DNA of 64,000 nt from a virus. The number at the start of each line of letters is the position of its first letter. Positions within the stretch are counted from its first letter, which is position 1. Made by a program: the position numbers and the translations under genes. The notes under the pieces were generated by a model that ran no database searches, was not told where the DNA came from, and was given only the letters and a program-made list of their open reading frames with translations. Shown here in pieces: positions 1 through 64,000 of the stretch. The stretch spans positions 32,001-96,000 of the IMG/VR virus record IMGVR_UViG_3300008259_000011. One strand, given 5' to 3'.

Positions 1-134
1 GCCTTCTCGACGCCATTTAGGCCTTCGAGCAAACCAGTTTGATCCCACTTTGATTGTAGTCCACGGGTCTTGGCCATAAGCTCTGCCTGTGGATTCATAT
101 TTGTTGTTAGAAGTGACTTTACATCAGCACTCAT
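1..134 (-). CDS. Major capsid protein (gp23-like), N-terminal part, truncated by window edge
   Basis: Manual translation MSADVKSLLTTNMNPQAELMAKTRGLQSKWDQTGLLEGLNGVEK; KW..TGLLEGL is typical of T4-like MCP N-termini; directly downstream of the scaffold gene. Confidence 0.85.
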   Translation of the reverse strand, partial: MSADVKSLLTTNMNPQAELMAKTRGLQSKWDQTGLLEGLNGVEK

Positions 135-176
135 AATATTATTCCTGTTTGTTTAATTTGTTGTTATCAGACTTTA

Positions 177-1244
177 TTACTTCTTAATGCCAGCGAGCGT
201 CTTGAATCTCTCTGCCATTTGGTTACCACCAGCAACAATTGGTTGTGATGGTTTTGTACTTGCAACTGCCTTACTTGCCAAACCTTCGGTGATAGTAGTT
301 GCAGTTGTATTTTTCTTCTTAACAACTGATCCACCCAAATTAAACGATTCGGCCATAATAGCATAGGTTAATTTAACCTCACGTACACTCGTAGTGAGAT
401 CAAAGTTTTCGACAACCTTCATCTTTTGTTCATTGTTCAAACTAAATTGCTTGAACAACTTGTTGGTATAAAGCAACTTGGCATTCAACAAGTTAACTTC
501 ATTGATTTGGCTGCGCAAAATTTCAACGGTCTTCATTGCTTCATCACGTTGTGCGGTGACTTCTGCAATTTGTTCCTCATAAACGGACTCATCCTTTTCA
601 GAGTCGTCGTCATTCTTTTCCTTTTCTTCTGCCTCACCATCTTCCTTCTTGGCTTCACTTAGACCCTCTTCGGATTCAAGTTCAGCGAGAAGTTCGTCAA
701 GAGAAATCTCTTCGATTTCTTCTGCGGCAGGAGCAGCTGCGGCATCAGGAGCAGGTGCTGGAGCAGGAGCAGCTGCGGCATTAGGATCCGCAGGAGCGGC
801 TGGTGCAGCGGCCATTGGGGTATCAGACACAGGAGCAGCTGGAGCAGGTGTGTCAGACACAGGAGCAGGAGCAGGTGCTGGAACAGCAGTTGGATCTGCT
901 GGTGCAGCAGGAGCAGCCATCATGTTTGGATCGGCTGGAGCTGGTTCACCTTCTTCTTCCATTGCATCCTTTTCGAGTTCGGCAATAATTTCTTCCAATT
1001 CAGCATCACTGATTTGGTCTTCTTGTGCCATACCATCTTCTGATGGTTGTGTCATAGTGTCGTTTGAAGAAATAGCATTACCAGATGACATACCTTCATC
1101 TGCGGCTTCTTCCTTTAGTCTTTCTGCGAACAATGCTTGCACACGTTCACCGAAGGCTTCTTCAAGTGCTACCTTTGCATTTGCAAGAGCGGTAGCACGA
1201 ACTGCCTTAGCGTCCGCAAGCGCTTCTTTTAATAGATCTGACAT
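177..1244 (-). CDS. Prohead core/scaffolding protein (gp22-like)
   Basis: Acidic coiled-coil protein with Ala/Pro linker, LLKEALADAKAVR start and ..LAGIK end; upstream of MCP. Confidence 0.8.
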   Translation of the reverse strand: MSDLLKEALADAKAVRATALANAKVALEEAFGERVQALFAERLKEEAADEGMSSGNAISSNDTMTQPSEDGMAQEDQISDAELEEIIAELEKDAMEEEGEPAPADPNMMAAPAAPADPTAVPAPAPAPVSDTPAPAAPVSDTPMAAAPAAPADPNAAAAPAPAPAPDAAAAPAAEEIEEISLDELLAELESEEGLSEAKKEDGEAEEKEKNDDDSEKDESVYEEQIAEVTAQRDEAMKTVEILRSQINEVNLLNAKLLYTNKLFKQFSLNNEQKMKVVENFDLTTSVREVKLTYAIMAESFNLGGSVVKKKNTTATTITEGLASKAVASTKPSQPIVAGGNQMAERFKTLAGIKK

Positions 1245-1336
1245 ATTATATTTTCCTTGTGGTTCTGAAGTTATTGAGGAGGAACTTCAATCGAATTTTT
1301 TATTATTGTGGCAGCAAAGACTTTGCCGCATTTGAA

Positions 1337-1344
1337 TATAAATA
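1337..1344 (-). promoter_or_regulatory. Putative late promoter TATTTATA for the scaffold/MCP operon
   Basis: Motif recurs upstream of many genes; a divergent copy lies at 1400-1407 (+). Confidence 0.65.
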
Positions 1345-1421
1345 TATACGTTTTTTTTAAAACATATAAAAATCTTCATGTTTGTATGGTATTAACGTCT
1401 ATTTATATAGCATCGTAATTT

Positions 1422-1937
1422 ATGTCTAAAGATTCAAAAACACAGCTTAAAACACTCATTAAGAAGTTGATATATGAGGTGTTAGATGAAGCTGAACGTG
1501 AAACTATCGTTGATAAAAAGGAGATTCAGTTGAATCCTCCTAATACATTTGAATCATATTTGAAACAAAACGTGGGTGTTTCATTTACAAATGAAGAAAG
1601 AGTAGCATCTACAGTTCCAAACATACGTACTCCCTTTTCACGTACCCAATTTGAAATTCGTTATAAAAGTACCGAAGATATTTTAAACGGTGGTAAAATG
1701 GAAAAGATTAACAAAACCACCGTAGTTAAAAAGATTCGTTCTGGAAACTTGTTGGCATATAAGAGTTTTACTTTGATTGAACCAACACAAAAACCTGAAT
1801 CCCCCGATCCAAAAAAGCCAGAACCAATCAAAGTGACAATTATTACATCTGACAGTTTCACTAATATCAAAGGTGATACACAACTGTTACCAGATTTCCT
1901 TCAGAAAATAAATGACGCTGGCAATATAGGACTATAA
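1422..1937 (+). CDS. Hypothetical protein, possible head-internal protein
   Basis: 171 aa ORF after TATTTATA; N-terminal LKTLIKKLIYEVLDE helix. Confidence 0.7.
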   Translation: MSKDSKTQLKTLIKKLIYEVLDEAERETIVDKKEIQLNPPNTFESYLKQNVGVSFTNEERVASTVPNIRTPFSRTQFEIRYKSTEDILNGGKMEKINKTTVVKKIRSGNLLAYKSFTLIEPTQKPESPDPKKPEPIKVTIITSDSFTNIKGDTQLLPDFLQKINDAGNIGL

Positions 1938-1938
1938 T

Positions 1939-2886
1939 ATGGACAAAATCAGTGGAATAGTACAAACACACAATCCAAATAAAGAAGGTAAACATCCGCA
2001 TTTGATCAATCGATCAAAAGCAAGTCACATGTTGAACCCACAGAAAGTGGAAGATACAGATACCAATTTGGTTCCTCTTAAAGATTGGAAACCCGGTGAT
2101 ATTGAAATGTTTGCAAGTATGGGGTTCTCAGGAGTAAACTCCGGAGACGAAGGATATCACATGGAAGAAGACAGTCTTCCTACAGAACTTGCAGATGAAA
2201 AGAAGTTTACACGACGTATATCCAGAACCAAAGATCATAAATGGGTACTCGAAAAGAAAAGTTTTTCAGAACCAAATGGTTCTTACAAATTAGAAAAAGT
2301 ATATGGTAAACTAATGGGTACCGATAAAAATCCCGGTCTATTAGATTATTTTGATACATTAACAAACGAATTGACAGAAAATCTATATTTATACAAAAGT
2401 ATGAAATTAAAATCTATCATAGAAAACCTTCCAGCATCAAAGATGTCACCACCTCAATCTGACATCACCGCAGTAAGTAAACACGCTGTTGCTGAAACTA
2501 CACACCCAGAACCAGTCGCACAAGCACCAGTGGTTCAACGTGGTCTATCCAAAGAACAAAAGAAGATGCTTCAAGAGTTGGTGTTTGAATATAACAAATA
2601 CAATGAAGTGTTGGAAGCACGTAAAACTTTGATGGAAGTCGCCAATAAGATGGGAAACATCGGTGAACTATCAGAAGCATACTTGGTAGAAAAACTTCAT
2701 GAAGGTAACAAAGAAGAAAACGCATGGTTCGAAGAAAAGACCATTCGTAAACATACTAACGAAATCAAAAAGATGACCACCGAATTCAAGAAGATGGCAG
2801 CTGACTGTGAATCAAAAATGAGAGAAATGCAAGGTCTATATCAAGAATGTGGCATGATGTTGGAACGTTATTTCCACATGGAATAA
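1939..2886 (+). CDS. Hypothetical protein with probable in-frame internal start at 2401 (MKLKSIIE...)
   Basis: 315 aa ORF; TATTTATA at 2386-2393 followed by in-frame ATG; coiled-coil C-terminus. Confidence 0.7.
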   Translation: MDKISGIVQTHNPNKEGKHPHLINRSKASHMLNPQKVEDTDTNLVPLKDWKPGDIEMFASMGFSGVNSGDEGYHMEEDSLPTELADEKKFTRRISRTKDHKWVLEKKSFSEPNGSYKLEKVYGKLMGTDKNPGLLDYFDTLTNELTENLYLYKSMKLKSIIENLPASKMSPPQSDITAVSKHAVAETTHPEPVAQAPVVQRGLSKEQKKMLQELVFEYNKYNEVLEARKTLMEVANKMGNIGELSEAYLVEKLHEGNKEENAWFEEKTIRKHTNEIKKMTTEFKKMAADCESKMREMQGLYQECGMMLERYFHME

Positions 2887-2899
2887 TTAATGTATAAAT

Positions 2900-2934
2900 A
2901 AAAAAAGAAACCCACTCGAAAGAGTGGGTTTTTT
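2900..2934. terminator. Bidirectional intrinsic terminator
   Basis: AAACCCACTC-GAAA-GAGTGGGTTT hairpin flanked by A and T runs, between convergent genes. Confidence 0.85.
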
Positions 2935-2951
2935 GTTGTTCAGGTTAAGTA

Positions 2952-5924
2952 TCAGAAGTAATTCTTGTAATCAGATTTGAAGTTTTCTTCGAACTTAGAT
3001 TTGTCGAATGACAACGGCTCGCCAGGTTTGACAATATCAGAACCGGTCTTTGGTGTTGCCTTAGCTCTTGTACCAGCTGCGGCCGACTTTGTTCTTTCAA
3101 TTCCAGCCTTCCTATCCTTTTCAGCAGCGGCCTTGTCATCATCCGCTTTCTTGAGCTTAGCTTGTTCCTCGTCACTGTCTTTTTTGGCCTTATCTACCTT
3201 TGCCTTTTCTTCATCATCCTTTTGAATCTGAGCCGTGTCGTCTTGACCATTCTTTGCGAGAGCAGTTAATTGATCAAAGATTTCTTTACCTCTTTTCTCA
3301 TTTGGATTGACTGTAACAAATGTTCCGTCTTTTTGTCTATGACTCCACGCACCTTTTTCAAACTTGAAAATATTTGGAACGTTTCCAAGTTTTACTTTTA
3401 ACATCAAACCATCCTTGATATTAACAGTTGGGGTCAAATCAATGTCTTTAAACAAGGCTTCCACTTGTGCATCAACCTTCATACCAGAAACAAGTTTTCC
3501 ATTAATAATATCAAAGATATCAAGAATATCCTTGATCACAGGCTTAACTTGTTCTTTTGTTGGACTTGCCACATTCAATGCTTTTAATGAAACTGATAAT
3601 TGATTAAGTTTAGTCAAAAACGCTTTAATCAACTTCAAATCCTTTTCATTAACATTTGGATCCGCAGCAACATTTTTCTCACCACGACCTTCAATGCCAG
3701 GTTGTGCATAAGTTGCATCCTCAGTAACAGGTGTTGCTGGAGTTTTTGGTAAACGAGGATTCATCACCTGACGTAATCCATAAGTAATGTTTACCAACAA
3801 TGGTATTAACGCCCCCAACTCCTTAGCAAATGTATTAATATCTGCCGAAGTCATTGCTTCTTTAACCAATTCTTTTCTCAACTGTTCAACATTACCACCC
3901 AATTGTTTTTGAATAGATGCTTTGTTAAGATTACTCAATGCAACTGATTTAATTTTTTGAAGTAATGCTTTTGCATACTTAGCATCAGCAGGATTTGACA
4001 TCTTCAACGTTGACATCGTTTTAATACGATTAGCCAAACCGCCTGCAACCAATGGATTTTGTTTTACAGAAGTTAATTGTTTAGTCAAAACCGGAGTCAA
4101 ATTAATTGGAGTACCACCGGCAAGTTTTGGCTCAGGTGTACCGGGCTTCGCTGGTTCTGGTTCTCCTGGCTTTGTTGGCTCAGGTTCACCGGGCTTCGCT
4201 GGTTCAGGTGTGCCTGGCTTCGTTGGCTCGGGTGTACTTGGAGTTGTTGGATCAGGTGTGCCTGGCTTTGGTTTTGGTGTTTTGCCACCGCCTCCACCGC
4301 CACCGCCTGGTGCGGTTCCACCGCCACCGCCTCCACCGCCTGGTGCGGTTCCACCGCCACCGCCTCCACCGCCTGGTGCGGTTCCACCGCCACCACCTCC
4401 ACCGCCACCACCTCCACCGCCTGGTGCGGTTCCACCGCCACCACCACCGCCTGGTGTAGCTGGGGTTGGAGGTGTTGAAGCTTCTTTATCATCTACAACA
4501 ACATCTTTAGGAAATTCCAATTTATATTTTGGAAACTCTGCCATCAAACTTTCAATGATATCAACAGCAGTTTTTGCTTGTGGAATTTTCTTTAAATTGT
4601 CCACCAACTCTGAGGTTGATGCACCTTTTACTTTAAATGTCTTTGCAACATCTTTTAGATATGTTGAAATTTCTTTTCCAATGTTAAACTTAAGATTCTC
4701 AACTGCTTTAAGTTGATTTGGATTCAATGTAGGTGCAGATGGAGTAACAGGAGTCGTTGGTGCTGTTGCAGGAGCAGATGTTGCCGGATCCGCTTCAGAT
4801 AAAATATCTTGTACGATATTAGACAACATCAAAGATTCATTTTTAATTGAAGGAATTGCTCCTACAGTGGCTCCCACCGGAGCACCACCAGCTAAAGTTG
4901 CAACACCGGTTTTAACGCCAGCTCCAACGGATGCTGATGCGCTTTCACCCTTTAACAAACCTAGACCTGTACGTAAAACAAAACTGACAGCCGTGGCAAG
5001 AATAAACACTTGTGAAGAAGCTAATACACCAAGACCCAATGTTCCTGCACTGATAGCTGCTGCAAAAGTTAACAAACCAATAATGATACCAGATTTAATT
5101 GGATTTTCACGTCCATATTTTCCTAATGCATCGATGGTACTAAGAATGGTAGAAGTTTCTTTACCAGATGAATCTATCTTTGATAGTTTATCACGAAGCA
5201 ACTTTTTCTTTACTTCAAACAAACGATCAAAATCTTGTACTGGTTGAAGGTTTTGAAGTTTTGCCCATTGTGCATCAAATACTTCATTTAATTTACGTGC
5301 CAACTTTTCAACACCACCGACACCAGCAAAAGCAGTTCCGGTCAACATTGCTGGAGTTAAAAGTGTACCAGCAAATGCTAAATCACCTGCACCACTTGCA
5401 ATTTGTTTACCCTTCTGCCAAATTCCACCGGCCCATCCACTCATCTTGACTGGAACAGAACCAACTTTATCAGGTATAGATTTATCAAATGTCTTGAGTT
5501 GACCTAAATAATCCCCCAAACTTCTTGTGAAGTTTTGGTTTCTGGCTTTAAGATATGCTTCGTTTCCTGCATCAGTTGTGGAACCTTTAACACCAAATTT
5601 ATTTTGTACCCAATTGCCAAGTGTACCACCCAACTTACCACCGGTGGCTAACTTGTTGATACCAGCTCTAGCTTTTGCTCCCAAACCGGCAGCTTTTGCT
5701 GCAAATTGATCACCAAACTTTTCTTGAATAAGTTGTTCGGTAATCTCAAGATTTTCCAACTGAAGAATCAATTCTTTTTGAGCAGACAGTCCGTCAATAT
5801 AGTGTTGAAAAAACTCTTTGGTTCTATCGCCAAAAAGTGATTCGTATTGATCAAAAAAAGCAACTTCCTCGGAAAGAAGTTGCTTGAAATATAAATTTTC
5901 AATTATCAGTTGAGTGTTGTTCAT
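2952..5924 (-). CDS. Large head-associated protein with hydrophobic segments and Gly/Pro repeats (putative ejection/internal protein)
   Basis: 990 aa, adjacent to prohead protease; hydrophobic stretch IIIGLLTFAAAISAGTLGLGVLASSQVFILATAVSFVL; poly-Gly and PEP-x-KPG repeats. Confidence 0.6.
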   Translation of the reverse strand: MNNTQLIIENLYFKQLLSEEVAFFDQYESLFGDRTKEFFQHYIDGLSAQKELILQLENLEITEQLIQEKFGDQFAAKAAGLGAKARAGINKLATGGKLGGTLGNWVQNKFGVKGSTTDAGNEAYLKARNQNFTRSLGDYLGQLKTFDKSIPDKVGSVPVKMSGWAGGIWQKGKQIASGAGDLAFAGTLLTPAMLTGTAFAGVGGVEKLARKLNEVFDAQWAKLQNLQPVQDFDRLFEVKKKLLRDKLSKIDSSGKETSTILSTIDALGKYGRENPIKSGIIIGLLTFAAAISAGTLGLGVLASSQVFILATAVSFVLRTGLGLLKGESASASVGAGVKTGVATLAGGAPVGATVGAIPSIKNESLMLSNIVQDILSEADPATSAPATAPTTPVTPSAPTLNPNQLKAVENLKFNIGKEISTYLKDVAKTFKVKGASTSELVDNLKKIPQAKTAVDIIESLMAEFPKYKLEFPKDVVVDDKEASTPPTPATPGGGGGGGTAPGGGGGGGGGGGGGTAPGGGGGGGGTAPGGGGGGGGTAPGGGGGGGGKTPKPKPGTPDPTTPSTPEPTKPGTPEPAKPGEPEPTKPGEPEPAKPGTPEPKLAGGTPINLTPVLTKQLTSVKQNPLVAGGLANRIKTMSTLKMSNPADAKYAKALLQKIKSVALSNLNKASIQKQLGGNVEQLRKELVKEAMTSADINTFAKELGALIPLLVNITYGLRQVMNPRLPKTPATPVTEDATYAQPGIEGRGEKNVAADPNVNEKDLKLIKAFLTKLNQLSVSLKALNVASPTKEQVKPVIKDILDIFDIINGKLVSGMKVDAQVEALFKDIDLTPTVNIKDGLMLKVKLGNVPNIFKFEKGAWSHRQKDGTFVTVNPNEKRGKEIFDQLTALAKNGQDDTAQIQKDDEEKAKVDKAKKDSDEEQAKLKKADDDKAAAEKDRKAGIERTKSAAAGTRAKATPKTGSDIVKPGEPLSFDKSKFEENFKSDYKNYF
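4120..4455 (-). repeat. Coding tandem repeats: (G)n-TAP-(G)n units of about 33 nt and PEP[AT]KPG[TE] units
   Basis: Repeated ccaccgccaccgcctccaccgcctggtgcggtt on + strand; GC-rich island. Confidence 0.9.
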
Positions 5925-5927
5925 ATT

Positions 5928-6539
5928 TTATTTAACTTCAGAGATTATATCGTGAATCAACGATTCAATTTTTGCGTATTTGTTTACAGTAGTATTTTGT
6001 ACAGACTCATTCAATGCACCAGTTGGAAATAAAAATGCTCCTCTGGTCGATGGATTACTTACAAAATCAAATGCAATAAGTTCAAAATCGTCTTGAACTT
6101 CATCTGCATTTTCTCTTACATTTTTACGTACACTTCCTAAACCACGACTACTAATACCCAACTTAATACCGGCCTTAAAAAGTGCTTTTAAAATATTACC
6201 ACTTGGTGTAGGAAGTATTTCTACTTTACCAACCAAATCATCACCATTCCACATCATTTCAACAACGTTATGACTGACGTTTTGAAGATTGACAACGCTA
6301 CTGTCCGGATGGTCAAGTTCACCCAATGCACGGCGTTCTTTTACGAAGTTGTCTTCATACTTCTTGACTTCACGTTCCAAAATATCTTTTGGATATACAC
6401 GACCGTTTTGATTCTTTGCGTTTGCACGTTGAAGAACACCTTGCACGATCATAGATTTTGATGGATCGTCAGTTGCTTCATTCAACTGTCCACCAATTGG
6501 TTCAAAGAAAATCCAACCTGTTTGTACTGTTTTATCCAT
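5928..6539 (-). CDS. Prohead core protein protease (gp21-like)
   Basis: NQNGRVYP, ALGELDHP, GISSRGLGS, FDFVSNPST motifs. Confidence 0.95.
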   Translation of the reverse strand: MDKTVQTGWIFFEPIGGQLNEATDDPSKSMIVQGVLQRANAKNQNGRVYPKDILEREVKKYEDNFVKERRALGELDHPDSSVVNLQNVSHNVVEMMWNGDDLVGKVEILPTPSGNILKALFKAGIKLGISSRGLGSVRKNVRENADEVQDDFELIAFDFVSNPSTRGAFLFPTGALNESVQNTTVNKYAKIESLIHDIISEVK

Positions 6540-6541
6540 AA

Positions 6542-7081
6542 TTAAGCTTGTTTTTTCTGTTGTGGTTGTGCAACGTATTGTGTTTGTGGCATTGGCTTAG
6601 CGGTTTGAATTGCAACTTGTCCACCTTTTGTTGTTGCTTTTGTTCCCGGTTCAGCAGTTTTTGGTTCTTTAGGCTTTTCTATCTTTAATGGTTCACCTTG
6701 ACCCAAAATTGTAATCTTGAATCCGGGCTTCAAAAAGTATTCCTTATCATCCTCGTCACGTAGAATTACTACATAACGATCATAAAAATAGTCAAGACTG
6801 GTACTTGTTACTGAGATTTCATAATCACGAACAGGTTGACCGTATCCTTTGGATGCTTGTATTGATACCTTCTTACCCAAAACTCTATTGTTCAAATTTT
6901 GTAAGAATGCTGCTTTTGATTCAGCCGTTGTTCTTGCAATCTTTGCTTCAAAATCACTAAAATCTGAACTAACATTATAGTCTACAGAAGTAGCAGGCAA
7001 TGGTTGACCGCCCGCAGTCGATGTACCAAAATGTTGAGGATCGTTTTCGTCCTCGGTAAGTAATTTGACAAGTGAAATCAT
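6542..7081 (-). CDS. Hypothetical head-module protein
   Basis: 179 aa, operon-coupled; starts MISLVKLLTE. Confidence 0.75.
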   Translation of the reverse strand: MISLVKLLTEDENDPQHFGTSTAGGQPLPATSVDYNVSSDFSDFEAKIARTTAESKAAFLQNLNNRVLGKKVSIQASKGYGQPVRDYEISVTSTSLDYFYDRYVVILRDEDDKEYFLKPGFKITILGQGEPLKIEKPKEPKTAEPGTKATTKGGQVAIQTAKPMPQTQYVAQPQQKKQA

Positions 7082-7082
7082 A

Positions 7083-7820
7083 TTATTGTATTTTTCTTAG
7101 TTTTTCACCAATAGACTTGAGTCTAGCTTTGATTTCAGCCATTCTATCAGATGTACGTTTCCACAAAGTTTCATTTGGAACTTCCATCTCAGTCTTAAGT
7201 TTATGGTTAACACTCATTAAAAAGTCTACTTCTCTAAGCATCTTTGTGATTTCTTGAGTAATCAAAGAAACCTTATAAGAATTCTTCTTAGGATTTTCTT
7301 TCAAACGAATATAACGAGATACCGCCTCGTTTAACTTACTTTCCTTTTCAGTAAGATCTTTAATGCCCTTGGTTATTGTTCTAATAAACTTGGTCTTTTG
7401 ATCTGGTGTTGCTTTTGAAATTTTCTTTTCAAAGTCAGCGTCATCTTTACCGGGATGTTTATCAGCCCAATCAGGAACACCGTCACCATCTGCATCTGGC
7501 TTTTTCTTCTTAACTTCCTTCTTTTTCTTTGGTGCCTTCTTTTCGTCAAGTTCTTCTTCTTTTTCTGCAAGCTTTGAACCGGGATTTTGTTTCAATGTAG
7601 CCTTAGTTGCACTATTACTACCACGTTGTCCAGGCGCTGCAAAAGCACGTGGAGTTTTAATGCCATCAATTCCACCAGTTCCACCAGTTCCACTAGTTGT
7701 TGATGTTTCATCAAGATCTTGTAGTTCTTGTTTAATCAATTTCTTGATAAGTTCTTTCAACTTGGCTTCATCTTCTCCGGTAATCAAATTTGGAGTCTCT
7801 GGTTTCTTTTCTTTACTCAT
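7083..7820 (-). CDS. Hypothetical head-module protein with TSP3-like Ca-binding motif
   Basis: 245 aa; DADGDGVPDWAD; TPRAF motif; coiled-coil C-terminus. Confidence 0.7.
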   Translation of the reverse strand: MSKEKKPETPNLITGEDEAKLKELIKKLIKQELQDLDETSTTSGTGGTGGIDGIKTPRAFAAPGQRGSNSATKATLKQNPGSKLAEKEEELDEKKAPKKKKEVKKKKPDADGDGVPDWADKHPGKDDADFEKKISKATPDQKTKFIRTITKGIKDLTEKESKLNEAVSRYIRLKENPKKNSYKVSLITQEITKMLREVDFLMSVNHKLKTEMEVPNETLWKRTSDRMAEIKARLKSIGEKLRKIQ

Positions 7821-7821
7821 A

Positions 7822-8685
7822 TTATTTCAAGTTATTAAGTTCTTTGACCAATTCATATGACAATAATAATGCCATAATATGATTGTCTTTGACAACAGTA
7901 GAAGGTTTTACTTTATCCAAAACATTAGTGATTTCTGTAAGTTTAATATAAACAACTTGATTATCTTTAATCTTGGATGTAGAATCTGATATAATTTTCT
8001 TAATCTTTTCAATTTCTTCACAAACGTATTTGGAAAGAGAATTGGTATTTGATACGTTAAGAATGTATTCACGAATAAGGTTCTTTTGATTGTCATCAAA
8101 ATCCTTATACTTGGTATTCATACCTTCCAACAACAATTTGTATGCGAGAAGACGAATATCCTCGCTTTGTTGTTTATAGTATTCCAACAATCCTTCATCA
8201 TTATCAGACTTTTTAGTTACTGTTTTGCACAAAGACTCAATGATGGATTCTCTGGATTGAACTACTTCTTTAACGTCAAACTTGGATGATGTCTTATTTT
8301 CGAAGACTTTATAAATGGATGCAAAAATACGATAATTCTTGATATTGGCTTTTAAGAAACTATCAATTGGATAGATTTCTTTTATCTCACGGATCAAATC
8401 GTACTTTTGTTGTGCTAGTCGTTTGTCATCTAATTGTGCCCGTGATTCCAATACCACACTGATTATTCTTTCAGCGTGAGAGGCATCTCTAGCTTTTTCG
8501 TTTAGTAGGAAATTGTATAGTTGATACTCTTTACCTAATTCGGTATTCTCAGAAAAATACTTAAAAAGAATTTGTTTGGCAGCTGATTCATCCTTACCCC
8601 CAATAATATCTGCTGTTATTTGACGGGTAAGCAGCTCAAACAAAATTCCCGTATTTTTGAACTTTGAATGCTTCGCTTTGTGCAT
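7822..8685 (-). CDS. Conserved hypothetical head-module protein
   Basis: 287 aa, starts KHSKFKNTGILFELL; sits between portal and protease; TATTTATA at 8702-8709. Confidence 0.75.
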   Translation of the reverse strand: MHKAKHSKFKNTGILFELLTRQITADIIGGKDESAAKQILFKYFSENTELGKEYQLYNFLLNEKARDASHAERIISVVLESRAQLDDKRLAQQKYDLIREIKEIYPIDSFLKANIKNYRIFASIYKVFENKTSSKFDVKEVVQSRESIIESLCKTVTKKSDNDEGLLEYYKQQSEDIRLLAYKLLLEGMNTKYKDFDDNQKNLIREYILNVSNTNSLSKYVCEEIEKIKKIISDSTSKIKDNQVVYIKLTEITNVLDKVKPSTVVKDNHIMALLLSYELVKELNNLK

Positions 8686-8741
8686 ATTAGTAGTTATAAT
8701 TTATAAATATATCAATTTTTGATGAAACTCCCATAATTGTA

Positions 8742-10649
8742 TTATTCTAGTATGTTAGATTCATCCATCATGGATTTTTGTTTATTTTCGGAAATCAATG
8801 TTTGTTTTTCTTGTTTTGCAGTCTTGAGATATGAGTCTAAAGTAGTCAATTCCTTATTGATACTTTCAAGACTAAACGGTGAAGATCCTGTGAACTTATG
8901 ATTTGGGGATCTATCTGCTTTAAAATCCCTATTCATTTCAAGATGACCGAGTGGATCTTCTCCGAATGGATAATTACTGGCCTTTTTCAATCCTTTTTGA
9001 GACGGACGTTCATAGTCTGGCTTTGACTTTTCCTTCAATGTAGGAATTTCTGCACCACCAGCTTCTCCTCCACCAGCAGGAGCGGATTCACCGCCAGCTT
9101 CTCCACCGGTTTCACCGCCTCCACCACCGCCACCGCCACCGCCTTCTTCTGGACTAACTTTTTGGAATGACTTGGCAGGATCATTACCTTCTTCTTCAAT
9201 CTGTTTAAATCTGTATGTCTGTTTTGCGTCATCAACAATATCGTTTTTGATATTGTTCATGTCATCATCTGACATATGGAAAATTTCGTTGTATACCCAC
9301 TTTTTACTAAACAACTTATTATCCAACATGTCTTTAGCGACAGATACCTTATTTGACCAAATGTCGATCTTTTCCTTTTCAAATACCGTTGATGGATTGG
9401 TAAGTTCCAAACTAAAATCAACCAAACTTGAATCTCTGTATCCTTGTGCATACAAGTGTACAATACCAATCTTGGTCAATTCACTGATAAGAATTTGTTG
9501 AATACGTTGAATTGTACGAGAAAAACGAACATCTTCTTGTGCCAATGTAGCTTTACCACTCAAATCTTCATCATAACTCAAGAACGCCTTAGGTATCTTG
9601 AGAGCAGCCATCATTTTCTTACGCAGATATTCAATATCGTCCGTGCCAGTGAATTCCATGCCACTAAGAGATTCAATGCTGGTACCACTATCACCACCAC
9701 GAACAGGAAGATAAAAATCTTCAACCATGTTTTGAAGATTGAAACGAAGATTGTAATCACCACTTTTTTCATCGATATATGGTACCTTTTTGGTTTTAGC
9801 AATCAACTTTTCCATATATGAGTCAATCTCGTTTGGAGGAATATTACCAACGTCAATCTTGAAAATACGTTTTTCAGGAGCACGCATAATACGATGAATC
9901 AACATTGCGTCTTCCATCAAACTCAATTGTTTCCAAACGCGACGAGCACCTTCCAACATACTCTTACCATATGGCAAGAAGTTACTATCACTCAATAAAC
10001 GAAAATGTGCTACTTGATAGTTTTCAAGATCTTCGACCTTACCACCGTCAGGTAGGTTGACTTGAAATTTGATATAGTTCTTATTATACAAATCACTGTT
10101 TTCAACACGGGTTACATTATAAGCACTAATTGGCTCAATCATATAAACTCCGTACTCGGGACTGATATAAAGTCTAAGATAAAAATCGCCGTACTTACAC
10201 ATGTTACGAACATAACTCCAAAGGTTAAATTCGATATTCATGATATCATAATACAAGTTACGAAGTATCTGTTTGATATTATCATTTGGTGTATTGATCA
10301 CCAAAACATCTCCCATTTCGTTACGTGTCAATGATTCATCCGCGTAAATATCCAATGCAGAACTAAGAATTGGATCCATGTCCATCGTATCATAATCTCT
10401 GAATAATTCGATACGAGCGGCTTGATAACTAAGGGTGAAATCTCTACTATACTGATTGTACGCAGAAGTACGAATACGATTAAAACGGTCACGTAGTGTG
10501 TTTCTATCCGTAGCGTATGCTACTTCATCGGTATCTACTACCTTTAACTTTTTACCACCAACGTTACGTACAATAACGTCTGTAGAGAAAAGTCTCTTAA
10601 GACGAGCAAATAGTGATCTGCTCTTTAAATCTGTCGGTTGATCTGCCAT
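8742..10649 (-). CDS. Portal protein (gp20-like)
   Basis: LMEDAMLIHRIMRAPEKRIFKIDVGN, EDFYLPVRG, ALKIPK motifs. Confidence 0.95.
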   Translation of the reverse strand: MADQPTDLKSRSLFARLKRLFSTDVIVRNVGGKKLKVVDTDEVAYATDRNTLRDRFNRIRTSAYNQYSRDFTLSYQAARIELFRDYDTMDMDPILSSALDIYADESLTRNEMGDVLVINTPNDNIKQILRNLYYDIMNIEFNLWSYVRNMCKYGDFYLRLYISPEYGVYMIEPISAYNVTRVENSDLYNKNYIKFQVNLPDGGKVEDLENYQVAHFRLLSDSNFLPYGKSMLEGARRVWKQLSLMEDAMLIHRIMRAPEKRIFKIDVGNIPPNEIDSYMEKLIAKTKKVPYIDEKSGDYNLRFNLQNMVEDFYLPVRGGDSGTSIESLSGMEFTGTDDIEYLRKKMMAALKIPKAFLSYDEDLSGKATLAQEDVRFSRTIQRIQQILISELTKIGIVHLYAQGYRDSSLVDFSLELTNPSTVFEKEKIDIWSNKVSVAKDMLDNKLFSKKWVYNEIFHMSDDDMNNIKNDIVDDAKQTYRFKQIEEEGNDPAKSFQKVSPEEGGGGGGGGGGETGGEAGGESAPAGGGEAGGAEIPTLKEKSKPDYERPSQKGLKKASNYPFGEDPLGHLEMNRDFKADRSPNHKFTGSSPFSLESINKELTTLDSYLKTAKQEKQTLISENKQKSMMDESNILE

Positions 10650-10689
10650 ACAATTGTATTATATTTCGTAAATAAATAGTGAAAGATCG

Positions 10690-12288
10690 TTATAATAACC
10701 AAGTTAAACTCTCTTTTTGATCTTTTAGTCCGGTAGGCATTTCCCACGACTGTTGTGCATTTGCGTTTTTTGTAGTATACACAGGAGAGCTTTGTTGTTC
10801 AGATCTATTGATACTACCCAACATATTACGAGTCATATCTATTGATTGTTGACGTAATTTCAAAGCGGTATCACGTACCCACAATCCAATTGCAAATGAC
10901 ATTACCAAATCATCATTGTAATTCTTCATTGCCTCGGCTTTACCATTATTCCAAATAAACGTATACAATTCATCAATTGTACGTGTTGACTGAATATTTA
11001 TGGTCTTTTCACGCATATAACTTTCTAATCGTGAAATAATCAACTGTCTTGTTACAGATGTTGTAGTAAACCCCGGAGTCATCTTCTTTTCGACAGAATG
11101 GATTCGATTGGTCATTTGATGTTCCACGTCTACATATTTTAAATCAGCACTACTATAAAACAAATTAGGATATTTTCTATCCAAGATTTGTTGAATTGTG
11201 CCCCAACCAATATTTAAATTTTCTACAATCAACAAGGCGTTGTTATATTCTGTAGCAACATTGACCAACATATTGCCATAATCTTTGGTTCCAATTTGTC
11301 CTTTGTATTCCGCAACCTGCGTAAAACTTTCAATATCAATTACGTGAAATGCACTATAGTCGCCTCCATCACCACGAGCAACGTCCGCACATACCAAATA
11401 TGAACGTGTATAGTCTGGATATTCCCACAACCACAACAATTTATCCATACCTCTAGTTTCGACAGGAGCACGTACTTTTGTCTGTTTATAGAAATCAAGA
11501 ATCGGCACATCAACTACAGTATTACCTGATGTAGCAAAGTCACAATCACATTCTTGTGCGGCCATCTTTGGACCAAGCAATTTTGTTTGTTCATCTCTCC
11601 AAGTTTGATCACGTTCAGGATGAAGATGCCATGGCAAACGTATCGTGTGAAACTTATTCTTTTTACCTTCAGCTTCTACCCAAGTTTTATGAAAAAAGTT
11701 ACCAACACCGTTTGGTGTTGATAACACGATTGCTTTACCACCAGTTGATAGTGTCGATTGTGCCGATGTCCAAATTTCATCGATGTTATCAATAAATGCG
11801 GCCTCGTCAATAATCAACATTGATAGTGCGGCCGAACGACCAGCGGTACCAGAAGATGATACGGCTTTAATTTGTGAACCATTCTTAAGACGCAATGATA
11901 GACGATTATCTTCGACACATGGAACTTTCAACCAACTTGGAAGATTGTCATTGGCAAAACGTACACGGGTAACAATTTCTTTAGATGTTTCTTGTGTAAT
12001 ACTGATACACAAAATATTTTTGTCACTATTAAATACCATCAACCACAAACTATACGCACTACACAATGTGGTAATACCAAGCTGACGACTTTTTAAAATA
12101 ATGTTATAGTCGTTATCAATAATCTCCTGTAGAGAATCATCTTGAAAAGGATATAATTCAAATGGTATTGTACCTCGTTTAGGATGTTGAATCTTGACGT
12201 ACTTCTTCATAAAGTACATCGGGTTTTCAAGACACTTTTTATATTCTGCCTTGATGATATCTCTTAACGATTTTTGATCATTCGACAT
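10690..12288 (-). CDS. Terminase large subunit (gp17-like)
   Basis: LKSRQLGITT Walker A, IIDEAAF Walker B, STPNG coupling motif, ADVARGDGGDYS and DDLVMS nuclease motifs. Confidence 0.96.
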   Translation of the reverse strand: MSNDQKSLRDIIKAEYKKCLENPMYFMKKYVKIQHPKRGTIPFELYPFQDDSLQEIIDNDYNIILKSRQLGITTLCSAYSLWLMVFNSDKNILCISITQETSKEIVTRVRFANDNLPSWLKVPCVEDNRLSLRLKNGSQIKAVSSSGTAGRSAALSMLIIDEAAFIDNIDEIWTSAQSTLSTGGKAIVLSTPNGVGNFFHKTWVEAEGKKNKFHTIRLPWHLHPERDQTWRDEQTKLLGPKMAAQECDCDFATSGNTVVDVPILDFYKQTKVRAPVETRGMDKLLWLWEYPDYTRSYLVCADVARGDGGDYSAFHVIDIESFTQVAEYKGQIGTKDYGNMLVNVATEYNNALLIVENLNIGWGTIQQILDRKYPNLFYSSADLKYVDVEHQMTNRIHSVEKKMTPGFTTTSVTRQLIISRLESYMREKTINIQSTRTIDELYTFIWNNGKAEAMKNYNDDLVMSFAIGLWVRDTALKLRQQSIDMTRNMLGSINRSEQQSSPVYTTKNANAQQSWEMPTGLKDQKESLTWLL

Positions 12289-12886
12289 GACTTAACTTCT
12301 CCAATTTCTTTTCAATCTTGAGAATCTGTTTATCAATCTTTTTCAAATCGGCTTTCAGATCTTTCAAAATATTTTCTCTACGTTCAATCGTCCATTCATC
12401 CAAAGTTCCATCACCGTTTGGAAACGATATCTTTTGATGAGAAGATACAAAATCAAAACTTTCCTGCACCTTGGTACGAAACTCTTTGGCTTGACTCAAT
12501 TGATTACGCAATAGTTTGTTTTGTTCATAATCATCATACTTTCCTTCTACACGTAACTTGGTTTCAAACTTTGCAAGACATTCTTGACAACGACCGGTCT
12601 TATTATAAAGAATTTCATCATAACGATTGCCCCACCGAATATCCATATTACAATCTTTACAATGACGTTTGGTAGATTCAATCGTAGACGAACTGACATT
12701 GTTAATAGCACGTTTGGTGCCATTTTTCTTTATCCACTTTTTACCATTTACGTCCTCCCAAATTTCACCCTCTTTACGAGATGCAAAATCGGAATCTGCA
12801 GTATAACCAACTTGAATAAAAGGACGTTCACCATTGAGATAGTCCCTAACGATTGCCAAATTACTTTTTCCTGACGCTTTTTTCAT
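12278..12886 (-). CDS. Hypothetical protein with CxxC pairs
   Basis: 202 aa overlapping terminase start; CKDC/CQEC; EGEIWED..GKKW motif. Confidence 0.7.
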   Translation of the reverse strand: MKKASGKSNLAIVRDYLNGERPFIQVGYTADSDFASRKEGEIWEDVNGKKWIKKNGTKRAINNVSSSTIESTKRHCKDCNMDIRWGNRYDEILYNKTGRCQECLAKFETKLRVEGKYDDYEQNKLLRNQLSQAKEFRTKVQESFDFVSSHQKISFPNGDGTLDEWTIERRENILKDLKADLKKIDKQILKIEKKLEKLSHVE

Positions 12887-12907
12887 AACTTATATTTGTT
12901 TAATTAT

Positions 12908-13663
12908 TCATTCGATGAATGTATCATCAAAAACTTTAATAGCTTTCGAGTATGATTTTTTGGTTTCATCACTGACGTTATCTGTATATTGCCAGTTCCA
13001 AAATAACTCTTGTGGAGTATTAAATCCGTAAAATTCCAGTACAGCTTTTTGTGTTTGTGTAACATCTTTTCCATTCCAGTTTTGACCAATAGCAATAACA
13101 CCAGCATCAATATTCTTAACAATATTGGATTCACCAAGGGTTGAATGACGGTTTTCAATCCACGTCAAACGTTCTATTAGTTTCTGATAAATACTGTTGG
13201 TCTGTCCCCAACGTATAGATGTAAAAAATAAAACTACATCACTCTCAAATAATGGTTTGCTAATCTTCCAAAGTTCATCTGATTTGTTATTGATACTTGC
13301 CCAACAACGATGATATCCAGTTGGATCTTTTTCTTTATCTTTTAACACCGCACCTTTTTCTCCACAATGATTGCCCCACTTGGATGACACATTTCCTTCA
13401 CATACAAAAATATTGAGTTTGCTTGCATCAATAAATTCACACTTATCACTACCCAATCTTTCACAAACTAACTTAGCCAATTTAGTTGACTTTGCTTCAT
13501 CGTCCTTATGACCTTCCCAACGATTTGATGTGCCAATCAACAACACTTTCTTTTTGGTTTGAAGATACTTGATTGTGTTATCTAGCCGCAATTCATTTTT
13601 TTCCATGTCTTTTTGACTGGAATTCGCAGCAGCTTCAACCAAAAAATCGGAGAGTTTTACCAT
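12908..13663 (-). CDS. Flavodoxin-like / NADPH-dependent FMN reductase family protein with N-terminal tag
   Basis: VLLIGTSNR, ESDVVLFFTSIRWG, KLIERL; TATTTATA at 13671-13678. Confidence 0.7.
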   Translation of the reverse strand: MVKLSDFLVEAAANSSQKDMEKNELRLDNTIKYLQTKKKVLLIGTSNRWEGHKDDEAKSTKLAKLVCERLGSDKCEFIDASKLNIFVCEGNVSSKWGNHCGEKGAVLKDKEKDPTGYHRCWASINNKSDELWKISKPLFESDVVLFFTSIRWGQTNSIYQKLIERLTWIENRHSTLGESNIVKNIDAGVIAIGQNWNGKDVTQTQKAVLEFYGFNTPQELFWNWQYTDNVSDETKKSYSKAIKVFDDTFIE

Positions 13664-13704
13664 ATCGTCCTATAAATATAATACAACAAGTCGTTTTTGT
13701 ATTA

Positions 13705-16038
13705 TTAATTGTAATACGGCACCCTCTTGCCATTGATCGATAACCAGCCATCCGGTGCTTTTAATGGACAAACCACATCAACGGTACCGGGAGTTGACGC
13801 CAATGTTGTACTAGTAACAGTCGCACTAACAGTTGCAGGTGCAGTAGTTGTAGGAACAGTAGCGGAGTCAGTAGCTTCCAAATCAGTAAACTTGCCTTTT
13901 TTATGATTTGTCCCATCTTGACCAATATCAACATTGTTAATATTACCCACCGCCGTTGGTTTAATTTCCAATACGGTACTTGGGTTAATATAAACTTTTC
14001 CACCAATACCACCATCTGCCTGCGGACTAATACTTACAGTTCCTTTTTTAATATGAAACGTTGCATCGTTTGCAGTATGTGCGCCACTACCACTAACATC
14101 AAACTCGAAACGAGCTGCGTTTAACATGTACAAACCTTGTTTTGGATTAGTTTGTTCGGTGGTAATAATCAAGTTGAATACTTTTAACCCATTAGTAGTA
14201 TCGGATGAAATAACACCGGGAATAAGTTTATTCAAAGATGATCCAGACGGATCAAACGACGTGATCGTTCTTAAATCAGAATATACTAAATTAGAGTTAA
14301 CATCAAACAATTCTGATTTTATTTCAAACTGTTCACCCGCAACAGTTACAGGAAATGGTATACGAGACGTAAATATTTCAGGAGAAAAAGATGGTTCCGA
14401 ATATGTCGATAACTGTAAGTCAGATAATGTGGATACACAATTTTTAGTGTATATTACCATCGTTCCATTAAACTGTTTACCAAATCGACTATAAAATGTA
14501 TGAGGGTCTGGATGATACAACGACGATGACCGTTCATCCAAATAAATTTCTCCGACCTTAACTCCACGAACATTATCAAAATTTGGATCACCATTAACTT
14601 CGTTGATCAAAGAAGATGTTATGTAAAAACTAACACTTGCAGGTTGAGTTGTATCTGATTTGATAATTTTGGATCTGACTGAAAACTTATATGTAACATC
14701 TGGATAAAACCGCATGAAGTTACTGTCATATGCCATTCCAGATTCATTCAACACCGAAGTTTGATCATATGGGGTGTATTCATGTGTAACACTTCCACCA
14801 TTGGTATCATTTTTTACAATAATGTATTGTTCATTATTAGTGCTATTTGTAATAACCATTGCGTCCATCAAATATGATGAATCTCTAGTAAAACTGATTG
14901 TATTGGAACTACTAAACCAATAGTGATGTAAATGTGTTGGGTTTGGAAATGATCCTAGACTTTTATAATAACTGTTTGGTGTGGCTGAATCTACTAAAGC
15001 CTGTGAATCAACAAAAGGTTCGTCTGCAATAATCTCAAAATCACCGGCTGCACTTAAACTTCTACGATACAATTTGTGACGATAAATGTTACCAGAAAAA
15101 GTCTTTAGGTTAGTATATGTTACAAATGCAACCGATTGATTGTATGATGAACTTGTAATAAATCTACCATCATACTTAACGTTTGTAATATTAGCAGACA
15201 AAGTACCATCTACAATATTTGAAATTATTTTCTTGTTTTTATTATCGACGTAATAAATTGGGTTCTTCAACTTGACCGTGTTTTCACTCAATACATCGGT
15301 AATAACGTTTGATGATGTTAAACTGGTTACAATATCACCATCCAATTTAGTTGCATAGATATCTACCAATGCGTTTTTCATTGAAGATGAAACAACCAAT
15401 GAACCATCTAAAAAAGTAAGACGATAATCAATTGGAGTTGACCCGATATCAAACAATCCATAATCATCATTTTTCTTGGGGGTTACCGCATAAGTTGTAA
15501 TTGGAGTATTATTAATAACTGTCAAATACCCCGAAGAATTGTCTGATGTAATTGGAACGAAAGTCGATGTTACTGACAATATGGGAGATTTATAAAATAT
15601 GACCTTCGATGTATTTTGTACAGATGGATTGATTTGAATATTACCAATCCAACGTATCAGTTTGTTTGTCTTTTCACGACCAACAATAATAACTTTACCA
15701 ACACCATAAGGAGTATCGTTATAAACGTATACCGATATTCTAACCGCGCCACCTTCCTTATAGGCGATGTTGTTGGTCTTAGCCACCTCAACATACAATG
15801 ACCGACCCTGACTGTCTAAAACCTCAATTTGAATAGGACTATTAACTGCAAGTTTATCGGACCCATTTAACAAAAAAGTATTCTTACCAGCAGTAAACTT
15901 GGGTGAGTATTCCGATAATATAAAATACTCGGACAAAAACGAACTATCTTCAATATCGACTCGTAAATCAGATAAGTTCAGCTTTTGTCCGGTATTTCTT
16001 GCATTTGATATTAAAGCCATATGTATTGTAATTAACAA
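13705..16038 (-). CDS. Virion structural protein (tail/baseplate-associated); start probably 16020
   Basis: Ser/Thr-rich, beta-rich; FTAGKNTFLLNGS motif; fibre-tip-like C-terminus (GWLSINGKRVPYY). Confidence 0.6.
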   Translation of the reverse strand: MLITIHMALISNARNTGQKLNLSDLRVDIEDSSFLSEYFILSEYSPKFTAGKNTFLLNGSDKLAVNSPIQIEVLDSQGRSLYVEVAKTNNIAYKEGGAVRISVYVYNDTPYGVGKVIIVGREKTNKLIRWIGNIQINPSVQNTSKVIFYKSPILSVTSTFVPITSDNSSGYLTVINNTPITTYAVTPKKNDDYGLFDIGSTPIDYRLTFLDGSLVVSSSMKNALVDIYATKLDGDIVTSLTSSNVITDVLSENTVKLKNPIYYVDNKNKKIISNIVDGTLSANITNVKYDGRFITSSSYNQSVAFVTYTNLKTFSGNIYRHKLYRRSLSAAGDFEIIADEPFVDSQALVDSATPNSYYKSLGSFPNPTHLHHYWFSSSNTISFTRDSSYLMDAMVITNSTNNEQYIIVKNDTNGGSVTHEYTPYDQTSVLNESGMAYDSNFMRFYPDVTYKFSVRSKIIKSDTTQPASVSFYITSSLINEVNGDPNFDNVRGVKVGEIYLDERSSSLYHPDPHTFYSRFGKQFNGTMVIYTKNCVSTLSDLQLSTYSEPSFSPEIFTSRIPFPVTVAGEQFEIKSELFDVNSNLVYSDLRTITSFDPSGSSLNKLIPGVISSDTTNGLKVFNLIITTEQTNPKQGLYMLNAARFEFDVSGSGAHTANDATFHIKKGTVSISPQADGGIGGKVYINPSTVLEIKPTAVGNINNVDIGQDGTNHKKGKFTDLEATDSATVPTTTAPATVSATVTSTTLASTPGTVDVVCPLKAPDGWLSINGKRVPYYN

Positions 16039-16050
16039 TACATATAGAAA

Positions 16051-19000
16051 TCACTGGAAATTAATCCGTGAAAACCCAGCATCTTTGACGATCTCAAGAC
16101 GGGTATCAACCATGTCTTTGAGTACATCCAAGTGACTAACAACCCAAACAAAGTCAAAATTACTCTTCAAGAATGAGAACAAATTAGCCATGGCAGACAA
16201 ATGATCACTATCAGCACATCCAAACCCCTCATCAATAGCAATAAAGTTAGGACGTGGTAGATTGGATACATTGATCAACGCAACTCTAATAGCCAACGAA
16301 CTCACAAACTTCTCTAACCCACTTGCCAATTCCAAAGGCCACTTCTTGTCATCGTAAACAATGTATGCCATAATGTTCTTGCCATCAGTCTGAAACGAAA
16401 CGGTAAACTCAACAATCTGATTAAGTATGTTGTTAACCTCAGATTCAATACCAGGCAACGCCTTAGAGATAATTTGATACTGAAGTCCATCTCTGGAAAC
16501 GGCATCCACATAATAAGTGTAAGCATTATGAATCTTTTCAGTCTCCTTCATTTCAGCAATCTTGGCTTCAATCTGAGACTTCTGATAGGTCCAATTGTTG
16601 ATCTTACTCTTGGTGTCGGTAATATTAGAGTTAACATTACGAATGTTAAAGTCGATGTTCTTAATGTTTGCCTTAATGTCATCAATCGCCTTTTGAACCT
16701 TAAGATTCGATTCAATAGCGTCCTTTGCATCATAATATTCTTTAATCTTAACTTCAATCGATTCCAACAAGTTCTTTTCCTTTACAATCGTATTCTCACG
16801 TTGTAATTGAAGATTTTCAAGATTAGAAATATTCTTGGTTAACGTTGTTAGACTGTTAAGAAGATTTCTATACTCCTGAAATTGATTAGCAACAGTTTCA
16901 ACGACACCCAACTTGTTTTTCACAGTAGTCAGTTTTTCAATCAGACCTTTAGCTTCAATCTTATCATTTTCAAGATCTTCTTTAGTCTTGATTGCATCTT
17001 GAACAAACACGTTGTTAACACAGAATGTACAATTTGGATCATACTTGTGGTTTTCAAGTTTCTTCAACTTATCCAACTTATTTGTAACAATCAACTTCTT
17101 ACGTTCCAACTGTCCTTCAATGTTAGACGCTTCCAATTTCAAAGTATTATACTCCGAATACTTGGACTCAATATCATCAGACTTGAACTTTTCAACCTTG
17201 TCATTGATTGGCTTGATGTCATTCTTCAACTTCTCAATGTTGGGAACCTCGGTATCATACTTCAACTGTTCACTGACGATTTTTCTGTCGGTATTAATAC
17301 GTTGTGTTTCCAATCCACTTATATCAGTAGTTGTGACATTCACCTTGATCAACTGCTTAGTTGTCTCAGCAATCTTCTCATTTTCAACTTCACGACTATC
17401 CGTTAATGTTTTTAGTTCTTCGTCCTTTAAACGAATAACAGATTCAGCATTATTGATATTGGTAGTCAATGTCTCCAACTCTGCGTTGTAATCGGTCTTG
17501 GCAAAGTTCTTCATCAAGATTGCCCATTCACGCATCTTGTCATTTGCCAGTCCGTGCAACTTATCAAATATAGTAAGTCCCATAAACTGTGCCAATAGAT
17601 CCTTACGTTCAGTCTGACCAAGATCAATGAAAGAACCAGTCTTACTGTTCTGAATACTCAATACAGTTAAAATAAAGTCATCATAAGTTCCAACATAATC
17701 ACGAATCAAATCGTTAGTATTACGACGTGCTTCACCGTTGAGTTCAATTACTTGACCCTTTTCTTCTTTCCAAAAACGTACATCAACCTTGACGCTTCCT
17801 TTTTTATCAGCGTGACCAATACGTTCAATAAAGTAATCAACCTTATCAATTTCAAAGTTAAACTTACACTTGAACGACATCTTTTGTGTATTCATTACGT
17901 GAACGGCTTTAAAAGCACGATCACACTTGTCAAATATACAAAAGGATAATGCCGAAAGAATACTGGATTTGCCACTTGCGTTTGCAGCAAATAGTCCCAC
18001 AACGTCTTTCATTTTGCTAAAATCAATTACATTACCTTCGCCGTAACTGAACATATTATCAAACTCAAACCGTTTTGGCTTCCATCGAATATTCTTAGCG
18101 GTTAAATCCTTGACAATTTGATCATTCAACTCCTTGTTGATCTTTTCAACCTCACGAATCAAAGAGTCAGGAATATTAGTATGTTTATCTTGAAGATATT
18201 CCGCAATCAATTTGTTCTGATACGAAATATTTGAAAGACCGTGAATATTCAAATTTGGAACCGTTGAATTGTTCACACTTGAGGCCAACTGGTCCACACG
18301 TAGATAATTGATATCAACAATCTCAGTATGTTCACGAATCTGTGAGATGACCGTCTTGAGTTCAGTTGCAACCGACTCAAATGCTTTGATTCGAAGCGTG
18401 GTTTTCTTTGGAATATCCGTCAAATCGGTAATCAAAGTTCCTTTGTTAACCTCGACAGTAAAATATCCATGGTCGTTCTTTACCTCAACGTGTTTGAATT
18501 TGAGAGTCTTCAAATCCCAATAAACAAACCCATGACCTTTCAATTCTTCACCATGGTTCTGTTGAATCAATGAACCAGAATACACAACCACGGGTTTACG
18601 AATCTTTTCATCAATAACGTGATAGTTCTGAAGAATCTGATGACGATGAATATCACCCAACAAAATAATTTGATGTCCATCAAACAGTTCGTTTTTGGTG
18701 TTACTCGTAACTTTATACCCAATGTCAGTTACAGCACTATCAACTGGTCCATGATATAGTCCAATATGATAAGAAGTGTTATTAACATAAATCTTGGGAA
18801 TCTTTTCAAACTTAATATAATTCTCAGGTGAATGTTCATCAAATACCGAGAAGTTATTGAACAAGATATCACCCAACTGATACACACCAGTATCCTTTAG
18901 ATAAAAAAGATTTGGGTGTTTAAGAGCGTTAACAATAGGACTCAAACTATCCAACCTGTTTTTGTTGGTTAGAGTTGCGTCATGGTTTCCAGCAGTAAGT

Positions 19001-19260
19001 ATGGTTGGACGACGATCTGCCAAGTTTTTTAGAAACTGAGACGCAATTTCTACGCACTCAGGACTAAGATCACTCTTGTTGTGAAACACGTCACCCACCA
19101 CACAAATAGCAGTGGTCTCGGGTGTCTTTTCAATTGCCTTATATAGGTTCTTGAACACCTCTGTATATTCCGCATGACGTTTAGTTAACAAAATATGAAT
19201 GTCTGCCACGTGCAGAATATTCGTAAAGTTTGAAACGTCACAATTTAGTTTTGTAATCAT
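16051..19260 (-). CDS. Fused Mre11/SbcD nuclease - Rad50/SbcC ATPase (gp47-gp46 fusion)
   Basis: ADIH, GDVFH, GNHD, GDIH phosphoesterase motifs; NASGKSS Walker A, CTFC zinc hook, LASG signature, IDEGFG Walker B, VSH. Confidence 0.92.
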   Translation of the reverse strand: MITKLNCDVSNFTNILHVADIHILLTKRHAEYTEVFKNLYKAIEKTPETTAICVVGDVFHNKSDLSPECVEIASQFLKNLADRRPTILTAGNHDATLTNKNRLDSLSPIVNALKHPNLFYLKDTGVYQLGDILFNNFSVFDEHSPENYIKFEKIPKIYVNNTSYHIGLYHGPVDSAVTDIGYKVTSNTKNELFDGHQIILLGDIHRHQILQNYHVIDEKIRKPVVVYSGSLIQQNHGEELKGHGFVYWDLKTLKFKHVEVKNDHGYFTVEVNKGTLITDLTDIPKKTTLRIKAFESVATELKTVISQIREHTEIVDINYLRVDQLASSVNNSTVPNLNIHGLSNISYQNKLIAEYLQDKHTNIPDSLIREVEKINKELNDQIVKDLTAKNIRWKPKRFEFDNMFSYGEGNVIDFSKMKDVVGLFAANASGKSSILSALSFCIFDKCDRAFKAVHVMNTQKMSFKCKFNFEIDKVDYFIERIGHADKKGSVKVDVRFWKEEKGQVIELNGEARRNTNDLIRDYVGTYDDFILTVLSIQNSKTGSFIDLGQTERKDLLAQFMGLTIFDKLHGLANDKMREWAILMKNFAKTDYNAELETLTTNINNAESVIRLKDEELKTLTDSREVENEKIAETTKQLIKVNVTTTDISGLETQRINTDRKIVSEQLKYDTEVPNIEKLKNDIKPINDKVEKFKSDDIESKYSEYNTLKLEASNIEGQLERKKLIVTNKLDKLKKLENHKYDPNCTFCVNNVFVQDAIKTKEDLENDKIEAKGLIEKLTTVKNKLGVVETVANQFQEYRNLLNSLTTLTKNISNLENLQLQRENTIVKEKNLLESIEVKIKEYYDAKDAIESNLKVQKAIDDIKANIKNIDFNIRNVNSNITDTKSKINNWTYQKSQIEAKIAEMKETEKIHNAYTYYVDAVSRDGLQYQIISKALPGIESEVNNILNQIVEFTVSFQTDGKNIMAYIVYDDKKWPLELASGLEKFVSSLAIRVALINVSNLPRPNFIAIDEGFGCADSDHLSAMANLFSFLKSNFDFVWVVSHLDVLKDMVDTRLEIVKDAGFSRINFQ

Positions 19261-19265
19261 ATATT

Positions 19266-20228
19266 TTATAAATTTATCTTCAAACGAAACAAAGATTCGA
19301 AATCTAAAACGGGAGAGTTATTTATAACTTCCCAAGTCTTTTCAAATCCGATTTCCGATGGATCTTTACCATCAAGTTTTACCAACTTTGTTTCAATACT
19401 GTTCTTCAACAAAAACTCACTTATTCTAATGGAGTCTGATAAAGCATCATTGTCCAAAACAATATTAACACTTTGTACTTTATTACTGATCAACGCAGAT
19501 TTCAACTTATTTGAAAGTGTTTTTCCAAACAAAGGAATAGCGTTATTACGAATCGAAATTGCATCAAATGCACCTTCGACTAATGTAATCGGTTGGTTGT
19601 AATCTACAAACATCTCAAATCCGATAATGTCTTTTGAGCCAAAACTGTTTACATATTTCATTTTAGCATCTTCAAAAATGCTACGAGTTGAGTAAAAGTT
19701 TAATTGACCAGATGCATCATATGATGGAATTAAAACTCTTCCATGAAATTGACCACCCTCACAGTACCCAATATTATATCTCAATACATCATATTTGGTA
19801 ATGTTTCTCGACTTTAAGTACTGAAGTGCATGTCTACCAATCAAAGTAAGTTCGTCATCATAAAATGATCGATATTCTTTTGGAAGAACCAAGGGTACAA
19901 CAGAAATACTCTTCTTCTCAGAAAAGATTTCCAAAATAGCGTTAATATCGTTCTGAGGAAGTTTTCGGTACGTCTCGGTATTTTTATAGATTTGACCAAG
20001 ATATTCACCAGACAGTCCAAGTTTCTTGAACAACGTTTTCAGAGATGTCCCAGATAACCCACACACCCAACAATGATATTTGCCGGTAACTGTATTTATT
20101 TCCAACTTTCGTTTGTAGTGTTTACAGACGGGACAATAATAAACCGCGTCAGTACCCTTACGAATCTTCGCAGATTGTTTGAGCGCTTTATTTAGAATTG
20201 TTACGACTTCCGTCTGATACAACAACAT
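19266..20228 (-). CDS. DNA primase (Zn finger + TOPRIM)
   Basis: CPVC..HCWVC Zn ribbon; LVEGAFDAI and LDND TOPRIM motifs. Confidence 0.9.
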   Translation of the reverse strand: MLLYQTEVVTILNKALKQSAKIRKGTDAVYYCPVCKHYKRKLEINTVTGKYHCWVCGLSGTSLKTLFKKLGLSGEYLGQIYKNTETYRKLPQNDINAILEIFSEKKSISVVPLVLPKEYRSFYDDELTLIGRHALQYLKSRNITKYDVLRYNIGYCEGGQFHGRVLIPSYDASGQLNFYSTRSIFEDAKMKYVNSFGSKDIIGFEMFVDYNQPITLVEGAFDAISIRNNAIPLFGKTLSNKLKSALISNKVQSVNIVLDNDALSDSIRISEFLLKNSIETKLVKLDGKDPSEIGFEKTWEVINNSPVLDFESLFRLKINL

Positions 20229-20234
20229 GGGTAT

Positions 20235-20262
20235 ACTGTATCAGATACCAAGTCCAAATCAA
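20235..20262 (-). promoter_or_regulatory. Sigma70-type promoter, likely leaderless primase mRNA
   Basis: TTGATT-16-(TGA)TACAGT, then 6 nt to ATG. Confidence 0.55.
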
Positions 20263-20268
20263 CTTATT

Positions 20269-20772
20269 TTAAGGTTTAAATAAAGCGCATACCACGGCAT
20301 CGTACATGTCACCGTTACGTTCGTCCCAACTTCCCTTTTTCTTTTTCTTGTCATATTTGTCAACTTCTAAGAAATTGACGATGTTGGCTTTAACGAACTC
20401 CTTGGATTTCATGCCTTTGATTCTGGCTTTACCAAAAAGTTGTTTACGCATGGTGTTAACATTACATAGGTTAATTTTAACACCCATTTCTTCGGAAAGA
20501 ATATACTCAAAAACCGCATTGAATCTTGCCAATTTGATGATGGTTTGTTGAGTTGTACGACCACCCATAAATCCACTCAACGCGGCTTCCATATTAACAG
20601 ATGTGATAACATCGTAATATTTGGTTGATTCCAGAAACTTTAAAACAAAAAAAGACTTCTCTTTGGAAGTCTCTAAATGTGATATATCTAAAAAGCCAGC
20701 GTCAATTATTTTACCGTTTTCTGAAACTGCCCATCCAACGGTAGACGTACTAGCGTCTAATCCTAATGTCAT
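20269..20772 (-). CDS. RuvC-like Holliday junction resolvase
   Basis: LGLDASTSTVGW, central E, DMYDAV C-terminal acidic motif. Confidence 0.8.
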   Translation of the reverse strand: MTLGLDASTSTVGWAVSENGKIIDAGFLDISHLETSKEKSFFVLKFLESTKYYDVITSVNMEAALSGFMGGRTTQQTIIKLARFNAVFEYILSEEMGVKINLCNVNTMRKQLFGKARIKGMKSKEFVKANIVNFLEVDKYDKKKKKGSWDERNGDMYDAVVCALFKP

Positions 20773-20790
20773 AACTTATTTTTTGTTTGA

Positions 20791-21087
20791 TTATGGCTTG
20801 TACTTTGTAGTATCTTTTACTCTGTAAAATCCCTCGCCTGGATTTTTTGCATCACCCAAAACTTTGTCTTTGAAGTTCTCTTTTTTGTTGGTAGCCATAC
20901 CAATTGTAAATCCCGGTTCAATGGTCAAATCTATAGAAAGTTTTGAATATCCAAAATCTCCCTGAAGACCGAGAATAGCAGTGTTTGTACCAGCTTTCTT
21001 GGCATCAAATGCTCCACCAGTTTTGTCAGAAGCGTATCTTTGTTCAAGACTCTTTGTTAAAGAGGTTCTTTTGATTTGTTCGGCCAT
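20791..21087 (-). CDS. Hypothetical protein
   Basis: 98 aa ORF after TATTTATA (21108-21115). Confidence 0.65.
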   Translation of the reverse strand: MAEQIKRTSLTKSLEQRYASDKTGGAFDAKKAGTNTAILGLQGDFGYSKLSIDLTIEPGFTIGMATNKKENFKDKVLGDAKNPGEGFYRVKDTTKYKP

Positions 21088-21118
21088 AAATTTAGTCTAT
21101 TGTTTATTATAAATATGA

Positions 21119-23458
21119 TTATACGTCCCATTTAACCAAAAAATTTAGTGGATATTCACCAGTGTTTTTGATTGGAGACGACAATTTGGCTACTGCGACA
21201 AGATCAGACCCACTATATAGACCAATTGTTGTAATGTAGGGTGCCAAGTAAGATCCTGTAATATCCAATGAGGAACTTTCTTGATATGACAAGAAATCAG
21301 ACTTAATACTAGGTATTCCATTTGTGTTAACATATTTTGATGTCTTTGATGTTATATATGAAACTACATCCGAAAGAGTTGTTCTTGTTGAAAATGGATT
21401 AATTAAATTATTGTATGCATCAAGACTCAATGATCCTATAAAGAACTTCCATAGAATCTTAGCGTCTTCGATACTCACTTTTCCATCACCGTCAAAATCA
21501 AACTGTGATTCAAGACTAAACAATCGTGGTCTTAAAGAAGCATATTGTTGTTTCAAAGTATACTGTCCGTATTCATAATACGTTTTATAATATTCAAACA
21601 AACTACGTTCTGCACTATTTTCAATAACGTATTCATCCCAGAAAGTATCATCCTGTTCAAAATTAGGATTGCCCGGAGTGTTGATATCGACAATATACAA
21701 CAAAATCAAATTGATGTCTCTAAAGTCAACATCACCGTTACCCAACAAATCAAATGTAGGTTTAATAACATCTAATGCGGTAGGATTGGTACTAATATTA
21801 AACTCACCAGAATCAACAACACAAATAACCGACTTTTCATTGATTGTGTATTTACTACTATAGTTGATATCATACTTGTATTCGTTTGTATCAGTAGTTT
21901 TCAATACATTCGTAAATTGTGAACCGGTGTTTGAAAATACGATTTCACCGTTCTTGTAAAAGATGTTACCAGCATGGTAATTTGTTCTTAATGAACTTAA
22001 TGTAGAAATATAAGCATGTCCACGCATGTTTTGTAGCGTTGACTGTGCAACCGATGGACTTACAACAAACGAATTGCTTGATGTAAAATCAGACATAATA
22101 AACGGAGAACCAACAACAATTGCAGTATCACTGATTGCTACATCATATCCATATGACATGTAAGGATATCCAATCGCCTTCTTTTTATAATCATATGTTA
22201 CCGGTACAACATTCGAACCGGTTCTTTCAAACAATATAAATTGTCCGTTAATGACTTGAGTGTCATCGTAAGATTGACTAATTGAACTAGATACGGTTGA
22301 TTTTACAGCTAATGGATTACTTGACGATACACATCCAACAATAATCTTGTTATTAAACGTATCAACCGATAATCCCAATTTATTTTGTTTGAGAGTATTT
22401 TTATCACCAATATACTTCTCAACCAAATCCCAATAAACTTGTCCACTGTCAGCATAAATACCATTAGCTTCGGCAGTATTTAATGCACACTCGGTTTTCT
22501 TATAAATGTATACGGCACCTCTGTCATATTGTGTTGTGGATCCACTAAACTCATAATAACTTGCATCATACGGCGCACCAATTACAATTGTATCACCGTT
22601 AATTTGCATGTCAGTACCAAAACCATCCGCCGACTTCTTAACATACTGATACGAGTTTACATCGTCAAACGGTACCTTTTGTGACCCCGTAATTGATGAA
22701 AATGTATGTGTCAATGACCATCCACCAGATTGACTTTCAAATAAATAAACCTTAGGATTTTGTATTGTTGGATCTTCTGATATCAAAATTGAATTGGTTC
22801 CAGATTTATCAATTTTAACTAACGATCCAAAAGAATTACCAGCGGTGACCGCATCAATGTAAGTCGTTGGAGATCCGGGTATCGATATACTATTTGATCC
22901 TGTAGTATAACTGTAAACATATACTCGGTCATATGCATTTGCACTCACCGTGATATATTTAGAATTAATCGCAACTGAATGACCAAAACTATTGTAAGAC
23001 GTATTAATAGGTGATGGTATCTTTGATACACTTAACAATGACGCTGCCAAAGTGCTGGCATTAGATGAAGATTGATTTAACAAATATACATCGGCCAAAC
23101 TAGTATGAGAATATGGCGAACCACCATATGACCCAGTAAAATTTTCATTACCAATTATAAAAATGTTATTACAAACATCAAACGCCAATCCATATGTATC
23201 TTTTGTAATTACACCAAATCCGCCGGTTCCACTGCTACCTCCAGTTCCACCTGTACCAGATGTACCATATGCTTTCATGGACTGTGCAGTTCCATAGTAA
23301 GTATACACACCCTGTGTCGAATTAAATCGGTATAAATCGATACTACCTGTTCCTGCCTGTGACGCATATTGTGGATTTGGATTTCCAATTGCAGCAAACT
23401 TACCGTGTGCTTCAACTTTATATCCAAACATTGTTACTGGTCCAATAGTTCCATTCAT
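21119..23458 (-). CDS. Virion protein: FG-GAP-like beta-propeller, dockerin/EF-hand-like motifs and baseplate-type C-terminal module
   Basis: FGHSVAI / IVIGAP..D..GAVYIY repeats; DFDGDGKVSIED; C-terminal YITTIGLY..LVAVAKLSSP..VKWD. Confidence 0.7.
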   Translation of the reverse strand: MNGTIGPVTMFGYKVEAHGKFAAIGNPNPQYASQAGTGSIDLYRFNSTQGVYTYYGTAQSMKAYGTSGTGGTGGSSGTGGFGVITKDTYGLAFDVCNNIFIIGNENFTGSYGGSPYSHTSLADVYLLNQSSSNASTLAASLLSVSKIPSPINTSYNSFGHSVAINSKYITVSANAYDRVYVYSYTTGSNSISIPGSPTTYIDAVTAGNSFGSLVKIDKSGTNSILISEDPTIQNPKVYLFESQSGGWSLTHTFSSITGSQKVPFDDVNSYQYVKKSADGFGTDMQINGDTIVIGAPYDASYYEFSGSTTQYDRGAVYIYKKTECALNTAEANGIYADSGQVYWDLVEKYIGDKNTLKQNKLGLSVDTFNNKIIVGCVSSSNPLAVKSTVSSSISQSYDDTQVINGQFILFERTGSNVVPVTYDYKKKAIGYPYMSYGYDVAISDTAIVVGSPFIMSDFTSSNSFVVSPSVAQSTLQNMRGHAYISTLSSLRTNYHAGNIFYKNGEIVFSNTGSQFTNVLKTTDTNEYKYDINYSSKYTINEKSVICVVDSGEFNISTNPTALDVIKPTFDLLGNGDVDFRDINLILLYIVDINTPGNPNFEQDDTFWDEYVIENSAERSLFEYYKTYYEYGQYTLKQQYASLRPRLFSLESQFDFDGDGKVSIEDAKILWKFFIGSLSLDAYNNLINPFSTRTTLSDVVSYITSKTSKYVNTNGIPSIKSDFLSYQESSSLDITGSYLAPYITTIGLYSGSDLVAVAKLSSPIKNTGEYPLNFLVKWDV

Positions 23459-23462
23459 AATA

Positions 23463-26258
23463 TCAATTTGTTGTCACATTCCAACCTTTAGCAATTAGGT
23501 TAGTTTTTGCAGTAATACCCGCACCTGTAGGTGTAGCATTTGTTCCACCATCTAGTTTGATTATATAATTATTTGTTACCAATTGTGTATTGGATACTCC
23601 ATTTGCATCCAATTTAATAAGTATGTCATTAATTGCGGCAGCAGTTAAACCACAACCGTCGGCATACATCATTGTAGTATTTGACAATGTAGCAGGAAGA
23701 TTCAAAGTTGTTACACTCGGTGAACTACGAATATAAATCCACTCAAGTTTTGTACACGTACTCAAATTCACCGAAGGTAAAGATGTATTACCAGCGCTGA
23801 CTTTTTTCAAATTGAGGAATGGTGTACAATCAAAAGGAACAGTAACATTACAGTTATACATATCGACCCATTCCAAATCGGTCAATCCACTAAACCCTGT
23901 TGGTAACGCCAATCCTGTGTTTGCGTAAAGTAACAACGTTTTCAACTTGATATTGTTTGTCAAATTCAATGTAGTCAATGAATTTCCGTTTGCAGCCAAT
24001 ATAGTTAGTCCTGTATTATTTGTTACATCCAATGTGGACAAATTATCATCTTGACAATACAATTCTCTCAAAACTGTATTGTTGGTTACGTCGAGCGTAG
24101 ATAGGTTGGAATTTCCACTTATTTGTAAAATAACCAGAGCAGTTAATGCACTAATATCAAAAGTTGCACCAACCAAATTACAGTTCCAAACTTGTAATAC
24201 ATTCATAGCAGTACAAGTATTCAATCCGGTAATTACAGTTAGATTAGAATTCAAGTACGTATACAATGTTGTCAATCCAGTATTACCAGTAACATTTAAT
24301 GATGCAATATTGTTATCAGCGACGGTCAACAATAACAACGGTGTACGTGAACTCAAATTTAATGTTCCGGACAAATTATTGTTTCTGAAACTTATAATTT
24401 CCAAATTTGGAAGATCAGATATTGTGATTGAACTCAACGATGGATTATCCTCCAAAAGTAAATTCTTTAAGTTAGTAACTCCAATACCACTAATAGATGT
24501 CAATGATTGATTTGAAATCAGTAAACTTTCCAACGCCGTATAGTAATTGGTGTTTGATATCGTGGTGATTGGATTCGTAGTAGAATTAATTTGTATTGCT
24601 TTGATATTTGACACATCTATCAAAGTCTTGAAATCCGCAAGAGTTACATTTGGATTTGAAAATAAAATTGTACCACCATCTGTACCCCAATTCATTAATT
24701 GTGTTGAAGGAGAATAATCCAATCTATCCGCTGGATCAGATGCAATAATAGTCTTGGTTTCAGTATCAGATCCCGCAGTGTTTGTAGCAGTCAATGTAAC
24801 ATCATATGTTCCCTTGACCGTAAATGAGTATGGATTAGGCGACGGATTTGTTGTTGTTTGCGCACCGGTGCCATCATCCAAATCCCACGAATATGTTAAC
24901 GTACCAATTCCCGTGCTAGTGTTGGTAAACGTTACACCCAATGGGATGTCACCTGAAGATTTATCGATTGTGAAATTAGCAACAGGAATCGTTACGGCTG
25001 CAATTGTTACATATCCGGTCTTTGTATGTGTTGCACTACCACCGGCATTTGTAGCAGTTAAAGAAACAGTATATGTTCCAGGCGAACTATATGTTTTGGT
25101 TGGATTTTGTGATGTGCTTGTGGTACTATCACCAAAATCCCATGCCCATGAAGTGACTGGATATGATGGATTACTTACTGTAGTACCATCAATAAACGAC
25201 AACGAAGTTATTGTAGCATATCCAGTATTTGGTGTGGCAATAAAGTTTGGAGATGGTAACGGTATGGCAACAACTTCAATACAGTTAACTTTTGTTGTTG
25301 TACGTATTCCACCGCCACCGGTACCTGTGAGTGATACGGTATATATACCAGATGTACTGTATGTTTTGGTTGGATTTGCAGACGTACTTGTTGTTCCATC
25401 ACCAAAGTCCCACAGATACGAATCGACATTTGTTGTAATGCTTGTGAAGGTTACAGTCAATGGAGTGTATCCATCAGGAGGAGTAAACGAAAAGTCAACT
25501 GTAGGTACTGGAATAACAGCATTAGCAACCACATAATTTGTACGAGTTCTTGTTGTTGTGCCACCAAACCCAGTTACAGTTAAAGAAATCGTATATGTTC
25601 CCGGTTCTGTATAAACATGAGTAAATGTTGTAGATGATGTAGATGTATTACCGTCACCCAAATTCCACAAATACTCTGTGGCATTACCTTGTACGGCAGG
25701 AGTGAATACAACTGACAGTGGAGAAAATCCAGACAATGGTGAACCAGTAAAATTCACAGTTGGTGGGGAATATACATTTGAAGTCAAATCAACATAATTG
25801 ATGAAATGAGTACCATCCACATACAAGTTGCCATATGTGTCATCAAAGAAAGTATAAACTTTATCCTTAGAATAATCCGTAATAACAACAGAATCTCTCA
25901 AAATAGAGTCACCAAAATAAACTCTTGGTAAAGTTATTCTGATGCAAGTGTTCTGTAATATTTTGAATACCTTATCGGTATCAGTTGTTTCCAATCCAAA
26001 GTTCTGAGCAATGTTTGGATTGTAATAAGAATTTTTAACTAATTGATAAACAAGTCTCTTATAAGATCCGTTGGAGTTTTGTTCAGCTGCAGTAAAACCA
26101 TACAACGCCGCCGAAGCGGAGTCATAAAAGTTATAACTACTACTTACAAAATAACCTTCTTCCACCGTTTGTATCGAACCACTGGAATTTAATGACCATG
26201 ACTTGTTCGAAGTAAACGGTGTGCTAAAAATTTCATTCGTCTGAATGTTCTTGATCAT
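23463..26258 (-). CDS. Virion protein with four PKD domains and a leucine-rich-repeat region (adhesin-like)
   Basis: W[ND][FL]GDG..ST...Y..PG.Y.VSLT repeats; LxxLxLxxN repeats; TACTTATA upstream. Confidence 0.85.
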   Translation of the reverse strand: MIKNIQTNEIFSTPFTSNKSWSLNSSGSIQTVEEGYFVSSSYNFYDSASAALYGFTAAEQNSNGSYKRLVYQLVKNSYYNPNIAQNFGLETTDTDKVFKILQNTCIRITLPRVYFGDSILRDSVVITDYSKDKVYTFFDDTYGNLYVDGTHFINYVDLTSNVYSPPTVNFTGSPLSGFSPLSVVFTPAVQGNATEYLWNLGDGNTSTSSTTFTHVYTEPGTYTISLTVTGFGGTTTRTRTNYVVANAVIPVPTVDFSFTPPDGYTPLTVTFTSITTNVDSYLWDFGDGTTSTSANPTKTYSTSGIYTVSLTGTGGGGIRTTTKVNCIEVVAIPLPSPNFIATPNTGYATITSLSFIDGTTVSNPSYPVTSWAWDFGDSTTSTSQNPTKTYSSPGTYTVSLTATNAGGSATHTKTGYVTIAAVTIPVANFTIDKSSGDIPLGVTFTNTSTGIGTLTYSWDLDDGTGAQTTTNPSPNPYSFTVKGTYDVTLTATNTAGSDTETKTIIASDPADRLDYSPSTQLMNWGTDGGTILFSNPNVTLADFKTLIDVSNIKAIQINSTTNPITTISNTNYYTALESLLISNQSLTSISGIGVTNLKNLLLEDNPSLSSITISDLPNLEIISFRNNNLSGTLNLSSRTPLLLLTVADNNIASLNVTGNTGLTTLYTYLNSNLTVITGLNTCTAMNVLQVWNCNLVGATFDISALTALVILQISGNSNLSTLDVTNNTVLRELYCQDDNLSTLDVTNNTGLTILAANGNSLTTLNLTNNIKLKTLLLYANTGLALPTGFSGLTDLEWVDMYNCNVTVPFDCTPFLNLKKVSAGNTSLPSVNLSTCTKLEWIYIRSSPSVTTLNLPATLSNTTMMYADGCGLTAAAINDILIKLDANGVSNTQLVTNNYIIKLDGGTNATPTGAGITAKTNLIAKGWNVTTN

Positions 26259-26324
26259 CTTCCATTATAAGTATAATCCAACAATGGATTTGATCACAAT
26301 CCGATTGGATTTTAAACTAAACGA

Positions 26325-27581
26325 TTAAAAATCAAGTCTGACTTTAATCAAAAGTTCATTGGAAAATGTCTTTTGAGCAGGTCTACTTAATTTAGCAATC
26401 GCTACCAATTCGTTATTGTTGTTATACAATCCAACGGAAGTTGGATAAACCTTAGGATCAGTTAAAAACTCTGTCTGTATAATATCACCACGTTGACGAA
26501 TTTCACCGGTCACTTGATCGTCTTGTGCACGTTGATATGAGAACGTAGGATTGTTTGTATAATTGAAATCACGGTTCTTCACACGTACAAAGTAATGACG
26601 TGATGGAACGTATTCACTACGTCTTACACGCATGTTGTCGCCTGAAGATTTAATTGCGTTATATACGGCTTCTTTATACAATGCATTTGAAGTAGCAGGT
26701 ACTACATTTCCAACAGGAGCAGTTGTTCTTGTTGCAGAATTAGGAATTGTAATTAAAGCATTTGAACTAGCAAGACCACCGCCCCCAGTGTTGGTCAAAA
26801 CATCATTCAAAAAGTCACAATTCAAAATCACAATACCAGACTTTGGAAATACAAGGCCAATTCCCGTAGTTGGATGATATTGTGCATCCGATTTAGATCC
26901 AGTATAGTTGTTACTGGATGAAAGGAATCCGTTTGATGTTGCCATTGTACCGGTATAAGGACAATATGATGCTTCACCAGTAGTCTCACTATATTGACCC
27001 AAAATCAAATTATAATATGCAGCAGATCCACTTTGTGTGGTGATACTGGAATCATCAATTAAACGAACAAATTGATTACTTACATCATTTTTCAAAGTTA
27101 TTTGAAATTGACCCGGATCAATACCATCTCTGATCTTCTGAGAATTGTAAGATAGTACAATAAAGTCACTGCTCAAACTCACACTTGTTACACTAGATGC
27201 GGGAGTACTTTGTGATTTAACAGAAAAGTCTTCACCGTTATTGATAGCATTTACGTATTGTGTATAAATAGCCTTTGTTGGTGAAACTTTGATGTTGGTA
27301 TATTCGTCGTAACTGGTTCCATACCCGTTCTTATTTCCATATGCAACACTTAGAATAAGATCGTTGGAACTAGATGTGGCTGCCAAACTTGGATATACGT
27401 CCAAATAATAGTAACCGTTATATACATCATATCTGTTAGAACCAGAAATGGTAGCTTGCAAACTGCCTGATGCAACCGCACTTTGAGTTTGATAGACAGA
27501 TCCGTTACTGAAAATACCCGTGGATACTTTTGTAGATCTTCCTACTACAATATCAGACTGTTCAAATTGTTTATAGATCAT
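26325..27581 (-). CDS. Baseplate/tail structural protein
   Basis: C-terminal VGLYNNNNELVAIAKLSRP..KVRLDF, paralogous to the 21119 C-terminus. Confidence 0.7.
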   Translation of the reverse strand: MIYKQFEQSDIVVGRSTKVSTGIFSNGSVYQTQSAVASGSLQATISGSNRYDVYNGYYYLDVYPSLAATSSSNDLILSVAYGNKNGYGTSYDEYTNIKVSPTKAIYTQYVNAINNGEDFSVKSQSTPASSVTSVSLSSDFIVLSYNSQKIRDGIDPGQFQITLKNDVSNQFVRLIDDSSITTQSGSAAYYNLILGQYSETTGEASYCPYTGTMATSNGFLSSSNNYTGSKSDAQYHPTTGIGLVFPKSGIVILNCDFLNDVLTNTGGGGLASSNALITIPNSATRTTAPVGNVVPATSNALYKEAVYNAIKSSGDNMRVRRSEYVPSRHYFVRVKNRDFNYTNNPTFSYQRAQDDQVTGEIRQRGDIIQTEFLTDPKVYPTSVGLYNNNNELVAIAKLSRPAQKTFSNELLIKVRLDF

Positions 27582-27584
27582 ATG

Positions 27585-28217
27585 TTAGGAAATTCTTACA
27601 GTGACAGGAATAACAACGGTACCGCCGCTTTCATTACCAACCACAGTAATTGTTGCGGAGGTTGTTACTGTCAATGATGTATTTGGCACAAACTTAAAAC
27701 GGTTACCGACAACTACCTGTGAACTTGTACTAATCAAATCATTAGCAAAAGATGGAACTGTACTAGTAGTTGTATTTGCAGCATTGGTTTGATCAACAAT
27801 CAAAGTACCAATCTTCTTATTGGACAAAATGGCAGTGTATCCAAGTGTAAGATTATATGCTGGGTTGGTTGTTGGAGAAATAATATTGTCAGACTTGTTA
27901 TCCTTTTGAACGTCGATGGATTGAATATTCAAACTGATTACTGGTATAGATGTCACGCCTTGAGCAAGAGTGACCAACTTATACTTCATTGATTGAGTTT
28001 CGTCAGACAAAGGTTGAAACACTGGCGTATTTCTGATAGCAATATCATAATATGCACTACCCTGTGGATGGTTTGGATTATATAGACTGTAATCAACTTC
28101 ATCATCTGCCAATGCAAATGATGTAATATTTAGATTGCCAGTCTGAGCCAAAAGCTCTCTACCCCTCTTTGTAAGGACCGCATCTACAGTGATTGATTTG
28201 TTATCGACGTATGCCAT
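27585..28217 (-). CDS. Baseplate/tail structural protein
   Basis: VDAVLTKRGRELLA..ITSFALADDEVDYSLY motif; structural operon. Confidence 0.7.
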   Translation of the reverse strand: MAYVDNKSITVDAVLTKRGRELLAQTGNLNITSFALADDEVDYSLYNPNHPQGSAYYDIAIRNTPVFQPLSDETQSMKYKLVTLAQGVTSIPVISLNIQSIDVQKDNKSDNIISPTTNPAYNLTLGYTAILSNKKIGTLIVDQTNAANTTTSTVPSFANDLISTSSQVVVGNRFKFVPNTSLTVTTSATITVVGNESGGTVVIPVTVRIS

Positions 28218-28267
28218 ATGTGTTTGTCTATAAGTATTGTTTTAACTGTCTTTTTGTTTATTATTTT

Positions 28268-31200
28268 TTATTGAACTGTCAAAACTCCGTTGTTTCCAGT
28301 AGATACAGATGTATTGGTTACAACTGTACTGGTTACTGGAAGACTTTTATCTGGATTACCACATTCATCTACTGTGTAATTAACAGTTTGTTTTGATTTT
28401 ACAAAATATCCATATTTGACACTATCATCGGAAATTACCTTAAATAAATCCCAACGGATAGGATTGTGTCTAGTTCCAAGGAAATTCTGAGTGGATCCTC
28501 TAAATGGAGTTGCTAACTCATATGGATACAAATCATATGCTTTCTTTGGAGTTACAATCAATTTGTTGAGAACTTTAGTATAATATTGAATTGACCCATT
28601 GTAATCATACTCAGCCACAGATGAACTATATGGCAACATCCAAGTAAAATGAGGTACCGATTCCGATACTTCAGTTCCCCTAGAACTGCTTAAAATATCA
28701 AAGTACATAATACCAAACGATGTACCCGTATAAAGATCACTACTAACCCATAATTCTTCATCAGAGGTAACGTCGTTAATATAAGAATATCCCGCTTGGA
28801 AATTCTGGAAATTGTTGTTTATCAACAATGATTGAGAAATAGGAACTGTAGAAATCGGTTTCTTATCAATGTACTGTTGATACAAACTAGAATTCTCAGT
28901 TTGATACTGATCATTTCTCCAAACGGTTATGTTTGCAGCCGAACAAGACTGTATTAAATTGGAGTACTGAACCGAATCTTCTATAATTTCAGAACGGATC
29001 GGTTTTGTAGGAAACTTAATACGTTCCAGAATAGTTGGCTCAATCAAAATACCGTTCAACAAAATATTACGAGCAGCAATAACGTTTCGAATGGATTCAA
29101 ATATACTTGAATCAAAATACAATTTGTAAATACTTGTAAATTCTTGATACAAAATTCTACCACTTGCTGTAGGTGAACCGTCTGCGTAATACGAAGCACG
29201 CATGTCTTCAAGAATATCATAACTTGATGAAAATTCTTGACGTGGATCTCCCAATTCACTCAATACATTTTTATCACCAAAATATCTTAAAATCTCTTCG
29301 TTTTTACTTGAAACGGGTGACATGAAAATACCAACCAAAGGAGAATCAGTATCACTGTCAAATGGAGTACTCTTATCAAAAGGCGTTAACGCTGATACGG
29401 GTTGATGATCTTTGATCGAAATCTTGTTGTTCCACAACAAGTTAGGACCATAGTTAGACAACCTGTAAGATTGATTAACATTGTATTGAATGAAGTTATA
29501 TGGGAACGCTGATGACGTTACTCCCAAACAAACGTTTGCGTATGGATACAACGAACTGGTTGAATAACTTCCAGAATACATTGATCGAATAACCAATGTA
29601 TCGTCATATAAATCAGGGTTATTCTCAATCGAACTATATGTTGTTTCTGCGCCAATTGATTTGGTTGGAAGATTATACAAATAGCAAATCAAAGTTCCTG
29701 ACTTTGATTGATATTGATAGGTTTCAACCGAAGTACTTAACTGTCTTGGATAATTGTATGCCAATCGTAAATACAAATTATTTCGGATATCATCGTAATC
29801 CGACTCATAGTATGAATCAAAATTATTTGCGTGTTCCTTGAAATTATCATCGGTAATAGGAACTGTCCACAAATTAATTTTATCAATAGATCCACTAAAC
29901 TGCGTTGATCCAAATCTTAAAAACTTTGAAGACCCCTCACTAAATGCAACGTTTTGATCGTATTCAAATATATCAGATTTAGAAGAAATCAATCGAGCAT
30001 CTCCATTTTCATTGATTTCAACAAACAAATCATACTTTGTAGGTATATGATTGATATTTGATGACCCAGTATACAATGAAGAAATGTCATTTCTACGAAT
30101 CATCACACTATAAACATTACCATCAAAAATTGGCAACAAATCAGAAGACAGTTCAGCATCTCCAATTTCAAATACGATTCGACCATTATTACTTAGAGAT
30201 TCCTTGTACGCATAAACTCTATAATCATAATCAGATGATGAATCTGGGAACTTTCTCAACAAATCAATTTGATTCTGTTGTGCGTAAGTTTTGCTGTAAT
30301 TATTACTGAACGCAAACTTAAACTCGACAGTTTGTATCGAACTTGTATATGGTGTTAAAACATATGACTGAGGTGACAAGTTTAACAAATATTCGTGTCT
30401 ATCAAAAGTGTACAATGATTGTGAAATATCAGAGTAAGCACCAAACTCACGAACACTGATAATATCTTGAGGAACACCATAACAAGCCAACAACAACTTC
30501 ACACCTTCAATGGTGCCTTTTGCCTTCAATATTGCAGGAAGACTATTCAAGATACGATTATTGATGATATTTGTTTTATCCGCAATAGATGCGTAATTTG
30601 TTCCAGCAATATAATTGTTGTTCAAACTCACATCGTTTACCGAAGATTGCATTTTCCAACCAAATGATGATAACATTCCGTCCAAAATTTTGTTTGGAAT
30701 TACAGCATCGTTTCCAGTCACATTGTATGACAACATTGGAAACTTGTCGATGTAGATATAAATGTTATCAAAGTGATGACCGATCATTGACAAAAAGATC
30801 AAGAAATCATCGTTATTTGAATCCGACAACAAATATGTTGGTAGGTTATTTATTAAACTGTCACGGTTGTTTCTATCGTATTCATCCGCCTCATCTTCAT
30901 ATGACTGAGGGAATCTATCTACATTGTTGTATAAACTATTTGTAAACAAGTAGTACTCATATCCATCAAACGACAATTTGATATCGTTAATTTCTTTTGT
31001 TAACAATTCAATTTTATCGGTGATATATTGATCAGAATATGTAGACGCATTTAGTGAATCCAATGAAGATTGTTTTATCTTGATCGACTTGAGTTTGTTC
31101 TTGTAAATGACAATTCTTGTTTTTGCAGAAGAATAAATTACAAAGTTTTCAAAGTTAGTATAATCCACATCAATTGTAGAAAATCTTTGTTTTAAGATAA

Positions 31201-32533
31201 GATCAATATCTTCTGCATTTGATGCGTCAGATTGAGAATAGTTAACAGACAAAGATGTACGTTTATCATTAACCTTCAAATTAGTATTTGCTGGTTTGAT
31301 TGTGAACGTATTGTACTTTGGAGTTGTAGTTAAAACAATGTTCTGTACGATTGGAGCGAGTGACGTATTGGTAATCCAAAACGTACTGTTAACTCCGATT
31401 GTATTTGGCAACTGGTCTTGTAGTTTTAACACCAACGTGCCATCCGAGAAGACCTTAAATGACAAAATCTTGATCATCAAGTTTTGTCCAAAATTAATTG
31501 AATTTTTCAACGGACCAACATACTTTTTATCGTACTCTGTTTTAATGTCAATAAAGTACTGTTGAATCTGTTGATTGAAAATCGTATACAAGTAAGAGTA
31601 ACAAATCAATGTGTCATTGTTATCAACATCATGAATATTCTTGAGTCTAATCTTAATTGTCTCAGATACAATCGTATCCAATATTTTTGAATATTGTTCC
31701 GATGTATAACACTCTGCATAATTTTCATACAAGAATGTTTTGATATAATCGGCAATACCAATAAATCGAATATCCTTAGACAAGTTATTGACAGAATTGG
31801 CCGGAATGACGAAACCATTATATATTTCGTTCATCAACTTATACAATCCATCACCGCCGATGACTGCATATGCTTTATCGAATGTGTTTAAAATATCATC
31901 TGGAGTGCTGTTAACAAAATTAAGCAAATAAGTTTGTTTGAGATAATATTCAAAATATGGAATAACATCTCTGGCTTCAATTTTTCCGGTTACATAACAA
32001 TCATATTCGCTCTGAAAATCAATTCGGTCTTGGTTATTAAAATTTTCCTTTTCAAGGATCAATGATGTTTTGATTTCCTTACGTGACGGTGAAATCTGTT
32101 TTATAACAAAACACTGTTTGTCATGTGTACCAACAATGTTTGACAAAAAGTTGTATACAACTCTATAACTGCCATTTTGTATACCGTATCTTGCCAAATC
32201 CAAACGTGGATCCAACAAAATCTTTGCATTCTCATACAACGTAAATGTTGGAATAAACTCGTCGTATGTAACAGAAATTGTATTATTTTGAATGTCTTGA
32301 TACTCTAAAGTACGAGACTGAAACGTTTCATCTTGATAAATTGGTTGCCAAAGATTGAGATTTTCTTGTGAATCGAACACTGACAATTCAATATAATCAT
32401 CAATCTGTGATCCGTAAAACCTTTCTGGTGACGGTGGAACCTTCTTCATTAAAGAAGAAATCTCATCAGGAAAATAAGATGAACTATTTACCTGATCAAC
32501 ATAATCTGTTGTGGTTGGAAAAGGATATGCCAT
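28268..32533 (-). CDS. Large baseplate wedge-like structural protein
   Basis: 1421 aa; FLSMIGHHFD, ILKAKGT..GVKLLLACYG (P2 gpI/gp7-like), GILIEPTILER. Confidence 0.65.
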   Translation of the reverse strand: MAYPFPTTTDYVDQVNSSSYFPDEISSLMKKVPPSPERFYGSQIDDYIELSVFDSQENLNLWQPIYQDETFQSRTLEYQDIQNNTISVTYDEFIPTFTLYENAKILLDPRLDLARYGIQNGSYRVVYNFLSNIVGTHDKQCFVIKQISPSRKEIKTSLILEKENFNNQDRIDFQSEYDCYVTGKIEARDVIPYFEYYLKQTYLLNFVNSTPDDILNTFDKAYAVIGGDGLYKLMNEIYNGFVIPANSVNNLSKDIRFIGIADYIKTFLYENYAECYTSEQYSKILDTIVSETIKIRLKNIHDVDNNDTLICYSYLYTIFNQQIQQYFIDIKTEYDKKYVGPLKNSINFGQNLMIKILSFKVFSDGTLVLKLQDQLPNTIGVNSTFWITNTSLAPIVQNIVLTTTPKYNTFTIKPANTNLKVNDKRTSLSVNYSQSDASNAEDIDLILKQRFSTIDVDYTNFENFVIYSSAKTRIVIYKNKLKSIKIKQSSLDSLNASTYSDQYITDKIELLTKEINDIKLSFDGYEYYLFTNSLYNNVDRFPQSYEDEADEYDRNNRDSLINNLPTYLLSDSNNDDFLIFLSMIGHHFDNIYIYIDKFPMLSYNVTGNDAVIPNKILDGMLSSFGWKMQSSVNDVSLNNNYIAGTNYASIADKTNIINNRILNSLPAILKAKGTIEGVKLLLACYGVPQDIISVREFGAYSDISQSLYTFDRHEYLLNLSPQSYVLTPYTSSIQTVEFKFAFSNNYSKTYAQQNQIDLLRKFPDSSSDYDYRVYAYKESLSNNGRIVFEIGDAELSSDLLPIFDGNVYSVMIRRNDISSLYTGSSNINHIPTKYDLFVEINENGDARLISSKSDIFEYDQNVAFSEGSSKFLRFGSTQFSGSIDKINLWTVPITDDNFKEHANNFDSYYESDYDDIRNNLYLRLAYNYPRQLSTSVETYQYQSKSGTLICYLYNLPTKSIGAETTYSSIENNPDLYDDTLVIRSMYSGSYSTSSLYPYANVCLGVTSSAFPYNFIQYNVNQSYRLSNYGPNLLWNNKISIKDHQPVSALTPFDKSTPFDSDTDSPLVGIFMSPVSSKNEEILRYFGDKNVLSELGDPRQEFSSSYDILEDMRASYYADGSPTASGRILYQEFTSIYKLYFDSSIFESIRNVIAARNILLNGILIEPTILERIKFPTKPIRSEIIEDSVQYSNLIQSCSAANITVWRNDQYQTENSSLYQQYIDKKPISTVPISQSLLINNNFQNFQAGYSYINDVTSDEELWVSSDLYTGTSFGIMYFDILSSSRGTEVSESVPHFTWMLPYSSSVAEYDYNGSIQYYTKVLNKLIVTPKKAYDLYPYELATPFRGSTQNFLGTRHNPIRWDLFKVISDDSVKYGYFVKSKQTVNYTVDECGNPDKSLPVTSTVVTNTSVSTGNNGVLTVQ

Positions 32534-32550
32534 ATGACTATCAATATATA

Positions 32551-34188
32551 TTACCGAAGACGGGTAATCTGTATATTTGGTCCACCACCAAAAAACTGAT
32601 TTCTTCCACCACCACTTGCGGATGACAATGAAGATGCGGTTACACCATATGCAGTCTGATTACTTTCATTAAGTGCTTTTCTAACCGTAATAGGTTGTGA
32701 ACACTTTAACTGTAATACTTCCAGATTATATGTACCTTCACCACCTTTACCGTCAAATATGTCAATTATCGCAGTATAGTTATTTGAAGAATTTGGTTGT
32801 TGACTGATTTGTACAGATCCACGTCCGGTCCACTTGATACTCAAATTGGTATTGTATGGACCAACACCGTTATTTGAAAACTCACTTACAGTACGTGGTA
32901 ATGTACCATGATACTGTTCATTAGAATACGTTACGGAAGTTCCACGTAACGTAATACGTAAGGTATGATCAACATTACCAGCAAACTTAAATATGGTCGT
33001 TGGATTAACGCAGTCTTCATTAGGTGTAACCGCCTGAACATTCATAATTGTGGGTTGAATACTTACCGGACATCTCATTGTAAATTCCCACCCGGTTCCA
33101 TTAATAGGAGCCAATACAGTAACAGTTGCTACTGATGGTGTTGATTTTGTTTTCTGGAAAGTAATTGTGGAAGCACCTTTACCCAAAATTTTAGCATCAG
33201 GTAATCCATCTTGTTGTAAAGCGTTTTTCAAATCATTTGAATAAAGAGTATCATCACCACGATATCCTGTATCAGCTACTATATTGTTATCCCATTCAAC
33301 AATAAATCTATCCGGCACACCACGTGCATCACTGTTAAATGTAACTTCACCTATATCAGTTCCAAGATCAACGTATATAACGTATCTTCCTTTACTAAAT
33401 TTTTTATTCGTTACAAATCCACCACATTTAACATATTGTTCTTCAACTAGTTTCAGTATATTAACACTAGAAACGGGAGTTGTAGATACAACCTTTGCCG
33501 TTTGTATTATTGACAATTGTTGGGCCGGTAGTACAGAAGGTGGTGGAGGTGGTGGTACAGGCGCAGGTGGTAAATATGTAACAAATTCCAACGGTGGTGA
33601 AAATTGAATATCCGCCTGACGTACACATTGTTGTGGAGAAGGTATTAATCCTTTTTGAGCACCAACCAATGTAGTTGATTGCGTAGAACTATTATTAGTA
33701 ACTGTTGTGGAATTATTTGCGGTACCAGATCCCAATCCCGTTGATGATGCGTCCGATTGTACTGCTTCTGATGATTTCAATGGCAAATAAGGAAATACAG
33801 TATTGAAATCGGAAGGCAATTTTCCTTCACCCGCTTTAATACGTAATCCAATGATGATATCTTTACTTGCAGAAATCAAAGCGTCTTTACCAGACGAGTT
33901 GGCCATGTTTGACAACTCGGATGTTAAAGTGTCAATCTGAGATTGTAATTTTGTTTTCTCAGATTTTAATGTTGACACAACCGCATCTTCTTTAACTGGA
34001 ATATCTTTGAACTCTTCAATATCAACTGTATATATGTTTGATACTGAAGTATTTTCGTATACTTCTCTTGTTAATGTGACAGACAAATACTTCTCAGTTG
34101 AATCAACAATAACCAAATTACCAAACTCGTCAAACTGATTAGCATATGATCCATCACGTTTAAATGTACTTTGTGTTTCTGTAATCAT
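32551..34188 (-). CDS. Structural protein with Pro-rich linker and beta-sandwich domain
   Basis: 545 aa; VPDRFIVEWD..DTGYRG module. Confidence 0.6.
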   Translation of the reverse strand: MITETQSTFKRDGSYANQFDEFGNLVIVDSTEKYLSVTLTREVYENTSVSNIYTVDIEEFKDIPVKEDAVVSTLKSEKTKLQSQIDTLTSELSNMANSSGKDALISASKDIIIGLRIKAGEGKLPSDFNTVFPYLPLKSSEAVQSDASSTGLGSGTANNSTTVTNNSSTQSTTLVGAQKGLIPSPQQCVRQADIQFSPPLEFVTYLPPAPVPPPPPPSVLPAQQLSIIQTAKVVSTTPVSSVNILKLVEEQYVKCGGFVTNKKFSKGRYVIYVDLGTDIGEVTFNSDARGVPDRFIVEWDNNIVADTGYRGDDTLYSNDLKNALQQDGLPDAKILGKGASTITFQKTKSTPSVATVTVLAPINGTGWEFTMRCPVSIQPTIMNVQAVTPNEDCVNPTTIFKFAGNVDHTLRITLRGTSVTYSNEQYHGTLPRTVSEFSNNGVGPYNTNLSIKWTGRGSVQISQQPNSSNNYTAIIDIFDGKGGEGTYNLEVLQLKCSQPITVRKALNESNQTAYGVTASSLSSASGGGRNQFFGGGPNIQITRLR

Positions 34189-35855
34189 CTTATTACTTTA
34201 AAATAAGTATTGTTGTCAAACACTTCTACAGCACCATTTACTTCGGTCTTGATTAAAATCTTGAAATATCTTTCTTGTGGCAAAGATGACATGTCCAGCA
34301 TAAAATAATTACCGTATGCGTCACAACTCAACTTTGTACCTTCATCAAAATCAATAATAACTTCCTCGGTTTCAGTGTCCTTGATTGAATACTGAGAGTC
34401 AGTTGGTAAATATTTTGGTGTTAAAAATGCAGTTTGTTGTGTTGCTTTAGTAAAATTCTTTAGAGGAAAACGTTCTCTTGCAAACACGTTAATTCTAGCA
34501 ACGCTGTCACTCTTGTATTGTTTCTTGACATTCTTTAATATCACTGACAATTGTACATCATTTGTGATTGGACTTAGACTTCCTGTCGTATATACACTAT
34601 CATCATATACCACGTCCAAATAAGGTGTATAAATCGTATTAGTTTCTTTACTGTAGAAGCCTAGGTTTCCATTTGAAATATTTTGGGTGTTAAGTTCTTC
34701 AGACGTTAACAAAATGAATCCTTCATTTGGAATACATCCACACATCCAAGACTTAACAATTGGAGTTACATCCATTTTAATGTCAGATGCTTCATATCCA
34801 AAACTCTGTGATGTAATCAAAGAACTTCCAGTTGTCAACGTAGAACAAAAACTTGATGTGGGAACCGTTGTCGTATTTGGAACCGAATAATACCACGTAC
34901 CACCACCATTACCAAATGCAATTGATTTATTAGACTCATTAGTCAAATAATCATACAAATCAACGCTTGGGTTTGAAGGATACCAACGTGTACCGTCTGT
35001 ATAATCTCTATAATTCCAACTTGCACCGGTTGTAGATCCGTTGTCAGCAAATCTTCCATCACCCATTTCCCAACTTTGACTAATTGGATATGAATAAATT
35101 GTGTATTCTAATGGAAGTTCCTGTTGTTTCAGAACCTTCATATTGAGTACAAATTTAGGATCGGTAATATCCCCGGATGAAATAGAGCTTGATACATCAG
35201 ATACATCAAACTTTAACATTGCTCGACTAAACTTTGAATAACTTGTAAATGCAAACTTGGGGTTATAATAAGAATAACTACCAGATATATCACCGTCTAA
35301 ATTTCCAGACACACCATACAAACTACCAGAAAAAACGGTTACAATACCGGTCAAACTTCCTGATACTGTTCCACTCACAGAAGATCCAGATAAACTTCCA
35401 GACAAATTAGTTACGCTTCCACTTACGGATGTTAAAGATACTGTCTGAGTAGTATACGAGGCACCGTTCAAAGTGGCACTTGATACATATCCAGACACGC
35501 TCCCAGTTACATTTCCGGTAAATTGTGATGTGGTGAAATTAGCACACGACGATGTTACATTGACAGATCCAACCATATTTCCATAAACCACCGTAGAACT
35601 ATCAGAATCATCTGACAAAATTACGTTGGTAGTACTGCCAGAAAAGTATCCAATCAACGACCCATAAAAGTTTATGGTATTGTTAAGAAGGTTGTCGTTG
35701 GAATCCAAACTGCCAGATTGATAATTGGTTACAGATCGGCTACGAGCGGCAACACAACTAATATTAACCAACTCATCAATACCAAAATTCTTATTTTCAG
35801 AATTTGATAAATTGGTTATGTATGTGTCTTTAGATGGATAGATAAAAATATGCAT
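34185..35855 (-). CDS. Structural protein (DNRLRE-like) with internal SGS-repeat insertion
   Basis: KDTYI..NFG.DE, SRAMLKFD, SWEMGDGR, FYSKETNTIYTPYL. Confidence 0.6.
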   Translation of the reverse strand: MHIFIYPSKDTYITNLSNSENKNFGIDELVNISCVAARSRSVTNYQSGSLDSNDNLLNNTINFYGSLIGYFSGSTTNVILSDDSDSSTVVYGNMVGSVNVTSSCANFTTSQFTGNVTGSVSGYVSSATLNGASYTTQTVSLTSVSGSVTNLSGSLSGSSVSGTVSGSLTGIVTVFSGSLYGVSGNLDGDISGSYSYYNPKFAFTSYSKFSRAMLKFDVSDVSSSISSGDITDPKFVLNMKVLKQQELPLEYTIYSYPISQSWEMGDGRFADNGSTTGASWNYRDYTDGTRWYPSNPSVDLYDYLTNESNKSIAFGNGGGTWYYSVPNTTTVPTSSFCSTLTTGSSLITSQSFGYEASDIKMDVTPIVKSWMCGCIPNEGFILLTSEELNTQNISNGNLGFYSKETNTIYTPYLDVVYDDSVYTTGSLSPITNDVQLSVILKNVKKQYKSDSVARINVFARERFPLKNFTKATQQTAFLTPKYLPTDSQYSIKDTETEEVIIDFDEGTKLSCDAYGNYFMLDMSSLPQERYFKILIKTEVNGAVEVFDNNTYFKVIR

Positions 35856-35856
35856 A

Positions 35857-37812
35857 TTATACGGCTGTTGCTTTAATGTCTACGTCTGGAAACTTCAACT
35901 CAAACACACACGGATCAAGTGATGGATATACAATTTTATTGACCGTTGCCGCATCAATGTTGTATTCAACATCCGAATAATTACCGTTTCTGGATGTTAA
36001 GTTGTTAATCCTCAGTTGTGCAACCGACTGTACACCTTCGATTCTAGCAATCTCCAATTCTAACTGACTCAAATTGATGGGTTGATTGAATCCCCACAAA
36101 TCAATATTAAAAAAGTCTTTTACTGCCTGAACGCAATTCGATAAAACTTCTTTCTTATTGAAATTGTTGTATGTTACAATCTTAAATTCAACTCCAACAT
36201 TGATGATATATCCATCAATCAAATTAATACCGTCAGTCATCATACGATAACGACTCAAGTATTGACGGAGATTATACAACAAAGCTGAATTTGGTTTCGT
36301 TAAGTTTTTATTTACGTCATAACTTAACAAGTAAACATTAACTGAAAATGGATTTTTTAGGTTGCCACTAATTTGTCTATTACTTAACACTTCATTTTGT
36401 TGTGTCAACTCACCATCCACAATGGAATTTGCATTGAGATTGTTATCAGAAATTACAGTGGCTTTTGCTACAGATCCAAACTTGGATGGCATAGCGTAAC
36501 AACGTGCGATATAATCGTCTGCGGTCACTACACGATTTTGTGCAGCAAAAAATGCAGTGGCATTTTGTTTAATTTCGTCATTTGATTCTGGTCCATCACC
36601 ACCGACAGCAGGTATATTGTTTTCGGCTGCCAAAGAGTTTCTGACCACTTGAAACAAATTCTGTTCTGCGGTAGACATCACGGAAATGTCGTTTTCATAC
36701 TCAACACTGACAATTTTGTTGATATCTCCAGTTTGACTATTAGATTCTACACCACCACCAACCAAATATTTGACAGTGAATTGCGTTCCTTGTCTAGGAT
36801 ATACACCAAATGAGTCTGAATTGACAATGTTTGATGGATCAATGTTGGCATTTAAATTACCAAGATTTGATAAACTAACTCCTAAAATTTCTGCGGAAGG
36901 TATAATTATTTCGTCATTAACACCATCATTACCGGGACCAAATTCAAGATAAGTCAAATTGTTTTGATCAATATTGGTGACAAACTTACGTTGAGTCCGT
37001 AACAACTTAACAATATTTGGAACAGAGGATTGATATTGAATAAAACGATCATCATTCAAAGATGTATTCTCATACGATGTTAACACAATATCTTGTGCGA
37101 GATATTCAACTTCATACCAAGAAACATTATCCTGATCACGTACATCTAAAATTTCCAAGACATTCGATTCATCCAAAAACAATTTGTAGTAAGGAACATT
37201 CTCATTGACAACAAATGTCTTTGTTACAATTTGTCCAGAAATGCCATTTGCAGTTTTCTTAATCAAAAAGAACTGTGGAATTCCAAAATCATCTCTGGAA
37301 CTAACTGTGATTTCTCTTGGTGAATTGGACGTATCAACTGAAAAGTCAATGACATCTGTTGTTACAAATCCTAATCCATTACTGTTAATAAGTTGCATTC
37401 CAGCCTTAATTCTAAGGGTATATTTTTCATCTGGAATGTAATCACCGTCGTTAGTTTTTATTGCCGGTACCAACTGATATACATCAAGGTTTGTCAAAGA
37501 CGGACGAGAAACCTTGGGTTTATAGCCAAGAAACTTAGATAATGCCAATACATTCTTACGTTCCTCAGTGTATGGAAACAGACTTTCTTTGAACTGTTGA
37601 TCCAAATAAAAAGACAAAACATCACCAACATACGCTGCCATATCGATGAAGATTGTTCCCGGTGAAGAATCAGAAAAGTCCTGATAATTCTTTGGAAAAT
37701 ACGTCTTGGTATAGTCGATAAGATTTTTCTTGAACTGTGAAAAATCCCTGTTCAAATAAGATATGTCCTTATTTGTCAACGGTTTAAACGTTTTCTGTGT
37801 TGTTGATGCCAT
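35857..37812 (-). CDS. Baseplate wedge protein (gp6/baseplate J-like)
   Basis: RDFSQFK, AYVGDVLSFYLD, GYKP, AQNRVVTADDY motifs. Confidence 0.88.
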   Translation of the reverse strand: MASTTQKTFKPLTNKDISYLNRDFSQFKKNLIDYTKTYFPKNYQDFSDSSPGTIFIDMAAYVGDVLSFYLDQQFKESLFPYTEERKNVLALSKFLGYKPKVSRPSLTNLDVYQLVPAIKTNDGDYIPDEKYTLRIKAGMQLINSNGLGFVTTDVIDFSVDTSNSPREITVSSRDDFGIPQFFLIKKTANGISGQIVTKTFVVNENVPYYKLFLDESNVLEILDVRDQDNVSWYEVEYLAQDIVLTSYENTSLNDDRFIQYQSSVPNIVKLLRTQRKFVTNIDQNNLTYLEFGPGNDGVNDEIIIPSAEILGVSLSNLGNLNANIDPSNIVNSDSFGVYPRQGTQFTVKYLVGGGVESNSQTGDINKIVSVEYENDISVMSTAEQNLFQVVRNSLAAENNIPAVGGDGPESNDEIKQNATAFFAAQNRVVTADDYIARCYAMPSKFGSVAKATVISDNNLNANSIVDGELTQQNEVLSNRQISGNLKNPFSVNVYLLSYDVNKNLTKPNSALLYNLRQYLSRYRMMTDGINLIDGYIINVGVEFKIVTYNNFNKKEVLSNCVQAVKDFFNIDLWGFNQPINLSQLELEIARIEGVQSVAQLRINNLTSRNGNYSDVEYNIDAATVNKIVYPSLDPCVFELKFPDVDIKATAV

Positions 37813-37814
37813 AA

Positions 37815-38204
37815 TTAGTTATTTTCCAAAAACATTTCAATTTGTGTCTGATCATTATTCACAGAAATAGTCAAATTGATGTATAGTCTATAAATATCGA
37901 CATCTTCTCTTTTTAAAACCTTAACATCAATATTGTCTATTGTTGCCATCGGAATCCAAAAATTAATGTCGCTAGTCAATGATTGTTTAACCCGTTGAGA
38001 TAAAGTCGTATCGTTTGGATCAAATACAAAACTATTCAATGAGTGACCAAATGTAGGTTGCATACGACGCTCTCCCTTCTTGGTACTCAATAAATTACGA
38101 ATGTTGTTCTTTACCTGTTCTAACGTATATATGGTTTGATTAAAAAATCCCCCACTTCCGTTTTGAATGGGTAACGTCAACCCAATTGGATACAACGTAG
38201 TCAT
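37815..38204 (-). CDS. Baseplate gp25-like protein
   Basis: NLLSTKKGERRMQPTFG motif. Confidence 0.9.
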   Translation of the reverse strand: MTTLYPIGLTLPIQNGSGGFFNQTIYTLEQVKNNIRNLLSTKKGERRMQPTFGHSLNSFVFDPNDTTLSQRVKQSLTSDINFWIPMATIDNIDVKVLKREDVDIYRLYINLTISVNNDQTQIEMFLENN

Positions 38205-38205
38205 A

Positions 38206-38643
38206 TTACATCATTGATACTGAAGCAGATGTTGTTGTACCACCAGACTTCTTTTTATCAATCGCCTTCATCAATGCAGAATAATTTTTTGTCAAAGCTT
38301 GTGCCACCGGAGCAGGTGCATGATCCAAATTGTCCATCACAGATGGTGGTGACGATAATGACGATGCAACCATGTCACCTTCTCTTGGAATACCACCCAC
38401 AGTTTCATTCAATGCTTTGTTTAAAAGTTCATTTTGTGTGTACTTTTTGAACTCTCTTTTGACTGGCTGTTCCTTAACAATCGGTTTCTTCGATGCACTA
38501 ACCGTTGTTTCTGTGACTTTCTGACTCTTTTGAGTGAAAATCTCAGCCATGACTTCTGGTAACGCGGCACGGACTTCTTCCTGTACCATCTCTCTTATTA
38601 GTTGTCTCAATGATTCTTTTGTCATAGTAATATTAAATATCAA
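38206..38643 (-). CDS. Hypothetical protein (likely start MTKESLRQLIRE)
   Basis: ORF in structural operon. Confidence 0.7.
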   Translation of the reverse strand: MIFNITMTKESLRQLIREMVQEEVRAALPEVMAEIFTQKSQKVTETTVSASKKPIVKEQPVKREFKKYTQNELLNKALNETVGGIPREGDMVASSLSSPPSVMDNLDHAPAPVAQALTKNYSALMKAIDKKKSGGTTTSASVSMM

Positions 38644-38663
38644 ATTTGATAGTGTAAAATGAC

Positions 38664-40379
38664 TTATATTTGAATTTGACTTATATCGGAAACTTGTCTT
38701 CCACGTCTGTCAAAATTGTTAAATCCACCCGGAACACCCTCGCCTGTTTCAGTATTGATACTAACAGGTTCGGCACCATCAGTTATTTTACCACCATTTT
38801 GACCCGGCGCATATCCACCACCAGTCAAAAATACACGTCTACTCAATAATGTTGAAAGTCTTTTTTGGAGTTCTTCCAAATCAAATAACTGAACCGGTAC
38901 TTGTGTAAAAGGTAAAACTGCCCCTCCAGCATCAGGATGTGAGTGATAGTACCAATGAACGTGAGTTTTTAACCACTCACACAAGTCAAATAACCAATCA
39001 ACAGCGGTTTGTCCAAGTAACGCTGGTTCATTAGTTTCGTTATATTGACCCAAATAAATAGCAGGACTGTTAATTACTGTTTTTGTATTTGTACTAATCA
39101 CTACCTGTTCATGTGCATCTACGGTATATTCGCTGTCGGTAACAATAGCATATCTCTTCTTAGAAAAATGAAACGTTTCGGCAAATCTACTACTTAAGAT
39201 TATACGATCCGTGTTAAGGACATATTGGTCCTTGTTCAATATTGGATAAGAAAACGTAGTGGCATTATTAGGAGCAAACGCAGTTACTTCTTCTCCCGTT
39301 TGATCTCCTGACACTCCAAACATCTTTTTGTAACATGTGGTTACATATTTTGAAATCGTACAACCGGACGTAATATGAATCGATGTACCGTCATTGTTAA
39401 TATCCTCCAACAAATAACCACCAGTATTTCTTTCTGGGTGAGTTAAATCATCTTCATCAATTGGAGTAATTTTAGGTAATTTTGGATGTAATTGAATTTC
39501 TTCTGTCTTTTTTAACGGACGTTGACGGTTCCTAAAAATAATCATAGGATTACCACCACCGACTTCATATTTGTTGTTAAAAAAATTATTCTTTTTCTTA
39601 TTACCTATGTTATAATCAAAATATCCATTTTTAAAATTGTGTGCGGGATTGTTATCATATGCTTTATCATTTTCACGATTATCGTCATATGCACCAAATC
39701 TTATTGATTGTCCAAACCTACTCTCTATTACGGTATCGCCTTCAAATCGTCTCAATGATCTGATATTTGGATTATGAAGAAAGTATCTTCCCAATGCTCC
39801 TTCAAATCCATATCCACCCTGAGCACGTAACTTACTTACTGGTCCTTTATAATCAATAAACGGATCCGTATCGCTTTTGTATTCCTCACGGTTACCCATA
39901 TTGGCACCATAAGTCAATTCAAACGCTATATCAGCGTTGTTGTTTACAAAGTTCTTATAGTTTATTTTGCGGGTGTAATACAGATTGTTATTGTACTTAA
40001 CCACACCCACAATTTCATTAACCAACGGATATTCAGAGATATTATTCTCCAAAGGCATTGCCCATGACAATCCTTCCTTAGGCAAGGTTGTTTGAGAATT
40101 CAATAGACGTACTTTTACACGTCCTATCCATGTATAATCATAATCATCAATAGAAGGTTTTTGACCGATGTAATTTTCAGGCCATTGATCCGGATCCAAA
40201 TAGTGTCCATTTTCTATAATCTCAGGATGAGATTCGTCCAAAATAATATCCAACACCACCGCTGGTTCATATTGAGGAGTGGATGCAACATCTGTTAACA
40301 AAAATTTAAGATCACGTTTTGTTGCCAAAAGATTTACATCTTTTGACTGATCCATTGCGATTGGAGAGTTTGTACTCAT
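38664..40379 (-). CDS. Baseplate hub/spike protein (gp5-like)
   Basis: OB-fold-like GRVKVR..YPLVNE; EGDTVIESRFGQSIRFG; beta-helix; HVH..HSH apex motif. Confidence 0.65.
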   Translation of the reverse strand: MSTNSPIAMDQSKDVNLLATKRDLKFLLTDVASTPQYEPAVVLDIILDESHPEIIENGHYLDPDQWPENYIGQKPSIDDYDYTWIGRVKVRLLNSQTTLPKEGLSWAMPLENNISEYPLVNEIVGVVKYNNNLYYTRKINYKNFVNNNADIAFELTYGANMGNREEYKSDTDPFIDYKGPVSKLRAQGGYGFEGALGRYFLHNPNIRSLRRFEGDTVIESRFGQSIRFGAYDDNRENDKAYDNNPAHNFKNGYFDYNIGNKKKNNFFNNKYEVGGGNPMIIFRNRQRPLKKTEEIQLHPKLPKITPIDEDDLTHPERNTGGYLLEDINNDGTSIHITSGCTISKYVTTCYKKMFGVSGDQTGEEVTAFAPNNATTFSYPILNKDQYVLNTDRIILSSRFAETFHFSKKRYAIVTDSEYTVDAHEQVVISTNTKTVINSPAIYLGQYNETNEPALLGQTAVDWLFDLCEWLKTHVHWYYHSHPDAGGAVLPFTQVPVQLFDLEELQKRLSTLLSRRVFLTGGGYAPGQNGGKITDGAEPVSINTETGEGVPGGFNNFDRRGRQVSDISQIQI

Positions 40380-40380
40380 A

Positions 40381-40749
40381 TCAAGATTTGTTTATATTTA
40401 TTTGACCGCCTGATTTTTCAATCACTTTAATTTCTTGCATAATCTGACGTTTTTCTTCTTCGGTCAAAAACCCTGTCATTTCTCCGTCTGCACCAACTGT
40501 TTGTCGGCTCATGATACGTTGAATAACCGCAGCTAACTTAACTAATTGTTCGTCATTTTTTACTTGAACATCCAAATATTCCTTTATCAAAGGAACAATC
40601 ATCAAAGCATCATTTGCAGTTTTAATCATCGAACGCAAATCACTGATCAATATGTCAAGTTGATCCCGATTGTTCTCAGAATTCTTAACTATATCCTTAC
40701 ACAAATCAGAAAATTTCTTGTTTTTGTATATTTCAATATCATTGTCCAT
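40381..40749 (-). CDS. Hypothetical protein
   Basis: 122 aa helical ORF after TATTTATA (40766-40773). Confidence 0.7.
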   Translation of the reverse strand: MDNDIEIYKNKKFSDLCKDIVKNSENNRDQLDILISDLRSMIKTANDALMIVPLIKEYLDVQVKNDEQLVKLAAVIQRIMSRQTVGADGEMTGFLTEEEKRQIMQEIKVIEKSGGQININKS

Positions 40750-40775
40750 ATTCAGTACTTACTGTTATAAATAGA

Positions 40776-40801
40776 AAAACCACCCCTTTTGGAGTGGTTT
40801 T
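40776..40801. terminator. Intrinsic terminator
   Basis: AAAACCAC-CCC-TTTT-GGA-GTGGTTTT hairpin. Confidence 0.7.
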
Positions 40802-40824
40802 CCTTATTTTATTTTAGCAGACTA

Positions 40825-41721
40825 CTAGAGGTTGCCATTATTTACATACGACTTGGTGATATTGTTCTGATAGTTTTTCATTCGATTAATCACCTTAGTA
40901 ATCTGTTGCGTCTTACATGAAGAAATCTCACGAATGTACAAGTACAATGCCTTTTTGTTAAAGGCATCAATACGATCACTGTTGCGGAAAAGTTCAATCA
41001 CCGCATTAGCAATATTGATATCACGTTGTTTGGTAAAAATCTTACCCACATTCTTTTCCCAATAGTTCACCATTAGTTGAAGAAACTCACGGTTTTCTTC
41101 TTCTCTATAGTGACAATCTTCGTGTTGCAACTTGTAAGTATTTTCACCGTTATCATCGCCTATTTCAACATGTTGGTTGAATCGTTTGTAATTACTATTA
41201 TTCTGAAAAATCAGATAGTTCTTAGCAATAATACTGAAATAACTAAACGCCTTACCTTTACCGCTCTCAAACTTATGAATATTGGCAACCAAATGAGCAA
41301 CAGTTTCCTTTTGTACTTCCAAAGGACTTGTCTCAAAATAACAGAACTTAAACGTGTTAAACACGTTTTCAACTAACTTTTCAAACGCATACTTGATCTT
41401 AGTATTGTAGATTTCATCACGTTGTGATTGATCATCACTGGTATTATATTCGATAATTGCGTCCTCAGTCTCGGATGTAAAATACATCTTTTCCTTGGGT
41501 TTACGAACCCTCTTTGTTTTCTTAGTTTTTGTGGTTTCGATAATCGGTGTTTCCGCAATAGTAACAACTGGGGTCTTAATTTTTGCGGAACGAATCTTCT
41601 TTGTCTTCTTTTTTACAACCTTGGTTACAGAACGAACTGGTGTTCGTTTGGTTTTCTTCTTTATGATCTTAGTATTCTTCTTGACTGTCTTTTTATTAGT
41701 TTGTTTCTTTGTCTTGAACAT
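40825..41721 (-). CDS. Putative late-transcription sigma factor (gp55-like) with Lys-rich N-terminal tail
   Basis: MYF..ETEDAI.EYN and KAFSYFSIIAKNYLI resemble gp55/sigma region 2. Confidence 0.6.
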   Translation of the reverse strand: MFKTKKQTNKKTVKKNTKIIKKKTKRTPVRSVTKVVKKKTKKIRSAKIKTPVVTIAETPIIETTKTKKTKRVRKPKEKMYFTSETEDAIIEYNTSDDQSQRDEIYNTKIKYAFEKLVENVFNTFKFCYFETSPLEVQKETVAHLVANIHKFESGKGKAFSYFSIIAKNYLIFQNNSNYKRFNQHVEIGDDNGENTYKLQHEDCHYREEENREFLQLMVNYWEKNVGKIFTKQRDINIANAVIELFRNSDRIDAFNKKALYLYIREISSCKTQQITKVINRMKNYQNNITKSYVNNGNL

Positions 41722-41980
41722 TGGAGTTAGTCCTTTGATTGAGTTTTTCTAGTATCAAATATAAATCAGAAAAGACTCCGCCTACATCGTCGTCCTTTTC
41801 AAAAATCTGTTTATCATCAACCAACTTTATTTGACGATACACCTCATTTATATCATCCTTGAATTCTACTATCCAACTCTCATATATGTCAATTTTATTT
41901 TGACAATTATATGTCACATAACCAAGTATCACAGTTGTTGCAACAAATAGTCCCAACAACAAACTTAAAATAATAATCAT
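41696..41980 (-). CDS. Small membrane-anchored protein
   Basis: Start revised to MIIILSLLLGLFVATTVILG; one TM helix. Confidence 0.65.
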   Translation of the reverse strand: MIIILSLLLGLFVATTVILGYVTYNCQNKIDIYESWIVEFKDDINEVYRQIKLVDDKQIFEKDDDVGGVFSDLYLILEKLNQRTNSNVQDKETN

Positions 41981-41985
41981 AACTT

Positions 41986-42129
41986 TTATTCTTCTTCCTC
42001 GTTCTCGTCTTCTTCTTCCGTACAATAGTTTGTTAAATAGATCAACGCTTCATCAACTAAATCCCAATCTTTTGTAGTTTTGGCTTCTTTTAGAATTTGA
42101 ACGATTTCGCAGGTTTCTTCTTGACTCAT
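41986..42129 (-). CDS. Small acidic protein (47 aa, missing from ORF track)
   Basis: MSQEETCEIVQILKEAKTTKDWDLVDEALIYLTNYCTEEEDENEEEE*; fills the gap in the operon. Confidence 0.6.
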   Translation of the reverse strand: MSQEETCEIVQILKEAKTTKDWDLVDEALIYLTNYCTEEEDENEEEE

Positions 42130-42219
42130 ATACTGTTAACAAAATTATTTTTAAGTCTGTACGTTTATACAGACAAAATTAAATAGTATTAATGAATGTA
42201 AACGTCAAAAAAAATTGAT

Positions 42220-43278
42220 TTATCTCTGTACGAAATATCTCTTAAAGAAGTCATCGCCCTGATTATCCATCTTTTTGAGTTCTTCTTTAGTTATATTTTG
42301 CAATTCAGTTTCGTCGATTTTACCGTCGTTATTTGTATCGTATTTTTCAACGATTTGAGTTGCCTCTTGTGTGTTTACTGGTTCGATTGGTGTAATAGAC
42401 TGTTCAACAACAGGTGTGGTTACAATCTTTTTGGGTGGCTCTTCAATTGGTTTTGGTGTCTGTTTCTTATCGTCCGGAATATAAATAGCGTATTCTTTAC
42501 TAACTGCCATGTTGTATGCCAATATCAACGCAACCGCTAGTGGATCGAATACAAAAATCAATACTAGAATAAACCATTTGACGACTGTATTTAAGTTCAT
42601 ATTCAGCTCGTCCGCAACAAATTTGAAAGTCTGAATGTCTTTATTAGATGCAGTGTTCAACTTAAGATCTGCAATCTTTTTGTCAATAGTATCTATCGTG
42701 GCAGAATACCCGGATGACTTATCATTCTCCGTTTTAATGTTTTTGTCCGTTTGATCAATCAATTCCATAGTCTGATCTTGTACCTGACGAAACTGGATTG
42801 GATTACGTGCCAATAACGCATTTGTATTGATCTCACTTAATCTGGACTCCTGTGTTTTTCTTAATGCTGATAATGAATCAATACGTAATTTAACTTCATT
42901 GATTTTTGATTGTTCTTGTTTCTTTTGATCTTCCAACAATTTGATACTGTCCATCATCATAGTGTATTTGATAGAAGACTGTTGATATGCACTGGTAAGA
43001 TATCCAAATATACCCAACGACGTAATCAACATAAGAATGAATACCGCACCACATAAATAAGATTTTAACATCCATTGGGACTTTTTCCAAAATCTATATA
43101 AGAATGATGTTGCAACCAATTTACCCAATTCAAGCGAAGAAGCCATCACCATAGCGGCAATAGACGCACCGGAAAACAATAATCCGATACCCCAAATGGA
43201 GAAAAAAGCGGCACATCCAGCAATGAATAATGCTGAAAAGCCAAGTAACAGATTAAAGTTCAGTATGTTTCTGTTCAT
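42220..43278 (-). CDS. Multi-pass membrane protein with coiled coil and EF-hand-like motif
   Basis: Three N-terminal TMs, coiled coil, TM VFDPLAV, YDTNNDGKIDETEL. Confidence 0.75.
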   Translation of the reverse strand: MNRNILNFNLLLGFSALFIAGCAAFFSIWGIGLLFSGASIAAMVMASSLELGKLVATSFLYRFWKKSQWMLKSYLCGAVFILMLITSLGIFGYLTSAYQQSSIKYTMMMDSIKLLEDQKKQEQSKINEVKLRIDSLSALRKTQESRLSEINTNALLARNPIQFRQVQDQTMELIDQTDKNIKTENDKSSGYSATIDTIDKKIADLKLNTASNKDIQTFKFVADELNMNLNTVVKWFILVLIFVFDPLAVALILAYNMAVSKEYAIYIPDDKKQTPKPIEEPPKKIVTTPVVEQSITPIEPVNTQEATQIVEKYDTNNDGKIDETELQNITKEELKKMDNQGDDFFKRYFVQR

Positions 43279-43301
43279 AGTATATAAATATCAAACAAAG
43301 T

Positions 43302-43330
43302 AAAAAACCCCCACCTATTAGGGTGGGGGT
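43302..43330 (-). terminator. Intrinsic terminator after hsp20
   Basis: ACCCCCACC-CTAATA-GGTGGGGGT then T-run on minus strand. Confidence 0.8.
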
Positions 43331-43350
43331 CACATAACTTATTTGTTTAT

Positions 43351-43839
43351 TCACTTCACAGTGATCTTTTTGACATCTGGCTTAACCGGCTTAACCTTAG
43401 GTAACGTAATGGTTAACATACCATTTTGAAACTCGGCTTCAACCTTGTCTTTAGAAATATTATCACCCAAAGTAAAACTTCGACGAAAACTTGAACGTTT
43501 CAACTCACGACGTATGTACGTTCCAGTTTCACCAGAAACCTTATCTGGTACGGTTAACTTGTTTCCTACAACAGTCAAGACGTTAGCTTCAAGTTCGACA
43601 TTTACATCCGATTTATCCAGACCGGGAATTTCAGCTTCAATTACCACACGATCTGAAAAATCAATAACATTTACCTTTGGATACGATCCCTTTTCAAAAA
43701 AGTCCACACCAAAATCTTGCGTGAAGTTAGGGACGTTAGCAGCGAAGAATTCATCGAAGATTCTATCAAATGGAGTTAAAAACTCATCACGATGAACTGC
43801 ACGAAGTGCATTTTTATTGATCTTACTTAGATTACTCAT
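43351..43839 (-). CDS. Small heat shock protein Hsp20
   Basis: AEIPG..K.DV, FRRSFTL, AEFQNGMLTITLPK; SD AAAGGA. Confidence 0.95.
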   Translation of the reverse strand: MSNLSKINKNALRAVHRDEFLTPFDRIFDEFFAANVPNFTQDFGVDFFEKGSYPKVNVIDFSDRVVIEAEIPGLDKSDVNVELEANVLTVVGNKLTVPDKVSGETGTYIRRELKRSSFRRSFTLGDNISKDKVEAEFQNGMLTITLPKVKPVKPDVKKITVK

Positions 43840-43945
43840 ATTATATTTCCTTTCGTTAATAGTCCTTTTGGACCTATTATCTCTTAATCTTTTGGACTTA
43901 AGAGGGTAAAACGCTTTGTCTTACCAAACAATATATAGTGAAAAC

Positions 43946-44656
43946 CTAGATAAAATATTCAGTTTTGTTGGAAAAATCAAACTCTGGAATCCATATATTC
44001 ATAGGACCATGTACCCCAAACGTATTTCTTTGTAGGTTCATATCCACTGTACATTCTCTTGAGAATTTACACGCAACTTCGTATGGTGCAAATACACACC
44101 CATGTTTTTCATACAATAACGCATTGTGAACACATATAACAAGATCCTCAGCACAGTAACCATTGTTGTGATGTTTATAGTAATCACCATGCGTTGTGGC
44201 AACAAAAGGAACATATTCTTTTGTAGGAACTTCCAAAAGTCTCTTTGATCTAAAAGAAAATCCTCCATTTCCAACACGTCGTGTGACTCCACTCGGATCT
44301 AAAAAATGACCTTCAATTAAAGGCCATGGTGCACCAATATAATCATAATTGTAAAAATTATCATCCCAAGCATCGGCATTAACAATAAATCCATCTGTCT
44401 GAACTATTAAACAATATTTGGTATCAATGTATCGATGCAAGTCATAAATCATAAAATGACTATATGCCTCCGTGGATGTTAAATGTGGACAGTGTTCTAC
44501 TTTAATCCCGTCTTCATCAGAAACAGTATATTCATGTGTAATGAATTTTGCATCTGCAAATTCCATTTGATTCATACAATATCGCATAGACATCAACGAT
44601 TGTTGAAGTCGTACTGAAGACACACACACCAAAGTTACATCGTTCAACTTTTTCAT
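43946..44656 (-). CDS. DUF5672-like glycosyltransferase-family protein
   Basis: LIVQTDG, YDYIGAPW, VGNGGFSFRS, EDLVIC, FGVHG. Confidence 0.8.
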   Translation of the reverse strand: MKKLNDVTLVCVSSVRLQQSLMSMRYCMNQMEFADAKFITHEYTVSDEDGIKVEHCPHLTSTEAYSHFMIYDLHRYIDTKYCLIVQTDGFIVNADAWDDNFYNYDYIGAPWPLIEGHFLDPSGVTRRVGNGGFSFRSKRLLEVPTKEYVPFVATTHGDYYKHHNNGYCAEDLVICVHNALLYEKHGCVFAPYEVACKFSRECTVDMNLQRNTFGVHGPMNIWIPEFDFSNKTEYFI

Positions 44657-45933
44657 AAATTATTTTGCATTTGATGTATAGTTCTATCAAATTCATCCAA
44701 AATATACAATTTACAATAATATGACTCTTGCGTTATTACACTAAAATTAACAGAGACACTTGGAGAAGATGGTTGTTTCAATAACGTCTCAATTAAATTT
44801 TTTTCTAAAATTTGAGACACCATTAGTTTATGTTTTGAATTATATATTTCAACTCTCAAAGAGTGTGTATTATCACGATATAATACAGATGTATCAATAA
44901 CAACGTTCTTGGTTATAGTTTTTAAATCGGAATAACTATTGGTTTTTCCACACACATAATTTTGATTATATGGTGTTGGTGCATTTTTTCCAGATAATGT
45001 ATGTACAGAAACAGTCCGATCTAGAAAATTAATACCGGAATACCTTTCGTAATCTCTAATCGATCTAACTGATCCCATTTGATATGTCTTAGGAATAGAT
45101 ACATTCACGTCATCTTCCATCTGAAATAACACTCTGTTTCTCTTATGCGATTGATTGTCACGTTCCCACCAAGATTTTTCTACAACCGAGTGTTTTGTTA
45201 AATCGTGATCATCCCAATGTTTTATTCTAGCAGACCGTGTATATTCGTGCCACAAAACAACCTTATGTGGATGATACAAATCATAACCATGAGTGAACGC
45301 ACGAACAGCAATGCTTATTTCTTCGCCATAAAAATAATACTCAGGATCATGTGGAACTTCATCACAAAAAGATCCATCAGTAAATGCAAAATGAGCAGAA
45401 TAGAATCTTGCAGGAATAGGCCGAGTTAGTTTATCATGATCTGTAATCGGATTTGGTACGAATATTACAGTGCCTTCATCTGTAAACGTATGAAAGTCCA
45501 TTTTCCAAGGAACTTGTTCAAAAGATTCTTTGAGTTCAAATGGATCAAATGCAGGCGCATATGTGGTGATAATAGGCTTCTTACTTCCCATATCAACACA
45601 CTGCGCATACATTTCTTTTAATAAGGTATCCCATCCCTGTACAAACCTGTGATGAGAGTCTAATTGTAATGTGTATCTTTCTCCGTTATAGTAACGTTGA
45701 ATCAAATTTCTTGCCCAACATGCCCCTTTACTTTTATAGTAAGGAACATCGATGATATTGATGTTTGGATAGTTCTGTAAAAAACTTAAATTTTCAACAT
45801 CATCATGTTGCCAACAAATACAGAGATTTAAATTTTCTGGATTATTGGCAGTTTCAAACATATCCACAATGGTTGGTACCAATTCTGGATCTCTATAAGA
45901 GGCTATTTGTACAAAAATTGATTCATCGTTCAT
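44653..45933 (-). CDS. GlcNAc-transferase (GT60/Skp1 Gnt1-like)
   Basis: IFVQIASYRDPE, GACWAR, LQLDSHHRF, YGEE..AVRAFTHGYD. Confidence 0.85.
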   Translation of the reverse strand: MNDESIFVQIASYRDPELVPTIVDMFETANNPENLNLCICWQHDDVENLSFLQNYPNINIIDVPYYKSKGACWARNLIQRYYNGERYTLQLDSHHRFVQGWDTLLKEMYAQCVDMGSKKPIITTYAPAFDPFELKESFEQVPWKMDFHTFTDEGTVIFVPNPITDHDKLTRPIPARFYSAHFAFTDGSFCDEVPHDPEYYFYGEEISIAVRAFTHGYDLYHPHKVVLWHEYTRSARIKHWDDHDLTKHSVVEKSWWERDNQSHKRNRVLFQMEDDVNVSIPKTYQMGSVRSIRDYERYSGINFLDRTVSVHTLSGKNAPTPYNQNYVCGKTNSYSDLKTITKNVVIDTSVLYRDNTHSLRVEIYNSKHKLMVSQILEKNLIETLLKQPSSPSVSVNFSVITQESYYCKLYILDEFDRTIHQMQNNL

Positions 45934-45936
45934 AAC

Positions 45937-46596
45937 TTAATTTTCGAGCTTCCACATATCATATTCACATCTACATGATATATAGTCAGCAACGTGAAGT
46001 AGACGCGGCAAATTTGTCTTCAGTTCATGTTCTGGATTATATGACTTCAAATATGAAGAGTTAGCTTCATGGTACAAACCATCAGACAACTTGATTGCCA
46101 ATGTCTCCTTCCAAGTACAAGGAATTTGATATTGTTGTAGAATGAACAACGCACGATCAACCACGTCCATATATTGTAGATTGGGGTTGAACTTAAAAAT
46201 CTCACCACGATTCTTTCGATGCCAATCGCTCTCTTGAATCTGATAATACTCGCCCTGTTCCTTGTCACCCAACTTTCCAAGATCATGATGGATGGCAGAA
46301 AACGCCAACTCTTCATCAGTGAAGTCGATAGTACCACCACGGGCTTCATACAACTTCTTGACACCAAAGGAAGTAGTCAAAACATTCATGATGTGGTCAA
46401 GGTAACCACCAACATAAGCGTTGTGGAAATGTTCCTTTGCGCTCGCAGGTGCCATGATGGCACGATAACCGTACTCATTCTCACTATACAGGTATTGCAA
46501 CTTTTGAAGTCGTTCACCGGAGAAGAATTTTTCGAGTTGTTTTAGAAATTTTTCGTAATTAGCAAAAAGCTCTTTTTCAGTATAAGATTTTGTCAT
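45937..46596 (-). CDS. HD-domain hydrolase (YhaM-like)
   Basis: APAS...H.AY.GGYLDH, HHDLGK, LHVAD; start revised to MTKSY. Confidence 0.85.
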   Translation of the reverse strand: MTKSYTEKELFANYEKFLKQLEKFFSGERLQKLQYLYSENEYGYRAIMAPASAKEHFHNAYVGGYLDHIMNVLTTSFGVKKLYEARGGTIDFTDEELAFSAIHHDLGKLGDKEQGEYYQIQESDWHRKNRGEIFKFNPNLQYMDVVDRALFILQQYQIPCTWKETLAIKLSDGLYHEANSSYLKSYNPEHELKTNLPRLLHVADYISCRCEYDMWKLEN

Positions 46597-46603
46597 GAAA
46601 TAC

Positions 46604-46632
46604 ATCCTATACTGAAAAAGAGAATAAGTCAA
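46604..46632 (-). promoter_or_regulatory. Sigma70-type promoter, likely leaderless HD-gene mRNA
   Basis: TTGACT-17-TAGGAT, then 7 nt to ATG. Confidence 0.65.
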
Positions 46633-46647
46633 TTTTTTATTTACGTG

Positions 46648-47436
46648 TTATAAAATTGCAACACTGCTCGTAAATTCAGCAGACCCGTATGGCGTAGTTA
46701 ATAAAACTGATGTAATTACATCGTTCACGTTGATTTTAGAAAATCCCCCAGACGTTGTAGTATAAACAAAAACGTTAACGGTCTTATTATCATCATATGT
46801 TAATGTAGTTTGGTCATTTACAAATTGTGTACCATCGACATATACCCAATTAGAACTTGAATCTGGATGATCACGTAAATTAGTAACCGTTGGTGTTACC
46901 GTTGCTGGTGCAAAAACATACTCAATACTACTTGTGAATTCGCCATCCGATGTTACAACTGTAAAAGTTCCATTTGTATTTACATCGGTTGGAATAGAAA
47001 ATCCAATTTGATTATTGTTATATACATAAACCGGATCACATTTTGATGTATTAAAATATATTTGTGTATCACCTGTAATAAAGTGAGTTCCAAACATGTA
47101 TATCCATTGACCAGATGGTCCAGATGTTGGAGCAAATGATGTAATTGTAGGGGTGACAGGGGATGGTGGAACTGGTGTATTAACCGTTAATGTGGCAATA
47201 TCACTTGTAGTAGTACCGTCAACATTAGTTACAGTTGCATTATAATTGCCAGCGTCATTCAATGTAGTCGTTTGAATAATATAAGTATTACCCGTGGCGC
47301 CTACGATTTCGACATTATCTTTGAACCACTGATAACTAAGTGGACCTTCATCTGAAACGTTAACATTAAATACAGCACCATCGCCCAGTAAAATTGTTTG
47401 ACTGGATGGTTGTTCGATAATTATAGGAGTTGGCAT
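46648..47436 (-). CDS. Immunoglobulin and IPT/TIG domain protein
   Basis: LSYQWFKD..DAGNY Ig I-set; PTITSFAPTSG..G IPT repeats. Confidence 0.8.
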   Translation of the reverse strand: MPTPIIIEQPSSQTILLGDGAVFNVNVSDEGPLSYQWFKDNVEIVGATGNTYIIQTTTLNDAGNYNATVTNVDGTTTSDIATLTVNTPVPPSPVTPTITSFAPTSGPSGQWIYMFGTHFITGDTQIYFNTSKCDPVYVYNNNQIGFSIPTDVNTNGTFTVVTSDGEFTSSIEYVFAPATVTPTVTNLRDHPDSSSNWVYVDGTQFVNDQTTLTYDDNKTVNVFVYTTTSGGFSKINVNDVITSVLLTTPYGSAEFTSSVAIL

Positions 47437-47457
47437 ATTTTAATATAAATACTAGTT

Positions 47458-48183
47458 TTATGTAGATCTTTTCAATTTTTTTATGATGAATCGAACTAAA
47501 GCACTTCTTACAATATCATCTTCATCAAACTTAAATGTATAAATTCCATTTTCACAACTTTCTTGGTCGTCAAATGAATTCATCATTTTTAAAAACCCAC
47601 TTTTTCCATTTATATCACTTTGATCCGGATCGCCCAATATAAATACTTTGCTAAATTCACCAACACGTGTAACAAGGGTCACCAGTTCTTTGTATGTCAT
47701 GTTTTGAGATTCGTCTGCGATAATACATCTAGCATTCCAATTTAATCCTCTCAAAAATCCAATGGGGATACTATCAATTCGTTGTTCTTTTTGAAGAGAA
47801 TCAATACTGGCTTTATTCGTCAACTCAGACAACTTTTCAAGAAGTGGTTGAATGTATGGCGCCATCTTTTCATCAGCTTCACCTGGCAAAAAGCCAAGTT
47901 TACTATCAGAACTTTCAACGGCACTTCTCAAATATAAAAGATCACTAACTCGTTTTTGATTGAGTAATAGTAACGAAGATAATATCGCCATATATGTTTT
48001 TGAAGTGCCGGCCGGACCACTTACAAACATCAATTTGGTGTTTTTGTCTAATGCGATATCTAAAAATTGTTTCTGTTTGGTTGTTAACTCTCGTTGATAT
48101 ATTTCAATCTCATTCTTAATTTTATGTTTTTGAGGGACTATTGGACTCTTATCTTCACCGGGTTGTTTTTTATTCTTTTTCAT
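47458..48183 (-). CDS. phoH: PhoH family ATPase
   Basis: GPAGTSKT, LGFLPG, FLRG, DESQN, GDPDQSD, DIVRS. Confidence 0.93.
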   Translation of the reverse strand: MKKNKKQPGEDKSPIVPQKHKIKNEIEIYQRELTTKQKQFLDIALDKNTKLMFVSGPAGTSKTYMAILSSLLLLNQKRVSDLLYLRSAVESSDSKLGFLPGEADEKMAPYIQPLLEKLSELTNKASIDSLQKEQRIDSIPIGFLRGLNWNARCIIADESQNMTYKELVTLVTRVGEFSKVFILGDPDQSDINGKSGFLKMMNSFDDQESCENGIYTFKFDEDDIVRSALVRFIIKKLKRST

Positions 48184-48505
48184 TCAGTTTTTTAGGTTTA
48201 ACTGCATTATCCAATAACATTTCGACATGTTTTACTCGTCCACACAATTCATATTTTTCTTCTTGAAGATAAAAATTGTAAACATTTTGAATATTATCTC
48301 GAAATGCTTCTCGGGAAATAGTAATTACAAAATCGGAATTTTTAAAATTAAATACTTCTACCATCGGTAGATTTTTTTGAATCGCAAACTCAATAGATGA
48401 TATAACACGTTCAGTTAAGTCCGTTTTATTAGACTGAACATACAACTCCAATTCTTTGAAATCAGAGGGCAACACAAATGGTTTATATTTTGTTTTACCT
48501 GCCAT
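48170..48505 (-). CDS. Hypothetical protein
   Basis: 111 aa ORF overlapping phoH start; EKYELC motif. Confidence 0.7.
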   Translation of the reverse strand: MAGKTKYKPFVLPSDFKELELYVQSNKTDLTERVISSIEFAIQKNLPMVEVFNFKNSDFVITISREAFRDNIQNVYNFYLQEEKYELCGRVKHVEMLLDNAVKPKKLNEKE

Positions 48506-48546
48506 ATAACACTAATAAATATCCTTACGCGTCAGATAAAACCAAT

Positions 48547-48573
48547 AAAAAACGCCATCGTAAGATGGCGTTT
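48547..48573 (-). terminator. Intrinsic terminator
   Basis: AAACGCCATC-GTAA-GATGGCGTTT hairpin with A-run on + strand. Confidence 0.8.
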
Positions 48574-48600
48574 GTAAATCGTAGTAGTTTTACTTGTTGT

Positions 48601-48816
48601 TTAGTTCTTCTTAACCTTAGTCTTAGTTTTGACACTAAGATCAGGAGCGGTTTGTGCCGGAATCAGATTGCTCAACTCAACGATTCGGAACTTGGCAGTA
48701 GACTTCCAAGAATTCTTTGTTCTATCTGAAGCGTACTCAAAGGTCTTACTCTTTGCGATCAAATCATTGATCTCCGCAACAGATCCAGCGTTCTTAATTT
48801 GTTCACGTAGTCCCAT
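48601..48816 (-). CDS. Hypothetical protein
   Basis: 71 aa ORF ahead of terminator. Confidence 0.6.
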   Translation of the reverse strand: MGLREQIKNAGSVAEINDLIAKSKTFEYASDRTKNSWKSTAKFRIVELSNLIPAQTAPDLSVKTKTKVKKN

Positions 48817-48821
48817 AACTT

Positions 48822-49001
48822 TTACCAGATACGATGCTTCTTATCATCCTTTTCAACCACCTCGACAACTGAGCCATCAGGCCAGCGTTTGACGATTGAC
48901 TTCCAGTGCATCAGTTCCTCGGACGCATCTGCGGGGGTATCATACTCCGTATCAGACACTCGGAGACCACTACGTACAACTACATACTTCTTCTTTTCCA
49001 T
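48822..49001 (-). CDS. Small hypothetical protein (59 aa, missing from ORF track)
   Basis: MEKKKYVVVRSGLRVSDTEYDTPADASEELMHWKSIVKRWPDGSVVEVVEKDDKKHRIW*. Confidence 0.65.
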   Translation of the reverse strand: MEKKKYVVVRSGLRVSDTEYDTPADASEELMHWKSIVKRWPDGSVVEVVEKDDKKHRIW

Positions 49002-49050
49002 ATGTGTAACTTCTTTATTTGTTAATGTTTGTACTACGACTTACACCATC

Positions 49051-49078
49051 ATCATATCTCAGAATTTAAAAATGTCAA
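49051..49078 (-). promoter_or_regulatory. Sigma70-type promoter
   Basis: TTGACA-16-TATGAT. Confidence 0.65.
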
Positions 49079-49085
49079 CATCTTT

Positions 49086-49400
49086 TTACCAAACTCGATG
49101 ATTTTCTCTGATGACTTCGTATCCATCACGTTCCGATAGATGCCAATGTCTAACAACTCTTCCCATTTCATCTATTGTTTCAAGATCGTCAGGTACTGTT
49201 AACACTCTCAAATCCGCTCCTTCACCATTGACACGTTCCTGAAGGAATTCGACCGCATGAATTAATTCTGGCAATGTCCGGTCTTCATAACAATAATATG
49301 AATGTGGTTCATCAACATTTAGCAATTCACATGCTATGGTAGACAGTTTATATCCACAATTTATTCCTCTTGAACGATTTACGACAATCTTCATATACAT
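49086..49400 (-). CDS. Hypothetical phage protein
   Basis: 104 aa; R..P.LI..VE.L and W.L.E.DG.E.I.E.HR.W pattern common in phage proteins. Confidence 0.7.
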   Translation of the reverse strand: MYMKIVVNRSRGINCGYKLSTIACELLNVDEPHSYYCYEDRTLPELIHAVEFLQERVNGEGADLRVLTVPDDLETIDEMGRVVRHWHLSERDGYEVIRENHRVW

Positions 49401-49419
49401 AAATATATAATTATTTCAA

Positions 49420-49824
49420 TTATGTTTGAAATTTATAAGAACCACCATCAGGATGAATGACCACACTTTCATAATAAAAGGATTGCATAATATCATCCGT
49501 CGCATTATAGATAGTTACTCCGCCAATCGGCCAACTCATTTCATCTGGTGTATGTGTCTTATAAAGATAAAGTTTGTAATAATCTGGATATTTGGCAACT
49601 AAAACTCTCGTACCTTTCAACGTAAATCGGTCAACCTTACTATCATCTTTTACATCCAAAAATATCCAATGTTCTGTACTTGAAGTCTTTGTGACCGTCC
49701 GTTGTACCGATTTGAAATATTTACTATTTCCTACATCATATACAGGTTCATTTGCCTTTTGTTTTGGTTTTCTAGTAACCTTCTTAGGTTTATCTTTGTT
49801 TTTAGTTTTTACTGGTTTCTTCAT
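49420..49824 (-). CDS. Hypothetical protein
   Basis: 134 aa ORF, basic N-terminus. Confidence 0.6.
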   Translation of the reverse strand: MKKPVKTKNKDKPKKVTRKPKQKANEPVYDVGNSKYFKSVQRTVTKTSSTEHWIFLDVKDDSKVDRFTLKGTRVLVAKYPDYYKLYLYKTHTPDEMSWPIGGVTIYNATDDIMQSFYYESVVIHPDGGSYKFQT

Positions 49825-50000
49825 TTTTAGTGCTTAGTAAAAAATTGATAATTAGTAATAATTCGATCTTAACAATTGCGTTGAATACAATTTTAATAGT
49901 TCAATTTCGAATAACAGTTTGAATATAAGTACCTCCGTAAAACAAAAAAACCAAAAACTTTCGTTTGTGGTTTGAATTTTCTATTTTGATAAATTAATTA

Positions 50001-50201
50001 CTATTCTGTCTCTACATCAGCCGCCAATGGAAGTCCTCCAGCATCTTCCACAACCGCTTTGATTTCATTTTCCAACTCCTTGATGCGTTCCTTATATCCA
50101 GCTGCTACATCCTTAAAATCCTTCTTGGTATGTAGTAGTTTTTCAGTAAGTTCGTATACTTTCTTCTGTGCTTCTTGCTTTGATAATTTGATGTTACTCA
50201 T
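50001..50201 (-). CDS. Small coiled-coil protein
   Basis: MSNIKLSKQEAQKKVYEL... Confidence 0.6.
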   Translation of the reverse strand: MSNIKLSKQEAQKKVYELTEKLLHTKKDFKDVAAGYKERIKELENEIKAVVEDAGGLPLAADVETE

Positions 50202-50226
50202 AACAAACATACATATGTATTGTGGT

Positions 50227-50448
50227 ATGGAAGAGGTAAATTTTCACGATATAAATATTCACAACCATCGTATCACAATCTGGGCAGATCGATTCGTTGT
50301 ACTACGTCACCCAGAAAAATGTGATCTATACGAAGATGAAACTTGTCGTGAGAAAATGATCAAGTACCTAACCGACGAAGGTTACATTGATCCCGAAAAA
50401 CATAACTGTATCGTAATTGATAGTTACATCGACTTTGAACCGGAATAA
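50227..50448 (+). CDS. Hypothetical protein
   Basis: C-terminal part of track ORF 50059..50448; divergent start MEEVNF; KYL.DEGYI motif. Confidence 0.55.
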   Translation: MEEVNFHDINIHNHRITIWADRFVVLRHPEKCDLYEDETCREKMIKYLTDEGYIDPEKHNCIVIDSYIDFEPE

Positions 50449-50451
50449 AAA

Positions 50452-50851
50452 TGGTGGACGTGGGCGGAGTCGAACCGCCGTCTTCAAAAATCGTTATACA
50501 TCAGACTACACGCTTAGATACTTTTCGTTACGTCAACACACATCTAAAATATCAAACTGTGTATGATCGGTGTTTGGAAAGATTTAAATGACAATCCCAA
50601 ACGTATTGTCATCGTGCCTGATAGTTTACACTCATCACAATTATCAGACATCATTGCAATGAATGTGCAGCAACTTAGGCTGCGAGTGCCAAACCACTCT
50701 TCTTAGAGGTCTTCTTAGAAGTGAAGTTGTAGCTGATTACCTTGCTCTTCTTATTAGCAGTTAATTTTTTGATAGATGATTTAAGAGGCCAACTATCGTC
50801 CTCTACGTGCCTAACGTACACTAACTCCTGAATCGAAACCAGTACACGCCC
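50452..50851 (-). ncRNA. ssrA: tmRNA
   Basis: 5' GGGCGTG pairs with 3' CACGTCC-ACCA with G3:U70; T-arm GGTTCGACTCC; tag ORF 50758-50675 ANKKSKVISYNFTSKKTSKKSGLALAA* after TAACT resume context. Confidence 0.95.
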
Positions 50852-50874
50852 ATGAAAAAGAACACAAATAAATA

Positions 50875-51504
50875 TCAGATAAATTCTCTCTGATATCCAA
50901 ATTCATTAAATACATCTTTGTATAGATCCCACACAAAATCAAGTTCTTTTTGAGTATAATAACTTTTATAATCTGTCATTTGTGAATTCTTCGGATCCCG
51001 TCGCAATTCAAACGTTTGAGAATTGCCTTCAAACTGATAATTATTAGTAGTCAATCCATTTACCAAAGTGTTTGTGTGCGGATCTGTAAAATCTAAAAAT
51101 GGCAATTTGTGCAAATCTTCAATCATATGTTCAACACGTATGTAAAAATCAGGTTTACTACTGTGTCTAATGATAAAATGTTCTTCAGACCTATCGTTAC
51201 ACTCTTCATTAAGATATTCTGAAAATGGTTTTTTTGCAACATAATTTCCAGTTTCTGGATCCTCTCCAAAATGACGTAAATGCCATGTTGATACTATTTT
51301 TGCATAAGGATTTCTTATATTGCATACTAACGTATAATTATCACACCCCGGTGGGATATCTGTTTCGTGTGTATATGACTCAGTAACCGGTATATTTAAT
51401 CTATAATTATAGAATTTATAGTATGCAAGAATTTCAGATACAGATCGACTAGCAGTTCGGGTTGGTAACCACCATACTACTTTTAAGTCGTGATTGACAT
51501 TCAT
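50875..51504 (-). CDS. Sulfotransferase family 2 protein
   Basis: PTRTASRSV 5'-PSB-like, IRNPYAKIVS 3'-PB-like, C-terminal D...FGY. Confidence 0.75.
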   Translation of the reverse strand: MNVNHDLKVVWWLPTRTASRSVSEILAYYKFYNYRLNIPVTESYTHETDIPPGCDNYTLVCNIRNPYAKIVSTWHLRHFGEDPETGNYVAKKPFSEYLNEECNDRSEEHFIIRHSSKPDFYIRVEHMIEDLHKLPFLDFTDPHTNTLVNGLTTNNYQFEGNSQTFELRRDPKNSQMTDYKSYYTQKELDFVWDLYKDVFNEFGYQREFI

Positions 51505-51512
51505 TATAATTT

Positions 51513-51586
51513 TGGAGCGGGTAGCCGGAATCGAACCGGCACATCGACCTTGGCAAGGTTGCAGGCTACCACTACATCATACCCGC
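51513..51586 (-). tRNA. tRNA-Gly(GCC)
   Basis: Cloverleaf, loop TTGCCAA, CCA encoded. Confidence 0.93.
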
Positions 51587-51598
51587 GCTCTTTAAATT

Positions 51599-51673
51599 TG
51601 GTGGACCGTAAGGGAATCGAACCCTTCCCTAAAGCTTGCAAAGCTCCTGTGCTACCACTATCACTAACAGCCC
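51599..51673 (-). tRNA. tRNA-Ala(TGC)
   Basis: Loop TTTGCAA, G3:U70, CCA. Confidence 0.93.
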
Positions 51674-51722
51674 ATTAATGTCACATAAATAGTATTGATA
51701 AGTCTAAACCACAAAATTATAA

Positions 51723-52703
51723 TTAGGATTCTTTCCAACAAAATAACAATCCATAATTAGAAAAATTAGTATTACCATCAATTTTAAACCCACATCTATC
51801 AATTTTTTTAACCATTTTATCATACATGATTTTATATTCATTAATATTCATGAAATGATATTCAATTACCATTCTATCGACATTATATTTTAAATATGAC
51901 TCTTCAATTCGGTCTATAATAGAATATTCGGATCCTTCACAATCTAATTTTAGAAAATCGATTTTAGAAATATTATTGTCGAATATATATTGCATCACAT
52001 CAATCGTTTGAACACTGGTCAACTCAAATATGTCATTATCTCTAATATAATTAGAGTCTTGTTTTTTTATAGTATTGTCAAACGTTTCAAGACATGACGA
52101 TATACCATCCGATCTAATATAAAAGTTTTCAACGTGTGTTTTATTACTCAATGCAATCGTATCAACTTTTACGTTTGTGAATTTATGACTGGCAATTGTA
52201 TTTGATAATTTATAATTCGGTTCTATACTATAAACAAATTTAGCACCATCATACAAAGATTTATATGTAAAAAATCCAATATTTGATCCAACATCGACCA
52301 CAACATCATTAGTTTTTACAAAACATTTAGGGTGATTATAAACACGATTACAAAAAATTTCATATAGTGGTATTGCAAGCAAATGAGTCGTCGTACATTT
52401 TAATCCAATATCTTTAAAATATCCACGTGAGTCGATGTTACTCAGATTGATACATCCATCAAAGTTTTCAACTTTAAATAAAAGTTCATTTTCATATTCG
52501 TCATACACTTCATATATTTTATGAACGACGTTTTGCGGAGTACGAACCCATAACAACTCATTGGGATATACATCAACTAATATATTAAAAAAAATTAACT
52601 TGGTATAACCATCCAACACTTTTACTTTAACTTTATTTGGTCTACCATCGTAAGTAAAATTTATTTTACAGCCGTTATCAGAAAAACTATGAAATGTAAT
52701 CAT
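51723..52703 (-). CDS. FkbM-family methyltransferase
   Basis: VVDVGSNIG, SIEPN, FLKLDCEGSE, IEYH. Confidence 0.88.
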   Translation of the reverse strand: MITFHSFSDNGCKINFTYDGRPNKVKVKVLDGYTKLIFFNILVDVYPNELLWVRTPQNVVHKIYEVYDEYENELLFKVENFDGCINLSNIDSRGYFKDIGLKCTTTHLLAIPLYEIFCNRVYNHPKCFVKTNDVVVDVGSNIGFFTYKSLYDGAKFVYSIEPNYKLSNTIASHKFTNVKVDTIALSNKTHVENFYIRSDGISSCLETFDNTIKKQDSNYIRDNDIFELTSVQTIDVMQYIFDNNISKIDFLKLDCEGSEYSIIDRIEESYLKYNVDRMVIEYHFMNINEYKIMYDKMVKKIDRCGFKIDGNTNFSNYGLLFCWKES

Positions 52704-52779
52704 AACAATTTATATATTATGAGTCAAACCCTTATCTTTTATTATTATTTATAAATAATTGCGTTATATACGATCAACT

Positions 52780-53514
52780 TTATGTAAATAACATCCATTG
52801 ATTATCATATACTAAAACATTATCAATCACAATAGATCCAAATAACTTATTTTCAATTTTATTACGCATTTTAATATTCAACTCAAACTGTTTTGCTGCC
52901 CGAATCACATCATGTCGTACATCGTCCCAATACCAGTCATCGCCAAACAATACCATATTAGGACGCATCAATTGTTCATAACAATCTATTATTTCATTAT
53001 AAGTTTCATTCTTATAGTGTGCACTATCCAGAAAAATTATAGATGGTAAACTAGATATACGATTATGATAACGCATTCTAGCTAACAATTTTATTCCAGT
53101 AAGAGATGTACAATTAATCGGTACAATTTTATTTCGATACTCGTAAGTATTTGCTAAAAACCGTTTGTAAATCGTAGGAATACCATTTTCAAACTGTAAA
53201 AACTTATATCCTTCACTCTTAGATTCCAAATCCCACATATTTGTGTCACCTGTAAATGGATCTATGCATACCACCGAAGAACTGTGTAATCCACATCTAT
53301 TCAATGATTCAATAATCCGTATACAACTACCACCTACCATTGATCCTATTTCTAGAACTGACTCTGGTAAATATTCAGTAAACAAACTATCTAATAAAGC
53401 AGGCGTTACATTCGTGTGTGGGTATGAGTTGTCTATATATTTTATCACATCACAGTTTGTATACGGTGTGATATTATTATAAATCGTATGATTTAATTCT
53501 TTATATATTGACAT
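52780..53514 (-). CDS. Class I SAM-dependent methyltransferase (Methyltransf_24-like)
   Basis: VLEIGS..GGS, CIDPF, FLDSAH, FGDDW. Confidence 0.85.
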   Translation of the reverse strand: MSIYKELNHTIYNNITPYTNCDVIKYIDNSYPHTNVTPALLDSLFTEYLPESVLEIGSMVGGSCIRIIESLNRCGLHSSSVVCIDPFTGDTNMWDLESKSEGYKFLQFENGIPTIYKRFLANTYEYRNKIVPINCTSLTGIKLLARMRYHNRISSLPSIIFLDSAHYKNETYNEIIDCYEQLMRPNMVLFGDDWYWDDVRHDVIRAAKQFELNIKMRNKIENKLFGSIVIDNVLVYDNQWMLFT

Positions 53515-53692
53515 ACATTTTAAATATACTCAAATCAACTTCGTTAAACTTGATGTTGATTTTGTCACAACCCCAGTTGGTTGTCATGCATCTTTTTTAG
53601 CTTGATCAACAATTTTTTGTAATAAAATTGCGTGTTCCGATAATAAACCTTTCAGTGTTTATATATAGTGTACGTCAAACTAAAAATTAAAT

Positions 53693-53811
53693 TGGATGAC
53701 CACGACTTGCGAATATACGAGGATTTCACGAAAACGTTCTTGATTATCTGTTAACAGCTACATCAATATCTATCTCGTCAACTTCAGTCTTCTCCACCTC
53801 AACTGGTGGTG
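53693..53811 (-). ncRNA. Putative structured RNA, junction motif copy A, ends in CCA
   Basis: ACCAC/GTGGT outer stem; ACGAG-ATAGA..GAAC..GTGAAATC-CTCGT core. Confidence 0.55.
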
Positions 53812-53836
53812 TTTTATAATTCTATATCACTAATGG

Positions 53837-54046
53837 TCAAATCTTTTCAACAATAATATTGTCTGTCACCGGTTTGCCAAGACATACTCTTGTGTTACAA
53901 ACCATACAAATCAAATTATTCGTCATAACAGTTATTAAAGAACCCTTGATAATACCAAGTTCCTGCAATCTTTGACTAACAACGTTAACCTCGACTATTC
54001 GTCCTTTTTCACCAGCTTTTAATTCGGTTAACTTATATCTCTTCAT
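53837..54046 (-). CDS. FeoA-domain protein
   Basis: LTELKAGEKGRI..RLQELGI..G..ITV pattern. Confidence 0.75.
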   Translation of the reverse strand: MKRYKLTELKAGEKGRIVEVNVVSQRLQELGIIKGSLITVMTNNLICMVCNTRVCLGKPVTDNIIVEKI

Positions 54047-54051
54047 TAAAA

Positions 54052-54125
54052 TGGTTGCCCGAACTGGATTTGAACCAATACAAAGAGAGTCAAAGTCTCT
54101 TGTGCTACCATTACACTATCGGGCA
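54052..54125 (-). tRNA. tRNA-Gln(TTG)
   Basis: Loop CTTTGAC, U1:A72, CCA. Confidence 0.93.
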
Positions 54126-54419
54126 ATTAAAATCTACTTACTTCTTACGTCGATGTCCTCTAACAGTACTCGACTTCACTCTAACATAAGATGTTCCACC
54201 TTTACGACGAATCTTTCGAACCGTCGATTTTCTATGATGTGTTCTTCTCCATGTTGTTGCCATATATTTCCTTACTTAGTACGACGTTTAGCGTGAACCG
54301 TCTTCGAATGTTTGACTCGGACTGTCTTAGTTCCAGTCTTCGTCTTGATCGTCCTATTATGTCCCTTTCGGGAGTGCGCCTTAACTGATTTAGTTCCCAT
54401 ATATTTTCCTTTCTTAAAT

Positions 54420-54493
54420 TGGAGCGGGTAGTGAGAATCGAACTCACGCATAGGCTTTGGAAGAGCTTCAGGCTACCATTACATCATACCCGC
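54420..54493 (-). tRNA. tRNA-Gly(TCC)
   Basis: Loop CTTCCAA, U73, CCA. Confidence 0.92.
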
Positions 54494-54498
54494 AAAAT

Positions 54499-54588
54499 TG
54501 GCGGTTGGGGAAGGATTTGAACCTTCGGGGGCTTTAAGACCCCGGAGCTTTAGCAAAGCTCTGCATTAGACCACTCTGCCACCCAACC
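54499..54588 (-). tRNA. tRNA-Ser(GCT)
   Basis: Loop TTGCTAA, long V-arm, G73. Confidence 0.93.
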
Positions 54589-54593
54589 ATAAA

Positions 54594-55127
54594 TCATGTT
54601 TTATTTTGAACATTATATCCATTATGTTCAAGAACATCTTTACACAATTTAATAAAATCGTCAAGCAATAAATCTCCTTTTGCCATATTAGCATCTTTAC
54701 ACGCTAAACCCAAATTGTCAATATCACATCCACCACCTTTAGATACTGGTATTATGTGATCACAATTGTAAGTTTTTGGCTCTAAAAGATCTATTTTTCT
54801 GCCTGTCAAATAACATACCGGATTGTTTGTTATTTTTGTTTCAAATTCTTTAATTGAAAAGTCTAAACTTTTTCGTTTTCCTTTTCCTATTCGTCTACCA
54901 TTTACAAAACTAAAGTTATCTTTTTTCCGTCTCAATATACCTTTTAAGGTTTTTCTATTTGATTTGTTTCTTGTTTTTGTTTTTTCTTTTTGACCAACAC
55001 CACAATGGTATGAAATAGTTCCTTTTGAACACTTCAACAACTTTTGTATCTCTTTGTACGATTTGCCTTGTTTTCTCAATTCTAATATTAATGGTTTCAC
55101 ATTAATATATAGTTTGGGTTCGAACAA
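54594..55127 (-). CDS. HNH endonuclease with N-terminal HTH (free-standing homing endonuclease)
   Basis: GKSYKEIQKLLKCSKGTISYH HTH; CYLTG..CDHIIPVSKGG..NL..AC..AN..K. Confidence 0.88.
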   Translation of the reverse strand: MFEPKLYINVKPLILELRKQGKSYKEIQKLLKCSKGTISYHCGVGQKEKTKTRNKSNRKTLKGILRRKKDNFSFVNGRRIGKGKRKSLDFSIKEFETKITNNPVCYLTGRKIDLLEPKTYNCDHIIPVSKGGGCDIDNLGLACKDANMAKGDLLLDDFIKLCKDVLEHNGYNVQNKT

Positions 55128-55170
55128 AAATTAATAATAATTATTCGAACTCGTTTTTATTTTCAAAGAA

Positions 55171-55258
55171 TGGCGGTGAAGGAGGGATTTGAACCCCCGG
55201 TGGTTTTACCCACTGCAGTTTTCAAGACTGCTGCAATAAACCGCTCTGCCACCTCACC
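55171..55258 (-). tRNA. tRNA-Ser(TGA)
   Basis: Loop CTTGAAA, long V-arm, G73. Confidence 0.93.
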
Positions 55259-55363
55259 GTTTAAAATTGTCTACCGTTCGAAGCCGCCTTCATAGAATTA
55301 CCTATGAGTCTAAGCGGAGTATATCTCCTCGTCCACCGTGTGGTTACGTTCAAACTAGCAAAT

Positions 55364-55447
55364 TGGTGGGCGTAGTAGGATTTGAACCTACACGGATCGC
55401 TCCATGAGTTCCTAAGACTCACGTGTCTTCCATTTCACCATACGCCC
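55364..55447 (-). tRNA. tRNA-Leu(TAG)
   Basis: Loop CTTAGGA, V-arm, A73. Confidence 0.93.
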
Positions 55448-55453
55448 GTAAAT

Positions 55454-55530
55454 TGGTCGGAGTGACAGGATTTGAACCTGCAACAACTTGCTCCCAAAGC
55501 AAGTGCTCTACCAAGTTGAGCTACACTCCG
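55454..55530 (-). tRNA. tRNA-Pro(TGG)
   Basis: Loop TTTGGGA, C1:G72. Confidence 0.94.
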
Positions 55531-55540
55531 ATAAAAATTT

Positions 55541-55657
55541 TCAATGAACACCAAGAAGATCCAAATACTTTGTCTCCGGTTGTGGTAGAATTTCATCTGC
55601 CACAGTCATAATTGCCTTATAGTAAGCATATGACGGATACTGTTCCGTAATCTTCAT
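55541..55657 (-). CDS. Possible leaderless 38-aa peptide or structured RNA
   Basis: ATG 6 nt after the -10 box of TTGACA-17-TATCTT (55664-55692); also folds with GAAGAT/ATCTTC and other stems. Confidence 0.4.
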   Translation of the reverse strand: MKITEQYPSYAYYKAIMTVADEILPQPETKYLDLLGVH

Positions 55658-55725
55658 GTTCTTAAGATACTCGAAAAGAACTTTATTGTCAACATCAATT
55701 TCCATATTTTTCTTTCTTTAAAAAT

Positions 55726-55800
55726 TGGTACACGGTGAGGGATTTGAACCCCCGACAGCCACGGTGTAAACGTGGTGCTCTGCCGCTGAGCTAACCGTGC
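55726..55800 (-). tRNA. tRNA-Val(TAC)
   Basis: Loop TTTACAC, CCA. Confidence 0.94.
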
Positions 55801-55817
55801 ATCTCAATCGTTCATAC

Positions 55818-55845
55818 ATACTAACACCGAATCTGAAAATGTCAA
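55818..55845 (-). promoter_or_regulatory. Sigma70-type promoter for tRNA-Val
   Basis: TTGACA-16-TAGTAT with TGn extension. Confidence 0.6.
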
Positions 55846-55859
55846 TGATCTTTTCAAAC

Positions 55860-55891
55860 AAAAAACCGTTGATCTTTTGGACCAACGGTTT
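55860..55891 (-). terminator. Intrinsic terminator
   Basis: AAACCGTTGGTC-CAAAA-GATCAACGGTTTTTT. Confidence 0.75.
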
Positions 55892-56024
55892 CAAATCTGA
55901 GCAATTGTTTTTTAACCGTTAGTCTAGTTTAGCTTGCGCTAGGGAGTAGCGATGGACTTGGTTGTCCACTGGCTACACTTGACTGTACGGATAAATTCAT
56001 TATGACAATACATATAGTTAAATT

Positions 56025-56957
56025 TCACAAATGTACATTATTTTTGAACCAAAAGTAAGTTTTTTCCAAACCGTCCATCAAATTTGTACGAGGTTTCCAT
56101 CCCATCGATAAGATTTTAGAACTGTCCATGATCTTACGTGGCGTACCATCAGGTTTGGCAGTATCCCATACAACTTCACCTTCATACCCCACAACTTTAC
56201 ATACAGCTTCAGTTGCCTCTTTAATGGTAATATCAGATCCATATCCCACGTTGATATGTTGATCAGCGCTGTAATTTTCCATCAAAAACACACACGCTTC
56301 CGCTAAATCATCAACATACAAAAACTCTCTCATAGGAGTTCCACTTCCCCAACAAACAACTTGAGAATCATTCTTGATTTTTGCCAAATGGAATTTACGA
56401 ATCAATGCGGGTAACACATGAGAGTTAATTGGATCGAAGTTGTCCTTGATACCATACAGATTGCATGGCATAGCACTGATAAAATCACACCCATATTGTT
56501 GACGATACGCTTGACATGTACGTATACCGGCAATCTTTGCAAGAGCATACCACTGATTGGTTGGTTCTAATTCACCGGTTAACAGATACTCTTCCTTAAT
56601 TGGTTGCTGTGCAAACTTCGGATAAATACAACTGCTACCCAAAAACAACAATTTGTTTACGTTATATACGTATGACGCATTAATGATGTTATTTTGTATC
56701 TGTAAATTATTGTATATAAAATCAGCTGGGTATGTACTGTTGGCAATAATACCGCCAACTTTTGCTGCTGCCATTATCACATACTCTGGCTTTGTAGTTT
56801 CAAAAAATTTATTTACAGATTGTTGATTGGTAAGATCCAATCCATTATGACCCACACCTATTAAATTCGTATAACCATTATTCAATAGTGTTCGCCAAAT
56901 AGCAGATCCAACCATTCCGTTATGTCCGGCTACATAAATCTTCGAACCTTTATTCAT
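56025..56957 (-). CDS. fcl: GDP-L-fucose synthase
   Basis: YVAGHNGMVGS, AAAKVGGI, LGSSCIYP, YALAK, PCNLYG, DGTPRK; start revised to MNKGSK. Confidence 0.95.
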   Translation of the reverse strand: MNKGSKIYVAGHNGMVGSAIWRTLLNNGYTNLIGVGHNGLDLTNQQSVNKFFETTKPEYVIMAAAKVGGIIANSTYPADFIYNNLQIQNNIINASYVYNVNKLLFLGSSCIYPKFAQQPIKEEYLLTGELEPTNQWYALAKIAGIRTCQAYRQQYGCDFISAMPCNLYGIKDNFDPINSHVLPALIRKFHLAKIKNDSQVVCWGSGTPMREFLYVDDLAEACVFLMENYSADQHINVGYGSDITIKEATEAVCKVVGYEGEVVWDTAKPDGTPRKIMDSSKILSMGWKPRTNLMDGLEKTYFWFKNNVHL

Positions 56958-57027
56958 AGTCTTAATGGTACATATCAAATAACATATTATTAAAATGAAA
57001 AAACCACCCAAAGGTGGTTTTCTTTTT

Positions 57028-57261
57028 TCATCCATTCAAACGTGGCTTGTCACAACAATTGCTAAGTTTTAGAATTTCATCAAGTGACTCTTTAACCCGA
57101 ATAGGTTCATGACGATTCTTGATAAAAATCAAACTGTGAACCTTGGACGGTTCAATGTTAATAACCATATCCAAGTTAATCAAATTTGGATTATACTCAC
57201 GTTGCTTAGCGTTACCGTCATGACTAGGATCAAGTACGTTGAGTTTAATAAAGTGTGCCAT
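57028..57261 (-). CDS. Small protein, FlbD-like pattern
   Basis: INLDMVINIE..IRVKESLDEI; TATTTATA at 57272-57279. Confidence 0.55.
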   Translation of the reverse strand: MAHFIKLNVLDPSHDGNAKQREYNPNLINLDMVINIEPSKVHSLIFIKNRHEPIRVKESLDEILKLSNCCDKPRLNG

Positions 57262-57338
57262 AAATTGTGTCTATAAATAGTTAACCGGCAATGACATTAC
57301 ATCATTGCCGGTTGTTTGTCAACTATTATCGTCTAGAA

Positions 57339-58034
57339 TTAGAAGGTCAACTTAAGACCACCGGAATAAACGACGGTTCCAGAGAACTCACGATTTGCCC
57401 AATTATACTTGGCAGCATTGAAATCGTTATCGAACCATCCAACTTCAGCAAATGGAGTCAAAGTACCCCAAGCAAAAGTGAACGGACGAGCAACAGTGCC
57501 CTTAAAGCTAAGGGACTTGTAGTCATTAACGTATCCATACTCAGCAGCTGGGGTGACAGTCACACCATAAAACAAATTCTGAGTACGGCTAAGTCCAACG
57601 AACACGCCTTGCTGATTAAGGTCAATATCGAATGCACCACGAACATATGGAGTAACATATGGGTTGTTCAAGGCAACCTTGGCACCAAACTCAGTAGAGT
57701 TAGGAATACCAAATCCGCCAGCTTGGTGACGAGTAACATCAGCGGTAGTACGCAATGAAAACTTCTCGGTCAAACCAAAACTCTTACCAGCACCAAGTGT
57801 CCAGTGACTCTGATCTTGATCACCAGTTGGTAGCAACACACCACCAGCATACACATCAGCATACTTTAGACTCTTGATTGCGTTGACACCAACAAACGGA
57901 GTTCCCCCAGAACGAGAAACACCATTGACCACATAGTGGTTATTATAGCCAGCTTCGACTCCAATACTAGAGTCATTAGCCTTAGCGATTAGGGCAGCAC
58001 AAAGAACTGCCAATACTGCGATCATCTTCTTCAT
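57339..58034 (-). CDS. Outer-membrane beta-barrel protein
   Basis: Signal peptide MKKMIAVLAVLCAALIAKA; amphipathic strands; C-terminal GGLKLTF; SD AAAGGA; promoter TTGACA-17-TATATT at 58145-58173. Confidence 0.8.
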   Translation of the reverse strand: MKKMIAVLAVLCAALIAKANDSSIGVEAGYNNHYVVNGVSRSGGTPFVGVNAIKSLKYADVYAGGVLLPTGDQDQSHWTLGAGKSFGLTEKFSLRTTADVTRHQAGGFGIPNSTEFGAKVALNNPYVTPYVRGAFDIDLNQQGVFVGLSRTQNLFYGVTVTPAAEYGYVNDYKSLSFKGTVARPFTFAWGTLTPFAEVGWFDNDFNAAKYNWANREFSGTVVYSGGLKLTF

Positions 58035-58283
58035 ATATGTTTATTTCCTTTCGTTACTACACTTTTTATAACTACCTTAACACTCATTAAGTTTGTTATA
58101 GATTGATGTGATTCAAAGATACACATTCAATCATGTACGTGGACAATATACCGTTAAACACCAAAAGTGTCAACGAATTTTTTCCAGTGATATATAGTTT
58201 TTACTTTTTTGAAAACTACGACGTTTTTTAGACCATATATACGCACAAAAAAAGCCAAACAACTTAATGTTTGACTTTAAATT

Positions 58284-58372
58284 TGGTACCACCGGCCGGA
58301 CTTGAACCGGCACAGGATTTTACTCCCTGCGGATTTTAAGTCCGCTGTGTCTGCCTATTTCACCACGGTGGC
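58284..58372 (-). tRNA. tRNA-Leu(TAA)
   Basis: Loop CTTAAAA, V-arm. Confidence 0.93.
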
Positions 58373-58382
58373 ACTATTAAAT

Positions 58383-58466
58383 TGGTGGGTATGGAGGGAG
58401 TCGAACCCCCACGCCTTTCGGCGGTTGATTTTGAGTCAACTACGTCTGCCATTCCGTCACATACCC
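58383..58466 (-). tRNA. tRNA-Leu(CAA)
   Basis: Loop CTCAAAA, V-arm. Confidence 0.93.
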
Positions 58467-58474
58467 GTAAATCA

Positions 58475-58561
58475 TCAAACTCATCGTGCTTCCTACCTAC
58501 ACTACGCCTCCTCATTGATTTGAGAGAGTGACGGACCTTGAACCCGTCCCTATGCGTTTGA
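58475..58561 (-). ncRNA. Permuted tRNA-like RNA (YrlA Y RNA-like)
   Basis: Outer stem TCAAACGCAT/ATGAGTTTGA, then T-arm (TTCAAGG loop), loop-closed acceptor-like stem, D-arm GTGT-AGGTAGGAA-GCAC. Confidence 0.6.
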
Positions 58562-58565
58562 AAAA

Positions 58566-58657
58566 TGGTAGCCTCATGCAGAATCGAACTGCCCAGAACG
58601 CCAATCGAGCGATTATAGAGATTATAAGTCTCCCCATGCACCTTACATCTTGAGGCC
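58566..58657 (-). tRNA. Atypical tRNA with TAT anticodon and long variable arm
   Basis: GGCCTCA/TGAGGCT-A-CCA, loop CTTATAA, about 24 nt V-region, 4-bp T-stem. Confidence 0.75.
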
Positions 58658-58663
58658 ACTAAA

Positions 58664-58781
58664 TGGTAGCGGGGCAGTCCTATTAAATTTTAAAGAACCA
58701 AATTGAAATTGGGTCGGATGTATCTATTGAACACTTTATCCATCCGACAAACAAAGTGTACCATGTACTAGCCCCGCAACC
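58664..58781 (-). ncRNA. CCA-terminated tRNA-like structured RNA
   Basis: GCGGGGC/GCCCCGC-TA-CCA terminal stem; GTCGGATG/CATCCGAC; CCAA-TTTCAAT-TTGG. Confidence 0.55.
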
Positions 58782-58863
58782 AAGAAGTTTTTTAAGAGAT
58801 CTTCAATACTCTAGGGGTTGTGGTTTAACCCTCCACCATGTTGTTTACGAGAAACAACCAAAT

Positions 58864-58939
58864 TGGTAGTCCATAGGAGAATCGAACTCCTATTAACAGG
58901 TTGAAAACCTGCTGTCCTAAACCATTAGACGAATGGACC
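58864..58939 (-). tRNA. tRNA-Glu(TTC)
   Basis: Loop TTTTCAA, CCA. Confidence 0.92.
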
Positions 58940-58947
58940 GTTAAAAT

Positions 58948-59020
58948 TGGAGCAGGTCCGAGGAATCACACCTCACCAACTCACTAGAATGTGAGCATGC
59001 TCTCATTACATCTGACCCGC
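58948..59020 (-). tRNA. Aberrant tRNA-Gly-like gene with 6-nt anticodon loop
   Basis: GCGGGTC/GACCTGC-T-CCA; CTCAC-ATTCTA-GTGAG; T-loop TGTGATT. Confidence 0.65.
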
Positions 59021-59027
59021 GTTAAAA

Positions 59028-59318
59028 TTCTGGAAGGACTCCTGACTACCTTCAATTTTCACAATACTACATGCATTCGTCCACAGTCCACATGGTCAAT
59101 TACTCCGTGTGTTGATGACTGGTGGGCCTTATTTTCCCCACAACGACCTACGATATATCAGATATTATATTAGCTACGATGTCGTTACGCTTGGATTTCG
59201 GTTGATCGACCTAGATCCGCCATAGACTTGCCACATAGTATTATTACTCATACCTTGCCTTGGTTCTTCACCTCAGCAGTGCGTTACCCCTATAAGAAGA
59301 GTTATTCCGCCACTAGAA
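59028..59318 (-). ncRNA. Putative ~290-nt structured RNA
   Basis: GC-richer block without a convincing ORF directly behind promoter TTGACA-16-TATACT (59345-59372). Confidence 0.45.
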
Positions 59319-59383
59319 ATTGTCAAAGATCTAATATACCCTAGAGTATATATAGAGTGTTGAACTTGTCAACACAAAAAATT

Positions 59384-59458
59384 TGGTGCGTCCGGCGAGA
59401 CTTGAACTCGCAACCAACAGATTAAAAGTCTGCTGCTCTACCATTGAGCTACGAACGC
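59384..59458 (-). tRNA. tRNA-Lys(TTT)
   Basis: Loop CTTTTAA. Confidence 0.94.
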
Positions 59459-59464
59459 GTTTGT

Positions 59465-59575
59465 TTAAAGATCATCATCTTCGTACCTAGAATTCATACC
59501 ACAGAACCTAGCAACCATCAAGAGAAAAATGATGTAAATTGTAAGTCCGATAAGAAGTCCAAGTGCCAGTTTCAT
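59465..59575 (-). CDS. Small single-pass membrane protein (36 aa)
   Basis: MKLALGLLIGLTIYIIFLLMVARFCGMNSRYEDDDL*; promoter TTGACA-17-TAGGAT at 59585-59613. Confidence 0.6.
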   Translation of the reverse strand: MKLALGLLIGLTIYIIFLLMVARFCGMNSRYEDDDL

Positions 59576-59609
59576 TATGGATACATCCTACACCGAGAAT
59601 GTTGTTCTG

Positions 59610-59792
59610 TCAACTGTTTTTGTGAGAATTTTCTTTGATCCAATCAAGACGGTGTTTGTTCACCCAATCTGTTAGTGCTTTTTCAAATCCAATATCAGCG
59701 TTGGCTTTTTCAGATTCGATCCACTTGTGTTTAAGAATTTCATCCCGTATCTTAAGATATTTTGCATATGAAGATGTCGGTTTGGAACTCAT
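59610..59792 (-). CDS. Small conserved protein (DUF4032-like, PVC-type)
   Basis: RDEILKHKWIESEKANADIGFEKALTDW; start revised to MSSKP. Confidence 0.7.
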   Translation of the reverse strand: MSSKPTSSYAKYLKIRDEILKHKWIESEKANADIGFEKALTDWVNKHRLDWIKENSHKNS

Positions 59793-59849
59793 ACTCAAAT
59801 AAATAGTTGTTCGTAACAAAACCGTTACATTTGAATGTATAAATAAAAT

Positions 59850-59924
59850 TGGAGTTCCGTGTTGGATTTGCACCAACCTAATGCTGTTTTGCAGACAGCC
59901 GCCTAACTACTCGACCAACGAAAC
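59850..59924 (-). tRNA. tRNA-Cys(GCA)
   Basis: Loop CTGCAAA, U73. Confidence 0.9.
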
Positions 59925-59930
59925 ATAAAG

Positions 59931-60009
59931 TGGGGTGTACGGCGGGATTCGAACCCGTATCTGCCAGACTCACAATCTGGGGCATTAAACCAGTTATGCT
60001 ACATACACC
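59931..60009 (-). tRNA. tRNA-His(GTG)
   Basis: Loop TTGTGAG, encoded G-1:C73. Confidence 0.92.
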
Positions 60010-60017
60010 ATTAAAAA

Positions 60018-60091
60018 TGGAGCCTCCAGCTGGTATCGATCCAGCGTTTCATCATTACCAATGATGTGTAATACCTTTATACTATGAAGGC
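60018..60091 (-). tRNA. tRNA-Thr(GGT)
   Basis: Loop TTGGTAA; T-loop ATCGATA. Confidence 0.88.
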
Positions 60092-60096
60092 AAAAG

Positions 60097-60174
60097 TGGT
60101 ACTGCCGGTAGGAGTCGAACCTACAACCTTCTGATCCGTAGTCAGATGCTCTAATCCAATTGAGCTACGACAGC
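60097..60174 (-). tRNA. tRNA-Arg(ACG)
   Basis: Loop CTACGGA. Confidence 0.93.
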
Positions 60175-60183
60175 ATTATAAAT

Positions 60184-60260
60184 TGGCGCACCCGGAGGGA
60201 CTCTAACCCCCAACCTTTCCGGTAGAAACGGATGGCTCTATACAATTGAGCTACGAGTGC
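60184..60260 (-). tRNA. tRNA-Arg(TCT)
   Basis: Loop TTTCTAC; T-loop TTAGAGT. Confidence 0.88.
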
Positions 60261-60270
60261 GTTAAAATTA

Positions 60271-60672
60271 TTAGTTATGCATATTACTACCAGCTCCATA
60301 TCCATTTTGTAATTTTGGAGTATTTAAGATTTCATCTTTTGGATCTGGATACACACTGAAAAAATAATGAATGTCATCATTCTTTTTATTTGTGGAATAT
60401 AATAAAAAATTTACATTACCATTTGGATGTCCTCTACCGTCAAATATATAATAATATTCAGGATCAGTGCCAGATAAGGCTGCTTTTGGCACATCTTTAA
60501 CATATTTAAAGAACACCTCCGAAGATATTCTATATACATTATCATCATCACCTAATGTATTTTGCATCCACATAGCCGGTTCTGTAGAATCATCACCCAA
60601 TCCAAATTGACATATTAATCCTACACAATTACCCAAATATTGTTCTTTTAGTAAACTTGATAATTTAATCAT
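60271..60672 (-). CDS. Hypothetical protein with N-terminal MIKLSSLLKE tag
   Basis: Start revised; TATTTATA 3 nt upstream. Confidence 0.7.
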   Translation of the reverse strand: MIKLSSLLKEQYLGNCVGLICQFGLGDDSTEPAMWMQNTLGDDDNVYRISSEVFFKYVKDVPKAALSGTDPEYYYIFDGRGHPNGNVNFLLYSTNKKNDDIHYFFSVYPDPKDEILNTPKLQNGYGAGSNMHN

Positions 60673-60701
60673 AACTATAAATATATCAAACTTATTTAAG
60701 A

Positions 60702-60775
60702 TGGTAGGCAATCACGGTTCCGCCCCGTGGTCTTTCGATTATCAGTCGAATGCTCTACTATTGAGCTAAATGCCT
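60702..60775 (-). tRNA. tRNA-Ile(GAT)
   Basis: Loop CTGATAA; atypical T-loop GGCGGAA. Confidence 0.85.
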
Positions 60776-60781
60776 ATTAAA

Positions 60782-60860
60782 TGGCGAGGGTAGCCGGATT
60801 CGAACCGAGCAAGTCTGCACAGTGACAGTGTGCTATGTTAGCCAATTACACTATACCCCC
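60782..60860 (-). tRNA. tRNA-Asp(GTC)
   Basis: Loop CTGTCAC, G73. Confidence 0.9.
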
Positions 60861-60871
60861 ATTAAAATTAA

Positions 60872-60976
60872 TCACCAACACGATAGTTAGCTCATAGGCA
60901 TATTCGGTTATTGTTCGTCGTCAACAATAATCCCGCTATCTCTTTTACCACACGACCTGCTTCATAGAGTTGGTGA
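60872..60976 (-). ncRNA. Putative structured RNA
   Basis: TCACCAAC/GTTGGTGA terminal stem; GATAG/CTATC; TTATTGTT/AACAATAA. Confidence 0.45.
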
Positions 60977-60979
60977 AAT

Positions 60980-61057
60980 TGGTGCAAGTGATGGGATTTG
61001 AACCCACAACCTTTCGGGTAAGAGCCGAATACTCTGATCCAGTTGAGTTACACTTGC
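60980..61057 (-). tRNA. tRNA-Lys(CTT)
   Basis: Loop CTCTTAC. Confidence 0.9.
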
Positions 61058-61062
61058 ATAAA

Positions 61063-61162
61063 TGGTTTTCCTAGGATTTCACAGTTGTTCTCTTGTTTCG
61101 TGCCCTACTCCAAGATCTATCTAGTTCCGCCAGGTGCACCGAAATTTTGGTATCACCTGTAA
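61063..61162 (-). ncRNA. Putative structured RNA, junction motif copy B, ends in ACCA
   Basis: CTAG-ATAGA-TCTTG..CAAGA-GAAC..GTGAAATC-CTAG; promoter TTGACG-16-TAAGAT at 61197-61224. Confidence 0.55.
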
Positions 61163-61243
61163 AATTTGTATCTATTATTGTCAACGAACGATAAACATCT
61201 TACCACACTTTATTGTTCCGTCAACAATATTCTTAAAAAAATT

Positions 61244-61996
61244 TTAAGTACTAACTGGTTTCTTTGGATAAGGTTGAACTGGTTTAACCAAGTTTGCCAG
61301 AATGTTCTTTCCTTCACTAGAGTTTGTACCGGATAAAATGTAAATATACTTATGTTTACCGTAATCAATCCGTAATTCAAACGGACTGTCAGGATTTGTT
61401 TTTAAATCACGAACTGCATCTCCAGCAGTTTTAAATCCATATTTTTCTATCTGCGGTTTTCTATTAACCCATCTATCTTCATTTTTATCCCACAAACGTT
61501 TTCTAGTTCTACTCTTACCTAGATAAATTGCGTTTGTAGCTTGATATACAGTGCCAGTGTGTCCTTGTTCACTATCAGACCGAGTAATAATTACTTTTAC
61601 TTTAGGATAATTTTGTTTGATCGTTTTATTACCTAATCCAATTACGTATGATGCCAAATTATTTTTTAATTCAGGTATTTCTTTCACTTCTGGTTTTAGA
61701 TATAATCTTAACAATTCTAATAATTCATTCTGTTTAAGTAAACTATTACCTTTATCATCCACAGCTATTTCTTGAAAATCTTGTGGCTTGGTAGTCTGTC
61801 CATATACAATAACCCCAACCATATCTACATTGCCATCAGGCATCTTGTACATCACACCATAATTAACAGTAACCGCTGTTGGATACTTCTTTAGATAATG
61901 TTTGTTTATAAAGTCTATAACCTCAGACTTACTCTTTGGTTCTAGATATACACTATCTTTTAGAGATTCTATCAACAAACTCTTAAATGTTATCAT
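61244..61996 (-). CDS. Mom-like (GNAT-fold) DNA-modification protein with N-terminal tag
   Basis: HYL, VGVIVYG, ELLRLY, SD..QGHTGTVYQATN.IYLG, K.KY, PYPK motifs; start revised to MITFKSLLIE. Confidence 0.75.
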   Translation of the reverse strand: MITFKSLLIESLKDSVYLEPKSKSEVIDFINKHYLKKYPTAVTVNYGVMYKMPDGNVDMVGVIVYGQTTKPQDFQEIAVDDKGNSLLKQNELLELLRLYLKPEVKEIPELKNNLASYVIGLGNKTIKQNYPKVKVIITRSDSEQGHTGTVYQATNAIYLGKSRTRKRLWDKNEDRWVNRKPQIEKYGFKTAGDAVRDLKTNPDSPFELRIDYGKHKYIYILSGTNSSEGKNILANLVKPVQPYPKKPVST

Positions 61997-62015
61997 ATCG
62001 TATAAATAGTAAACA

Positions 62016-62143
62016 TTGAGGATTTCACGGGGGATAATTACTTCTAGAGAGTAAGTCCCAAACGGCTGTATAGCCTTACCGTTCCACATTTTATACTCCT
62101 TCACCAGAGGGAATCGAACCCCAGAGAAATGTGTCTATCTCAA
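62016..62143 (-). ncRNA. Putative structured RNA, junction motif copy C with T-loop hairpin
   Basis: TTGAG-ATAGA-CACATTT..AAATGTG-GAAC..GTGAAATC-CTCAA; internal GGGTTCGATTCCC. Confidence 0.55.
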
Positions 62144-62299
62144 AAATATATGAGTGGTAGCTGCACCCACTCTCCGTCTTCCCAAGTTTCTCGTCTGGCC
62201 ACATCTAAGGGCATCCACTTGGATAGTTGATATCGGAGTATAGAGGCAATAACTCTTTGTTCAGATATGAACAATCCTTTACAAGTCTTGTTCAAAAAA

Positions 62300-62375
62300 T
62301 GGCCCGATAGGTTGGTAACGCTCCAACGTCCCTTCGTCTTCAGCGAAGTGCTAATACTATCTCAGCTACTACCGG
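62300..62375 (-). tRNA. tRNA-Phe(GAA), atypical
   Basis: Loop CTGAAGA; T-loop AGCGTTA; C1:G72, G73. Confidence 0.8.
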
Positions 62376-62388
62376 ATTATAAATTAAA

Positions 62389-62471
62389 TTGACAAGTCAA
62401 AGGAATCGAACCTTTTCGGAACAGCAGCATCACTGCTCCTTTACCACGCCCTGCGCACTAGCACCTGTCAA
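62389..62471 (-). ncRNA. tRNA-like RNA without CCA
   Basis: 9-bp TTGACAGGT/ACTTGTCAA stem; T-arm AAAGG-TTCGATT-CCTTT; irregular D and anticodon arms. Confidence 0.5.
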
Positions 62472-62477
62472 AGTAAA

Positions 62478-62576
62478 TAACAGAGTGGTTTTGAACCAAT
62501 CCCATAGAGAATCGTGCATCTTGCCTGGCGTCAAACTCCAAGCCTTCATTGCTAATTCGATCTATACACTCTGTCA
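62478..62576 (-). ncRNA. Structured RNA with T-loop
   Basis: TGACAGAGTG/CACTCTGTTA stem; ATAGA/TCTAT; TGG-TTCAAAA-CCA. Confidence 0.45.
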
Positions 62577-62593
62577 AATCGTTTTTTGATACA

Positions 62594-63421
62594 TTAAAAT
62601 CTAATATCATCAGTGGAATCGTCAAATCTTTTCTCTAATGGAATTGGAACTCCATCGTCATCATAAGTAATCAACTCCGCTGATTTAACTTGATTTGGGT
62701 TAAAAACTGCATATACAATTCCTGTACCCGAATGAATTTTTCCTTCAAATCCACGATTTTCAATTTGAATAAATCCTGTGTATCCTTTGTTCTGAATCCA
62801 TTCTCTTAAAGACAGCCACTTTCCACCATTTCGGAAAGCCCATAATTCTATAATAGACCAAGAAGATTCATCAATAGCTTGATATACAGAATCTATAACT
62901 TTAACTTTATTAGAGTCGTCGTATCGTCTATAATCTGGATCTCTCCACGCCCATTCATGTTCATATTCATCTGTTAATTCTTGAGGTATGTAGTGTGTTG
63001 GATTATCCGTTCCAGACATTCCGAATAAAGAGTATTCTGTTCCAGGCATCATTCCATTTTCTTTCTCTTTTTGAAGTTGCCATTCATAACATTTTTTTAT
63101 AACAGATTTTAAAAACTGTTTCGTTTTTGAATCTCTCAAATCAAAGAAATTGGCTTTTAGATAAACTTTGTAAATTTTACTATTTTTACCGAACGACGTT
63201 GTACCTTGTCCTGTCTCTTTTTTATAAATTTCCGCATGTTCTTTATTATCAGTAAAATATAACGCTCCTCTTTTTGAGACTCTAAAATTGTTAAAGGATT
63301 TATCACCTATAACAGTTCCGTGAAATAAAGGTCCGACAGTATAACCTTTACTATTTGCTGCTTTTTTAACGTCGGCTTCATCCCATTGAGATTCCACAAT
63401 TAGAGATTTAAGTTTAATCAT
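62594..63421 (-). CDS. ADP-ribosyltransferase-like (ART-PolyVal-like) protein with N-terminal tag
   Basis: LFHGT..F..F...LYFT...A..Y, VYLK, GY.G, YAVFNPNQVKSA; starts MIKLKSLIVE. Confidence 0.65.
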   Translation of the reverse strand: MIKLKSLIVESQWDEADVKKAANSKGYTVGPLFHGTVIGDKSFNNFRVSKRGALYFTDNKEHAEIYKKETGQGTTSFGKNSKIYKVYLKANFFDLRDSKTKQFLKSVIKKCYEWQLQKEKENGMMPGTEYSLFGMSGTDNPTHYIPQELTDEYEHEWAWRDPDYRRYDDSNKVKVIDSVYQAIDESSWSIIELWAFRNGGKWLSLREWIQNKGYTGFIQIENRGFEGKIHSGTGIVYAVFNPNQVKSAELITYDDDGVPIPLEKRFDDSTDDIRF

Positions 63422-63453
63422 ATATCATATAAATATAACAAATCAAAAAAACT

Positions 63454-63560
63454 AATCTGCATGGTTGGAATTGAACCAACGGCCCGTGCTTATTCACACT
63501 TTTACGGTGTCATTTACCATCATAGTGAGCACTGATCTACCTCTGAACTACACACAGATT
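63454..63560 (-). ncRNA. tRNA-like gene with 37-nt expanded anticodon loop
   Basis: Acceptor, D-arm and T-arm GTTGG-TTCAATT-CCAAC intact; GTGCT/AGCAC stem encloses 37 nt; no CCA. Confidence 0.65.
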
Positions 63561-63564
63561 AAAA

Positions 63565-63628
63565 TGGTGGGGAGCCTTTCAGCGCCAGATTTACAGTCTG
63601 GACCATCTCTTTAATGGTATAATACCCC
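63565..63628 (-). pseudogene. T-armless tRNA-Tyr(GTA)-like gene
   Basis: CCAGA-CTGTAAA-TCTGG, V-arm GCT-GAAA-GGC, then directly TCCCC-A-CCA; 64 nt. Confidence 0.65.
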
Positions 63629-63639
63629 GAAAAATTTAA

Positions 63640-63906
63640 CGTCATATGTTTGTTTCACCATATGACAGTGACTGAGGTTCTTCTTTCACCGTTACGTTCT
63701 AGTTATCCTCACCTATGCACAGGTAGAACGGCTTTAGTCACTTCAGAAGATGGCTATTCGATGTTGGGTTACGGGATGACTTACACAGTCTAATTATAAC
63801 CTACAGTCAGATATCTTGTTGTAGATCAACCCACTCACTCTCCACGACTGCCTCACTTGCAATTGAAGCATCTTTCTTCAGCATCGTGAGTCTGCTGACA
63901 TCGAAT
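63640..63906 (-). ncRNA. Putative ~270-nt multi-stem RNA
   Basis: ATTCGATGT/ACATCGAAT, AGTGACT/AGTCACT, CGTTCTA/TAGAACG, GTCATATG/CATATGAC; no long ORF. Confidence 0.5.
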
Positions 63907-63911
63907 AAAAT

Positions 63912-63954
63912 TGGCTCCAGAGGAAGGGCTCGAACCTTCAACATTTCGGTTAAC
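63912..63954 (-). tRNA. 3' half of tRNA-Asn(GTT), interrupted at the anticodon (5' half beyond window)
   Basis: GTT-AA-CCGAA-ATGTT-GAAGG-TTCGAGC-CCTTC-CTCTGGA-G-CCA; upstream sequence does not supply the 5' anticodon strand. Confidence 0.7.
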
Positions 63955-64000
63955 TTCAGCCTTGTGAGATTTGCACTCTCTATTAAATAGTACTTTATAG

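Follow-up and report, generated by a model that had tools for sequence, protein, structure and literature searches.

A common N-terminal peptide on unrelated proteins of an uncultured freshwater T4-like phage is probably a capsid-targeting propeptide

One N-terminal peptide of about 10 residues, M-I-K-L-x-x-L-L-x-E, is common to at least seven unrelated proteins of an uncultured freshwater T4-like phage, and sequence comparison suggests that this peptide is, in all likelihood, a capsid-targeting propeptide of the T4 type. The phage is represented by the IMG/VR record IMGVR_UViG_3300008259_000011, of which a stretch of 64,000 nucleotides (positions 32,001 to 96,000; hereafter, the window) was analyzed; coordinates are those of the window unless given as genome coordinates. 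The tagged cargo encoded in or near the window includes an ADP-ribosyltransferase (ART), a Mom-like enzyme of DNA modification, a flavodoxin/FMN-reductase-like protein, and a protein of two modules that are found next to GNAT, ART, and deaminase domains in other phages. Several further tagged proteins belong to no known family. A previous sequence-only reading of the window had proposed a T4-like capsid-targeting tag carried by a portable promoter-plus-tag cassette. The T4-like part of that proposal was supported by the layout of the peptide, its gp21-type motif, the unrelated cargo, an intact gp21 homologue, and retention of the tag in orthologues, whereas the promoter-plus-tag cassette was not.

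Occurrence and Conservation of the Tag

The six N-termini listed in the sequence-only reading, at 63421, 60672, 61996, 13663, 7081, and 2401, were all found by direct reading of the DNA. Over the whole 134-kb contig, the strict pattern M-[IVL]-[KSTR]-[LFIM]-x-x-[LFIM]-[LIVM]-x-E occurs at 6 of 147 called ORF N-termini, and a seventh strict match is provided by the second ATG of the Mom-like gene, for which the caller had taken an earlier ATG. When the motif scan that had been proposed was run, the tag proved commoner than chance, with seven matches seen versus 0.004-0.008 expected. The strict pattern is found at 2 of 37,120 internal positions, which corresponds to 0.008 expected matches at N-termini; residue composition gives 0.004-0.007, and shuffling residues 2-12 2000 times yielded a mean of 0.006 matches and a maximum of 1. 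Chance is rejected as an explanation because of these observed and expected counts. With a matrix trained solely on 58 tags from other phages and database proteins, six tagged N-termini were the top six of about 37,000 scored positions in the proteome, and the seventh was ranked 14. The genome has at least seven strict tags, or about 10 when degenerate copies are counted.

That the cargo proteins are unrelated, as had been claimed, was established by BLASTP: after removal of the first 16 residues, no pair among the seven gave an E value below 2.3, and paralogy of the tagged proteins is ruled out by this comparison beyond the tag. Pfam at E<=1 returned no match for the 133-, 179-, 251-, and 203-aa tagged proteins. 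In both AF2 models of tagged proteins, the first 16-18 residues lie outside the confident fold. The pI of the cargo ranges from 4.6 to 9.5, unlike the basic internal proteins of T4, which is a point against the capsid-targeting reading.

Pairs of tags have 3-8 of 10 residues in common, and the codon differs at 0-6 of those; Ser6 is encoded by TCT or AGT, and Leu by CTT, TTA, TTG, or CTC. Conservation of the tag across such synonymous codon changes indicates selection on the peptide. Among 70 non-redundant tags, L4 is present in 66, L/I/F7 in 70, L/I8 in 66, and E10 in 70, with positions 4, 7, 8, and 10 already restricted by the selecting pattern. All seven tags end in a putative gp21-type Leu/Ile-x-Glu motif.

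Tagged Genes and Their Products

Table 1. Tagged genes and head-module genes of the phage, with positions in the window unless marked as genome coordinates.
Feature	Position	Strand	Remarks
Major capsid protein (gp23 family), first 44 codons	3..134	-	whole gene at genome 30509-32134
Acidic 355-aa protein, pI 4.25, gp22 (scaffold) position	177..1244	-	starts MSDLLKE; four internal hydrophobic-hydrophobic-x-E sites
161-aa coiled-coil product, MKLKSIIE	2401..2886	+	start internal to ORF 1939-2886; TATTTATA at 2386-2393, 7 nt before ATG
990-aa protein	2952..5924	-	after protease; starts MNNTQLIIE (cf. T4 gp21 MNEPQLLIE)
gp21-type prohead serine protease (Peptidase_S77)	5928..6539	-	presumed tag-removing enzyme
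179-aa protein, MISLVKLLTE	6542..7081	-	directly upstream of prohead protease; T4 gp67/gp68 position
T4-type portal protein (gp20 family)	8742..10649	-	anchors head module; query for collecting relatives
251-aa flavodoxin/FMN-reductase-like protein, MVKLSDFLVE	12908..13663	-	TATTTATA at 13671-13678, 7 nt before ATG
133-aa protein, MIKLSSLLKE	60271..60672	-	TATTTATA at 60676-60683, 3 nt before ATG
250-aa Mom-like protein, MITFKSLLIE	61244..61996	-	TATTTATA at 62001-62008, 4 nt before ATG
275-aa ART-PolyVal protein, MIKLKSLIVE	62594..63421	-	TATTTATA at 63428-63435, 6 nt before ATG
329-aa tagged protein, MIKLKDLLNE	genome 29306, outside window	-	strict tag
483-aa tagged protein, MIKLKPLLVE	genome 98564, outside window	-	strict tag

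The ART-like label given earlier to the product at 63421 was upheld by a match to PF18760, ART-PolyVal (35.2 bits versus a cut-off of 31.2). Besides ART-PolyVal, Pfam at E<=1 returned just a weak non-ART match, MPS2 (E 0.021), and no Alt, ModA, or ModB family; by family assignment, the 275-aa protein is analogous to T4 Alt and not a member of the Alt family. Its homologues detected with HMMER are ART domains of giant multidomain proteins, with 99 of the best 150 longer than 1000 aa. Another 34 of the best 150 have 500 aa or fewer, and of these some carry other CTS-like peptides, where CTS denotes the capsid-targeting sequence (including the T4-like MKTFKQYIKE), and some begin at the domain. 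The sole full-length orthologue begins MILLKSLITE. A word-based homologue search with the 275-aa protein found only itself, a sequence search of the PDB gave nothing meaningful (best E 1.1), and in viral contigs the protein occurs at 4 loci only, all partial. Rfam-only tRNAs lie just upstream of this gene (63456-63557) and near the 133-aa tagged gene (60705-60775).

For the 61996 protein, the Mom-like label stands as a family prediction, with PF25680 matched at 94.1 bits versus a curated cut-off of 27.1; phrog_1384 was matched at E 3e-30, and PF25680 was present in all 105 homologues. Its reading frame is open for 31 codons upstream of the tag, to 62089. A comparable in-frame extension exists in some distant homologues, and the tag may accordingly be internal in some products. 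Distant members of the Mom family (P0050-P0106) begin at the domain, without a tag. Since the tag is kept in orthologues and is absent in distant Mom homologues and some ART homologues, it would appear to be an add-on to the cargo.

The flavodoxin-like label of the 251-aa protein was retained on the basis of a model of no more than moderate confidence, which suggests an FMN-reductase-like fold. The model has a mean pLDDT of 61, and Foldseek gave 48 PDB matches at E<=0.001 with query-normalised TM-scores of only 0.34-0.47; among the matches listed were FMN reductase, NQO1, WrbA, ArsH, or flavodoxin. Atlas provided a lead to FMN_red clusters at 0.90-0.95. M1, L4, D6, L8, and E10 are invariant in 10 orthologues whose overall identity is 62-88%. 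The gene stands upstream of a 202-aa ORF and the large terminase.

The internal start at 2401 had been taken as the beginning of a gene, and we found this to be so: the segment is a separate 130-161 aa head-module gene in 22 more distant relatives. Of these stand-alone relatives, 12 begin with the tag (MIKLKHLVEN, MKLKHLLEN, etc.), the remaining ones begin with longer variants such as MNTLKLRPLIEN, and 14 have a promoter-like motif just upstream. Among 89 homologues of the 329-aa protein, 31 start with the tag, and the modules of these homologues are found in varying combinations with domains of the GNAT, ART-PolyVal, deaminase, and topoisomerase types; the model of the 329-aa protein (pLDDT 77) had no PDB or BFVD match at E<=0.001. 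The 483-aa protein reached a best Atlas score of 0.88, to an unnamed cluster.

Head Module and Proposed Mechanism

The gp21 homologue noted previously is present, with Peptidase_S77 matched at E 1e-30 and 35% identity to T4 gp21 (E 1e-25). The protease also matches PDB 5jbl (E 5e-18) and retains the catalytic His (in GELDHP) and Ser (in GISSRG). Protease N-termini contain [LI]-x-E-[AS] at about residues 19-22, and that of this phage has QLNE/A at residues 18-21. The N-terminus of the capsid protein, MSADVKSLLT, resembles the tag; its presumed maturation site is LLDE/A at residues 57-60, and Q-L-[LI]-x-E is conserved about 22 residues before LPLVRRVF in 19 sequences. The 355-aa protein, for which PHROGs and Pfam gave no family match, is presumed from its position and composition to be the core bound by the tag. 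The C-terminal tail of this scaffold-like protein was considered as the model that the tag imitates and was rejected, with no high score there in the matrix scan and the best site being internal, at residue 180. The 990-aa protein has hydrophobic, Gly-rich, and Pro-rich stretches and is a candidate large internal head protein.

We infer a sequence of late expression, core binding, cleavage, residence in the head, and injection. The first eight residues would form a short amphipathic helix, hydrophobic at positions 4, 7, and 8, by which the tagged protein would dock onto the scaffolding core during prohead assembly. Cleavage after Glu10 by the gp21-type protease would follow, just as this enzyme presumably cuts the capsid protein after L-L-D-E, and the mature protein would stay inside the head after removal of the tag. 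At least part of the cargo, most plausibly the ART, would be expelled together with the DNA upon infection, in the manner of T4 Alt and the internal proteins. The reason for packaging a flavin reductase-like or Mom-like enzyme is not obvious.

It is possible, though rather unlikely, that the tag is a prohead-core propeptide whose bearers serve only assembly or functions inside the head and are not injected effectors; they would be scaffold-like, size-determining, or DNA-condensing, or would be degraded and expelled like T4 gp22, gp67, and gp68. Two tagged genes, 6542-7081 and that of the 2401 product, are indeed part of the head module, similar N-terminal sites occur in the scaffold-like and 990-aa proteins, and T4 core proteins are described as being cut to fragments that exit the head (PMC9026906). 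However, no assembly role is evident for the ART, Mom-like, and FMN-reductase-like enzymes, which are accessory and either strain-variable or rare, so that host-directed cargo fits them better than assembly parts, and T4 Alt offers the example of a packaged and injected ART (T4 record; PMC5512222).

Distribution among Related Phages

In 80 related loci, 38 strict tags were found among 796 ORFs. For two families, every ORF that matched the tag is an orthologue, of the 179-aa protein in one (7/7) and of the 251-aa protein in the other (14/14), these figures referring to tag-matching ORFs only. Flavobacterium phage immuto has a different common peptide, MENFDLKKFLVENKLT, on four proteins without similarity beyond the peptide; the predicted tag, MENFDLKKFLVE, is on gp003, gp076, gp077, and gp092. 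In Microcystis phage Mel-JY01, whose portal is 50% identical, the strict tag was present in 0 of 27 annotated CDS of the head region, and a literature search on this phage found no paper. Literature searches for relatives likewise found no virion proteomics, N-terminal sequencing, or packaging assay. The stretch itself recurs in near-identical form in the DNA runs (14 in number) of at least 10 studies, and its portal is about 26-31% identical to portals of cyanophage and RM378 T4-like phages. The host is probably a member of the Bacteroidota, as suggested by the nearest isolate, a Flavobacterium phage.

At the start of a baseplate-module protein stands a related N-terminal peptide, MTKxELKQLIRE, a loose pattern for which also matches the large terminase of relatives; the occurrence of MTKxELKQLIRE outside head cargo means that amphipathic N-terminal helices ending in L-x-E are not exclusive to such cargo. 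An improbable alternative is that the common peptide is an amphipathic helix with a non-capsid role, such as membrane or replication-compartment targeting, a docking site for a chaperone or phage protein, or a degradation signal. A peptide of the MTKxELKQLIRE type is found also on a protein that faintly matches sigma-70 region 4, and the cargo is biochemically very mixed, both of which would suit such a role. On the other side, the tag ends in the same form as the presumed capsid-protein maturation site, is carried by head-module genes, and has the layout of the T4 gp24 and IP propeptides, and its Glu10 is invariant in the orthologue alignment of the 251-aa protein as well as, by construction, in the pattern-selected tags.

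Promoter-Like Motif and the Cassette Question

As the sequence-only reading had it, TATTTATA ends 3-7 nt before the ATG in five of the six genes first listed (63421, 60672, 61996, 13663, and 2401); the 7081 gene has no such motif upstream and adjoins the stop of the preceding gene. In 26 of 147 genes, this promoter-like motif ends within 12 nt of the ATG, and 21 of these are untagged, including tail-fibre-like genes. It is common to tail and baseplate genes and is present at 5 of the 7 tagged genes (Fisher p 0.002). The motif makes late expression of the tagged genes, along with the head genes, probable. A PHROGs scan of 127 ORFs, on a contig that appears incomplete, revealed no gp55-like late sigma factor.

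The portable promoter-plus-tag cassette was not borne out: the motif is a general feature of presumed late genes, and the tags are conserved as peptide and not as DNA, which does not match recent copying of a promoter-plus-tag DNA cassette. Cassette-like turnover is favoured by one observation. Contigs from two RNA-library runs fuse 61163 to 62011, so that exactly the promoter motif, the tag, and the Mom-like gene are missing, along with some 80 nt of 3' flank (61164-62010). RNA-library contigs also overlap the ART gene and the 133-aa gene, each in part; these RNA data, being contigs, are uninformative on transcription, transcript starts, and timing, and their uncovered parts mean nothing.

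A constraint at the nucleotide level, in which leaderless mRNAs restrict the choice of first codons or recent copying has spread a promoter-plus-start DNA cassette, would accord with the closeness of the motif to the ATG in five tagged genes, the A/T-rich ATG ATT AAA, and the spacer ATGATAT common to the tagged genes at 63421 and genome 98564, but is very improbable given that the 21 untagged motif-bearing genes have quite different N-termini, two tagged genes lack the motif, the same residues are written in different codons (including Ser TCT versus AGT), and conservation reaches residues 7-10 and orthologues at 62-88% identity.

Implications

If head loading is indeed the function of the tag, the proteins that an abundant freshwater phage group delivers before its own gene expression could be listed by a simple sequence rule, and the candidates under this rule include host-takeover and anti-defence proteins of no known family. 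A ready-made tag would then also be available for packaging foreign proteins in phages of Bacteroidota, a use to which the T4 CTS has already been put in E. coli, and the T4 mechanism would be extended to a lineage with a distant portal. More tentatively, and with the odds in our view against it, the tag may mark a strain-variable injected set in a widespread freshwater T4-like clade. Late promoter-tag-gene units would be gained and lost between tRNA genes, the tag would mimic how the capsid protein begins (MSDIKSLLTE in relatives), which is the portion expected to contact the scaffolding core, and the cargo would extend to enzymes (Mom-like and flavin reductase) that are not known as packaged proteins of T4-like phages. 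Were this so, tag scanning would predict anti-defence effectors in uncultured phages.

Comparison with Known Systems

The closest parallel is the CTS of T4, likewise an N-terminal peptide of about 10 residues on unrelated proteins, hydrophobic at positions 4, 7, and 8 and with Glu at position 10. In the T4 record, ipII and ipIII begin MKTYQEFIAE, gp24 MAKINELLRE, gp21 MNEPQLLIE, and gp22 MLKEQLIAE, and for IPIII, residues 4 and 7 are described as the main determinants of targeting and residues 8 and 10 as those of processing (PMC9026906). An Asp at position 10 in T4 is reported to prevent processing while leaving targeting intact (PMC9026906). As in T4, the head module has a gp21-family protease, an ART is among the tagged proteins, and tagged genes are scattered in and beside the tRNA cluster, like ipI, ipII, and ipIII. 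Unlike in T4, MIKLKSLLxE has only Met1 and Glu10 identical to MKTYQEFIAE and is nearer to the gp24 peptide MAKINELLRE. The tag therefore has the same layout and is not a recognisable homologue of the T4 CTS, and 10 residues cannot show homology. Further differences are the larger number of tagged proteins per genome, the Mom-like and FMN-reductase-like cargo, the mixed instead of basic pI, the membership of the ART in the ART-PolyVal family, unlike Alt, and the probable Bacteroidota host.

The ejection proteins of the giant phages SPN3US and phiKZ are likewise cleaved behind the Glu of a short motif by a protease related to gp21, and their propeptides, with conserved N-termini on diverged proteins, are inferred to target the prohead, as reported in PMC5694885. 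Those propeptides are given there as mostly >100 residues long and ending in A-x-E or S-x-E (PMC5694885), whereas the tags described here have 8-10 residues and end in [LI]-x-E.

For the polyvalent proteins of phages and conjugative elements, packaging and injection along with the DNA have been predicted (Iyer et al. 2017, PMC5512222). Unlike these, described as single polypeptides of 2-15 domains (PMC5512222), the present proteins are separate and small, each with its own tag. Resemblances lie in the ART domain of the same family and in the modules of the 329-aa protein, which recombine with GNAT, ART, and deaminase domains. In phage P1, the Dar proteins (DarB etc.) are DNA-acting enzymes that reside in the capsid and are delivered with the genome for its protection, so that the packaging of an enzyme that modifies DNA, like the Mom-like protein, would have a precedent; their loading follows an ordered dependence on other Dar proteins and is not known to use a short cleavable N-terminal tag. 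Taken with these systems, the peptide looks like a new example of a T4-type tag that is used for loading and then cut, a finding that would confirm and widen a known idea and overturn none.

Phage and its relatives

The source is a single contig of 134,143 bp, of which the window (GC 36%) comprises bases 32001-96000. Its head module is T4-type, with a portal (PF07230, E 2e-70), a large terminase and a Peptidase_S77 prohead protease (E 1e-30); the gene for a gp23-family major capsid protein lies just outside the window's left edge, and baseplate proteins, PhoH and Hsp20 are also encoded in the window. In a phage collection, the closest portals were those of Microcystis phage Mel-JY01 (50% identity) and Flavobacterium phage immuto (52%), with lower identity for Rhodothermus phage RM378 (31%) and cyanophages (26%), and a related portal is encoded on more than 600 IMG/VR stretches. 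ARAGORN identified 23 tRNAs and a tmRNA, and Rfam 2 further tRNAs; the tRNA-Ile(tat) called by ARAGORN is absent from the Rfam list. The stretch carrying tRNAs and tagged genes was near-identical in 14 DNA runs (freshwater or lake) from at least 10 studies. Because PHROGs revealed no DNA polymerase, sheath or late sigma factor among the 127 ORFs scanned, and the contig runs to its ends, the genome is probably incomplete. The 1069-aa single ORF is a fusion of two subunits, its N-terminal part matching an SbcD/Mre11-like nuclease and the remainder an SbcC/Rad50-like ATPase; T4 encodes these separately, as gp47 and gp46.

Positions of the features discussed (window coordinates unless marked as genome, i.e., whole contig)
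Feature	Position	Strand	Remark
Tagged gene, ADP-ribosyltransferase (ART)	63421 (start)	-	
Tagged gene, Mom-like	61996 (start)	-	
Tagged gene, 133 aa	60672 (start)	-	
Tagged gene, 251 aa	13663 (start)	-	
Tagged gene, 179 aa	7081 (start)	-	
Tagged gene, 483 aa	genome 98564 (start)	-	
Tagged gene, 329 aa	genome 28317-29306	-	outside window
Peptidase_S77 protease	5928-6539	-	gp21-type
ORF with internal start at 2401	1939-2886	+	
TATTTATA-type motif examples	13671-13678, 60676-60683, 62001-62008, 63428-63435		
MTKxELKQLIRE protein	38206-38625	-	
MTKxELKQLIRE protein	genome 99488-100048	-	
MTKxELKQLIRE protein	genome 100053-100442	-	
MTKxELKQLIRE protein	genome 128097-128579	+	
SbcD-SbcC-like ORF	16051-19260	-	1069 aa
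tmRNA	50452-50851	-	Rfam 142 bits; adjoins cluster of 22-25 tRNA genes
tRNA cluster region	51513-62375		small ORFs interspersed
FeoA-domain protein, 69 aa	53837-54046		small ORF within tRNA cluster
tRNA-Ile(tat)	58566-58657		
tRNA match	60705-60775	-	Rfam, not ARAGORN; ends ~30 nt upstream of tagged-gene start
tRNA match, 102 nt	63456-63557	-	Rfam, not ARAGORN; ends ~30 nt upstream of tagged-gene start

A shared N-terminal peptide on unrelated proteins

The tag, an N-terminal peptide of about 10 residues that the sequence-only reading had reported on otherwise unrelated proteins, is real and strongly non-random, and every N-terminus listed there was found in its place. When the strict pattern M-[IVL]-[KSTR]-[LFIM]-x-x-[LFIM]-[LIVM]-x-E was applied to the 147 called ORF N-termini of the whole contig, six matched, and the Mom-like gene, for which the ORF caller chose an earlier ATG, is the seventh; two of the seven (the 483- and 329-aa proteins) lie outside the window. 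Without its Met, the pattern matched 2 of 37,120 internal positions, corresponding to 0.008 expected at N-termini, and residue composition predicts 0.004-0.007 matches. Shuffling residues 2-12 2000 times gave a mean of 0.006 and a maximum of 1, against seven observed, so the proposed tag withstood comparison with shuffled N-termini. When a scoring matrix was derived from 58 tags of other phages and database proteins alone, six of the tagged N-termini took ranks 1-6, and the seventh rank 14, among ~37,000 positions of this proteome. The cargo is unrelated: without the first 16 residues, no BLASTP pair among the seven has E below 2.3. In 70 non-redundant tags, position 4 is Leu (66/70), 7 is L/I/F (70/70), 8 is L/I (66/70) and 10 is Glu (70/70), positions 2, 4, 7, 8 and 10 being restricted by the selecting pattern. 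In 10 aligned orthologues of the 251-aa protein, which were not pattern-selected, M1, L4, D6, L8 and E10 are invariant and residues 11-29 variable.

Scanning of relatives also yielded tags, with the strict pattern on 38 of 796 ORFs in 80 loci around related portals. A looser pattern gave 48 ORFs in the same loci, including a 344-350-aa family, 7 capsid proteins and orthologues of the 179-aa (7) and 251-aa (14) proteins, where only tag-matching orthologues are counted. Immuto carries MENFDLKKFLVENKLT on four proteins that show no similarity beyond residue 20, and a pair of these is encoded immediately upstream of the terminase; it also has one MIKLIDLLTE and one MISIYNILKE. The lineages thus have the core L-K-x-[FL]-L-x-E in common, behind a lineage-specific prefix. 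In the head region of Mel-JY01, none of 27 CDS bears the strict tag, and GGAG-type ribosome sites are found instead.

Degenerate tags and the start at 2401

Several genes have tag-like N-termini that are degenerate or variant here: MIKLKGIMSGE on the 203-aa gene 3' of the capsid gene (MINLTDIVDE in an orthologue), MIKLMEILRN on the 192-aa gene at genome 102489 (MIRLKDLLLE in a homologue), and MQYRDFFIE on the 171-aa gene at genome 124706 (MIKLIDLLTE in its immuto homologue). A further tag, MKLKSIIE, had been claimed at an internal start, 2401, and this start proved real. A 154-codon ORF runs in frame into the head-module gene there, the fusion lying on the opposite strand from the head genes, and the promoter motif is translated as LYLYKS in the longer frame; five close relatives keep both the fusion and the in-frame motif. 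In 22 relatives at a greater distance, the segment equivalent to the C-terminal 161 aa is a head-module gene of its own (130-161 aa), on the head-gene strand. Of these genes, 12 begin with MIKLKHLVEN, MKLKHLLEN or a similar peptide, and in 14 ATATTTAT(A/T) ends 2-5 nt ahead of the start; the remaining homologues have longer N-terminal variants such as MNTLKLRPLIEN, or no such motif.

A second shared N-terminus, MTKxELKQLIRE, was observed on four proteins without significant BLAST similarity beyond it. It has the same core as the tag (L-K-x-L-I-x-E), shifted by two residues, and takes ranks 8, 10 and 19 with the tag matrix. Relatives carry it on small ORFs that lie between the portal and protease genes, but one of the copies here is in the baseplate module, and the large terminase is also matched by a loose pattern.

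The upstream motif and possible turnover of the Mom-like unit

The motif TATTTATA precedes tagged starts at the spacing that the sequence-only reading had described. It occurs 43 times, 21 of them within 40 nt upstream of a same-orientation called start versus 2 in the opposite orientation, and is clearly strand-specific here, although on the opposite strand it reads as the T4 late-promoter octamer. In its relaxed form, TA[TC]TTAT[AT], it ends 2-12 nt ahead of the ATG in 26 of the contig's 147 genes, the gap containing no Shine-Dalgarno sequence, and five of the seven tagged genes are among these (Fisher p 0.002). The remaining 21 genes lack the tag, and their N-termini are quite different; tail-fibre-like and neck genes are among them. 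The motif therefore marks, in general, a class of genes to which structural genes belong, and this fits late expression. It does not belong to the promoter-plus-tag cassette that had been proposed, and the tag is no requirement of motif-type starts. The motif may act in translation, or it may be a promoter whose mRNAs would be near-leaderless; were it a -10-like late promoter, many late transcripts would have no leader or almost none.

The sole evidence here for cassette-like gain or loss comes from the Mom-like gene. In two RNA-library runs, both from one study, contigs pass directly from 61163 to 62011. The 847 nt left out (61164-62010) are exactly the promoter motif, the tag, the Mom-like gene and ~80 nt of its 3' flank, and TTTAC is found at each edge; in a third run the same gene is skipped with other joints. 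The 61163-62011 joint was absent from the DNA run compared with these contigs, and probably reflects strain variation rather than RNA processing.

Proposed cargo proteins

For the ART-PolyVal protein (275 aa), HMMER gave 1315 homologues at E<=0.001; of the best 150, 99 exceed 1000 aa. The single full-length orthologue, 56% identical, begins MILLKSLITE, and in IMG/VR the ART has almost no relatives, only 4 partial loci. Among close homologues of the Mom-like protein (250 aa, PF25680; P0002-P0049), most have, by inspection, an N-terminal extension ending [LIV][LI]-x-E, then x-L-K-D. The idea that homologues elsewhere lack the tag held for distant Mom-like members (P0050-P0106), which begin at the domain, but only partly for the 34 ART homologues of <=500 aa, some of which carry other peptides resembling the T4 capsid-targeting sequence (CTS), including T4-like MKTFKQYIKE and MKTFKEYFEE, and others of which begin at the domain. 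The Mom-like frame is open for 31 codons upstream (61997-62115(-), MWNGKAIQPFGTY...); a comparable extension, also in frame (EWNKPFAYYEG), stands ahead of the tag in distant homologues, and GGTTCGATTCC, just upstream of the open frame, resembles the 3' portion of a tRNA.

The model of the 251-aa protein (pLDDT 61, with residues 1-18 below 50) gave 48 Foldseek PDB matches at E<=0.001, those listed being FMN reductases, NQO1, WrbA, ArsH or flavodoxin with query-normalised TM-scores of 0.34-0.47, and Atlas gives an FMN_red lead. The 329-aa protein consists of two modules that are found apart and recombine with GNAT, ART-PolyVal, deaminase and topoisomerase domains; the C-terminal one (~130 aa, motif GGICHLIA) stands beside these domains in database proteins and matches no Pfam model. 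The strict tag begins 31 of the 89 homologues of the 329-aa protein, whose model (pLDDT 77, with residues 1-16 below 50) had no structural match. No family was found in Pfam or Atlas for the 133-, 179- and 483-aa proteins. In mature form, the tagged proteins have pI values from 4.6 to 9.5.

Interpretation and comparison with T4

The tag is probably best explained as a T4-type capsid-targeting propeptide that is removed by the gp21-type protease. The gp21 homologue that had been recognised is indeed present, with 35% identity to T4 gp21 across an alignment of 147 residues (E 1e-25), and retains a His and a Ser at which the crystallised form 5jbl departs from the T4 record; these would be its catalytic residues. 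By analogy with Alt and the internal proteins, the tagged enzymes may be injected into the host, a proposal to which we assign slightly less than even chances. A purely assembly or in-head role for the tagged proteins, the main rival, is unlikely, and an N-terminal helix with a non-capsid role is less likely still. A nucleotide-level constraint is nearly excluded: tag pairs have 3-8 of 10 residues in common, with different codons at 0-6 of those positions, which indicates that the peptide, not a copied DNA stretch, is conserved.

The phenomenon is anticipated in the T4 literature (PMC3012670, PMC9026906, PMC5694885). The first 10 residues of IPIII are described there as enough for incorporation, residues 4 and 7 mainly governing targeting and residues 8 and 10 processing (PMC9026906), and the CTS is suggested to be a general route by which T4-like phages load various proteins (PMC9026906), a view also stated for T-even internal proteins (PMC3012670). 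A non-exhaustive literature search found no paper describing such tags for this clade.

In the T4 record, ipII and ipIII begin MKTYQEFIAE, ipI begins MKTFKEF with ITE|A at residue 19, and gp24 (MAKINELLRE), gp21 (MNEPQLLIE), gp22 (MLKEQLIAE) and Alt (MELITE) have N-termini of their own; a fourth ORF (54 aa) at about 19.1 kb has the CTS-like N-terminus MKTFKEFIKE. Here, the acidic 355-aa protein in the gp22 position begins MSDLLKE, the 990-aa protein after the protease begins MNNTQLIIE, and protease N-termini have [LI]-x-E-[AS] at residues 19-22. The N-terminus of the capsid protein itself resembles the tag (MSDIKSLLTE in several relatives, MSADVKSLLT here), which suggests that the tag may imitate the region through which the capsid protein contacts the core. 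In 19 clade capsid-protein N-termini, a conserved Q-L-[LI]-[DSN]-E lies at about residue 60, with A, S or G next and LPLVRRVF ~22 residues further on, and this site parallels that of T4 gp23, where FLTE|AE at residue 65 precedes MVRRAI.
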